Shown: piece after piece, positions 1-64,000 of the stretch
Layout: each line of letters starts with the position of its first letter
Numbering within the stretch: the first letter of the stretch is position 1
From: Cetorhinus maximus
Lineage: Eukaryota
DNA length: 64,000 nt
Direction: 5' to 3'
Assembly: GCF_964194155.1 (NCBI RefSeq)
Contig: NC_135898.1
Location: 37,944,001 to 38,008,000, forward strand
Notes under the pieces: generated by a model
Told to the model about the DNA's origin: nothing
What the model saw: only the letters and a program-made list of their open reading frames with translations
Database searches by the model: none
Translations under genes and position numbers: made by a program

Positions 1-343
1 TTTGAAATGTCACTGTCGTAATGTAAGGAAAGGAGGAAGTCAATTCACACACAGCAAGATCCCAGAAGCATCAGTGAGATAATGGGATCATCTGGGGTTT
101 TTTTTTAAATGATGTTGATTAAGAGATAAATATTAGCCAGGACATGATGATTAAAACAAAAAGATGAAAGAGAGATACAATCAAGTTTTTTTTAACCAAC
201 ACCTTTCAATGCTGCTTGTAAGAGGATTCCCAGTCAGGGGACACAAAAAAATCTTTCAGACAATAAAACAGTTGCAGACATACAGTCCCAAGCCTGAAAT
301 GCTTTATTACTAAAATTATTTCCATTTACAATTTTACTTTTAC

Positions 344-471
344 CTGGATTTTGTTTAAATAAAACCTGTTGCTGTTCCACCACATAGCGCAGGTAAGCAT
401 TGAGTGGCCGCTTCGGAGGGGTAGAGGAGGTGTTATCCAATGACAGTTTTCTTAATGCTGAGCACACACTG
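344..471 (-). CDS. TFAM: TFAM coding exon 2 (start of HMG box 1: ...TPPKRPLNAYLRYVVEQQQVLFKQNP); the gene continues left of the window
   Basis: HMG-box PKRP..AY motif; acceptor ttgcag at 473-472 (alternative at 470-469); donor G|GTAAAA after NP; adjacent to UBE2D1 as in other vertebrates. Confidence 0.92.
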
Positions 472-789
472 CTGCAATTGTATCAGATAAAGAAAAATTT
501 CCGTTACAATTCTCCATTGAATAACAATACAAAACGAACAAAAATTTTAAGATGGGAAAAAAGTATTTTTGCTCAACATTTGTGACAAATCTTCTGTTAG
601 TTGTAACTATGATATAAGCTGTTCAGAGAAGAAATTTTAGTGATTGCTATGGATTGCAAAGAAAATCAGCCCATTGAGCAAAACCTATAATGCGAGAGAG
701 AAAGAAGTTATAAGCGATTTGTAAAGTGAGAGATCAAGACACAATGGAGGAGGGCAGGGCAAACAACTTATTGAGCTAAACTTTTTGCC

Positions 790-1255
790 TCATGGGCAAT
801 GGGGCAAAGATACTTGTCTAATCATAGCTTGCAATCCAACGATTCCAACAACACTCAAGAAGCTCAACACCAGTCAGGACAAAGCGTGGCATGATGGCCA
901 CCCAATTCATCACCTCACACATGAACTTACTCTACCACAAACGTACTGCAGCAACTTGCGAATGCTTCTACAACAGCACCTTCCAAATCCATGACCTCTA
1001 CCACCTAGCAGGACAAGGGCAAGGGAACACCAGCACTTCCAAGTTTCCTTCCAAGTCACACACCATTCAGGCTTGGAAATATATTGCCATTCTTTCATCA
1101 CCACTGGGTCAAAATCTTGGAACTCCCTCCCCAATAACACTATGGAAGGATCTTCACCACATGAACTGCAGCAGTTCAAGAGTGCAGGCCATCAACACCT
1201 TCTCAAGAGCAATTTGTGACGGACAACAAATGGTCACATCCCATAAATCAATAAA
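790..1255 (+). mobile_element. 3' fragment of the same LINE family as 10095-11996
   Basis: Shared CAGCACCTTCCAAA..CCTCTACCACCTAG and GGTCAAAATC.TGGAACTCCCTCCC blocks. Confidence 0.75.
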
Positions 1256-2661
1256 TTCAAAATGGTTAAAACTTGGTTACGGTAGTATAGTGGTTACATC
1301 GTTGGACTAGCTATTCAGAGCCTGGACTAGTAATGCAGACAATGTGAAATCAATTCACTATGAATTCACTTCTAAAAATTTGGAAATTTAAACTATTCAG
1401 TTTTTCTTACGAGAAGTTAGCAGTTACTGCTTACTTACTTGCCTGTTGAGATATTGTTTAATAGCTTTGGTCAGCAATTAAAGCCAAACTGAGAAAAAAT
1501 CTCATGTTGAGACAGTCTGCTGCTGACCAAAGTCACAAGGAGGATCCAGTGGGGGGACTGGAATGAACTAATAATCAAAGCAAATCTAAAAAAGATTTTC
1601 TATTCATTGCCCTAGGCGTGCTATCAAAATGTACCTAGATATGGAGTGCATGCAAACTCTCATACATGCAAGGACCAAGAGCTCATTTACAGAGAGTCCC
1701 GACAAAAATAAACAGGTTAAAAACATGCAAAAATGTAACAGGTGCAACCTTTAACCTGTTAAGCACATTGCTCATAAAACCGACATTTTCTGATAACCAG
1801 GTGCAAGATCTGTATAAAGCACTTTTCACATCCTGTGGATTCACCAGTGTTTCACATCCAAGTCATTACTTTTAAAGTGTAGTTACTGTTGTTTTGCTGG
1901 CAACCATGGCAGCCATTTTTGTTATGCAGTTAGCTCCCACAAATAGCAATGGGATGAATGCTTAGTGAGTCTGTTTTTCAGTGGTGCTGGTAGAGGGATA
2001 AATGTTGATCAAGACACTGGGAGAAATCACCCACTCTTCTTTGAACAGTACCATGGGATCTCTCACATCCATCTAAAAGGGTAGATAGCCATCATCTGAA
2101 AGTCAGCACCACCCACTGAACAGTATTCCTTCACTTTCCACTAAAGCCTCAGTCTAGATTATGTGCTCAAGTCCCTTCTGACTCAAACAATTAATAAATC
2201 TTCCAGTGCTTTGATGGCAAGGATATTTTTGACGAGTCCACAGGTTCCACAGGGAAGTGCAGTGTCAATCCATCAATCTAGCCTGAAGCAGGTTTCTTCT
2301 GAGACCAAATAGAATTAGAACAATCACATGGCATCAGAACATCTCATTATTCTTTTTAGAAAAAGCTAAAACGTATTTAAGTAACAGGAAAGGAGTAGTA
2401 GGACACCTTCATAGTAAGTTTAGACAATGTCAAGTGTTGTAAGCAATGTTTGAAGCAAGAGACTCCCCCTTCTTAAAAAGATGCATCTCCCATGGTGTTA
2501 GATCAGGCAAAAATAATTAACTCTCTCCCTATAATTGCTTATGTTCCCTCCATTCCCAAATTCTTGCTGTGCTCACTCAATCTTTCTGGTTGTACTTTGC
2601 TCTTTCTGTATGGCTCTCATGCAATTCTGATGTCTGGATCCAACCATTTGTATCCTACCCT

Positions 2662-4157
2662 TAAAAACAAAAAACTGCGGATGCTGGAAATCCAAAACAA
2701 AAACAGAATTACCTGGAAAAACTCAGCAAGTCTGGCAGCATCGGCGGAGAAGAAAAGAGTTGATGTTTCGAGTCCTCATGACCCTTCAACAGAACTGAAT
2801 AATATTAGGAGAGGGGTGAAATATAAGCTGGTTTAAGGTGGAGGGGTGGGGGAAGAGAAGTTGGTGAGGGGGTGGTTGTAGGGACAAGCAAGCAGTGATA
2901 GGAGCAGATAATCAAAAGATGTCACAGACAAAGGAACAAAGAGGTGTTGAAGGTGGTGATATTATCTAAACGAATGTGCTAATTAAGAATGGATGGCAGC
3001 ACAGTCAAGGTACAGCTCTAGTGGGGGTGGGGTGGAAAGACTAACAGGGCATTAAAGGTATAGATTTAAAAATAATGGAAATAGGTGGGAAAAGAAAAAT
3101 CTATATAACTTATTGGAAAAAACAAAAGGGAGGGGGAAGAAACGGAAAGGGGCTGGGGGTGGAGGAGGGAGTTCAAGATCTAAAGTTGTTGAATTCAATA
3201 TTCAGTCCGGAAGGCTGTAAAGTGCCTAGTCGGAAGATGAAGTGCTGTTCCTCCAGTTTGCGTTGGGCTTCACTGGAAAAATGCAGCAAGCCAAGGACAG
3301 GCATGTGGGCAAGGGAGCAGGGTGGAGTGTTAAAATGGTAATCGACAGGGAGGTTTGGGTCTTTCTTGCGGACAGACCGCAGGTGTTCTGCAAAGCGGTC
3401 GCCCAGTTTACGTTTGGTCTCTCCAATGTAGAGGAGACCGCATTGGGAGCAACGAATGCAGTAGACTAAGTTGGGGGAAATGCAAGTGAAATGCTGTTTC
3501 ACTTGAAAGGAGTGTTTGGGCCTTGGACAGTGAGGAGAGAGGAAGTGAAGGGGCAGGTGTTGCATCTTTTGCATGGGCATGGGGAGGTGCCACAGGTGGG
3601 GGTTGAGGAGTAGGGGGTGATGGAGGAGTGGACCAGGGTGTCCCAGAGGGAACGATCCCTACGGAATGCCGCCAGGGGGGGGTGAAGGGAAGATGTGTTT
3701 GGTGGTGGCATCTTGCTGGAGTTGGCGGAAATGGCAGAGGATGATCCTTTGAATGCGGAGGCTGGTGGGGTGATAAGTGAGGACAAGGGGGACCCTATCA
3801 TGTTTTTGGGAGGGAGGAGAAGGCGTGAGGGCGGATGCGCGGGAGAAGGGCCAGACATTGTTAAGGGCCCTGTCAACGACCGTGGGTGGAAAACCTCGGT
3901 TAAGGAAGAAGGAGGACATGTCAGAGGAACTGTTTTTGAAGGTAGCGTCATCAGAACAGATGCGATGGAGGCGAAGGAACTGAGAGAATGGGATGGAGTC
4001 CTTACAGGAAGCGGGGTGTGAGGAGCTGTAGTCGAGGTAGCTGTGGGAGTAGGTAGGCTTGTAATGGATATTGGTGGACAGTCTATCACCAGAAATTGAG
4101 ACAGAGAGGTCAAGGAAGGGAAGGGAAGTGTCAGAGATGGACCATGTGAAAATGATG
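2662..4157 (-). mobile_element. 5'-truncated Penelope-like retroelement (RT C-terminus, GIY-YIG endonuclease, pLTR) in TFAM intron 1
   Basis: ORF 3173..3580 contains VYCIRCSQCGLLYIGETKRKLGDRFAEH (GIY-YIG); collinear with the longer copy at 18.3-21 kb. Confidence 0.92.
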
Positions 4158-4820
4158 CCGCACTGTTGGAAGTGCCGCACTGTTGGAAGTGCCGCACTGT
4201 TGGAAGTGCCGCACTGTTGGAAGTGCCGCACTGTTGGAAGTGCCGCACTGTTGGAAGTGCCGCACTGTTGGAAGTGCCGCACTGTTGGAAGTGCCGCACT
4301 GTTGGAAGTGCCGCACTGTTGGAAGTGCCGCACTGTTGGAAGTGCCGCACTGTTGGAAGTGCCGCACTGTTGGAAGTGCCGCACTGTTGGAAGTGCCGCA
4401 CTGTTGGAAGTGCCGCACTGTTGGAAGTGCCGCACTGTTGGAAGTGCCGCACTGTTGGAAGTGCCGCACTGTTGGAAGTGCCGCACTGTTGGAAGTGCCG
4501 CACTGTTGGAAGTGCCGCACTGTTGGAAGTGCCGCACTGTTGGAAGTGCCGCACTGTTGGAAGTGCCGCACTGTTGGAAGTGCCGCACTGTTGGAAGTGC
4601 CGCACTGTTGGAAGTGCCGCACTGTTGGAAGTGCCGCACTGTTGGAAGTGCCGCACTGTTGGAAGTGCCGCACTGTTGGAAGTGCCGCACTGTTGTAGGT
4701 GCCGCACTGTTGTAGGTGCCGCACTGTTGTAGGTGCCGCACTGTTGTAGGTGCCGCACTGTTGGAAGTGCCGCACTGTTGGAAGTGCCGCACTGTTGGAA
4801 GTGCCGCACTGTTGGAAGTG
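4156..4820. repeat. 17-bp minisatellite (GCCGCACTGTTGGAAGT) x ~39
   Basis: Directly visible; four consecutive variant units (GTAGG for GGAAG) at about 4683-4750. Confidence 0.99.
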
Positions 4821-5108
4821 ACTTTTGGATGAGACTTTAAACCAAGGCCCCTACCTGTCTGCTCAAGTGGATGTAAAAGATCCCATGGCACTATCTCAAA
4901 GAAGAGCTGCAGTTATCCCCAGCATCTGGGCCAATATTTCTCCCTCAATCAAAATCACAAAAAAAGATCTGGTCTTTATCACATTGCTGTTTGTCTGAGT
5001 TTCCGACAACAGTGTCTTCGGTCACTTCAAAAAGTAGGTCATTGGCTGTAAAGCAGTTTGAGATGCCCAGTGGTCATGAAAAGCACTACATAAATGCAAG
5101 TCATTTTT
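4801..5108 (+). mobile_element. Deu-domain SINE (SacSINE1/AmnSINE-like), lacking its 5' head
   Basis: GTGGATGTAAAAGATCCCATGGCACTAT core and ...TAAATGCAAG tail; related copies at ~1830-2175 (-), 12915-13312 (+), 25860-26190 (-), 42300-42780 (+), 48490-48700 (+) and 60150-60480 (+). Confidence 0.7.
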
Positions 5109-5487
5109 ATTTGATTGGCCCATCTCTTTCGAGTTATCAACAGTCACAGATTGCAACTCTTTTTGAGTACAATCACAGTTCTTGGTTTCCGGGAGTGGGA
5201 CATGAACCCACAACCCTCTGATTCAAAGGCGAGGGTGCTATGAACTGAGCCACAGCTGATGTTGCATTGATTTGTACCTCTTCCTAACTATGTTTCAGCA
5301 AACTGGCGGTGGTCATTTGATCCAATCATGAATGTTTTTGCCTCAAGGAAACATCTTTTGTGAGATGCAATGCTGTTAACAAGCACTAGATGCTGCCAGA
5401 CTATTTGTAGTTCAACTCTGGAAGCAAATGGCAAGAGTTTGGGTGACCCTTTCACCTTGTGATAAGTAATTCAGCCTGCTGCTGCTT

Positions 5488-5790
5488 AGCACATTCCTTA
5501 GATAATATCACCACCATCAACGTCTCTTTGTACTGTTGTCTATGACATCTTTAGCAATCTCTTCTTTGCCTCCACCTATCACTGGCCCTCTATCCAGCTC
5601 TACCTGTCCCACCCTCCTCTACCAGCTTATATTTCACGTCATTTCTCTATTTCCTTAGTTCTGATGAAGAGTCATACGGACTCAAAACGTTAACTGTGTT
5701 CCTCTCCGCAGATGCTGTCTGACCTGCTGAGTTTTCCAGCTATTTTTGTTTTTGTTTCAGGTTTCCAGCATCTGCAGTATTTTGCTTTTA
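5488..5790 (+). mobile_element. Solo Penelope-like pLTR with hammerhead motif
   Basis: Homologous to the 3' ends of the GIY-YIG elements; AGTT-CTGATGA-A-GAGTC-ATACG-GACTC-AAAACGT-T-AACT at 5657-5695. Confidence 0.85.
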
Positions 5791-6169
5791 CCTTTATACC
5801 AAGGTATGTATTGCCAGTATTTATAATAGATGAACCTCAAACCTCAAAGCTTAGAACACTGATGTTAATTGTATAAATTAATGTTAAGTTAATATAGTTA
5901 CGGCAATGTGGTTGACTCTTAAATATCCTCTCAACAAGGGCAATTAGGGATGGGCAATAAATGCTGGCCTAGCCAGTGACGCCCATATCCCATGAATGAA
6001 TAAAAAAGTTGGGGCACTCATTGGATAATGATTTGAGCATCCAGTAAAGAGACATTCACCCCCTTAAAAAATTCTTTCGAGATTCACCCCTTTAAAGGGG
6101 CTGTCAATTTATTTATTAGTTAATTTATTAATTAGTCTATTTTATTTTATTGGCGTACTCAAAAGAGTA

Positions 6170-6900
6170 GAAAGAGACTCTCTGGTTCGCTTGAGGCCTT
6201 CAGTGGTTGGTAGGCATTGCGCGCGGGCGGGCAGGAGTGCACCATCAGCTCCAGGGACACTATTTTCTTTAAGTTTCCTTTTTTGTTACAGTGCCCCTTT
6301 AATTAGTTAATATTTGTTTATTTGTTTTTCAAAAGGAGCAAATAGAGACACTGGAGGGCTCACTAGGTGGGAATCCTCCTTTCTTCCATTGGGACATGAC
6401 GTGGAGGGTGTTGCGTGCAGCAGTCCTGTGCAATCTAAGATTACGTCAGTTCACAGAATCCCAGGCCGCCTGCAATTTCTGCAGCCTTGAGGAGTCCGTG
6501 TTCCACGTTTACATAGGTTAAAGCCACTCTTTCATTATTTAAAAGGGGCTACTCCATTTTTGGTTGCACTTCAGCCCCACGCCTCTGGTCACCAAGTGTG
6601 GAGGCGGTTGGGGGCAGGCAGGTTGGAAGACCTCATTAGCCTTAAAACAGGTCCAGGCGGTTGAGGGGGTCGTTCATTCCAACTGCTTGCCTTTCTTTCG
6701 TGATTATGTCCGCGCCTGGGTGTCCCTGGAGAGGGAGGATGCAGTGTCCACCAGTACCCTTGAGGCCTTCCACCGTGACCGATGGGCATCATCTCCACCC
6801 AAAACATTTTAAATTAATTTGATAAATTTCCTTTAAAGTTTTGTTCACTACCTAATTTGCTCATTTATTGGATTTACTCAAAAGGAGTATAGAGAGGCAT
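6170..6900 (+). mobile_element. Degenerate Tx1/L1-clade LINE 3' fragment
   Basis: Translates to ACNFCSLEESVFHVY (C-terminal zinc-binding motif of L1/Tx1 ORF2) near 6467-6510; AT-rich 3'-UTR-like block repeated at ~6110, ~6300 and ~6850. Confidence 0.55.
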
Positions 6901-8024
6901 TTATTGACACTGGTGGTGGGTTGCAGAGTTACGAGCTATATTTTGTAATGCCTCACTTTATGAATAAATTTAAAACAGTAAAGATTGACTTCTGATCTCC
7001 TCCTTCACCAAATGTCTGAGAGAAGTTTAACAACTGATGCATTATTGTTTCCTGAAGGACCAGTTTGCACAGGAAACGAATAGGAGGAGCTAAACTGAAA
7101 GAATTCCCAAAATATTAGTAAAAGTTCAAGTATTCCACATAACGGAGAGAATATGAATTATTCAGTCGCGATAAACGATAGCCTGAAGGCAGAAAATAGC
7201 CGTTCTGCTATAAGTTACAAGCAAGGCCGCCATTTTCATCCAATTCAACAAAAAAAGAAATGGATGGAATCACTAAATCCAACCACCCCCCCAGCCCCCA
7301 AAAGAGTGATAGAAATCCAGGTGATGAAGAGAATAAGTTAAATTCAGCATCTGTCATTGTAAACCAAAGGGCCTTGATTGTAAACCATGCATCAGGCTGA
7401 ACTGTCGAAAATTTATTTCAGCAAAGCATTCGTGATTTTCTCCCTTTCTGCAAATCACATACTGTCCTCAGCTTTCAGGCCTCCAATAAACTTGAACAGA
7501 GAGCTTGGAAACACACAATTGTGCCTGACATACTATTTTGGATTTACATTAATTTGAGGAACTCCTAATCCCCCAAGATATATTACAAATGCCCTCCTTC
7601 AAAGGCAATGCAGTGCCAACAAGTGCTTTTGACATGGAAAGAGGGTTGTCCATCTAAACAAGTATCTTTAAATAAAACATAACTATAATATAAATTGCAC
7701 AATACAAAAGGGTCATTGCTCACCAGTGGACTCGCCTGAGCACTAGAACTCAAAACATGGACACTTTCCTAAATAAAGCATACTGTTATTAAGATTACAT
7801 TTTTAATTATAACAATTAACACCTCATGTATTTATTTCTGAGCCACTAAATTTTTCAGTTAACAGCAGTTACTGATTCAAACCCAGCTACAATGAAGGAA
7901 TTCCCCCATTTTTGAGAGATTGGGAGAGCACATGAAATTCATCTTAATAAAGAGAAAAGAACTTTCACTTCAAAAGCACCTTTTACATCCTCATGAGGAT
8001 TAATGCGGGGGGGGGGTGGAAAGG

Positions 8025-8482
8025 AAAGAGTTATGTATTGTGAGGGTAGGAAGGTGAAAGTTATGTGTTTTGGAGAGGAAGGAGAGGCTTATGTATTTTG
8101 AGGGCAGGAAGGTGTGTTCTGAGGATAGGAAGGTGAGGGTTGTGTATTTTGGGAGTAGGAAGGTCAGGGTTATGTGTTTTGGGGGTAGGAAGGTGTGTAC
8201 TGAGGGTAGGAAGGTGAGGGTTGTGTATTTTGGGAGTAGGAAGGTCAGGGTTATGTGTTTTGGGGGTAGGAAGGTGTGTACTGAGGGTAGGAAGGTGAGG
8301 GTTATGTGTTTTGGGGGTAGGAAGGAGAGGGTCATGTGTTCTGAGGGTAGGAAGGTGAGGGTTATGTGTTTTGGGAGTAGGAAGGAGAGGGTTATGTGTT
8401 TTGTGGGTAGGAAGGTGTGTACTGAGGGTAGGAAGGTGAGGGTATTGTGTTTGGGGGAGGAAGGAGAGAGTTATGTGTTTTT
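8025..8482. repeat. G-rich minisatellite (30- and 21-bp units with GGTAGGAAGG core; 81-bp higher-order period)
   Basis: Equivalent unit starts at 8121, 8202 and 8283. Confidence 0.9.
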
Positions 8483-8699
8483 TCGGGGAGGTGGGTGGAG
8501 ACGGTTATATCCTGGGGGAGGAGGGAACAAGGATGTCTCAGAGTAAACAAAGTATTCAGAGCGGGTGACCATTTCTGGAGAGGAAGGAGGGATGAAGGAG
8601 GGGGGGGGGGGGTGTGGCGGGAGGATGTAGGCCATCAGAGCTCTTATCTCTATTGAATCCCTCTCAGTTGCTTGAATGACCGATGGTTACATTAGTAGC

Positions 8700-9060
8700 A
8701 GACTCTGCATTGTAACAGATTGAGACATTGTAACATTTGCTGCTCCCGGTTACAATGCTGCAGCAAATGGAAGCCGAGCGATCCCGCCTGCGCGCGCTCC
8801 ATCCCTGGGACAATGGGCCTCGCGGCTGCTTCCTGCACGAGCGCCGATTGCCCCCCGGACCGACCTCACTCACCTCACAGGCGGCCAGGAGCAGCTACTG
8901 AGCAACCCCCCGAGTCTCCTACCGAGCAAACCCAGAGACACGACGCTCGCCATCCCGTTACTCGGGGGTCACTTCAGCTCACGCGAATTGTTCACCGCGC
9001 CCGCCGAGGGATTCTGGGACGGAGGAGGAGGAAGAATGGTCGCACCGTTTGCACCAGAAC
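8700..9060 (-). promoter_or_regulatory. CpG-rich promoter/first-exon region of TFAM
   Basis: Local CpG/GC enrichment around the start codon in an otherwise AT-rich, CpG-depleted background. Confidence 0.7.
8874..8953 (-). CDS. TFAM: TFAM coding exon 1 (mitochondrial targeting peptide, MASVVSLGLLGRRLGGLLSSCSWPPV)
   Basis: ATG at 8953-8951 in a CpG-rich patch. The 80 nt end at an AG|GTGAGT donor (phase 2) that joins exon 2 in frame. The peptide is rich in Arg/Leu/Ser and has no acidic residues, like a presequence. Confidence 0.85.
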
Positions 9061-9418
9061 ATTTACTGGGTGCAAGGCAGCTGGGAGGAGCTCCCTCTGA
9101 CTGAGAGGCAAATTCAAAAAAAAAGTGTGCAGTACTCTTCACTACAACTACACCAACAAACGTGAGAGCTTCCATCTACATTAGCAGCATCTGTCTGCCA
9201 CTTGCTGTTCACGATGGTTTTAACATGATTTCTTTGAAAGTTGCTAGAGCATTTTTTTTTGCAGCAAAACTTGCAATGCCACAGTTTGCTCCCCAGAATT
9301 TTGTTTATTATTCTCTTTGGCTGTGTAAGGTTATTCCATCCAATTTTATTTCATTACTTTTTTAATCATTTGTAAGTTAAGTAGGAAAACATCGCCAGAG
9401 GCATGCTTGGTTGAATTT

Positions 9419-9541
9419 GACGGACTCCCAACGTTAACTTTGTTTCTGCCCCCCCACGGATGCTGCCAGACCTGCTGAGTGTTTACAGCATTTTCTGTTT
9501 TTATTTCAGATTTCCAGCACCCATTGTGTTTTGCTTTTATT
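9419..9541 (+). mobile_element. Short Penelope-like pLTR 3' fragment with 25-bp target-site duplication
   Basis: GATGCTGCCAGACCTGCTGAG pLTR sequence flanked by 9394-9418 and 9542-9566 (22/25 identical). Confidence 0.8.
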
Positions 9542-10094
9542 GCTAGAGGCGTGTTTGGTTGAATTTTTCAGGAAAGGACAATTGTGGAATTTAAATACTA
9601 AAAGTCAAAACAGTCATATTTAAACACATTTTTAAGTGAGGCTAGACTGGCATTGGTCGCAAAATGTGAAAAAATATGTTGTTCTGTGACACCGAGAGAG
9701 TAATGCAAAATGGGACAGGATGGTTTATATGTTGCTTTTAAATTTAAAATTGTTTTCCATTAGCTCCTAGTAAAGCAAAGCTTCAATTATAAAAAGTTCG
9801 TCCTTGTTTTCAAATCCATCCATCCCTCCCTACCTCTGTAATCTCCTCCAACCTTACAACCCCCTGAGATATATGTGCTCCGCCAATTCCGGCCTCTTCA
9901 CCACCTCCGATTTTAATTGCCCCACCATTAGCAGCCACGCCTTCAGGTGCCAAGGCTTTAAGCTCTGGAATTCCCTCCCCAAATCTCTCTGCCTCTCTTC
10001 CTCTCGTTACTTGGCACTATCACAATGCTAAATGGGATAGTTTTCAAACAGATGTCGTAACTCAAGACTGGTTAACCATGAGGCGCTGCGGGCC

Positions 10095-11996
10095 TGGTGA
10101 AGTCACAACACAGGACTACTTGCATGCCAGACAGCACAAACAGCGAGTGATAGACAGAGCTAAGCGATTCCACAACTAACAGACCAGATCTAAGCTCTGC
10201 AGTTTTGTCACATCCATTTGTGAATGGTGGTGGACAATTAAACAACTCACTGGAGGAGGAGGCTCCACAAATAGCCCCATCCTCAATGATGGAGAACCCA
10301 GCACATCAGTGCAAAGGATAAGGCATTCCCAACAATCTTCAGCCAGAAGTGCTGAGTGGATGACCAATGTAGGAGAGGTCCCCAGCATCTCAGATGCCAG
10401 TCTTCAACAAATTCGATTCACTCCACGTGATATCAAAAAACATCTGAAGGCACTGGATACTGCAAAGGCTATGGGCCCTGACAACATTCCGGCAATAGTA
10501 CTGAAGACTTGTGCACCAGAACTTGCCGTGCCCCTAGCCAAGCTGTTCCAGCATAGCTACAACACAGACATCTACCTAGCTATATGGAAAATTGCCTAGG
10601 TATTCCCTGTACTCAAAAAGCAGGACAAATCCAACCTGGCCAATTACGACCCCATCAGTAAAGTGATGGAAGGGGTCATCAACAGTGCTATCAAGCATCA
10701 CTTGCTTAGCAATAACCTGCTCAATGCCGTTCAGTTTGGGTTTCGCCTGGGTCACTCAGCTTCTAACCTCGCTACAGCCTTGGTTCAAACATGAACGAAA
10801 GAGCTGAACTCCCGAGGTGAGGTGAGAGTGACTGCCCTTGACATCAAGGCAGCATTTGACCTAGTGTGGCATCAAGGAGCCCTAGAAAAACTGGAGTCAA
10901 TGGGAATCAGGGGCAAAGCTCTCCACTGGTGGGAATCATACCTAGCACAAACGAAGATGGTTGTGGTTGTTGGAGGTCAATCATTTCAGTCCAAGATATC
11001 ACTGCAGGATTTGCTGGGTAGTGTCCCAGGCCCAACCAACTTCAGCTGCTTCATCAATGACCTTCCTTCAATCATAAGGTCAGAAGTGGGGGTGTTCGCT
11101 GATGATTGCACAATGTTCAGCACAATTCACGATTCCTCAGATACTGAAGCAGTCCATGCCCAAAAGCAGCAAGACCTGGACAATATCCAGGCTTGGGCTG
11201 ACAAGCGGCAAGTAATATTCATGCCACAAAGTGCCAGACAATGATCATCTCCAACAAGAGAGAATCTAACCATCACCCCTTGACATTCAATGGTTTTACC
11301 ATTGCTGAATCCCCCACTATCAACATCCTGGGGGTTACCATTGACCAGAAACTGAACTGAACCAGCCATATAAATACTGTGGCTACAAGAGCAGGTCAGA
11401 GGCTAGGAATCCTAGGAATGTGATGAGAAACTCACCTCCTGACTCCCAAAACCTTGTCCACCATCTACAAGGCACAAGCCAGGAGTGTGATGGAATATTC
11501 TCCACTTGCCTGAACGAGTGCAGTTCCAACAACACTGAAGAAGCTGGACACCATCCAGGACAAAGCAGCCCGCTTGATTGGCACCCCATCCACAAACATT
11601 CACTCCCCCCACCACCGATGAACAGTGGCAGCAGTGTGTACCATCCACAAGGTGCACTATGGAAACTCATCAAGGCTCCTTAGGCAGCACCTTCCAAACC
11701 CACAACCACCACCACCTAGAAGGACGAGGGCAGCAGATAGATGGGAACACCACCACCTGGAAGTTCTCCAAGCCGCTCACCTTCCTGACTTGCAACTATA
11801 TCGCTGTTGCTTCACTGTCGCTGGGTCAAAATCCTGGAAGTCCTTCCCTAACAACACTGTGGGTGTACCTACACCATGTGGACTGCAGCGGCTCAAGAAG
11901 TCAGCTCATCACCACCTTCTCAAGGGCAATTAGGAATGGGCAATAAATGCTGGGCCAGCCAGTGATGCTCACATGCCCTAATGAATAAAAAAAAAG
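10095..11996 (+). mobile_element. 5'-truncated CR1/L2-group LINE (decayed RT, intact 3' tail)
   Basis: Broken ORFs with KAMGPDNIP, ALDIKAAFD and FADD motifs; ends AAGGGCAATTAGG..GGGCAATAAATGCTGG..GAATAAAAAAAA. Confidence 0.9.
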
Positions 11997-14883
11997 ATTG
12001 CTCCTTAAACCCTATATCTCGTTGACCAAATATTTGGCTTTAATGTCTCCTTACGTGTCTCGGTGTCAAATTTTGTTTGATAAAATTTGCAAAGCACCTT
12101 GGAACATTTTGTAAGTTAAATGAGCTATATAAGTGCAAGTGGCTGCTGGGTTTTGGTAGACAATAGATGTAAAACAAACTTTTCTTGTAAAAAATGTCAA
12201 AGGCAGAACTTTGTTAACATCATCTATCCCTTTAAAGCCACAAAGTTGAATGGAACCAGAGCAGAAACCTGACTAACCTTGCAATGAAGTGCTGAAAATA
12301 GGCACTCTCTAGGTTAACTAGAGGCTCATTGCTGTTGCTAGGGGAAGTTTGTCTTTAGAAAAAAAGAGTGGGGCAGCAGATCTGCCTCTCCCGCCAATAT
12401 TGAGCACAAGGGATGAGGGTGTCTCATGAATTGGCAGCTGCTTGTAAATCCTGCCTCCTTCTCTTGGGAGAAGCCTGTTATCAAAGTCGGAAAAAAACTG
12501 TCAGGGAAATGCTAGCTTTCTTTCATGTCATTATGTGGAGTAATGCAAGGCTTTTATTTATATGAATATTTATAGCAACAAGAATTACTCACTGTCCAGA
12601 AGGTGGTAGGACTGGCACATTTTTAATCAAATCCACAATCAAACAGGAGGCTGGCTCAGGCAATGAGAGAGAGTTAACTCATGTTTAGGTTTTATTTCTA
12701 GGGGTTCTGAACCCATGGTATGAGCTAGTTCTTTATCTTGTCCCTCAAATGTCAGATCAGGTTGTATTTGTCATTTTTCTCTTTCCCTATAGATAAAACT
12801 TTTGTTGTATGTGGACCACTCATCATCCACACCCCATCCCCTGTATTTGCATCTTCTTTTGTTTTCCCATGTTGCTGCATTATTTCACTGATGATCTTTT
12901 AAATATCGTTTTGACTCTCACCAGAGTCAGGAGGTTGATTTCAAGACCTACTCCAGAAATTTGAGCCCATAATCTAGGTTAACACCACAGTGCAGTACTG
13001 AGGGAGTGTGGTTTTTCAAAAGCGATGTTAAACCAAGGTTCCCTTTGTCCTGTCAGGCAGACGCCAAAGGTCCTATACACAACTTGAACAGCTGGGAAGT
13101 TCACTTTGTGTATTGGTCAATATTTATCACACAACCAGCTTCACTAAAACAGATTACCTAGTCATCATTATATTGTTGTTTGTGGGGCCATGCTGTATAT
13201 GAATTAGCTGTTGTTTTTCTACATGACAACAGTGTTTGTACTTCAGATGTACTTAACTGGCTGTGAAGAACATCCTGAGGTCCTGAAAGGTGCTATATAA
13301 ATGCAGGTTCTTTATGTCACCAATTTTTTAATCTCAGTTTGTAGGCCCTTTCATATATTAACTCCATCTTTGGGATTGTTGTATCTGTTAGATGTCACCC
13401 TTTCATCCCTATATTTGTCGCTTTTTTTCTATTTTTACTAAAATGACCCTCCATCTCTTAGCCTTCAGTTCTGAAGGAGATTACAAATCTGAAGCATCTT
13501 AACCCATCTTGTCCCTTGACAGATGCTGATTGACCTGCCATGTATATCCAACATTTGCAGTTTTTCCTTTTTTTTTCCTCAGTAACATTAGTCAGTGAGA
13601 CAGCCACAGTATCAGTAAACATTACAACCTTATCTTTGATTCTTAGGACCTTTCTCTCATACAGTTAAAAATAGTATTACCGTAGAATTCTTCAAAGGCA
13701 GTTTAAAAACAAAAAGGGTAGCTAACATTTGCATCCTCTGGCAGCCTCTGAGCTGTCTATCCTTGGAACGTGCCCCAACAATATTTTACATTTTAAAAAC
13801 AAATAGTGACCAAAAAAAACATTTTATTGTTAGAAATTATATTTGATAGCAATGAGTTGTTTACCACACAATATAAAATTGTGAACTGCCTGATATAAAT
13901 TGGAAGGAGATTTAAGTATGGCTCCTAAATTAGATCCAATTCCTCAGGCCTATCGGGGTTGGAGGCTGTGGACACATGATAGTTTGAGTTTAGGGTAGGG
14001 AATTTTGGATCAGTGACTGACTTTTGGTGAATGGATACTGGATAGAAAACCTTTGAAGGACTGACAGGGTTAAGAAAAACAAAGACCTAAGGACTATCTT
14101 CCAAGAAGGGAGAGTCTCCCAAGCAGTTGCAAGTGAAGTGAAAAATGTTCAATCAGGTTATGAATCTACCCACTCATTTAGGATCCCATCAATTGGAAAT
14201 GGAAGTGGAAGAGTCGGCATGAGCTGGTTCAGCCTGAACTTGGCGGGAAGGTTGTCTGGACAGGAATAGTCCTTAACAGCAGTTGAACAGAACGGGTTTT
14301 GTGTTCCCATTGTTTGATCGTAAAAATATCTGACTCACTGACAATGTAATGTCAGGTAAGAAGTCCAACAACTAAGTGTTGGTCATGTAGTCAAGGATGT
14401 TTGTGAAGAAGTAGAGTTGGGTGTCATCAACTTACATATGGAGAGGTACAGAACCATGAGATTTAGCTGCAGTTCTTGTAATTGTTGCATAAACAGAGGC
14501 CTGGCTTAATTAATTTTAGCATTTATAGTGACTATGATTTTGTTATAGATACAGCTAAATGGCAAGAATTTACTGTTTTTTTTATTCACTCATGGGATTT
14601 GGGCATCGCTGGCTAGGCCAACATTTATTGCCCATCCCTAATTGTCCTTGAAAAGGTGGTGGTGAGCTGCCTTCTTGAATTGCTGCAATCCATGTGGTGT
14701 AGTTACATACTTTTTCAAGGAATAGGAAATCGGAAATGAATGAACACTTAGAGATGAACAAGCCATTTGAAGCATAGTCAGTGTGGATTTGTAAATGACA
14801 GGTTGTAAATAATTGAATTTTTTTGTTTAGAAAAAGGAGTGTGGCGGGTGTGTATTTAGAAAATTCAGTAATATTTTATACTT

Positions 14884-17089
14884 AAAGCATGTACTATCAA
14901 AGAGAATGTAGTCGCATTGACCAAGAAATGACTAGGGCCAGAAATGAAAGTGTAGGGGGTAAATGGATCTATTGCAGGTAGGTAGAATGTGGATTTTGGG
15001 CACAAGTGCAATGTCCTCTTTCATTTAGTAAGTGATTTGGAAATATGAGAGGAACAATTTTGAAGTTTGCTGATGATGCTGAACTGGGGAGCATGGAAAA
15101 TTGCCAGAGATTGACTGGTTTGTGGACAGGTGGCAGATGCAGAGAAATATGGGATACCACATTTTGGAAAAAGAACATATCCTTAATGATTGTTAACAAT
15201 ACTAAGCCGAGGAATAGAGAGATCCAGGATGCAAATACACAGATCTTAATGGTATTACAAGCAGTAAAGACTATTAAAAAAGTAAAAAGCACTGGGTTTT
15301 GTATATAGCATTAAATATAAAAGCAAGGAAACAATATTAAATTGGTGCAAGACATTGCTTAGGCCTCAGTTGGATTATTGCAGTTCAGGCCCTCAAGTTT
15401 TAGGAAGGATATTAGAACAATGGGAAAGAATAATTAGAATTATACAGACAATGAGACGTTATAGTTATGGAAAATGCCTTGAAAAATTTATGGGGGTGAA
15501 GGTTAAGGATGAATCAAACAGTTTTTCAAAATTAAGTTTCAAGAGGGTGAACAAAGTTATAAAAAGGGTGGAAACCACAGCATAAGGTATAATGGCTGTT
15601 ATTTCTACCCAACTGCATGGCACTCTTACTGATTTCATGATGGTATGGGAAAACCTACATCTCGTTTCAGTCCAGCAAGGTTGATGAAAACAGAAGCAAA
15701 ATAGATGCAGATGCTGGCAATCTGAAATCAAAACAGAAAGTGCTGGGAAAACTCAGTAGGTCAGGCAGCAACTGTGAAGAGAAAGAGTTAATATTTCAGA
15801 TCAATGAATCTTCAGGTTACTGAGAACCTTAATTTTGAAAAACTGTTTGATTCATCCTTAACCCCATAAATTTTCAAGGCATTTTCCATAACTATAACGT
15901 CTCATTGTCAACCAAAGCAGTGCAATGCAAGTTGCATAATACCACAATAAAATATACAATACTCCAGTCAAACCACACCTTGAGTAGTGTCCATTGGTGA
16001 GACAGTGGCGAATGCAAATGGAATATCTTCCCAGAAACCTAAAGCTCTGCAAGGTTTTTGTCCCACCCCATATTTAATAAGACTTCTGAATATCAGTCTA
16101 ACTACATTATTGAACCGCAACCTGCTCCATACAACAGAGGTTCTCAGTAACCTGATGAAGATTCATTGACCTGAAATATTAACTCTTTCTCTTCACAGTT
16201 GCTGCCTGACCTACTGAGTGTTCCCAGCTCTTTCTGTTTTGATTTCAGATTGCCAGCATCTGCATCTATTTTGCTTGTTTTCATCAACCTTGCTGGACTG
16301 AAACGAGAAATGTAGGTTTTCCCATACCATCATGAAATCAGTAAGAGTGCCATGCAGTTGGGTAGAAATAACAGCCATTATACCTTATGCTGTGGTTTCC
16401 ACCCTTTTTATAACTTTGTTCACCCTCTTGAAACTTAATTTTGAAAACTGTTTGATTCATCCTTAACCTTCACCCCCATAAATTTTTCAAGGTATTTTCC
16501 ATAACTATAACGTCTCATTGTCAGTATAATTCTAATTATTCTTTCCTATTGTTCTAATATCCTTCCTAAAACTTGAGGGCCTGAACTGCAGGCAATAATC
16601 CAACCGAGGCCTAAGCAATGTCTTGCACCAATTTAATATTGTTTCTTTGCTTTTATATTTAATGCTATATACAAAACCCAGTGCTTTTTACCTTTTTAAT
16701 AGTCTTTACTGCTTGTAATACCATTAAGATCTGTGTATTTGCATCCTGGATCTCTCTATTCCTCGGCTTAGTATTGTTAACAATCATTAAGGATATGTTC
16801 TTTTTCGAAAATGTGGTATCCCACATTTCTCTGCATCTGCCACCTGTCCACAAACCAGTCAATCTCTGGCAATTTTCCATGCTCCCCAATTCAGTATCAT
16901 CAGTAAATTTCAAAGTTGTTCCTCTCATATTTCCAAATCACTTACTAAATGAAAGAGGACATTGTACTTGTGCCCAAAATGCACATTTTACCTACCTGCA
17001 ATAGATCCATTTACCCCCTACGCTTTCATTTCTGGCCCTAGTCACTGCTCGGTCAATGCGACTACATTCTCTTTGATAATACATGCTTT
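14884..17089. repeat. Large inverted duplication: arms 14884-15829 and 16138-17089, ~308-bp spacer
   Basis: Mirror-image ORFs (14969..15292- vs 16681..17004+; 15045..15308+ vs 16665..16928-); arms are reverse complements with scattered substitutions; content is decayed CR1 plus a pLTR fragment. Confidence 0.97.
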
Positions 17090-18320
17090 GCTTTGCTTTG
17101 TAGATTGCTTCTCCAGTGACTTGGCACATTAAGCACCAACTCCACCACAACGTAAGATCTCTTTCGATTTCATCTTAAGCTACTTCAACATCATTACAGC
17201 ATAAATGTCACTTTGAACATCTCTTGTAACTGATCAAGTCATGAAAATATTTGGTGTAAACTGTATTGTAGGCCTTTGGTCTCTGTCCCACCACACCTCC
17301 TCCCCCCCCGCCCCAAACCCACTCCATCGCCATTGCATGTCTGAAATTTGCATCTGGCATTAATAAAGGATTTCAGATTAGGTGAGTGTGCTCCAAATAA
17401 CAGATAAATACTTGAAAAAACAAAAATCAAGTTTGAGCCGAAATGTCGCTGGTCATTGAAGCATCTTAAAAGACAATTAAGTTTTCTGGCCCCTAACATT
17501 TACAATTGTGGTGCTGCACCCATCATTGACAAGTTAATAAGCGTCAACTGTCATTTAAATAACACAAGCAGTTTTGAGAAAGATTTATAACTTTTCAATA
17601 TTAATGTATGTTTCTACACACCTTTTTTATGAGGACATTTTTCTTAAAATTCTTGCAGTTTGTCATTTTGCAGCCAAAGCTGGCATCTTGCCTCACCTTA
17701 TGTTCTCTGTTGCCCCAAGTTGATGATGAATCTTGAACAGTTGCAATCCCATGCTGCTACCACCACCCCACTGGTATGCAGTATGAAATTCCAGTATATT
17801 AACATGATGAATAGTGACGTATGTCCAAGTCAGCAGAGGAGCTTGGACGTAAATGCGTTCCTACACATTACGCTTAATAACAAACCACTATCACGTATTT
17901 ATTGGTAGAGCATCTAGAATTCACTGATACTTATACTTTGGTTAAGTCCTTTCAATTAGTCCACATCCAGCTGTCAAAGCCCAGGCAAGTAAGTTGTATT
18001 TGCACTTTTTTAAAATTCATTGGTATCTTCACTGAACTCCACCTGCCATAGTTTTACACACTCACTTTATGTATCATTACCATTGCAACGTAATACTCCC
18101 ATCTACAATACATGACCTAAATTAGTGTCATCCACAATATTAGACACACAGGCTCTCTATTAACACCACCATACACCACTTGGGCTGAATAACCTGCTTT
18201 TTGCTGTAGACTCTATGTAATCCTTCATTTAGGTCATATACAGGCTTAATGAAAAGCCCTGAGGTCATCACTAGTCACATTCTGCCAATCTGAGTATGTA
18301 ACAAGTGATTATTAATCTTT

Positions 18321-21033
18321 AAGATAAAAGCAAAATACTGTGGATGCTGGAAATCTAGAACAAAAACAAAAATACCTGGAAAGACTCAGCAGGTCTGACA
18401 GCATCTGCGGAGAAGGATACAGCTGACGTTTCGAGTCCGTATAACCTTTCATCAGAACTAAGACATACAGAAATGAGATGAAATATAAGCTGGTAGAGGG
18501 GGGTGGGACAGATAGAGCTCGATAGGGGGCCAGTGAAAGGTGGAGGCCAAGAAGAGATTGCCACAAGATGTCATCGACAAAAGGGTGTTGACAGTGGTGA
18601 TATTATCTAAAGGATGTGCTAATGGGGACATTAAGGGTAGCAAGCTAGTGACAGATGGCCCTACTGGGGGTGGGGTGAGGGGAAGGGATCAAAATGGGCT
18701 AAAAGGTGGAGATGAAACAATTAAGTGAAATAAATTTAAAAATAGGAGGGAAAAGAAAAATATGTTTGTAAAGAAATTATAAATTATTGGAAAAAGGGGG
18801 ATCGGAAAGTGGGTGGGGATGGAGGAGAGAGTTCATGATCTGAAATTGTTGAACTCAATATTAAGTCCGGAAGGCTGTATAGTGCCTAGTCGGAAGATGA
18901 GGTGCTATTCCTCCAGTTTGTGTTGAGCTTAACTGGAACATTGCAGCAGGCCAAGGACGGACATGTGGGCATGAGAGCAGGGTGGTGTGTTGAAATGGCA
19001 AGTGACATGGAAGTCTGGGTCATGCTTGCGGACAGACCGAAGGTGTTCCGCAAAGCGGTCACCCAGTCTGTGTTTGGTCTCTCCAATGTAGAGATCATCG
19101 CATTGGGAGCAGTAGACTAAATTGAGGGAAGTGCAAATGAAGCGCTGCTTCACTTGAAAGGAGTGTTTGGGCCCTTGGATGGTGAGGAGGGGGTAAGTAA
19201 AGGGGCAGGTGTTACACCTTCTGCGATTGCTTGGATAGGTGCTGTGGGAGGGGGTGAGGTGTAGTGGGTGATGGAGGAGTGGACCAGGGTTTCCTGGAGG
19301 GAATGATCCCTGCGGAAAGCCACCGGGGGGGGTGAAGGGAAGATGTGTTTGGTGGTGGCATCATGCTGGAGTTGGTGGAAATGTTGGAGGATGATCCTTT
19401 GAAAGTGGAGGCTGGTGGGGTGATAAGTGAGGACAAAGGAGACCCTATCATGGTTCTGGGAAGGAGAGGAAGGTGTGAGGGCAGGTGTGAGGGCAGATGC
19501 GCGGGAGATGGGCTGGACACGGTTGAGGGCCCTGTCAACCACCATGGGTGGAAAACCTCGGTTAAGATAGAAGGAAGACATGTCAGAGGAACTGTTTTGG
19601 AAAGTGGCATCATCAGAACAGATGCGACGGAGGCGAAGGAACTGAGAGAATGGGTTGGAGTTCTTACAGGATGTGGGGTGTGAGGAGCTGTAGTCGAGGT
19701 AGCTGTGGGAGTTGGTAGGCTTGTAATGAATATTGGTGGACAGTCTATCACCAGAAATTGAGGCTGAGAGATCAAGGAAGGGAAGGGAAGTGTCAGAGAT
19801 GGACCATGTGAAAATGATGGAGGGGTGGAGATTGGAAGCAAAATTAATATTTTCCAGATCCAGACGAGAGCATGAAGCGGCACCGAATTAGTCATCGATG
19901 TACCGGAGGAAGAGTTGTGGGAGGGGGCCTGAGTAGGACTGGAACAAGGAATGTTCCACATACCCCATAAAGAGACAGGCATAACTGGGGCCCATGCGGG
20001 TACCCATAGCCACACCTTTTACTTGGAGGAAGTGAGAGGAGTTTAAGGAGAAATTGTTCAGTGTGAGAACAAGTTCAGCCAGATGGAGGAGAGTAGTGGT
20101 GGATGGGGATTGTTCAGGCCCCTGTTCGAGGAAGAAGCGGAGAGCCCTCAGACCATCCCGGTGGGGGATGGAGGTGTAGAGGGATTGGACGTCCATGGTG
20201 AAGAGGAGGCAGTTGGGGCCAGGGAACTGGAAATTGTTGATATGATGTAGGGCGTGAGAGGAATTGCGGATGTAGGTGGGAAGGGACTGGACAAGGGGAG
20301 AGAGAATGGAGTCAAGATAGCAAGAAATTAATTCCATGGGGCAGGAACAGGCTCACACGATCGGACTGCCGGGACTGTCCTATTTGTGGATTTTGGGTAG
20401 GAGATAGAAGCGGGCCGTCCGAGGTTGGGAGACTATGAGGTTGGAAGCTGTGGAGGGAAGATCTCCAGAGGAGATGAGGTCAGTGACAGTCCTGGAAACA
20501 ATGGCTTGATGTTCAGTGGTAGGGTCATGGTCCGGGGGAGGTAGAAGGAAGTGTCTGTGAGTTGACGCTCAGCCTCTGCAAGGTAGAGGTCAGTGTGCCA
20601 GACAACAGCACCACCCTTGTCAGCGGGTTTGATGACAAAGTCAGGATTGGACCTGAGAACGGAGTGTGGCAAGTTCAGAAAGAGACAGGTTAGAGTGGGT
20701 GAGAGGAGCAGAGAAATTGAGACGACTGATGTCACACCGACAGTTCTCCATGAAAAGATCAAGAGCAGGTAAAAATCCAGAGAGAGGGGTCCAGGTGGAG
20801 GGAGAATATTGGAGGCGGGTAAAAGGATCCGTTGAACGGGGAGAGGACTCCTGCCCAAAGAAGTGAACACGGAGACAAAGGTGGCGGAAGAAGAGTTCAG
20901 CATCGTGCCGAGCCCGAAATTCATTGAGGTGAGGGCATAAGGGTATGAAACTGAGTCCTTTGCTGAGCACTGAATGTTCAGCATCAGAGAGGGGAAGGTC
21001 AGAGGGTATAGTGAATACGCGGCCGGGGCTGGG
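18321..21033 (-). mobile_element. Penelope-like retroelement, long decayed copy (RT, GIY-YIG, pLTR with tail)
   Basis: ORF fragments IKPADKGGAVV, LFTMDVQSLYTSIPH, GVAMGTRMGPSYA, LRYIDD, LYIGETKHRLGDRFAEH. Confidence 0.95.
18421..18459 (-). ncRNA. Minimal type I hammerhead ribozyme motif with intact core
   Basis: Minus strand reads AGUU-CUGAUGA-A-AGGUU-AUACG-GACUC-GAAACGU-C-AGCU: CUGANGA and GAAA boxes, stem I, partly paired stem II, palindromic ACGU stem III. Confidence 0.65.
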
Positions 21034-22061
21034 CCGCCATTTCCGCCAACTCCAGCATGATGCCACCACCAAACACATCTTCCCTTCACCCTCCCCCAGC
21101 GGCTTTCCGCAGCGATCATTCCCTCCGGGACACCCTGGCCCACTCCTCCATCACCCCCTACACCTCAACCCCCTCCCACAGCACCTTCCCATGCAACCGC
21201 AGAAGGTGCAACACCTGCACCTTTACTTCCCCTCTCCTCACTGTCCAAGGGCCCAAACACTCCTTTCAAGTGAAGCAGCATTTCACTTGCACTTCTCTCA
21301 ATTTAGTCTACTGCATTCGCTGCTCCCAATGCGGTCTCCTCTACATTGGAGAGACCAAACGCAGACTGGGTGACCGCTTTGCGGAACACCTTCGGTCTGT
21401 CCGCAAGCACGACTCAGACCTCCCTGTTGCTTGCCATTTCAACACACTACCCTGCTCTCATACCCACATGTCCGTCCTTGGCCTGCTGTAATGTTCCAGT
21501 GAAGCTCAACGCAAACTGGAGGAACTGCACCTCATCTTCTGACTAGGCACTTTACAGTCTTCTGGACTTAATATTGAGTTCAACAATTTCAGATCATGAA
21601 CTCTCTCCTCCAACCCCACCCCCTTTTTCCAATAATTTATAATTTTTTTACAAATATATTTTTCTTTTCCCTGCTTTTAAATTTATTTCACTTAATTGTT
21701 TCATCTCCACCTTTTAGCCCATTTCGATCCCTTTCCCCCAACCCCACCCCCACTAGGGCCATCTGCCACTAGCTTGTCCTCCTTAATGTCTCCATTAGCA
21801 CATCCTTTAGCTAACATCACCACCGTCAACACCCATTTGTCCTTTTGTCTATGACATCTTTGGCAGTCTCTTCTTGGCCTCCACCTATCACTGGCTCCCT
21901 TTCGAGCTCTACCTGTCCCACCCCCCTCTACCAGATTATATTTCATCTCATTTCTGTATGTCTTAGTTCTGATGCAGGGTCATACAGACTTGAAACGTCA
22001 GCTGTATCCCTCTCCGCAGGTGCTGTCAGACCTGCTGAATTTTTCCATGTATTTTTGTTTT
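21034..22061 (+). mobile_element. Inverted 3' segment (GIY-YIG plus tail-less pLTR) of the same Penelope-like insertion
   Basis: ORF 21057..21491 is GIY-YIG; the whole 18321-22061 unit is flanked by TGATTATTAATCTTT (18306) and TGATCATTAATCTTT (22062). Confidence 0.93.
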
Positions 22062-23021
22062 TGATCATTAATCTTTGTTTCCTACCTCATCGATTTCCTA
22101 CCCAAGCCAATAAGTTACCTCCAGTTGCATATACCTTATTTTCTTTACTCATCTTTTGTGTGGAACCTTTTGGAAGTTTGTATGAATAACATTCATAAAC
22201 ACTCCATTATCTATCACATTAGTTACGTCAAGAGCTTCAACTAGGTTGGTTAGACATGACTTAACCTTTAGCTACTTTCCTTGGTTAGATGACAAACGGC
22301 ACCCCGAGCAAAAGATTTATTCATCGATGATTGCAATATTGCAAACTCACAGGCTTTGAGCTCCATTATGTATTTTTCATTGAAAACTTTTTTTGTTGCA
22401 GATAACACAGTATGTACAAATACATAGTTTGAAAATTCCAAAGGTATCCAGCTATTACTATGACAACAGGAAACCAGGGGTAAATACCAATATTAATGTG
22501 CACGGACAAACAGACCTAGACAAAATATATAGAATACAAATTTAAAACTGGTTTACAAATAACAGTTGCCAACGTGGATTAATTTTGTGAACTTTTTTTA
22601 TTTGGACAAAAAAGTGAAAGATGCACAAGCTGTGTGATTTTTTTAAATATAAGTTTTAACAATTTTAAAAGCTTTTTTTAAACAAAAACAAATCCACAAT
22701 TAACAGCCATCAGTTATCAGAAGTAAAGCAAAGCCTCCTTCACATGTTGCTTTTACAAGGAATTCCATTCTGTCTCAATGCTTTGTGATTTTAAGCCAGT
22801 GATATCACTATGAAAAGCCAAACTCCTGAAGGCACTGCCTTAAAGTGACTAGTTGGCATTAATCCAGCTTCTGTACATCATGGGCCAGCCACTGTGGACA
22901 TCAGACTGAACAAAGCAAAATACTGCAAATGCTGGAAATCTGAAATAAAAAAAGGAATATTCTGGAAACACTCAGGTCAGGTAGCATCTGTGCAGAGAAG
23001 AAGATACGGTTTGTGCTTCAG

Positions 23022-23064
23022 AGGGTTCTGATGAAGGGTTATTAAGACCTGAAACATTAACCCT
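23022..23064 (+). ncRNA. Minimal hammerhead motif with compensatory stem I (older pLTR subfamily)
   Basis: AGGGUU-CUGAUGA-A-GGGUU-AUUAA-GACCU-GAAACAU-U-AACCCU; preceded by an inverted pLTR arm at ~22913-23000. Confidence 0.6.
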
Positions 23065-24443
23065 ACTTCTTTAACGAAATGCACAGAAAACAAGCTTTTG
23101 ATAAAGGTAGAGGATAGATCCCATAAAAAGATGCGCACATCTCAAGTTTCAGCTAGGATAAATATCCAAGTCAAACACTGAAGCAAAAAAAATTAGTGAG
23201 AAGCTTTTTTAAAAAAAAAAGCACTGGCAAAACAGTCCAACTGTTTTAATTACAAGTGCAACAGTTCAGTTCTTCACTGTTTAGAGAAAAGGTGCATTTT
23301 TCAGTAATATTTAATATATAATGGTATAAAGATAACAGTTCAGTTGTGAATTCAAGATTTGTGGTAAGTTTCATACAGTTTGGCTGCGAAATATTTGTTT
23401 TCCATGATTTTACCTATATTCTAAATAAAACAGAAAAATTAGATAAAATGCCCTGAAATTTTTTCTGCTACAATGGTTCAAGCTTAAGGAATTCATGTAA
23501 TTGGAAAATTGGCTGTGATTTTATTTATCATTTAATGTTAAGACCATTCACAACAGCAAATTTACTTCAAGTTAGATAATCACAGGCAAGCATGGCAAAC
23601 CAATCAGGAGAGGGTGCAAATCAATCTAATGGATAATCAGCAAGGGTACATTTTACCAGAGGTAGGTAACACTGTGTATATTTGTCAAATATAAAAAGCC
23701 AGCACCATATACACTTACAATTAAATCCCTAATGAAAAAACATTTGAAACTAGATGAAAATTACTTAAAAATTCTGACAGGGTAACAAGGGGTAAACTTT
23801 CAGTCTTGTGATATAGTTGATGCACCATAATACAAGGCTTGTTGAGCGATACGATCAGCTGCACAAGTTTAAAAACTCACTCCAAGTACGAACATCAGAA
23901 ATGATGCTGCGTCTTCACTTCCAGTAAATGAATGGAATGCAACTACCAATGGGCAGGCCAACATTTGCACATGTTGGTATCTGGCAACAACAATCACCGT
24001 TGGCAACCAGTTTATTCCCATGTTTTATACCAATATTTTGGAACAAGTGCAGCAAAGTGAAAAGAAAATTGTCTCAAAAAACATGTTGTTTGTTAGTACT
24101 AGTCCAAAATGTAATGCATAGAATTGCAAAGCAGTCTGACTGGAGGACTAATCAGAATTAGCATTGGAATGCTTGTTGGAAGAGGAAAAACATCACTATT
24201 TGGAATTTTATTGGTAAACCACTTGCTTCATTGCTCATTTAGCAATTTCTGCAAAAACAGTTTGTAGTTTTGAGTAAAGACACAATGAGTATGTTTTCTA
24301 TTTGCACTGTTTCAACTAAAGAAAATTTACAGTACTCATCATCCACAATTAATATTTATTGTGAACTGCATGGGTTCCAATTGGAAAAAAATGTTGCCAC
24401 CTTTTCTTCTCTTGTGATGGTTGTAGTAGAGCCAACATCAATT

Positions 24444-24489
24444 CTACATCGCATACTTCTGAGTCCAGTCTCTTGCTTGTTTGTTGTAC
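24444..24489 (-). CDS. UBE2D1: UBE2D1 exon 7 coding part (YNKQARDWTQKYAM*)
   Basis: 46 nt to TAG; exons sum to 444 nt = 147 aa + stop, the canonical UBE2D length. Paralog identity (D1) is assigned by synteny with TFAM and CISD1. Confidence 0.95.
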
Positions 24490-25626
24490 CTACCAAAAAT
24501 AAAACAGGCAACATGAACTTAGCACAAAACACACTTACGAAAATAAGGGGTTTAGGTGAAGTCTATGGGTTTTAATGGTTCTACCTTGAGATTTTTGACA
24601 GACCAACTTTATTAAAAGCAGATGGTAAATGAATAAAATCTTTGATACTTAAATTTAATACTGTTTTCATCACCTAAACTGATGTTTTACCAAACCCAAA
24701 TTTAACAGGAGCACCTGGATTGACAGAAGGGAATCTGGCAGATAAACAGATGGATAAAGGAATCTCAAATGACTGCAATACCTATTGTTCTGGATTTCCC
24801 AATTTTTCTACTTTAGCCCTCTCCAGCTGCACTCACCTTCATTGGTCTGTTGCCTAAATTGGATAGCTTGGAAGCCCACTTAAACTGGTGGGCTTTATAG
24901 TGATTTTAAGGTTGGCATCTTCTTTGAGATGGAGGCCTCACAATAGGTTTGTTGGAAGTTAGTCATCATTACATTTCAGTGCTCAAATCTGTAGTGAGGG
25001 AGTCCATGGCTCAGGGAACTTTTTAAGGCCTCTTTTGGGCCTGTTTATGTCATGGGTGGGTACACAAAAAGCTGTGAGCCTGCAGAGGAGCTGATTTTAT
25101 AGACAGAATGGCTATGTTCTGAAACAAACAAAAATATAGCCAATGGCAGAGTCTCCTACAGCTTCCATTGTCTGCAGTGGGTAACTGGGACACAGGGCCG
25201 CACAATTAATGGGTATTGGAGGATTATCAGGACAGGTCAAGGACTTCAGGTGAGGAAAGAATCTTAACTTCCAGTTACCTTTTCTCTCTCGAGCAATTCA
25301 GTGAAAATTAAAAACTGCAGTTTATGTGCATCTAATCAGATGCACAAAAGGTTTTCAAAATACCTGCTTTCAAGAACACTGGTTTAACAAATGAATGGTG
25401 CATCAAGTATGTTTAGAAACAAATAGAATGTTATTTTCCCCCAGTTTATTGAAGGTACTTCTCCAATTAGCTTTCTAACTTTCATAGAAATTAACCAGCA
25501 TATTTATAGAAGCAAAAGGTCATTACTGGAGTGCTTTCTTGCACTTTGGATGAAATATAAATTTGTCAGAAACTGCTTTTCCATTTGATTAAACAAAGTG
25601 ATGCTCAAGGCTCTATATTTTACTTA

Positions 25627-25794
<168 letters not shown>

Positions 25795-26805
25795 TTAGTG
25801 TAATTAATTAAGATACTATACCAGACTAAAATTGTACGTGTAAAAACAAGCAGAGAGCTTGCATTTATGTAGCACATATCAGGACATTCCAAAGCACTTC
25901 ACAACCAGTTCACCCTTTTGAAGTGCAGTCACTGTTGTTATATAGGCAAACATGGCAGCCAGTTTGTGCAGTCTCACAAACAGCCATGAGATTAATGACC
26001 AGTTACTCTGTTTTAGTGGTTTAGATTGAGGGGTGAATATTGGCCAGGACACCAGGAGAAATCTCTCGACTTTTCTTCCTATAGCGCCACAGACTCTTTA
26101 TACGCACACCTCATAAGGCAGTCGGGGCCTCAGTTGAAAATCTCATCTGAAAGATGTGACCAACAAACACTCCCTTCAATACTACAGTGAATACAAGAAA
26201 AAAAAATCAGATTTAGCATCATGCCTAGATGAGAACATCCATCAAAGCTATATACTGAAATCCCAGTTTCCTCTGCTTAAACTAATCCTTTTATTCCTCT
26301 TCTAATTTCTTTTTCCATCAGATCCTACTCTAGGTAATGTTGTAGTCTCTGCCTCAATGGCCATTTGAGGTAAAACACTCCATCTTGTAATAACTCTAGA
26401 AAATAGTCTCTTCTTAACTTTGCCCTTCATTCTTCTGATGATCCTCAGTTCCGCACCAGATGAGGTACAGCGCGATTACATTTCCAAAGTAAAATCCACA
26501 ACTATTCTGCTCCAAGATACACCTTAACCCTCTGAATACGGATGGGATCTTTCCTCTTCCTACACTAGTTATCAATGTGCTCTCTAAGTAGCCAGTTTAA
26601 AATCAAACTTATATCCTGTGAATAGAGAACCACCATGGGAGATGAACTGAGGTTGGCAGATTATCAGGACACTTCTCAATAGTCTGAGTTTAGAAACCAG
26701 GTCTTTCTATTTCAAACAGTCCCCATCTGGTTTTAAATGTTTGTTGAACAAAAAACCTTCACTAACATCAAAGAGGGGACAATTTATTAACATGAAATTG
26801 ATTCA

Positions 26806-27210
<405 letters not shown>

Positions 27211-27218
27211 CTACTCAC

Positions 27219-27250
27219 AGGTCCCATTATAGTGGCTTGCCAAGCGAACA
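27219..27250 (-). CDS. UBE2D1: UBE2D1 exon 3 (MFAWQATIMGP)
   Basis: 32 nt, tttag acceptor, GTGAGT donor, WQATIMGP motif. Confidence 0.95.
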
Positions 27251-27350
27251 CTAAACATTGAAGGCAAGAGATATTAAGCAATATTTAGAACAAAGTCTCA
27301 TTCAAAATAAATTTAAAAATGCAAATCTTAAAAAGAAAAAATACCCTTAC

Positions 27351-27414
27351 TATCATCTCCTGCTGGACCTGCTGAACACTGAGCTGGTGGGTCTCGTTGC
27401 AAGTCTTTCAATTC
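27351..27414 (-). CDS. UBE2D1: UBE2D1 exon 2 (ELKDLQRDPPAQCSAGPAGDD)
   Basis: 64 nt, AG/GT-bounded, clear UBC4/5-family sequence. Confidence 0.95.
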
Positions 27415-30400
27415 CTAAATGATCAAAAGAGAATAAAATTGTTACTGCAGCAAAATCATCTCCTGTGCAAAAAATTTAACTACGTCTTCTGAAGTACTTG
27501 ATATGTTAGGCAGAGAGTGTGGTTTACACAAGCTTAGCTGCCAGATGTTTTTAAAATATCTTTAAACCGGTGCTCGTGGGGGGGAGAATTATATTACTCA
27601 CATTTGAATTGAAGTGCAAATCATGAATTGGACTTCATTCAAATTGAAGGTTGAAGAGTAAACAAGGTGCCAAGACATCCAAGACTTGTCAATACTCGCA
27701 TCAGAGTATGTGACATGCTAAGGGCCAAAACAATAACAGCATTGATGCTGCATTAAAAAGTAAGAGTGACACATAGCAAGACTACACAACACTGCAAAAC
27801 TGAAGAATCAGTGAGGCACAGTATTACTCAGAATGGAAAAGATCTCAAACAAGTTAGTCTTCAACTGAACGTGCATCAAGATGATATTTTTGTCAAATTA
27901 AACAGAATAAATGTTATACTTATTAGTGACAGGATACTGTAAATGTTAGCTTCAGAATTAATTTTCCAGAACTTTTTTTCGCAATGCAATTAGCCAATAG
28001 TAGCTGTACAAATGTCATACAATGATGATGTGGATTCCAATTCCATGACTAAGAATCTACAGTATATGTACTGTGCATATTTGCTATCCCTCAACGCAGT
28101 CACATAGGGGACAGAGCAGAGACACAAGTTTTGTAATGACCTGCTTATTACAGTTATTATTGCTGCACCAATTGTTTTTAGTGTTAGACGGTAACTACAA
28201 CAGCTATTTTGTTCCAACCGCGCAAGACGTAAAGTGGTACTTATGCCCATCGCAACCAGAACAATGTTGTTGGGTCTACTTGAAAACAAAACTGATTTAT
28301 TTTACTGCATAACTGTGATCAGTATTCAATAAAGCACCATATAGTAGGAATTTTATACATCTGGTAATTTGCCTATACATTATAGCAAAACACATTATTG
28401 ACCAATATTGGAGCGTATTCGCAGCGCTAACAAACATAAAATCTCAGTCACTAGTTTCAAGTAGAATATTTACACCCCATCTTAAAATTGTAAAATTTTT
28501 GTAAGTGGGAAGAAACTATACACACTCTGGTGTTTGATTTGCACAATTTTCCAATCAAATCTTCCAACAATCAGACATTACTTTGAATTTTGTGAAGATC
28601 AGTCCAGCACAATGATAGGTTTAATGTTGTATTAAACCAGTAAATGTCCCTGGTGTTGCTCATGATTATTCTGGGACGTGGATCAGGAGTGGAGCAGTTG
28701 GGTGGGAATGATGCACATGCAGGGGAGCGGAGTAGTTCAGTACAGTAGGAGCAGCAGCAGGACACAAGGCCTGACCGAACTGAAGCAAGAATAGAGTGGG
28801 TATGAATCCTGGCAAATTCCAGCACTTGCGATGAGCAGAGGCATTCTGAATATTGATGCAAGGAGTCGAGCTAATCCCCAGACTAATAGGGAGAATGGCA
28901 GATTCAATTCTCTACAACATACTTTATGCTCACGAATGCACATGCACTCATTCAATTGCTCACAGAAGTTGGATTTTAAACTGTTTTATAAAGGACACAA
29001 GTGTTATGTCATTTAACATACAATGTATTGTTCTGCTAAGGAAAAGCTATGCCAAATTAACTTTTTTAAAAAACTTTTAATTAGGAGCTCAGGTCACAAG
29101 TTTAACTACAGTTTTCTCAGGGAGGTTTGTAAATTGTAAAGTTCTAATCAGCTTCAGCAGCAGTCTGTATTAAGTATTTGTCCTTTCCTTAAAAAATTGT
29201 TCTGCATTTGTAGCAAATTAAGTGCAATGTCACAGTGTACATGCTACTTTTAATACTACAAAGGCTTGTACATGGTTATTTAAATTGTTTTCCTCACATA
29301 TTGTTAAAAATATATGTGTTTCTCTTGTTTTTGGGACCAGATCATCTGAATAGTCACTATCAGACCTGGAGAGAACAAGTCCAGCATTCTCAGAGAAAGG
29401 TCTGTCTTATAGATCATCAAAAATAAAATCCATGCACCCTCACCAACTCTAAAATGTGGTGGTGCTCAGATCCAAAAGGAAGGCAGGCTTCTGTTGAATT
29501 CTGGTAGATGTAGCCAAGAGTGGCACTGGTTCATTCAGGGGTTACAGTATACTACCTGGTTGGAACTCTTCACTTAGAATGTTTCACAACTGGCCCAGTG
29601 ACAGGCTTAAGAACTCTCAGGTGCCTGAAAGAGCTGTAGGCCTTCAACGAAAAATATTTAAGATTTCAAGCACTTAATAAGCAGCTGTTTCAAGGTCCTT
29701 TCTGAATGATTAATCGTGATTGTCCTTGGTAGGTTTGCGGCCTAGTCACTTCGGATTTATTTTATGAATGTCATTTTTAGTCAATCAGGTGCAGGACAGG
29801 CATATACTGGAGGCTCGAAGGATGGTACGACGCACACAGACAGACAATATCCTGTGGCATTGGTCAGTTGGAGGTTATGCTGTTTTATAATGGTACTACC
29901 AGTAGGCCATGCAACACAGAATGGAGGAGTGGGCCAGACTGGGAGAGGGAAGCTCTAGAATTAAGTGTATTGGAACAGAGGGGGCAGAGAGTGTGGGAGA
30001 GAGGTGGGTACTGGAAGCACTGCAGGGAAAAATGAGCTTGAGGGCCAGAAAAGTACTTGAGGACATGTAGCTAGAAGCAGTCCAAGACACATGGTTGGGC
30101 CTCAAGTATAGGCCCAGGTCTAGGAGAGGCCAGGCCCAGAAATGAAGCAGTGGCAACAGCTGACTGAGGGAGGTGGATCCACCAGAAATGAGCATGACCA
30201 GAAATGTCTGGCAGTGAAGATGCAGCTGAAGGGACATGAATCTTCATTTAAAATTAGATTCAAACTCTAATATTTGCACAGAACAGCTGCTTACCTCAGT
30301 TGACTTGGCAGCCTCATTTTTTAAAAAAAGTTATTTATATTCGATACACCCTAAAATAACCAACTGACACAAAAAGCAAGTTATTGTAGCTGTCAATCTC

Positions 30401-30813
30401 GCAGAGTGAATTAGAGATGTGAAAGAAACCGATGAATCCAGGGAGCAAACCACAAGAGTGTAATTTAATTCAGTTCCAATAACAAATAGAAGTCTACCAC
30501 TTGAGTGATTTAAGTTAAATCCCAGGAGCAACAATTGTAAACTATACCGATAGAGAACATTGTAAACCATATATTGGACAATTTTTGCAATGCAAATCAA
30601 GGATGTACAAAACCAGCAATGAACAGGCCAAAATTTTGATGATTCAGATGTATTGAGCCAATAAGTATTTAAAGGAGCATTTAAGGAAAATCAAAAAGGG
30701 ATGTGAGGTATAGGAAACCAAGAGCTTCACAATTAAAGTGTTTCCTTACAATAACATTCTTGCTAACGGGATGAACTACAGCAATTTTATAAAACAAAAT
30801 ACTGTATTGTTCA

Positions 30814-31230
30814 TCTCCCTAATAGCTCAGTTGGTTAAGGCAGAGTTTGACTGAGCTATACCTACCAGAACTTCCCAGGTTCCATTCCCAGTCTGTGCTG
30901 AGTTAGCTGATCTCAGCCGAGGTGGCGGGAGGGGCCCTCAGCACCCACATGCTAAGGAAGAGTAAAATCAGTCAATGTTCCAGGTCCTGATCAGTACTTC
31001 CCCTGCTGTAAAGTGCATGTGTGGATAGGATCGGGCTCAGCTGTGATGCCCCTTAGTGTCGAACAGCTTGCCAAACCCAATCTCTAGGTTCACATATGAA
31101 GAATGGCAACTTGAGCGAGGTATCGGTTGGTGGCCAGTATTTGTTGAACTGTCCCCCAGCATGCCTTCAGTAGAAGGGGTGATAACTGGAGAGGAAAAAT
31201 AAGTTTTTTTATGTAAAACATTGTACAAAA
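30814..31230 (+). mobile_element. tRNA-derived SINE (family not identified) in UBE2D1 intron 1
   Basis: A-box-like TAGCTCAGTTGG at 30822 and B-box-like GGTTCCATTCC at 30878, followed by a ~350-bp body; no tRNA cloverleaf. Confidence 0.55.
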
Positions 31231-31809
31231 ATAAGGAGCTTCATCCTTAACTTCCAATGCTGCTGGTAGAATCAAAGGATACTCTACCTAGTTAATAAAA
31301 GTGATTGTTTTTCTGTGTCATTTCCAGCATAGTAACATTCCTGCTACCTTGCCTCGGCTGCCATTTCCAGTGTAGACAAGTTGAGCAGATTGCTGCTGCA
31401 TGTATGTCCGCCTGCAGCCTGACCCCATTTCACAGGCTACCTAAAAGGACATAGACAGATGTGAAAGGCTCACTCACTGTCTCCAACAAGTTCATCTAAA
31501 AAGAGAGGCAGAGCCAGATGAGTTACAGGTGCATTACAAAAACTATGTAACCTCAAGCGGAACAAAGGTTTATACATAAAAATTAAGATGCACGACTTCA
31601 AGAAAACGCAATTTAAAGCGGAGCACTAATGCTAAAATCTGGACAAATCGATCAAATTTCATCTTGACCCCATTATCAAATCAGTGATGGGAACAACACT
31701 AAACCTGTCACATTGCAGGAATATCTACTACATTCAAAAACAATTACCTATTTAAAATTCAAAAGCTAGCTTTAAGGAATACACAATGTAGCACAGTTCC
31801 TCCAATCAG

Positions 31810-32650
31810 AACAGTACAACACAGGAGGAGGCCATTTGACTCACTGCATCTGAGTCAGCTCTTTTGAAGAACAATTCAGTTAATCCCACTCTACTTTATA
31901 TACCCGTAAATACTTTCTCTTTCAAGAACTTTCCCAGTTACTTTTTAAAGGTTACTATTGAATCCGTATTAATCACCTAATCAAGCAGTGCATTCTAAAT
32001 CCTAACCACTCATTGCATTAAAAGGATTTTCCTCATGTTGCCTCTGGTTTTTAAGCCAACCACCTGAAATCTGTGTTGGTTATCAACCCTTCAGCCATTG
32101 CAAACAGGTTCTCTTTATTTACTCTTATCAAAACCCTCATAATTTTAAATAACGCTATCGCATCTTCTCTTCGCCTTTTCTCCTCAAAGGAGAACAATGC
32201 CAGCTTCTCCAATCTGTCCACATAACTATAATCCCTCGTCCCTGGAACCATTCTAGTCAATCTCTTCAGGCCTTCTCCAAAGCCTTCATGTCCTTCCAAA
32301 CGTGTGGTGCCCAGAACTGGACGCAATACATAATACACTACCCGAACACCAGCTGGAGTAAGTTTAGCACAACTTCCTGGCTTTTGTACTCTACGCCTTT
32401 ATTTATCAAGTTCTGGATCCCATATAATTTATTAACTGCTTTATTAAACATCCTTGTCACCTTCAAAGATTTGTACACAAACACCTCCAGATGTCTATGT
32501 TTGCACCCTTTAAAATTGTACTACTTAGCTTGCATTCTCTCTCCTTATTCTTCCTACCAGAATGCATCATCTCACACTTGTGTTGCATTTCATCTATTAT
32601 GACTCTGCAAATTCCAACACCCTACGTCCTTTTGAAGTCTATCACTATCT
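31810..32650 (-). mobile_element. CR1 LINE 3' fragment
   Basis: Minus-strand translation RLTRMVPG..YSYVDRLEKLALFSFEEKRRR is typical of the CR1 ORF2 end. Confidence 0.8.
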
Positions 32651-32701
32651 TTCTCATTCTAATGCGTGACTCCTCAAGCACCAAACATGACTCAAATCAT
32701 T

Positions 32702-33840
32702 TGTTGCGAACATCTAGTTCATGATTCTTGTGTATAACGTTTCGTTTTATGAATTAAAGTTTAACTGATGAAATTAGGATAAATGCAATTAAAGCATCTT
32801 GGGGGTTTTCACACTTGAAAGGTTGGGGCCATGTTCACTTAAGAAGTTAACAGTTTGATAAATAAGATCATAAAACTGTAGGTGTGTTTACTCAGCTGGG
32901 GAGCTTGCAGTATGGCAGCCCAAAGAAATGCTTTGAGTTGGGAGTTATAACTAAATTAGTTTAAAAGCATTCAGTAAACCCTGAAACGCTGCAAAACCCA
33001 TTTACTTTATCAGGTCAAAGAAGAAATTATGAGGTATAATTAATCTCAGGGTTGGTTTGAGGACAACTCAGAGCATGATAGGTTGTCATGGAGATTGGTG
33101 GAGCTTGGCGGGGGGCGGGGGGGGTCCTCTGGTTTCAATTTATTTGGATATTTGCTGGGAGATTTAGTTGCAACTTGAACCTTGTGGGGTTTGCAGCTCA
33201 CTAAGAGATAGCTGAAGTAAAGGAAAGTTAGCTAGGTCTGCACTATAACCAGAGCAAAAAACTAACTTCATCATTAGCCATATGAAATGCAGGTGAGGCT
33301 TAATCTCAGTTTGAATTTTGTGAGGAAACAGAAGCTAGGAGATGGCCTAGTTGAAACTAGCGGAAACATCTATAGTGGTCCTCAGAGAGTCTTGTGCCAA
33401 AGAACACAACCAGATTAACTTGACAGTATTGAAAAGTACCCAGAATAAGAGACTGATGCATCCACAGTCAAGAGATGGTAAATGAAAGTTTTACCTCTGA
33501 GAATAGTTAGAGCTGAGAATTCTCTAGAGGACTGTGGCATACTTACGGGTGGTCCCTATAGAAATAAATAACTCTAAGATTGACGTGTCTTTTAAGAGAA
33601 TTCCTGGGGTGGGGGGGGGGGCGCGGAGGAGGCAGTAATAAGTAAACCTGAGTACACAACATACATATTAAAAAGCTTTGGTGTTAACTTACCTGTATTT
33701 GCTTTGTTTAATTTGTTCTATATACAATAAAGTTCTGCTTTGTCAGAAGAAAGTGAATTCTTCTGGCATAATTCTATTAGGTAAAACAAGGTATTCGGAG
33801 TTCTCTTTAAATGTTAACAGCCCCTAATCGGATCATAACA
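32702..33840 (+). mobile_element. Possible solo LTR (Gypsy/ERV-like)
   Basis: TGTTGCGA...TCATAACA imperfect inverted termini and AATAAA ~110 nt before the 3' end; no convincing TSD. Confidence 0.3.
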
Positions 33841-35729
33841 ATTTGCATTAAATATTGTACCCAGCTTACCCACATACCCATTAGTATTAAACCATATTTC
33901 AACAGGAGTTGACTCTGACGTACCACAATGATTCTGTCTGTAAGAACAGGCAAACCAATTTCTACATAATTTAGTGCCGGGAAGCCACCAGGAGATAAAA
34001 TACTCTACATAGCTTAACCAACCACCAGTAAAACAATACAAAGTTTAAGCATATACTGGTTGATCTCTTGTGGCAGTGCTCATGGCGACTTAAGAATCAT
34101 GGTGTATAAGAGTTGGAGGGTTATACAAAATAGCACTTTGCCAAGCTTGTCAAGTTGTCTCAAGTGGTGCTACAGGGGTTTGGAAGTTAATGGGAGGATA
34201 CATTTAGGAATACGGAAGAAGCCACCAGGAATTTGGGCTGGATGTTGAGGGGAGCCATACATGTTGACGAACGGTGCATTAAGCATTGTGGTTTTAAAAA
34301 CGTATTTTTATCAACTTGTCCCACTTTTGAAACTTTTGCTTGGAAGGGCCTCTCATTACTTTAACTATTCTCATGTTCTCCATTTAACACCGTCAATTTC
34401 ATATATGCTTTTCCTGCAGTCTTGAGAAGACTGTTTACATTATCTAACAATCTCTTCTCTTAGTGTCTGATTGCTGACTTACTTTTTCTTCCTGCCCTAA
34501 TTCTATTAAAATGCTTCTTCATCAAATTCTGAAGGTGGTCCCAGCCCAAAATATTGACCCACCTGTTCACTCCATGTAAGCTGATTGACTTACTAACATG
34601 GTTCTAGCCTGTAGTTTTTGACATTTTTGTTTTGTTCTTGCACTTACAGTTGCTGTGCCTGTTGACAAAATGTCAGACAGAGCTAGCTGTCAATCATGGT
34701 GCAATAAGCCAATTGGCTATATAGAATATGCACAGAATACATTTGTCTTGGTTGCCAAATTGACTGATTCAGCATTTTAGGAGTGCACTATATCCAATTA
34801 ACTACATCAGAGATTAATAAATAGGTATTAGTCCTTCATAAATTGTATAGGATTTCAAAAAATTAATCACAACAGATATCTAGCATTGCTTGCACTATGA
34901 TAAAGGAATGTTTAACAATGTACACTTGGATTTATACTTCACAACTTTTGAAAACATCTATGATGTAAAACAAGAAGTAATTTTCATGCAAGTGACTTAA
35001 AAGACAAAAACAAAACTGCCAAATAATGAAAATGTGACACTCTGTTAGGTCATCTATATCTCAAATCCTGTGGATAGAAAATACGCCATGACCTAAACAT
35101 CTCAAATTGAGAAACAAGTTAGTTTAAGGATAACTATCAGTCTCATGAGTAAAGACATTTTAGGAGAATAAAGTTTTTTTTTTTGGTGAAGTTTGTGCTC
35201 AAGGTAGGTAATGAACATCAGTCTGTGAAATGTAGCATAGTCACTTTGGGAGCCTATAGCAGTCTCTCACTCAGATATACAGTAATACACTCCATTCTGC
35301 TCCAACATACCCACAGGTTCAGTCTTAGATGGTCACATGCCTATTCCACCCTCCAGGCTTTGACACGACTCCAGTTCCCAAAAGTTTCTATAACATTATG
35401 ATCATTGTTTCTCTCAGCATCTTCAGTATTCGGGGATGGATATAATGATAACGGAAGATTTTTCTATCAGTCACACAAGCTTTAACGATTTAACATTTGT
35501 CTGCAGTTGGGGATCATTCAAATCATCATATACTCTTAGTTTCTTCAGAACAATGTGAAAGTTGGACATAATACATATTAATTATGTCTAGCATTTCCTA
35601 TTAAATGCAAGATGGCTTTCTTCTTGCAATGATTCAATCGTTTGACCATCCTTGTGTTTATGTATCTACAAAAGCCCCCATTATTGTCCCCCATGTTGAC
35701 TGTCAGTCTTCTATCAGACTCATGAATAG

Positions 35730-36882
35730 AACGATGGGTAGACCCATCGCTTCAGCCTGTTCCTGTCCCATGAACTTATTTCTTCCTAACTTGACTTTTT
35801 TTTCTCCCTTGTCTAGTCTTTTCCCACCTATATTCGCGATTCGTCTGATGCCCTACATCATTTCAACAATTTCCAGTTTCCTGGCCCTAAGTGCCTCCTC
35901 TTCACTATGGCCCTCCAATTCCTCTACACCTCTTGACCTCATCAGGACATTCTGAGAACTCTTCGCTTCTTCCTTGAACGAAGGCCCAAACAGTCTCCAT
36001 CCACCACCCTCCTCCCCGCCCCCGGCTGAACTTGTTCTCTCATTGAACAATTTCTCCTTTAACTTGTCTCACTTCCTCCAAATAAAAGGTGTGGCTATGG
36101 GTACCTGCATGGGCCCCAGTTATGCATGTTTTTTTGTGGAGTATGTGGAACATTCCCTGTTCCAGTCCTACTGAGGCCCTCTCCCACAATTTTTTTTCCC
36201 TATACATTGATGACTATATCAGTGCCACTTCCTGCTCTCATTTGGAACAGGAAAAACTCATCAATTTTGTTTTCAGTTTCCACCTTCCTCTCACCTTTAC
36301 ATGGTCCAACTCCCTTCCCTGACTTCTCTGTCTCCATTTCTGGGGATAGACTGTCTACTAATACTCATTACAAGCCCACTGTCTCCCACAGCTACCTCGA
36401 TCACACCTCCTCACACCCTGCTCCATTCCATTCTCCCAGTTTCTCCATTGCATCTCTCCTGATGATAATACTTTCCACAATGGTGCTTCCAACATGTCTT
36501 CCTTTTTCCCTCAACCAAAAAATTCCCCCCACAACCGTGGTTGACAGGGCCTTCAACTGCGTCCGACCCATTTCCTACACTTCAGCCTTCACCTCCTCCC
36601 CTCCCTTCCAGAAACATGATAGGGTTCTCCTTGTCCTCACCTTCCACCCCACCAGCCTCCATATCCATAGGACCATCCTCCGCCATTTCTGCCAACTCCT
36701 GCATGATGCCATCAAATACACCTTCCCCTCCCATCAGCATACCAAAGGGACCATTCCCTCAGTGACACTTTGATCCACTCCTCTATTACCCCCAACATGT
36801 CATCCCCTTCCCATGCAATCGCAGGTGGTGTAACACCTGCCCCTTTACCTCCTCACCATCCTAGGCCCCAAACACTCCTTCC
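35730..36882 (+). mobile_element. Old, internally deleted Penelope-like RT fragment
   Basis: GVAMGTCMGPSYA, YIDD and ISGDRLSTNTHYKPT remnants. Confidence 0.85.
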
Positions 36883-38997
36883 TCTGCCACCCAAAACATT
36901 GTATTTTTCTTCGATTTGCAACACAACTTTAATAGTCTAAGCACATTTCCCCATTTTGATCTCAAACTTATCTCAGCCCATCTTTGGACAGTCAAGTCCC
37001 TCAGTCAGAACCCTTTTACCTTCTCTTATTTTTTTCCCTCACTATCTTTTCTTTAGCCTATCTGCCTTGAACAACAGCTTTCCATCTTGCCCTGGAGTTC
37101 AGTATTTTAGACGACTGTCTCTCTCTTAACCTATCCCAAACATGTTAGCTTCCTGCCTTACGAGTTTAAATCTGACCTGTTTACATTCTGTGCTCCGTTA
37201 TAGGCATCAGATTGGTTTTGTGAAAGCCATCTCATCTATACGGCCTCCCCATACAGAAATCTGAAACATTCTTTTCCACATCTGTTAACTATTGTCCAAA
37301 CTGGCTTGGTGGGAAGCACCATGCGCAATCTGAAATTGCTTCCCAACAGGTCCTGTTCCTCATTCTAACACCTAAATCCTCAAACTCTAACTGATTTACA
37401 TTTTGAACTTCCCTGGACCACTGGTTCTAAAGGTGAACCTCAATCTGAAGTTGATCACTTCCCCTTCCCATCTATTCAAACCATTACGTCTGTTACCATG
37501 ACACCTGGGGACTTGGGAACACTGGCCACGACTGCAAAAAAATCTATTCTTCTAACAGAATTTCCTATAACTACTGCTTGCCACTTAGTGACTGCATTAT
37601 TTCTTCTCACCTGGATAACTACTTGCTCCACAGTACCCAGTTGTGATTCCATCCCCACATCACTGTATTTGTTTGCATCATAGGAATTCAATATACTTTT
37701 GCCGCTGGAAAACTTCAGCCCAGAGTTTCTTGTACACTTTGCAACAATTCTACGCTCTCCACGTGGGATGGTCACCTAGATGTCTTTCCCTTGCTATTCT
37801 TCTCTAGATGGGGAAGGAGGTGGGTGGCAGTGGGAACCCTATCATGCAGCGTGTGTTCTGGGAACCTTGCGTCCCACTACATGGCGTGGAGTTTGTCTAG
37901 CCATTTCACAAACTGAAACTTCACGCTTCAGCAGGTCCACCTGAAGACATTTCTTTTATCTGTGTTTTTCCTATTGCAGAAATTCTCATTGTTTACAGGT
38001 TCCACGCAACACTCACTGCCACAGGAACCAAAATGAAATCATTTTGTACCAACAGATCAGCGTCAATGCTTTGATCATCTGCTCTCACAGCTCATGTGCC
38101 TCATTCTGATTTAATCCACCCATTCCTGTTCAGTCCAAACTCCCTCTATTCACTCAGCTCTCTTTTGGAGAGTCCTGGAATGGATCGTGAACTTAAAACC
38201 TTCAGGGTTGCTTCAAATTGAATCAGAATAATGCTGGCATCATGAAATATGCTTTGCATCTCAGCAATGCTTCATATGAAAACTTGCAGGTTGCAAAGGA
38301 AAAGGAACATTAGAGCACAGCATATTCAGATCACACAATTTCCAATAAAATGGTGCTGCACTTCTCCCATAAGCAATATTAGGTCTTTGAAGCTACCTGG
38401 AAAGTGCACTTTTATAGAATGACGAGTGCTAAAAAATGTTTGTACTTTGACAGGATTTCATCTCTCAGCTCAATTCTTTAAATTGCATTTTAATATTTCC
38501 ACAATGGCAAGACAGCCTCAGCAAGTCCTGTGATATGGTCAGATTTTTTTTAAATGAAACTATCCTTAGAAAGTAAAGTGAATTCCAATCATTGTCACAG
38601 CTCTGGCACATTGATTTTTAGGGGCTGGGAAATCCTTAAAATGGCCTGGCGCATCTCCATCACCTTCCCAAGCCCATGACAGTACTGGTGTTGTCGATAG
38701 GGTAGGAAAGGTTGCGAGTGCAAACAGGCAGCTGGCTTGTTCAACACATTCACATTTTAAACAGCGCTTTGGACAAGCTAACAGGAGGAGCAGCATGGCA
38801 GTTCAAGTCGGAATTTAAAATCTGTATCAGGCTGTTGGCAGCAGAACTGAAAGCGTTACCAATCTTACTATACATTAAGGAAGATCACTCCTTCAACATA
38901 ACGCATCCATTACACTTCAAAAGTGTAATTAAAACTGTACTTAGTAGTTCAGAACTTGAGTATTGTTAAATGAGACATGCTGTCAAAGCGTTTTGTC

Positions 38998-39252
38998 CTT
39001 TTTTCCCCATTCATTCATGGGATGTGGGTATCGCCAGCTAGGCCAGCATCTATTACCTAACCCTAATTGCCCTCGAGAAGGTAGTAGTGAGCTGCCTTCT
39101 TGTGCCGTTGCAGTCTACGTGGTGTAGGTACACCCACAGTGCTGTCAGGAAGGCAGTTCCAGGATTTTGACCTAGCGACAGTGAAGGAATGGCGATATAT
39201 TTCCAAGTCAGGGTGGTGAATGGTTTGCAGAGGAACTTCCAGGTGGTGGTGG
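38998..39252 (-). mobile_element. LINE 3' tail fragment (10095-11996 family) inserted into an older element
   Basis: Reverse complement of the family 3' end with a short poly(A). Confidence 0.8.
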
Positions 39253-39628
39253 ACTTGCAATCATCAGGACAGAATCACAAGAATACCAGATCTCAAAGCG
39301 AACAACAATTTATATTGCATGAGAAGAGGGTGCTGATTGGTTGGCATGTGGACTCTGATTGGTAGAGCTGTTGCCATGGAGAATACACCAGGGAACAGTT
39401 AACTGCCATGCATTTGTTTGGGGTTACTTCAAAAGCGAGGTTACTTCAAAAGTAATCTCATCTGACTCATTCATTCTTCCTCCCTGACCCATCTCACCAA
39501 AATCTTATTGCAAGCTCACCCATTACCAAGCCAACAGGAAATGTCGTTTATTATCATATTTACATACTGAGAATAAAATTGAAGCCAACAGAACTGTCTG
39601 TGTGTCCAGTCCAATGACTTGTAAAGTT

Positions 39629-40510
39629 ATAAAAGCAAAGAACTGTGGATGCTGGAAATCCAAAACAAAAACAAAAATACCTGGAAAAACTCAGCAGGTC
39701 TGGCAGCATTGTTGGAGAGGAGCACAGTTGACGTTTCGAGTCCTCATGACCCTTCAACAGAACTAAGTAAAAATAGAAAAGGGGTGAAATATAAGCTGGT
39801 TTAAGGGGGGGTTGGGACAAGAAGAGCTAGGTAGAGGGCCAGTGATAGGTGGAGATAACCAAAAGATGTCACAGACAAAAGGACAAAGAGGTGTTGAAGG
39901 TGGTGATATTATCTACAGGAATGTGCTAATCAAGGGTAGAAAGCAGGACAAGCAAGGTACAGATAGCCCTAGTGGGGGTGGGGTGGGGTGAAGGAATCTA
40001 AAAAGGCTATTGAGTTCAACAATTTTAGAACATGAACTCTCTCCTCCGTCCCCACCCCCTTTCCGATTTTCCCCCTCCTTTTTGTTTTTTTCCAATAATT
40101 TATATAGATTTTTCCTTTCCCACCTATTTCCATTATTTTAAAATGTGTTTCCATCCATTGTTTTATCTCTACCTTTTAAGATTCCTTCACCCCACCCCCA
40201 CTAGGGCTATCTGTACCTTGCTTGTCCTGCTTTCTACCCTTAATTAGCACATTCCTTTAGATAATATCACCACCTTCAACACCTTTGTCCTTTTGTCCGT
40301 GACATCTTTTGGTTATCTCCACCTATCACTGGCCCTCTACCTAGCTCTTCTTGTCCCAACCCCCCCCCCTACCCTAAACCAGCTTATATTTCACCCCTTT
40401 TCTATTTTTACTTAGTTCTGTTGAAGGGTCATGAGGACTCGAAACTTCAACTGTGCTCCTCTCCACAGATGCTGCCAGACCTGCTGAGTTTTTCCAGGTA
40501 TTTTTGTTTT
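39629..40510. mobile_element. Head-to-head inverted pair of Penelope-like pLTRs, single insertion with a perfect 14-bp TSD
   Basis: Arms 39629-40006 (-) and 40008-40510 (+); TGACTTGTAAAGTT at 39615-39628 and 40511-40524. Confidence 0.93.
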
Positions 40511-40534
40511 TGACTTGTAAAGTTTCCCCTTTCA

Positions 40535-40975
40535 TAGAATGGTTATAACACAGGAGGCGGCTATTTGGTCTGTGCTGGCCTTCTGAAGGAGTAACTAACC
40601 TAGTGTCACTCTTGCTTTCTGCCCATAACCCTGCATATTCCTCCTTTTCAGATAATCCAATTCTCTTTAGAAAGCCTTGATTGAACCCATCTCTACCACA
40701 CTCAGGCAATACATTCCAGATCTTAACCACACTGTGAGAAAAGGTTTTTTGTCATGTTACCATTGCTTCTTTTGTCAATTACCTCAAACCTGTCCTCTTG
40801 TTCTTGAGTCTTCCACCGATGGGAGAGTATTTCCGTATCTACCCTGTCTAGACCCACTGCGATTTTGAATACCTTTATCAAATCTCCTCTCAACCTTTTC
40901 TCCAAGGAAGGTCCCAACTTATCCAATCTATCTGCATAACTGAAGTTCCTCATCTCTTGTGAATCTTTTCTGCAC
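40535..40975 (-). mobile_element. CR1 LINE 3' fragment
   Basis: MRNFSYADRLDKLG.SLEKRLRGDLIKVFKI on the minus strand. Confidence 0.8.
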
Positions 40976-41334
40976 CCTGTTTTATTCTCAGGATGTAAAT
41001 ACGATAAATAATAATAAACATTTTTTGTCGGCTTGGTAACAGGCGGAGCTTGCAGCAAGATTTTGGAGAGACGGGTCAGGGAGGAAGAATAAACAGAGGG
41101 ATCAGTTTAAAATAACCCAGTGCGTGGCCGCTGTTGACTGGCCTGGGGCTGGCTTTATACTTTAGCCCAAGGCCCTTTGTGAGATCGGCCGGACGCGGAC
41201 CCCCTACGTGGCAATAAAACGGAAAGGCCGGCCCCACACTGGGCCTGAGCTCGGCGGCTAACAGGGAGAGGGAGGCCTCACAATACCCGGCCCAACCTCC
41301 TCTCGCCCGGGGCTGGGGGACAGTGAGAGTAGCC

Positions 41335-41358
41335 GGGGCCGGGGCCGGGGCCGGGGCC
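41335..41358 (+). repeat. (GGGGCC)4 hexamer repeat near the 5' end of UBE2D1 intron 1
   Basis: Directly visible. Confidence 0.9.
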
Positions 41359-41399
41359 GCAGCCTGACACACTGCAGCTGGGAGCAGGGGATCCCTTAC

Positions 41400-41423
41400 C
41401 TTCTCTATCCGCCTCTTGGCCAT
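41400..41423 (-). CDS. UBE2D1: UBE2D1-type ubiquitin-conjugating enzyme, exon 1 (MAKRRIEK)
   Basis: 24-nt first coding exon with AAG|GTAAGG donor inside a CpG island; same size as the UBE2D-family first coding exon. Confidence 0.9.
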
Positions 41424-41810
41424 GATATGAAGGGATGAAAGCGCCGCCCTCCTCTAAGCCGGCCGCCGCCGCCACCACTTCCCCTCTCCCACTTCCGGTT
41501 CCAGCCGGACGCCAGAACTGCCTCTCCACGCATGTGCACCATGCACGCTGGGAGCTGTAGTCCCGCAGATAGCTATTTTCTTGCAGCCGGATCCCTGCGC
41601 ATGCGCCATATTCCAATTGCACGCTGGGAGTTGTAGTTCTTCAGGCGGCCGTTTTCATGAGAAAACGGTCTCTACGCATGCGCTGTGTCGTCGTCGTCTC
41701 CCCCCCCCCCCCCCCCACCACTGCCCGCTGGGGGTTGTAGTTCCTCATGTGGCCTTTCCCATGAGGCTGCGTCTCGCAAGGACTACAACTCCATTTCCCG
41801 ATCAGGCTTA
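41424..41810 (-). promoter_or_regulatory. UBE2D1 CpG-island promoter with four ZNF143/THAP11-type motifs, NRF1 and ETS/GABP sites
   Basis: GCTGGG(A/G)G(C/T)TGTAGT at ~41547, ~41623 and ~41727; opposite-strand GGACTACAACTCC at 41780; TGCGCATGCGC at 41596; ACTTCCGGT at 41491. Confidence 0.8.
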
Positions 41811-42016
41811 CAGGAACCCTATGGCATTGTACAAAGTGTTTCCAAGGGCAGGCCATTCAGTCCATTGGGGCTATGTTGGTGCTTTTGCTCCACACCAGCC
41901 TCCTCCCACCATACTCCATTTAACCCAACAATATAACCTTCTAGTCCTTTTGTCCTCAGTTTTTTTAGCTGTGACCCAATGGGCCACTTTCACCTCCAAG
42001 CCAGAAGTTTGAGTTC

Positions 42017-42300
42017 AAGTCACAAGTTCAAGATGGGGGGCAGGAGGTTTAGGGGGGATGTGAGGAAAAATTTTTTTACCCAGAGGGTGGTGATGCTCTG
42101 GAATGTGCTGCCTGGAAAGGTGGTGGAGGCAGGTTGCCTCACATCCTTTAAAAAGTACCTGGATGAGCACTTGGCACATCATAACATTCAAGCCAAGGGC
42201 CAAGTGCTGGTAAATGGGATTAGGTAGGTCAGGTGTTTCTCACATGTTGGTGCAGACTCGATGGGCCGAAGGGCCTCTTCTGTACTGTATGATTCTGTGA
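42017..42300 (+). mobile_element. CR1 LINE 3' end
   Basis: [28 protein letters not shown] motif and CR1-type 3' UTR. Confidence 0.8.
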
Positions 42301-42408
42301 AGTCTGACTCCAGGGCCTGCAGCTTAGAAATCTAGGCTGATACCCCAGTGCAGAGCTGTGGAATGCTGCATCTTTGGAGGAGCTGCCTTTCAAGTGAGAT
42401 GTTAAACC

Positions 42409-42512
42409 TCCAAAGAAGAGTCATCCAGGCTCAAAATGTTAACTCTGTTTCTCTCTCCACAGATGCTGCCAGACCTGCTGAGTTTTTCCTGCATTTTCTG
42501 TTTTTATTATTT
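42409..42512 (+). mobile_element. 104-bp pLTR fragment inserted into a Deu-SINE, with 10-bp TSD
   Basis: ATGTTAAACC (42399) and ATGTTAGACC (42513) flank it; the insert begins at a decayed hammerhead core. Confidence 0.7.
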
Positions 42513-43814
42513 ATGTTAGACCCAGGCCCTGTTCTGCTCTTTAAGGTAGATGTAAAAAATCGCATGACACTAAGACAGGACAGTACTCACTGGTAATCAA
42601 TAATTAAATGCCAATCAACATCACTAAAACAGGTTATCTATTTGTATCACATTGTTATTTGTGGGAGCTTGCTGTACACAGATTGGCTGCTGGGAGTCCT
42701 ATGCCACTACAGTGACTATACTTCAAAGTACTTTATTGCCTGTAAAGTGCTTTGACATGACCTTGGACCATGAAAGTCTAGTTTCCTTTTAAATGCATCT
42801 ATGCCATTCACAGCAACCGCTCCCTGGTTGTTTCCCTGTATCTACCCTTTCACGTTGCTTTAATCATTTTATAAACACTTCAATCAGATCACCCCTCAGA
42901 TCGCCCTCAATCTCCTATACTCAAGAGAATAGTCTTGTCTATGCAACCTGTCCTCATAATTTATCCCTTCACACCCCAGTATCATTCTGGTCAACTTGTA
43001 TTGCACCCCCACAACATATCCTTCCTGAGGTCATGTCCAGAGCTGGACACAGAACTTCAGGTGGAGTTTGACCATGGTTTTTGACAACTGAACCCTTCCA
43101 ACTTTTTGCATTTCAGACCCTTTGAAATAAAGTCCAACATCCTCTTAGTTTTTTTAATTATTTCTTTCACCTATCCACCAACTTTTAATCTGTGTACTTG
43201 GACATCCAATTTTTTTGTCCCTCGCCTCTTAGCCATGTTGGTGAAAAAAAGACCATCTCTGATGTACACTGACTAAGGTTTGGTTAATAAGACACAGTGA
43301 ACAGAACCTAACCTGACCTATCCAGGGGTTTTGTATTGAACTCTCCTCAAAATTTAACGACCTGTTCAATCATTAGAACAACCAAGCACCTCACACCCCC
43401 CCCACATCCCACCCCCATCCACCACCCCATCTCCCCACCCACCCCCTACCCCCGACCCCACCCCATATTCCCCAACCCCCACTCCCAAATCCGATTCCAT
43501 ATCTTTGCCATCCCCAGACTCGACTATTCTAATACACTCTGGCCAGCCTCCCGCCTTCAACCCTATGTAAACTTCAGTTCATCCAAAACTTTGCTGCCCG
43601 TATCGTGACCTTCACTAGGTCATGCTTTGTCATCACCTCTACCCTTGCCTACATTGATAATGAACCATAGAATGTTATAGCACTCAAATAGGTCACTCAG
43701 CTCTTGTGTGTGATATTTTTTACCCCATGAGTTACTCAGTCTATCTCATTCCTTCCTACTCCCCATACCATTTGATAGTCTTTTTAAAGCAACTATTAAA
43801 ATAAATTCACGAAA

Positions 43815-44280
43815 ATGGTTCCAAGGATGAGGAACTTCAGTTTAGAAAATTTGTTCGGAGAAGTTAGGATTGTTTTCCTTAGAGAAAAAAAGGTTGAGAG
43901 GAGATTCGATAGAAGTATTCAAAATCATGAGGTGTCTGGCCAGAGTAGATAAGGAGAAACTGCTCCCACTCATGAGAGGATCGAGAACGAAAGGGCACAG
44001 ATTTCAAGTAATTGCCAAAAGAAGCAAAAGTGATATGAGAAAAAGCTTTTTTGCACAGTGAGTTGTTAGGGTTTGGAATGCACTGCCTGAGCATGTGGTG
44101 GAGGCAGGTTCAATTGAAGCATTCAAAAGGGAATTAGACTGTTATCTGAAAAGGATGAATGTGCAGGATTACGGGGAAAAGGTAGGGAATGGCTATGGAG
44201 TTGCTCATTCAGAGAGTCGGTGCAGACATGATGGGCCAAATGACCTCCTTCTGCACTGTAACAATTCTGTGATTCTATTC
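43815..44280 (+). mobile_element. CR1 LINE 3' end
   Basis: LFSLEKKRLRGDSIEVFKIM; ends in TTCTGTGATTCTATT. Confidence 0.85.
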
Positions 44281-44479
44281 AGTTCCCCTCTAAAGAATTT
44301 GTAGACTCTGCTTCAACAATGGTCTGCGACAGAAAATTCTCACAACCACCCATCGTAAAATAAAATTCCAATATCCCTTTTAATTCTTTCATAATTATTT
44401 TAAATGTGTGCCCCCTCCTTACTATCTCACCAATGAGGAGAAACAATCTGTGGCTATTTTTTAAACCATCATGTCAGAA

Positions 44480-45172
44480 GGGCCTTGGAGTACATGTCCA
44501 TAGATCCCTGAAGGCAGCAGCACATGTAGATAAGGCGGTTAAGAAGGCATATGTGATACTTGTCTTTATTAGCCGAAGCATAGAATATAAGAGCAGGGAG
44601 TTTATGTTGGAGCTGTATAAAATGCTGGTTAGGCCATAGCTGGAGTACTGTGTGCAGTTCTGGTCGCCACACTATAGGAAGGATGTGATTGCACTGGAGA
44701 GGGTGCAGAGGAGATTCACCAGGATGTTGCTTAGGCTGGAGCATTTCAGCTATGAAGAGAGACTGGATAGGCTAGGGTTGTTTTCCTTAGAACAGAGAAG
44801 GCTGAGGGGGAACCTGATAGAGGTATACAAAATTATGAGGGACATAGATAAGGTAGATAGGAAGAAACTTTTCCCCTTAGCGGAGGTGTCAATAACCAGG
44901 GGGCATAAATTTAAGGTAAGGGGCAGGAGGTTTAGAGTGGATTTGAGGAAAAACTTTTTCACCCAGAGGGTGGTTGGAATCTGGAACACACTGCCTGAAA
45001 GGGTGGTAGAGGCAGGAACCCGCACAACATTTAAGAAGTTTTTAGATGAGCACTTGAAACAGCATAGCATACGGGCCAAGTGCTGGAAAATGGGAATAGA
45101 ATAGACAGGTGCTTGATGGCCAGCACGGACATGATGGGCTGAAGGGCTTGTTTCTGTGCTGTATCATATTCT
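44480..45172 (+). mobile_element. CR1 LINE 3' end (150-aa ORF2 remnant)
   Basis: ORF 44652..45104: QFWSPHYRKDVIALERVQRRFTRML...LGLFSLEQRRLRG. Confidence 0.9.
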
Positions 45173-45477
45173 AATGGGGGGTCTTGTACACCTCTATTGC
45201 AACAGTGACTAGACTTCAAAATGCTTCATTGGTTGTAAAGAATTTTGGGATATCCCAAGGTTATGACAGATGTTGTTTAAATGCAAATCATCCATTGCAA
45301 GGTCAGTATTACATATTTTCCAGATTTGTTTCCTTAATTGTAGCAAATTTGTACTTGTTTTTACCTCTCCCTGGCAATATAGCTCCAGTCTGTCAATATT
45401 AGTAAACGCAATGGATTCCCTCATGCTTGAAGCATTGCATAGATGCTCAAAATAACATTAATGTGATCATTTGTCGA

Positions 45478-46309
45478 TACACAGCAAGACCTGGACAACA
45501 TTCAGGTTTGGGCTGATAAGTGGCAAGCAACATTCATGCCACACAAATGCCAAGCAAAGACCAACCACAACAAGAGAGAATCTAACCATTTCCCCATGAT
45601 ATTCAATGGCATTGCCATCGCTGAATTCCCCCACTATCAAAATCCTGGGGGTTACCATTGACCAGAAACTGAACTGAACCAACCATATAACTACTGTGGC
45701 TACAAGAGCAGGTCAGAGGCTGGGAATTCTACAGTGAAAAACTCACCTCCTTACTCCCCAAGCCTGTCCACCAAATACAAGACATAAATTAGGAGTTTAA
45801 TAGAATAATCTGCACTTGCCTAGATGAGTGCAGCTCCAAAAGCACTCAAGAAGCTGGTCACCATCCAGGACAAAGAAGCCTGCTTGATTGACTCCTCATC
45901 TACCACCTTCAGCATTCTCTCCCTTCACCCCTGATGCACAGTGGCAGCAGTGTGTACCATCTACAAGATGCACTGCAGCAAATCACCAAGACTCCTTCGA
46001 CAGCACCTTCCAAACCCACGACCTCTACCACCTAGAAGGACAAGGGCAGCAGATAGATGGGAACACCACCACCTGAAAGTTTCCCTCTAAACCACTCACC
46101 ATCCTGACTTGGAAATATATCACCGTTCCTTCACTGTCGCTGGGTCAAAATCCTGGAACTCCCTCCCTAACAGCACTGTGGGCATACCTACACCACATGG
46201 ACTGCAGCAGTTCAAGAAGACAGCTCATCACCACCTTGTTAAGGGCAATTAGAGATGGGCAATAAATGCTGGCCCAGCCAGCGAAGCCCACATCCCATGA
46301 ATGAATAAA
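45478..46309 (+). mobile_element. LINE 3' fragment (10095-11996 family)
   Basis: Collinear with 11165-11990, including the 3' tail. Confidence 0.88.
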
Positions 46310-46539
46310 GTTCATCAACCTGAAACATTAAGTCTGGTTCTCTTGCTGCAAGCCTTGCTGGGTATTGCAGCATTTTCTGTTTTTATTTATAATTTTATTA
46401 TGGTTTGAATTTTAATTTTGATTACATAATTGTTTAACTATTTGTGTTTTGTGGCATTTGAGACTGGGGCAACTCAGTGTCACCCAAGATCATGTTTCAA
46501 TCAGTCCTATCTCACCCGCTCCACGACCAAAGTCCATCA

Positions 46540-46785
46540 CGACTGGGGGAGGGAATGGGCCGCGCGTGACGTCATGGGCCGGCTGGGAGTCTGCGCATTG
46601 CCGGCTGGCTCTTCGGCGTGACGTCATGGGCCGGCTGGGAGTCTGCGCAATGCTGACTGGCTGGCTTTGCCCGGGGCACTGTGTCACGTGAGACTGGCCG
46701 TCTGGCCGGCAAGCAGGCGCGGTTTGTCACATTGTGACTGAGGCCGGGAGAGGAGCAAAGGGGGAATCCGCAACCAGCCAGAGGG
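46540..46785 (+). promoter_or_regulatory. CISD1 CpG-island promoter with two full CRE palindromes and a CLEAR/E-box
   Basis: TGACGTCA at 46567 and 46619; GTCACGTGA at 46683; CpG-rich, directly upstream of the ATG at 46786. Confidence 0.78.
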
Positions 46786-46810
46786 ATGGGGAGCAGTTCC
46801 ACTGTGAAAG
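46786..46810 (+). CDS. CISD1: CISD1 (mitoNEET) exon 1 (MGSSSTVK)
   Basis: ATG in a CpG island, 25 nt, AAG|GTAATG phase-1 donor in frame with exon 2; Ser-rich N-terminus like other CISD1 proteins. Confidence 0.85.
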
Positions 46811-47042
46811 GTAATGGGACACACACTGCACCCCCTGCTTGGTGTTTGCAGGGCCTGCTCTCTCTGCTCCAGGTGAAGCTCCTGCTTCATGCTCCGGGAA
46901 GGGGGGGAGTGGGCTGGCAGCTCTGCTGCGGCAGTGGTCAGTTACTGTGGCGCAGTGTGCAATCTGTTAGTCCTTCTCCAGCCGCTGCAATAAGGTCAAG
47001 AGGGGAAGGTCAATGCCACCTGGCCAGCAAACAGAATCTGCA

Positions 47043-47245
47043 CTAAGGTGGGGGGGGCCCCACCTTAGACCAGCTTATATTTCACCCCTCTCCTAATTAT
47101 ACTCAGTTCTGCCGAAGGGTCATGAGGACTCGAAACGTTAACTGATTTCTTCTCCACCGATGCTGCCAGACCTGCTGAGTTTTTCCAGGTAATTCTGTTT
47201 TTGTTTTGGATTTCCAGCATCCGCAGTAGCTTTTAGCTTTTTGTT
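47043..47245 (+). mobile_element. pLTR insertion with an 11-bp 5' fold-back and 10-bp TSD in CISD1 intron 1
   Basis: AGAATCTGCA at 47033 and 47246; CTAAGGTGGGG/CCCCACCTTAG hairpin at 47043-47068; hammerhead-like motif at 47103-47145. Confidence 0.88.
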
Positions 47246-50200
47246 AGAATCTGCATTGTCTAACGAGCAAATGTCTCTAACCAGTTCCCAGTGTAGACTG
47301 AGTGATTTGTTAATGGTTCGTCTGCTGCTGACATTGCCTCATGACGCCTAACTTCAGGTCAAAGGTCACATTTATTCCGCCCCCCCCCCTCTCTGCATCC
47401 CCACAGCTTTTCTTTAACTAACAGGGAACTGGGTTTATTATTGAATGCTGCTGGTCTTATGCATTAACTACCACAGTGTAGCCCTTACATTCATTAATGT
47501 GCTTTAATAATAAAGGATTTGGTTGTGGTGTGATGGAATTGTTTGGCTGGCTTTCTTTCCCTTATTTTCTGTTAAATTGATTTAAATCTCACAAATTGCC
47601 AATGCACAGCCCAGACTATTGTGTGGTTGATACTGTATCTAGCCATGTATGTATCTTGTGGCTAAGCACAGTTTGCAGAAGCCTTTTAATTCACTTGTGA
47701 ATTACTGCATTCTATTGTTTATAGCGATGGTCTGGAATAACAGACTTAGTAAATATCGAGACACCTGTACTAAGGAGTTGTACATAATGTGTTATGGCAC
47801 ATGAAAGTGCTTTCTTAAGGTGTTAAAAATATTGTCAGCAGTATGTAGGTGAACTCCCACCTGATAATACAAAAGGCTTAGTTGCTCCACATGTGTGCAA
47901 GTAACAGATGCAATACAATTGCAGTAGTACTCTATTGACAATGAATGCATTTGCAAACGCAGTTGTATGCCCAGCTACAACAGTATGGGAAAGTCAACAG
48001 AATAGCATAGTGTATCAAACTTTCTTTCACTGAGGCCATGGCTGACTGCTCAATGTGCCTTCCTGGGCTTTGCTCAGGTTCTGTAGCTGGCTGTCATTTT
48101 GTTTGCCTTTGCTTCCAGAGCTCAAGTGGTTTCAGAATCACTCTGGTATGAACCAGAATCAATGACCTTGGCAGTCTTTCTGTGAGCACCATTTCACATA
48201 AAAACAAGGGTATCCTTTTGAGTTTGTCACTTTAATTCAAACAGTTGTCAAGGTTTACAGTATGACATCATGCAAAAGAAAACTGCAATCAGTGTTCACT
48301 GTCACAGTAAGATGCCAGTACTTTAAATCAGCTCTTGTTCATAAATTGTATATTTACATAAGTAATGTTTAATAGGTTACTATAATTTATCAATTTTCCA
48401 TCAATAATAAGTATCTAGGAACCTGCAGTAAGTAAATGTACTTGTTTAATTATTAACTAGATTAACATACTGGGGTTTTATCTGGTTTAGATGTAGCACT
48501 CTTGTTTCTGATTCAGAAGATTCAAGCCCACAAACCTAGGCTAGCATTTCAGTGCATATGGAAGGATTGTACTATTGAAAGAGCAGTCTTTTGAATGGGG
48601 CGTTAAGTTGTCTGGTCTCTTGGGTGAACATTAAGAGAAAAAGACCCATGGCACCATTTGAAGAGCAGGGGAATTCTCACTGTCCTGACCAGTATTTAGA
48701 AAAGTAATGAAAAAGGTTGATGGAATTTTGGACTTTATCTCAAGGGGTTGGAATGTAAAGGGGAGGAGATTATACTTCAATTCCAGGGTACTGCATTTTG
48801 CACCACCTGTGAATAAGGCCTTGGAGAGGATACAGAACCGGTCCATTAGCATGATACCGGAGCTTAAAGGGTTACGTTCTAAGGATATGTTGCATAAACC
48901 TGGCTCATTTTTCCTTAAGTGTAGAAGGGTGATCCTTGTAAGGTGTTTAAAATGATGAAAGGATTTGATAGGGTGGTGTGTGTTACAGTTCACTTGGGAA
49001 ATCTGAGTTGCAATAGCAACATGCACTATACATGCATGTTGTAGTCTGGAGCTATGGATAGTGATGGCAGAGGCTCCAACTTTCCATCATGTGACTGATC
49101 AGGAATCTCTCCTCTTACCACCTGCCATTGGTGTGTGTTGGACGGATTTGCAGATTGACACTCAACCTGTTTAGTCACGTTATGAATGCACCTTCCTTAG
49201 CCATTAAATGCTGGAATGGGACTCGAACCCAGAACTTCTGGTTCAGAGGTAGGGAAGCTATCCACTGCACTACAAGACCTCCTCATTTGATAGTGTAGGT
49301 ATAAAGAATCAACTTCTCTGCCAGAGAAAACCAGACCAAGGTGTCACAATGTTAAAATTAGAGCTAGTGAAGTCAGGAAGCACATTTTCAACATAGTGGA
49401 AATCTGGAACACGCTCCCTTAGAAAATATGGATGCTGGGTCAATTTAAATTTTCAAGCTTGAGGCTTACAGCTGTATATTGGGTCACGGCATCAAGGGAT
49501 TTGGATTAAAGGCAGATAAATGAAGTTGAGATGGTCTAATAAAAAGGTGGAACAGGCTCGAGGAGCCAACTGGCGGCCTCCTGTTCCTATATTTTCATGG
49601 GAACAAGCTAAGCCAAACTAGAGTTAGATGGTTATGATATTGGACTGGTAGTCCAGATCTTTTAAGTTTAAATTCTTCCATGGTTAGTTATAAAACTGGT
49701 AGTTTGCAGGCTAGCACCAGAAAGATAGCCATAAAAGCTGCCATATTGTTGTTTTAAATACATAATTTGTGTTCTTTGGAGAAGCTTCACCTAATCTGAC
49801 CTACATACTGAACCTCCTATTAATTTATTGGTAAAGTACTCTAAATTGTTTGAGGCTGATAGCTCCTTTTGCTGTCTATGAACAGATTAAGAAGCTATAA
49901 TGGAATTTCTCAATGTGGATTTTTAAATACAGCGTACTGGGTTTTGTGATTGATACTGAGCAGCGGTGCACACCGCTGGTCTTAAAGCTGCCCCCAAACA
50001 TACAGCAATCTGTTATGTGAATTTCCCTTTCCTGACAACATTTTAAATCTGGCATTAAGCCAAGGGAATTTACAAACGTGTAGTAACATTGATGTCAGCA
50101 ATCAGGGCAAGTAGCCAATCACATTGAAGTATTCTCACAGACAGCAAACCAGAAAGTTTAAAAACACTGATAATCTTTCTTCTAATTTCAGATAGCAAAA

Positions 50201-51350
50201 TAAATGATCGATTGGATTTAGAAGCTAAAATGTTAACATAAAGCTTTCAAAAATATATTTTAAAGCTGTGGAATTATTTTAGCATAATGGAGAAATTTAT
50301 TAATCTACAAATATAAAATTTAACTTTTCAGGACCAGTGTTTAACATTAATTATGAAGTTAGTAAGCCACTTAAAAATCCAATTACACCTCATTCAGCAA
50401 AGTATAACATTTTTAAAAGTCTTTACAGGAAGACATCACAGTGTAACAGTGAGTGTTTTCGTGAGATTACTGATTGCTTAGAGATTGCACTCTGGGACCT
50501 CAACTGTGCAGCCATTGGAGGAGGAAAGAAGAACAGCACTTCTGGGTTTCCACATTATCCTGTGCATGTACAAAGTCCCTAAGTTGCCATCATTTTCAGT
50601 GGGGTAATGCCATGGAGTAACAACTGGAAATGCTGACAGTTTTGCAGTGATTACCACTGCAAAATCTCGGCCTTTGTTGTTTCTGTGTACACTCTCCTTT
50701 GTGTGGGTTGGAAGGTAGAGCTCAGTACTAATTATTCTGCATTGGATAGCAGCATTCAATAATTTTACAACCTTTCAGGCCTTCTGTAGACTGAGTTGGG
50801 ATAGGGTAAGCTGTTGTGCCATTTCCACAATGCCCTTAATAACAATATTTTTAAAGAAAAGCCTCCCAAGATCTCAGAATCCAGGACTGCGTCATAATGG
50901 TAATTGCCTTTGATTTGTTGTTTACTTCTATGTTTTAAAAAAAAACCTTGATCACTGTAATCTGCAGAACCTGGCTCAACACACTCTTGATCATAATGGG
51001 AAATTTCTTTAGTGTTTATGTAGTGTACATGAGCTGCTTCCAGTTCATTCACTAGGTGATGCCAAGGCTACCATTTAATTGCCTACATTATAGTTAGTTA
51101 ATAAACTGTAACATTTTAATTATAGCCTTGATACCTCTCTTGAAAGACAAAAGCATGTCTTTGAGAGAGAATGATTACTGAGTGACTTACTATTAAGACA
51201 AGCAATTTTCTCATACACCTGTGTTCATGTTTATAAGTTAGTTACAATACATTTATATAGCCTGCCTTTAGCATAAGCATTCATTTATTTCACATCACCA
51301 TGTGGATTTTATACCAAGTAGAGCACAGTGATATTCTTGGTTACCCACTG

Positions 51351-51594
51351 AAAACAAAATACTGCGGATGCTGGAGATCTGAAATAAAAACAAAATGCTG
51401 GAAAAACTCAGCAGGTCTGGCAGCATCTGTGGAGAGAAACAGAGTTAATGTTTCAAGTCCAAAATGACTCCTCTTTGGAACTGAAGAGAGATGGGACGGA
51501 TCAGTTCTGAAGAGGAGTCATATTGGACTAGAAACTTTAACTCCATTTCTCTCTCCGCAGATGCTGCCAAACCTGCTGAGTTTTTCCAGCATTT
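51351..51594. mobile_element. MITE-sized inverted pLTR pair carrying two back-to-back hammerhead motifs
   Basis: Left arm (-) 51351-51483 and right arm (+) 51502-51594 are reverse complements; the right arm reads CAGTT-CTGAAGA-G-GAGTC..GACTA-GAAAC. Confidence 0.85.
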
Positions 51595-51766
51595 CGAACT
51601 GAGTAACCAATAAATAAAAACATTGTCGCTAGTTGTTTATTTTTTCGCTTACTGCTGCCATTGTATTTACAGATAAGTGACCAGGGTTCCTGTGATGTGT
51701 AATTTAGCACATCTCATGCATTTTATTTCATCCAAACATTTTTTTGTTCCTGTGTTCTTCACTCAG

Positions 51767-51969
51767 AATGGGCTGCAGCAATTTCACTGACTGTTGGAGC
51801 AGCTGCTGTTGGGTACCTAGCCTACAGAACTTTATACTCCAGAGACAAATGCCATAAATCATTGGTTAACCTAGACATCCAGAAAGATACCCCTAAAGTA
51901 GTGCATGCGTTTGATGTTGAAGACCTGGGCGATAAAGCTGTGTATTGTCGATGTTGGCGATCTAAGCGG
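51767..51969 (+). CDS. CISD1: CISD1 exon 2 ([68 protein letters not shown])
   Basis: Polypyrimidine tract plus ctcag acceptor, GTAAGA donor; TM anchor and first half of the CDGSH Fe-S motif (YCRCWRS). Confidence 0.97.
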
Positions 51970-53395
51970 GTAAGAATATCAATTTGATTACCTCGTTACA
52001 CGTCAAGGGCACATAGAAATGTACAGGGTCACAGTCTCAAACTCGGATAAGTGAGAAGAGAGTTTAGATGAGTTCACTTTCTGCTACTGATGGTGAATTT
52101 GTGGAATGGACTGCCAGGGAGGCAGTGGAAGAGTGAATTGGATAAATGAGAAATGTTGATGGGTGAGAGGTATCATAGGATATATTTCCTAGATACTGGG
52201 ACTAGTCAAATGATCCAAAGTAAGCTTTGTCAGAACCTGTACATCCCTATGTTCCTATTTCAGTCTGTGTATATTTTGTTTTCTGACTTTTTGTAAGTAC
52301 TTTTTGAGGAAATATCAGACTTTTGCATAAAAAATAAAAAGGGGGAATTTTACAAAAGATAATTCCAAAGGAAATTGTTGTAACTTGTAAAAGGTGATGA
52401 GCAACCAGGAAATTATTCTTTTGTTCGTGATAAGTTTGATTTTAAGAGCAGTGAGAGTGGGGAGTGGTATTTATTTTGATGAGGATGTCCTATAGCACTG
52501 GCATGTGCTATCTCAGCTGTTTTCTCATTGCTCCTCTGAACATCACAATCCCGTTACTGAAGAAAAGGTTGAACACCCTTCCTCGCCAACAGACCAGGTA
52601 TCAGTAAATCTGGGACCAGCCAGTAATCCTAGAGGACCAGTAATCCACCAGCTTGTTCCTCCTTTGAACTTCAGGATGCCAAATGTGCTTAGCTAATGAC
52701 TGAATGGAAATTCAAAGGAAATAAGCTAGGCAAAGCATTGAAACTGAATAAAGACCATGAAGGAAGCACCCAAAGGAAGTAGGACCCCAAAGTTACGATC
52801 TTTGTCTTTTTACCTGTGATAGTTTCCCTCTGTTCACTGCCAGAGACTAATCCCAGAAGTGAGTGCTTGTTCCCAATGAATTGGAGTTGCCTTTATTTGT
52901 CTGATAACTAGGTAATTATAGTGAGAATAGAATATAGGTAATAATCAATATAGATAGAAAATTCAGTGGAATTCCCAAGCCTGGTTGTGAAGATAACACT
53001 GAGACTAGGATGCTTTGGTGGAGACTCTTTATTGCTTGTCACAGAGTTTACTTCTCCACTCTAACACCAAGCACCCAGTGCTGGCTGACCCTTCTTAATA
53101 TACACATCTGAGTATAATTAACTAGTCAATACCCAACAAATGTCCACCTTAGTACCTGAAACTACTGGGTATTTAACATCCATCAACAGAACCTATCAGA
53201 TTGATCTAACATTAATCTTTGTCACTGAAACAGATACGCCTTTTCAGTGTTAAACTGGAAAGAACAAATTACATACAGACATTGTTCTGGCTATTAATAT
53301 ATTTTATTCAGCATATTTTGCCTCGTAAGCTGGCTTCTCAGAATAAATTATCCACACTAGTTTGCCATTGTTTGCAAATTTGGTCACTGCAATGA

Positions 53396-53730
53396 GCAGA
53401 CTTGAAGAGGACATAGATTGGCGAAATGCGTAGCAGGTGAAATTTAATGTGTGTGAAGGATGCATTTCGGAAGAGGAATGAGGAGAGGCAATATAAGCTA
53501 TATGATACAATTTTAAAGGGAGTCCAGGAATACAGAGACTCAATGCAATTTATTAACTTGCATTCAAAAAGCTCCTTTAATTTCCCCAAGGTGCTGTACA
53601 GAACCATAATCAACAGTTAATGCCACTGTACCAACAGGGAAGACATTGGGTGTGTAACTAAAAACTTGATCAAAGCGGTAGATTTTAAGGGAGGGAATTT
53701 TAGAGGAGGAGAGACAGGTGGAGAGAGAGA
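53396..53730 (-). repeat. Inverted copy of 56236-56570 (L2-tail/CR1 chimeric segment)
   Basis: Shared peptide LYHIAYIASPHSSSEMHPSHTLNFTCYAF appears in ORFs on opposite strands (53304..53543- and 56294..56626+). Confidence 0.9.
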
Positions 53731-55479
53731 GTTAAATCAAGTTATTGATTTAAATTAGACAGTTTTATAGATAACAGGAACGTGTTCTGCCCAGAAGGAA
53801 CAAAATGGATGGCACACAAACACCGTGAGTGGTGCCAAGAAATTGAAAGGGATCCAAAGGTCATGGTAGGCTTAATGTTAAAATGTATAGCAACTACTGC
53901 GTAGTAACCAAAAAAGCTAACAGTGCTGAACCTCTTTTGTGCTCTAATCGGATCACGTCTTGGGTACTGCATCCAATTCTGATCATCGAGAAAAGCAACT
54001 GAGGCTGATCTGTGGTGTTGAAGGTAGCGGATAAAAAAAACAGATATTTGGGCTTTTGAAGCCTACTTCTGATCTGGAACAGTACCATCCTGATATCCAG
54101 TAACTTTCCCACAATTGTCAGAGACTCGAGGTCCATCCCCTGTCTCTCTTACTCATTTTCTGATTAACATAATCTCCCTTTGGAGAACTTTTGTTTTGTT
54201 CCTTTTTGAGTTATTAATTTTGCCTATGTTATAGCTGTTTGGGAAAGCATGTTACTTGTCTTTCCTTATGTATACTTGGAGGAAATAATTATTCAGCATG
54301 GTTACTATCTGGTGCCCTTTGTTATAACCCTTAGTGTACTTTATGATTCTCACCTTTTCTGACTATTCCCCTACTATAAAATTATACTGTTCTCTTGAAA
54401 GTGTTTCTTGCTGTTTTTTTTTACCTGCAGCTATGTATTTTTTCCAAGTCTTATACTTCTTATCTTGTTAACTTGTTTCAGCATTTATTTATTTCATTGC
54501 CAGTCATCTATCTCCCTGCAGTTTGTTTTTACTGCTAATATTTTTATGATTAATTTGTTAATCCGTTTAAGGTCATGCCTGTTCAGTTTATTTCACATGC
54601 TCAGTGCTGTGCCTTAAAAAGTTTTGCAGTTGTCTGCTATTGAACTGTTGCAGAATGACTATCCTCAAAACTATTTGATTAAGCTTTTGTTTAATTTCTT
54701 TGAAGTGAGCTGGCTCCTGGTTTTCTGTATTTTTGAATCCCAGATCATTTAGGGCTGGATCATTCTGTGATTGTTCTCTCTCTTGGATGCCATGACTTCC
54801 ATTTCCTGGAGGTGACCAGGTCGCTTAGCATTAGCAGGACAAGAATTTCATTGCCCCTCATGGTTTCTCTGAAACACGGGCTATAAAATTGTCATGCATT
54901 CCAATTATCATCTTAGTCTGTGAACCTCTTTGATATTTATAATTCATACCTGGCTGATTGAATTTGCCCATTTAAATAATATTTTGTTCTTCACTTAGCC
55001 TGCTTGTTTCTACATTGAACAAACTTTGTTCATGGAAGTGCATTGTTGAGGGCAGATTTAAAATTATGTTTATCCTGTCTATCCAAAGTCATATTAAGTG
55101 TAATATCGTAGCCCTTTCCCTCTGACATTGTTGTATAGGCTACACAATACAATCAATACAAATGCTTCAAAATCAGAACCTAAAAAAATGAAAAACATGA
55201 GTTAATCATGCTTTGTTAACCAAAAATCTACTTGAACAGCCCTGTTCAAAGTCACAAATTGCATTCTGTGTGACTGACCATGGTGCATTGTCCCTCCTTG
55301 TCCTTCTCTGTTTCCCTGCAGCATAGTCAACCACACCATCCAGCTCATCTGTTGTCCAGCTCCATGAGGTGGCTTTTGCTTTGAGGCATTTTTACCTATT
55401 GAATCATAATTCATTGCTAGGCTATGCTGGATATCTCTCTTCCCCCGCACCATTGTGTCGGAACACTCCAGAGATCTAT

Positions 55480-56420
55480 CCTATCAGCTTCTTCATTTAC
55501 ATGCTGCCTCTTGGTGACATCATCAAACGTCATGGTATCTGCTTCCACATGTATGTTGATGGCATCCATCACTCTTTCTCCACCATCTTTCTTGACCCCT
55601 CTATTTTCTCTCTGCTGTCATCTACTTATTTGACATTCTGATGAACCACAATTTCCTTCATGTAAATATTGGGAAGACTTGCTTCCCTGCCACAAACTCC
55701 ATACCCTTGCCACCATTTTTAACTCAATGGACACAGTCTCGAATTGAATTAGATTGTTTGCAATGTGAAGTACTAATTGACCCCAAGCTGAACTTCCAAT
55801 TCCACACCCCCTTCATGACAAAGATGTCCTACATCTGCCCCTGGTATGGCTTGTCTCTGCCCCACCTGAGTCTGAAACCCTCATCCATTATGTTGTCCCA
55901 TCCAGGCTGATAACTCCACTGCTCTCCTGGCCAGCCTCCAAGTATAAACTCAGTTGACCAAGCTCTATGCCACTGCAAGTCCTGACCATCTATCATCAAT
56001 GCAAGTTGACCTAATTTGGCTCCCAGTCCCCAGCACCTGAAATGCTAAATTCTCTTGCTTAAATCCTTTAATGGCCTTGGACCTCCCTATCTCTAATCAT
56101 CTCCATTCGTCAACAGTCTGAGAACTTAGCATTCCTCCAATTCTGGCCTCTTATGCATTTCCATGCCTTTGCCCCACCACAAGTGGCTGTGACTTCAGCC
56201 AGCTTGGCCCTAAGCTCTGGAATTCCTTCCTAAACCTCTATCTCTCTACCTGTTTCTCCTCCTCTATAATTCCCTCCCTTAAAATCTACCTCGTTGATCG
56301 AGTTTTTAGACACCCCTCCCAATGTCTTCCCTGTGGGTACAGTGGCATTAACTGTTGATTATGGTTCTGTACAGCACCTTGGGGAAATTAAAGGAGTTTT
56401 TAAATGCAAGTTGATCAATT
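55480..56420 (+). mobile_element. Decayed L2-clade LINE 3' part
   Basis: FFIYMLPLGDIIKRHGICFHMYVDG (YADD-region remnant), CTCTGGAATTCC and ...TAAATGCAAGTTG tail; related pieces at ~9800-10005 (+) and ~61165-61700 (-). Confidence 0.75.
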
Positions 56421-56729
56421 GCATTGACAGTCCTGGACTCCCTTTCAAATTGTATCATATAGCTTATATTGCCTCTCCTCATTCCTCCTCCGAAATGCAT
56501 CCTTCTCACACATTAAATTTCACCTGCTATGCATTTCACCATTCTCTGACTATGTCCTCTTCAAGTCTGCTGCTTTCCTCTCCACTGTTCACAACACTTC
56601 CAAGTTCTGTCTTTTCCAAACTTTGAAATTTTACCATCTATACCCAAATGTTAAAAAGAGAAGTGGCCCTGCTACCCCTGAAGGAGCTCAATGTATACTC
56701 CCTCTGGTCTGAAAACAACTGTTCTTTAA

Positions 56730-57102
56730 AATTTATTCTCTGATGGGATGTGGTGCAGGCCAGCATTTGTTGCCTGTTCCTAATCGCCCTTGAACTGTGT
56801 TGCTTGTTTGGCCATTTCAGAGGGCAGTTGGGAGTCAACCACATTGTTGTGGGTCTGGAGCCACATGTAGGTCAGACCAGGTGAGGATGGCCGATTTTCT
56901 TCCCTAAAGGGCATCAGTGAACCAGATGGGCTTTTATGACAATCCATGATAGTTCATGGCCACCATGACTGAGACTAGCTTTCAATTTTATTAATTGAAT
57001 TTAAATTCCAGCTACTATGGTGAGATTTGAATCCATGTCCCCAGAGCATTATCCTGGGCCTCTGGATTACCAACCTAGTGACATTACCACTGTGCCACCA
57101 TC
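56730..57102 (-). mobile_element. tRNA-headed SINE sharing its 3' tail with the 10095-11996 LINE family
   Basis: Minus strand begins GGTGGCACAGTGG, has GGATTCAAATC, and ends AAGGGCGATTAGG..GGCAACAAATGCTGGCC. Confidence 0.6.
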
Positions 57103-57386
57103 TCCCCACAAACTGTTCATCAGATACTTTCTTTGTTTTCTGTCCATTAGCTAGTTCATCAACCATGTTGCCACTGCCCTTTAAATCCCATGGGCTTCAA
57201 TTTTGCTAACAAGTCTATTTTGTGGCACTTTATCAAACGCCTTTTGAAAGTTGACTGTCCTCACCTCAACAACCCCCTCCATTATTTAGCCAAGAAGAAT
57301 TTCATTGGAGTTGTGCATTTAATCCAAAAATCAAAACCTTATACATGAAGCAGTGAACTAACCTTTTCTCTTTTTTTTAATTTCAG

Positions 57387-57476
57387 TTCCCAATGTGTGA
57401 TGGTTCTCATACTAAACACAATGAAGAAACTGGAGACAATGTAGGGCCACTGATAATCAAGAAAAGAGAAGCCTGA
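57387..57476 (+). CDS. CISD1: CISD1 exon 3 ([29 protein letters not shown])
   Basis: tttcag acceptor, CDGSH and NEET motifs, TGA; total CDS 318 nt = 105 aa. Confidence 0.97.
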
Positions 57477-57810
57477 TGCAAGGATATTTTAACATATAAA
57501 AACTATAGAACATGTTTTGTGTTAATATACAAATAATTCCTGCACACCATGACAGGTGTAAAATTAAATAGATGTAAGCTGTGTGGTACAGACCTTAATT
57601 TTCATCAAGGCCCTCTCTGTATGACTGAAAACACTAATCTGGCCTTGATATCATTTCAGATGTTCTTACAAAATGACTGTGGTTGCTCGTATTTTTGTTA
57701 TTGTGCGTGTATAAAGTAAAATATTGGTGTGGTACAATGCAGTAAGATATTTCTTTCTAAATTGTAGTGGCAAATACATTATTATTTTGATCATTTCACA
57801 AAGTCAAACG

Positions 57811-57816
57811 AATAAA
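57811..57816 (+). terminator. Likely CISD1 polyadenylation signal
   Basis: AATAAA about 335 nt after the stop, followed by GT/T-rich sequence. Confidence 0.55.
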
Positions 57817-60800
57817 GGATTGGGAGTTGTTTGAAATCTGTGTTATATTTTACCTAATGCCATGAGGGGAAAAAAGATTTAGATTTATAAAGCACCTTTT
57901 ACAACCAATAGATGCCTCAAAGTACTTTACAGTTGATTAACTAATTTTGAGTACATGCAATTGAATAATATTTGCTTTGGGCTGGATGTAGGCTTGTTAA
58001 AAACTTGTTCTGCTTGGTTCCAATTTGGATGTACAGGAGCATGGGAAAGTAGAAGGGCCCAATGGCCTAATCCTGCTCCTAAGCCCCATGTAGAGGAATG
58101 GAAAAGACTCTGCTCTCTATCTGACTAACTCCAAAACCTAATAACTACAAAATGCCCACCGCCTGAAACAACTATCCATTTCTGAATTAAATTTTCCACA
58201 CTATCTGCTTCTCTGATCAGTCCATTCCACACATTCAGCACCAAAAGTATTTAAATCAAGCCATCCATTACTACTCTTCAAGATTTGAACCCTGTATTCT
58301 GGTTCGTGAGACTGGCAACTTTAGAAAGGATCTTTCAGAATCTCAGTTGCTTAAACAATATTTCGCCTGTGTATTCTCTTCAAAATAACACTCACCAATT
58401 GCTCCTTGCCTTGACATAGGCAGCAGTTTGTTATTTTCTGCACTACTATATTTGAATATAAACAATTTACACAGCAAGAAACCATTACTTAATCAGTGTA
58501 ACTTGCATGTTTTAGACAAAATGTAGTTCTCGTGTGTACATGCATACATGGAATTAGGTTAATATATAACAGTACATTTTGAAATGTGTATGCTTGATAA
58601 ATTGTGAAAGGTTTGGCTAGTATATTTTTATATTTTCATAATTCTGACCGCTGGAATAGTGCAGAAAGTCTCTCACGCAGGTAAATTCTTAGATGATTTG
58701 TGCTATCTTTCTGAAGTCAATTCTCCATTTTATAATTTGGAAATATGTAAACTGGCCCCATGACAGAGGAAAATTGAAATTCCCATTGATTCTGCTCATA
58801 AAGATGACCTTTAAATGTTACCTGTTCATTCTTGGGCTTTTTTCAGTCATTAATGAAGTATGTGTTTCAGGTTATGTATTTCCATGTTGGAATGATTAGG
58901 TGCCTGAATGTGCTTGTGAATCTTCATGCTTGATCTCCCGAATTATCCATTTCTAGTTAAGTGAGAGTGTGTGGCTGATCATGTATCGAATATCTCAGCG
59001 TTTTAGGACACAATTCCATATGCTGGTCTCTGCTACCTTGCAGAATGATTTCACTCGTTGAGCATTGCTGCCAATTTCATTTTCTTCTGTGCGTTTTTAT
59101 CATTTGTGTCTCAGTTTAGATAGGTTAAAAACTGTCAAAGCTGAATTTCCACGGCAAAGAAAGTCAAATTCTTGCTAAGGGCAGCTGGGTGGTATAGTGG
59201 CTTTACGACCTAACTCAATGATGGTGAGATTCTTTGACAGATGTACCGATTCTTCATAAATTTTAGTTTGAGTAGTCTTGTGGTTGAACTTTCTTTGGGA
59301 TAGCATGTTGTCTTGGGTGGTAGCGTGAAATCAGTGATATGGCTTAGGCTGCCTGTTATAACACCCCACTCTGTAATTCAACTTCATTGAATTCAAAGAA
59401 AGGCAGGTAGCCAACTTGCCATTGGCCCATTTGTTCTTCTATCCAGACTTTGTTTTGTGTCCAAAACATCTACTTCACTAAAATAAAATGTTAAATGCCT
59501 GAGAATGCATGGATGATTCCTACCATTCCTGGACTAAAGAAAAATGTAACTAAAGGCGAGTGGAAAGAGTTTTACTGAGTCTGGGCACACTAGGTTAAAC
59601 CTGGAAGTGCTTGCAGTTAATGCTGAGTGGCTGAAGTGAAGAAAACGTCCCCTTGCCAAGCACTGAAATCTATCATCTTAATCACTGAAATTTCATCATT
59701 GTTTACAGCCCATATATTAAAATTGTCTGCTTAGTATACTGGCCTTATCGTATTTTTAATTCCACTATTATAGAGATTTATTTACAATGGAGAATACATC
59801 ACGGCAAACAGCAAAACAGGATTTATGTTCTTACAGGTAACTTGCTCTTGCATGTACTGAACTGGCAAGTTGGTTGTGATGTATCACGGAGAAGTGATAA
59901 AAATCTCTACAGCTATAGCCTGTTATTTTTCCTACATTGGTGGCTAATTTGAGAGACCTCTTTCTTAGGTAATTCAAGTATTATACACTGCCAGCAGGAA
60001 GCCACACTGGAATGGAACGAAGTGCAGGGATAGAACAAACTCCGTTCCCACTGGGATTGTCAAATTAACCCTTTATGAGCACTACTTAAAAGCAAAATGT
60101 GACCTGCAAGATTAGCACCAGTGACAAATGTCAGCTCAACCCAGTGGCAGCGCTCTCTCCTTTCAATCAGGTTGTGGGGTCAAGTGTTACTCTGGGACTT
60201 AGGTTTATAATCGAGGCTGACTGTTCAGTTGTAAAGTGTCTTCTGAATGAGATGTTAAACCAAGGACCTGACTGCCCGCTTAGATCATCATAGAAGATCT
60301 AAAGGAGGATGAGAAGTTCTCCTGGGTGCTAGCCAATGTTCATCCCTCAACCAAATCATCAAAGCAGAGTAACAGATCATTCATCTCATTTGCCCTTGTA
60401 TGATCTTCCTGAGCTCAAATTTGACTTTCACCTTTGCTGAAAAGACACCAGTGACTATGCTCCAAAAGTAACTGGTTAGCTGGGCTACAAGGAGAGATAA
60501 AGAAGAAATGGGGGATAGAAGGGTCTGTGGAGAGTTTATTGAAAGGTAACGGTTAAACTGGAGTCGATTAAATTCACATAACTGCAAACTGTGCAATCAG
60601 GAGTATGAACTCAAGATCATTAAAGAAAAGTGAGCAGGCAGCTTACATTTAACTGCTTTAGAGAAAGTGGAGAATGTGTGTCCTAAACAACTCAGCAAGA
60701 CTGTTGTGTTGACAACTTCAAGAGTGAGATGGATAGTTTTTTAACGTGTAAATGAACATTGGCCATCAGCAGACAAAGGCTCAGCATATTTGTATGATAT

Positions 60801-61705
60801 TCCACTTCTATTTTAAAGCAGGCATTCATCTATTTATTTTAGATGACTTACTGCTCCTGTTAAATGAGTAGACCAAGAAATGCCATATGAATTGGCAACA
60901 GAAATTTATAGGCCACAGTACAGTACAGACCTGGGAATTGGAGGAGGTAGGGGTCAGGAGATTGGGGCTCACGCAGGGATGTGTGGCAGGGCGGTCAGGA
61001 GCAGCAGCAATGTGATGAGTTGAATTGGTGTAAGGGGAGCAACCAGTAAGGGGTGAATGAAACCCGGGTACATTAGTCTGGATCACAGTGAAAAATTGTT
61101 TCCGTGGGTTGAAGAATGGGGAACAAGGGGTTGCAGACTGAACTTGAGACTGGCAAAGCTCCCAATGGTGGAGCAGTTGCAATCTGGGATGCCCAAGAGA
61201 CCAGATTTGAAGCAGTGCAAAGATGTAGGAGGGTTGTAGGGATGGAGGGGATTACAGGCCATAGAGGGATTTGAAAACAAGGATGATATTTTAAAATTGA
61301 GGCATTGTCATTCAGGCAGACAATATAGATCAGTGAGCACAGGACTGATGGGTGAATGGGGTTTGATACATATTAGAATATGGGTAGTTGAGTTGTGGAT
61401 GGGCTCAAGTTTATGTGGGGCGGAAAATGGGAGACTGGCCAGGAGGGCAATGAAATATTAAAGTCCAGAGGATTTCAGCAGCAGATGAGTTGAGACAGGA
61501 ACAAAGTTGGGTGATGTTATGGAGGTGGACATGGGCAGTGTTGGAGATGGTATAGATAAGCAGTCAAAAGTTCATCTTGAGGTGAAATACAGCACCAAGA
61601 TTGTGGATGGTTGGACCACCATAAGGCAAGAATGTGGTGAGCTCTGAAGACAATGGTTTTGGTCTTCCCAATTTCTGTTCATCCGATACGGCTGTCAGAC
61701 AAGCG

Positions 61706-62515
61706 TTTTTTTTATTCTTTCTTGAGGTATGGGCATCACAGGCTAGGCCAGCATTTATTGCCCATCACTAATTACCCTTGGGAAGATAGTAATGAGCTGC
61801 TGCCTTGAACCACTGCAGGCCATGTGGTATAGGTACACCCACAGTGCTGTTAGGAAGGGAGTTCCATAATTTTGATCCAGCGAGAGTGAAGGAACGGTGA
61901 CATAGTTCCAAGTCAGGATGGCGTGTGACTTGGAGGGGAACTTGCAGGTTCCCGTGCATCTGCTGCCCTTGTTGTTTGAGGTGGTAGAGGTCATGGTTTT
62001 GGAAGGTGCTGTCAATGGAGCCTTGGTGAATTGCTGCAGTGCATCTTGTAGATGGTACACACTGCTGCCACTGTTGGTCAGTGGTGGAGGGAGCTAATTT
62101 TTGTGGATGTGGTGCCAATCGAGCAGGCTGCTTTGTCCTGGATGGTGTCAAGCTTCTTGAGTGTTGTTGGAGCTGCACTCATCCAGGCAAGAGAAGAGTA
62201 TTCTATCACACTCCTGACTTTTGCCTTGTAGATGGTGGACAGGCTTTGTGGAGTCAGAAGGTGAGTTACTTGCTGCAGGATTCCTAGCCTCTGACCTACC
62301 CTTGTGGCCACATATGGCTGGTCCAATTCAGTTTCTGGTCAATGGATGTTAACAGAAAGGAATTCAGCGATGGTAATGCCATTGAATGTCAAGGGGAGAT
62401 AGTTAGATTCTCTCTTGTTGGAGATGGTCATTGCCTGGCATGAATTGTGTACTGTGAATGTTACTTGCCACTTAGCAGCCCAAGCCTGAATGTTGCTCAC
62501 GTCTTGCAGCATATG
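61706..62515 (-). mobile_element. LINE 3' fragment (10095-11996 family)
   Basis: LSTIYKAKVRSVIEYSSLAWMSAAPTTLKKLDTIQDKAA plus the family tail. Confidence 0.88.
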
Positions 62516-63029
62516 GAGCTTGATAATTTAGAGACTGTGGAAGAGCTGAGAGAGGTGATGGTGAGGTAATTTTGGTTGTAATCAGCATGCCTGTATTTTC
62601 AGATGTTTGTGGAGAGGAAGCATGTAGATGAGAAGTAGAATGATGCCAAAGGTAGATCTTTTAGGAAAATAGTAACAGAATTCAACAGGACATAGACATG
62701 CTTGTAGAATATGAAACAGGGTATTATGGTATTATTACCAGTGATTTATAGATAAACAATGGGTTATTTTATTACTGTTGGTTCCAAGGGTTTCTGAGTT
62801 TTACCAGTATTACTATTTGTACTTGGTGCAATTTCAGTGAGTTACTGCAGTGAGCAAAATCAAACTTCCTCCTATCCCTGATCTAGCACCCCTGCAAATC
62901 CAGCCCCCCAACCAGTTTCCCCTCTTCACCTGCTCCCAGCTGGCCTCCTGGAACTTTGTAACTTCTTGACAACGGCTCCTATCAAATCAAGCAAAAGTGC
63001 TCAACTATAAGTGACACACCCTTATAAGA

Positions 63030-63401
63030 TAGGGTTACCAATCCTTCTGGATCACCCTGGAGTATCCAGGAATTAAAATTTAACCTAACTGGACACTGCT
63101 GCAAGCAACACTAGGAAAAATTCATAGTGTTATTAAAAAGATCGGGTTTGTAAAATTTTCTTTGAACACTTTTTTTATTGGCTCTGAAGCTGTTGGAGTT
63201 GGTGACAAAAGGCTGATTAATAGTCCAGAATTATTCAATTGGATAACAGCCTACTCATTATCCAATTAGTTTGGAGCTAGTGATCTGCATGATTGGTTGA
63301 GTTGGCCAATCAATGCAGAAGTGTGGGGGTGGGGTGGTTAGAGACATGAGGCCATGTGAAGACACCTCCAGAAACATGACCAAACCGAATTGGTAACCCT
63401 A
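63030..63401. mobile_element. Non-autonomous hAT (Blackjack-like) DNA transposon
   Basis: Perfect 13-bp TIRs TAGGGTTACCAAT / ATTGGTAACCCTA; 8-bp flanks TTATAAGA / TAATAAGG (6/8) fit a decayed hAT TSD. Confidence 0.8.
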
Positions 63402-64000
63402 TAATAAGGCAAAATCAATGTTTACCGATGCCATATAATCAGATAGTTCTGTTCTTTCCCCTAATAGGGTTTTTGTCTATATTTAAGAACATTGCGATTT
63501 AGATACAATTCACAAAGGACTATGCAGGAGAGAAAAAACAATAGATACTACTTCACAGCTACTGCCATTTTACCTGGAAAAACTTGACATTAACATTTCA
63601 TAACTTGGCAGCTATCATTGCAGGTCTGGTACTTTGATACATATTTCCATCACTTGGACAGGAAACTAGACCCAGACATCACTCAAGGCAGCTGCTAAGA
63701 GCTTGTATGTAGTACTTACTGTTCAGTTATGCTTTGAAGGGTTTCCTGTTGATGAAAGACACAGAAGTGGAGCATCTGTAAGTCATCAAATTTGAGTTAA
63801 ATCACCGTTATCGCAAGACCTCTTTCAAACCTGAACTGAAATTGGACAAGACTATCAAAATGTATTGCTGGTGACCAATCAGACAACATTTAAAAGAACT
63901 TATTGAGGACCTATACAACAGTTCTTGCACAGCTTCTATTGGCAAGAATACCCTCATTACCAAATGTGGAGCTGGTCTTGCAGCTATCCATGGAATAATC

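Follow-up and report, generated by a model that had tools for sequence, protein, structure and literature searches.

Metazoan minimal hammerhead ribozymes (min-HHRs) have been defined by the lack of helix III and loop 3, an extra nucleotide that separates positions 9 and 10.1, a G10.1-C11.1 pair and palindromic positions 15.2-16.2 (Cervera and De la Pena, 2014; PMC4209133). According to the same report, coelacanth and frog carry thousands of min-HHRs per genome, and motifs of this layout, ending in C-G-U-C, are given for fish, lamprey, frog and snake in its supplementary alignment. The schistosome motif described there did not cleave as a monomer and cleaved only at a low level as dimers. In the one supplement file searched, no terms for cartilaginous fish were found. 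The function of Penelope hammerheads has been called unclear, and mere parasitizing of the element was raised (PMC8557442). In PAc, a Poseidon element of Anolis, the hammerhead cuts only in the presence of protein and is dispensable for reverse transcription in vitro (Frangieh, 2024; PMC11167929). Non-LTR retrozymes are described as carrying type I hammerheads from Penelope pLTRs, with one cartilaginous fish among the 31 vertebrates named (bioRxiv 10.64898/2026.07.22.740005).

For the window, that is the whole 64,000-nt stretch of the Cetorhinus maximus genome analysed here, the first-pass annotation had proposed about 15 copies of a minimal type I hammerhead in Penelope-like pLTRs. This identification is confirmed, as the stems, the core layout and the RT and GIY-YIG context were all found, and all 11 named sites are family members with correct coordinates and strands. 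The family resembles the metazoan min-HHR in its type I layout with a short stem I, in the additional nucleotide that follows A9, in the G10.1-C11.1 pair and the missing helix III loop, the palindromic C15.2-G16.2 and the pLTR location, and in occurring as thousands of mostly single copies and opposite-strand pairs (PMC4209133). The proposal that the palindromic ACGU suits dimer pairing agrees with the published 15.2-16.2 hallmark. The loop-less stem III and the extra purine had been presented as an unusually reduced version; both are listed in PMC4209133 and thus belong to the published min-HHR definition.

A profile built from intact genomic copies gave 17 matches in the window, 16 of which cover part of the hammerhead, and none in the reversed window plus a reversed 200 kb. 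Five pairs of matches (15813/16152, 18421/21965, 23010/23022, 39726/40414 and 51442/51502) each represent two arms of one event, so that the 17 matches correspond to about 12 insertions; the family is real. In 800 kb of evenly spaced genome stretches, 70 matches were obtained with a flank-only profile and 75 with the full profile, while the reversed control of this sampling gave none. The suggested density was one copy per 4-5 kb; in the window it is about 1 per 3.8 kb, against about one family member per 11 kb in the genome stretches, or about 350,000 by extrapolation to the 3.99-Gb genome. An Rfam scan of the window returned three matches at E up to 10, none of them to a hammerhead family. 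A strict descriptor matched only copy 23022 in the window and nothing in 200 kb; since it missed nearly all copies, profiles were used. None of the tandem arrays in the window contains a hammerhead motif. Retrozymes are short non-coding head-to-tail arrays (bioRxiv 10.64898/2026.07.22.740005) with a hammerhead in each unit, whereas those in the window form single or inverted tips connected to remnants of the ORF, and no such array was found there.

The window copies are passive insertion debris, mostly decayed, and comprise 5'-truncated copies, inverted arms and bare tips. At 2663..4157 (-) lies a 5'-truncated Penelope-like copy with the RT end, GIY-YIG (3173-3658; Pfam E 6e-5), pLTR, hammerhead and tail, which shows 89% identity to the intact element L143. 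Its hammerhead (2758..2797, -), recognized from the core and a profile match, belongs to a subfamily with U at core position 6 (U6, CUGUUGA) and has a decayed palindrome (GAAACAU). A broken long copy at 18321..21033 (-), with RT region, pLTR and hammerhead 18421-18459, whose core is the sole canonical one of the window, is 84% identical to L143 over 2.7 kb and matches Pfam RVT_1 (E 6e-7). The inverted 3' part of this insertion follows at 21034..22062 (+), with the GIY-YIG region, pLTR and hammerhead 21965-22003 (A9C decay). An internal ORF fragment of the same element type at 35737..36880 (+) is 75% identical to L143, and no hammerhead was found in it. Shorter remnants include a pLTR fragment at 5486..5795 (+) with hammerhead 5657-5695 (A6, G12A decay), a short tip at 9420..9522 (+) consisting only of the hammerhead 3' half and tail, an old and heavily decayed tip at 13465..13560 (+; weak match, E 0.004), a decayed tip at 42413..42508 (+) and a weak decayed tip at 46317..46366 (+; E 0.004). 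An inverted duplication joins old-family tips at 15680..15822 (-, left arm) and 16147..16281 (+, right arm; A6, stem I and palindrome decayed). Head-to-head tip pairs occur at 22912..23064, with hammerhead 23022-23064 (+; A6, GGGUU/GACCU stem II, palindrome lost), and at 51360..51594, where an older A6 family with a 6-nt loop 2 is represented by two decayed hammerheads (51442-51483, -, and 51502-51542, +). A fold-back insertion of the U6 subfamily at 39631..40511 holds hammerheads 39726-39764 (-), intact for its subfamily, and 40414-40452 (+), with G16.2 changed. Finally, the pLTR tip at 47059..47245 (+) belongs to a C6 subfamily, and its hammerhead (47103-47145, CUGCCGA, 6-bp stem I) is subfamily-intact.

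The motif CUGANGA...GAAACGU, earlier described as common to the named copies, is intact in only one of the 11, at 18421, and in this copy stem II opens with a mismatched A-C pair. The ACGU palindrome is lost in copies 16152, 23022, 51442 and 51502. The core starts with CUGUUGA in copies 2758, 39726 and 40414 and with CUGCCGA in 47103; these had been counted as CUGANGA but carry the signature of younger subfamilies instead, not decay.

The carrier of the hammerhead is, to judge by its domains, a Neptune-type Penelope-like retroelement (RT and GIY-YIG) with the motif in its pLTR. Besides the Pfam matches of the window fragments to RT and GIY-YIG, 20 long-frame loci were fetched by protein search, not by the RNA motif, and 19 of them have a Penelope frame of 818-1040 codons, the remaining one being a wrong-frame pick. 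The 917-aa ORF of L144 matches RVT_1 and GIY-YIG and has a C-x4-C-x2-C linker ahead of the endonuclease; a CX2-5CxxC linker between RT and the C-terminal GIY-YIG is reported for Neptune/Nematis EN+ elements (PMC8557442). An assignment to Poseidon was dropped because of this Cys linker. A PDB sequence search with the element ORF gave no match. The hammerhead lies about 370 nt past the ORF stop, and in complete elements the motif is also found about 150-180 nt 5' of the ATG, the distance from cut site to ATG being about 150 nt in those that have a 5' pLTR. Direct hammerhead pairs about 3.3 kb apart surround the ORF in L143, L146, L148, L150, L151 and L154; a single transcript can hold two hammerheads because the second copy follows the ORF 3.3 kb later.

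Whereas the published consensus reads CUGANGAH (PMC4209133), the CUGANGA core was found in the older subfamilies only, the younger ones of this family having U6 or C6, and stem II has 5 bp. Exact-core counts genome-wide, which use one shared sequence context and favour young copies, gave 19,749 matches for U6, 5,023 for A6 and 7,195 for C6/G6, G being present in 6 of 100 among the matches listed. Two other contexts, of older subfamilies with the CUGANGA core, gave 406 and 139 exact matches; in the second of these, 90 of the 100 listed are A6. A further 10,662 matches have a changed stem II with C at 10.4; among the matches listed, 93 of 100 have the corresponding C-G pair, and 92 of these 93 have C6. 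The half change to U-G accounts for 490 matches, and the C6 total by exact core is about 16,500. When positions 6 and 7 were left free in the context of the CUGUUGA and CUGCCGA copies, 12,737 exact matches were obtained, with A6 in none of the 100 listed. In an older sister family, A6 is present in 90 of 100 among the matches listed. The hammerheads that follow long ORFs are all C6 or U6 (20 fetched loci, A6 in none). By raw count old A6 copies still dominate, as seen in the 70 flank-recruited matches: at least 28 are A6, 13 U6 and 4 C6, while truncation, misregistration or heavy wear prevented scoring of the other 25.

Trees based on the 3' end of the ORF were calculated for 46 copies and for those 61 of 346 collected copies with enough ORF, and rooted on the most divergent copy (L046). 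CUGAAGA copies are basal, followed by CUGAUGA, CUGUUGA and then nested C6, with the C-G stem II form last. Median end branches are 0.044 (16 A6), 0.031 (20 U6) and 0.0055 (24 C6), the C6 branches being shortened because copies picked for long ORFs are overrepresented among the C6 rows. A6 and U6 are not well separated in the trees, where copies of the two kinds intermingle with low support, and younger clades include one A6 copy (L020) and two U6 copies. A6 is taken as ancestral because the older sister family and the published metazoan rows keep it. Core position 6 thus appears to have changed along the lineage from A to U to C. A possible covariation of U6/C6 with the stem I 3' strand (GUUGA/UCAAC, GCUGA/UCAGC) was rejected, as 9 of 10 C6U7 copies keep CAAC. 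In sequencing runs of three relatives (organisms B, C and D), about half the words of a young element are present; contigs of C and D covered position 6 with next to no informative depth, and two raw-read runs contributed 2 and 0 reads.

The stem covariation claimed for the window copies does not exceed shuffling, but it does so across subfamilies. For 14 window copies plus two young loci, 6 double-change cells were counted versus 3.9 expected from shuffles (111 of 500 shuffles as high; 244 of 500 for stem II alone), and several of the examples given earlier are one-sided wobble changes. Across 38 subfamily copies (33 distinct), there are 15 double-change cells versus 4.5, reached by 0 of 500 shuffles, a control that is inflated by relatedness and whose stem II part stems from two independent double changes. 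In these, the first pair is either G-C or A-U and the fourth either U-A or C-G. Pair 10.1-11.1 is G-C in the main lineage and A-U in the old family, and the unpaired nucleotide between 9 and 10.1 is an invariant A in the alignment. The RNAalifold consensus recovers stems I and II, and 91% of stem cells are paired, versus 17-43% when the pairing is slid.

The rest of the core has stayed constant. Among nine subfamily majorities, none of the 13 other core columns varies, whereas 30 of the 56 columns in flanks and loops do. Each of the nine classes retains the five pairs of stem II and the inner four of stem I; two subfamilies have a broken fifth pair in stem I. When the search left the 5' core free, CUG..GAA was kept in 92% of 34,729 matches. 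With the 3' core left free, GAAACGU, the GAAACGUH end that leaves no helix III loop and carries the palindromic 15.2-16.2, was intact in 83 of the 100 matches listed, and 12 of the other 17 show pure CpG transitions. After the loss of A6, 0 of 13 core versus 24 of 56 flank and loop columns changed (Fisher p 0.003), a test with some circularity, since patterns with a fixed core served to recruit most of the copies; in 17 flank-recruited U6/C6 copies, no further subfamily-level core change was seen. Stem II gained its compensatory U-A to C-G pair in the same period. A downstream block of 43 columns is likewise conserved (7 variable), and constraint alone is for this reason no proof of catalysis.

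In ViennaRNA predictions, the double-hammerhead dimer has no advantage over two monomers (e.g., -23.7 versus 2 x -13.0 kcal/mol) and was not the cofold minimum in any of the 8 cases. The stem II probability is 0.86-1.00 in seven of eight folded copies and 0.32 in one C6U7 copy. For U6U7 copies, the predictions have the core closed by pairing with the AACG strand, which would hide the palindrome. All 156 U6/C6 copies examined reach at least 16 nt beyond the cut site, and two preferred insertion end zones lie about 64-72 and 100-118 nt beyond it. This is similar to PAc (PMC11167929), which also has a hammerhead at the pLTR-ORF junction, an uncut RNA template and two copying-start zones about 35-40 nt apart that make the tail. 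The PAc ORF, however, begins within the hammerhead and includes the tail, whereas in the present elements the ATG follows the cut site at a distance of about 150 nt, both end zones precede the ATG and the ORF has the Neptune/Nematis Cys linker.

From these data we favour, on balance and with modest confidence, the view that the U6/C6 motifs are damped hammerheads which are still under selection and may occasionally cut as dimers. Since a normally fixed core letter was replaced while the fold was kept, the younger branches likely use a slowed ribozyme. In the ORF-intact younger branch, A6 would have been replaced by U and then by C, with the rest of the core and both stems retained. The RNA copied into the genome was presumably not cut at the hammerhead site, because inserted copies extend past it; fast cutting would remove the copying-start zone and the 5' leader. 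Two motifs could pair via ACGU and thereby build stem III, probably assisted by the element's own protein, as reported for PAc (PMC11167929). The changes at position 6 would lower the rate and be tolerated or favoured, with some cutting or core folding still needed.

Several other explanations have to be weighed against damped hammerheads. The U6/C6 motifs may have stopped cutting, the hairpin-shaped fold serving in protein binding, folding or translation and the core being kept for structure or an overlapping signal such as a promoter element. Such a loss is conceivable, since A6C cost one ribozyme about five orders of magnitude in Mg2+ rate at 0.3 mM (Naghdi, 2020; PMC7151607) and U6/C6 on a min-HHR scaffold may therefore be dead. 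It would also fit with PAc, where reverse transcription in vitro does not need cleavage and no RNA ends at the cut site were reported (PMC11167929), and with Naiad elements, which spread without canonical hammerheads (PMC8557442). The predicted closing of the U6U7 core, the conservation of the adjoining downstream block and the origin of all copies from uncut RNA point in the same direction. Against this, the 13 remaining single-stranded columns of the core, G12, A13, A14 and ACGU among them, are all fixed through six successive U6/C6 subfamilies while loop 2, N7 and H17 change, which is the pattern expected for a hammerhead core; we regard a complete loss of cutting as the main rival, though less likely.

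Drift is harder to reconcile with the data. If the motif had been a neutral passenger since the loss of A6, chance over a short history would have to account for the unchanged core and for the compensatory pair in stem II, and the few substitutions between subfamilies, the single stem II double change inside the lineage, the broken fifth stem I pair and the non-significant covariation in the window would all agree with this. The contrast between changed flank and loop columns and unchanged core columns after A6 loss, the pairs kept in all nine classes and the C-G form, with about 9,900 copies against the small numbers of either half change, make it improbable. It is highly improbable that position 6 is simply free in min-HHRs, with U6 and C6 cutting as well as A6 in the natural dimer or protein complex: three different letters are found and the changes have spread to tens of thousands of copies without loss of mobility, but A6 is present in all rows read from the published alignment of metazoan motifs (PMC4209133) and prevails in the older sister family, and A6C was deleterious in two tested ribozymes (PMC3088659, PMC7151607). 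The hammerhead of phage Bcep176 is a natural motif with C at core position 6 (Perreault, 2011; PMC3088659; PMC7151607), and A6C is reported to lower cleavage but not to abolish it (PMC3088659, PMC7151607). Bcep176, however, is a single phage motif with full stems assayed as a monomer, whereas here C6 and U6 characterize whole retroelement subfamilies on a dimer-type scaffold. The reduction of cleavage by A6C was strong in Mg2+ and small in Mn2+ (PMC7151607, PMC3088659).

Loop-less min-HHRs in Penelope pLTRs are already in print. For the U6 stage, the succession from A via U to C and the compensatory pair that followed the loss of A6, no printed description was found in our literature searches, and these features appear to be new. 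Lunse, Weinberg and Breaker (2017) may bear on this, as their work, going by its title, reportedly deals with small Penelope-linked hammerhead variants that cleave as dimers.

The lineage kept spreading after the loss of A6 while it retained the other core letters and restored a stem pair. In the Cetorhinus maximus genome, the youngest copies escape descriptor searches that require CUGANGA. The natural A6, U6 and C6 forms on a near-identical scaffold are suited to direct assay. As a more speculative suggestion, which we consider rather unlikely, stepwise tuning from A6 via U6 to C6 may have given a conditional ribozyme, shut on the template RNA and switched on by the element protein or Mn2+. 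If this is true, the genome would contain tens of thousands of core variants in a natural and dated series, against which the function of the Penelope hammerhead is tested.

An older sister family of the hammerheads was identified by 139 exact matches, with stem II formed by AGGUC/GACCU and closed by a 3-nt loop. Its members include the genomic loci L254-L283 and the copies at 16152 and 23022 of the window, and most of the matches listed carry A at core position 6 (A6). In the search for the subfamily with U at this position (U6), in which the 3' core was left free, G16.2 was replaced by C in 3 of the first 100 matches listed, two of which are the arms of one insertion, and the same change was found at locus L047. 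It breaks the ACGU palindrome, and its recurrence possibly marks a minor subfamily. Of the 156 U6 or C6 copies in the fetched loci, 26 start 0-9 nt upstream of C3, and thus at stem I; these copies were recruited by their core, so the set is blind to shorter ones.

A gene for a UBE2D-like ubiquitin-conjugating enzyme has exons at 24440-27420 on the minus strand (Pfam UQ_con, E 5e-27, and exon motifs). Its first exon is possibly located near 41400 (-), and the gene may start within the CpG-rich zone at 40-42 kb. If so, the U6 fold-back insertion at 39631-40511 lies inside the first intron.

Fragments of other LINE families, recognized by an RVT_1 match and repeats, occur at 828-1310, 9868-11977 (Pfam RVT_1 at 10795-11241), 42021-45163, 45760-46309 and 61703-62270. 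A highly uniform 17-bp tandem array (4156-4820; 39 copies, 99% matches) adjoins the 5' break of the U6 element at 2663-4157. An inverted duplication is located at 14884-17089, with arms of ~930 bp (96% identity) and a 341-nt spacer; both arms are terminated by an old Penelope tip.

A conserved second RNA element, a long-range 7-bp stem around a small hairpin, is located 3' of the hammerhead in all pLTRs, e.g., at 47160-47230 of the window and at 4833-4900 of the complete element L150. One of the two end zones of inserted copies lies inside it and the other just past its end. The element is a candidate site for protein binding or for the start of copying.
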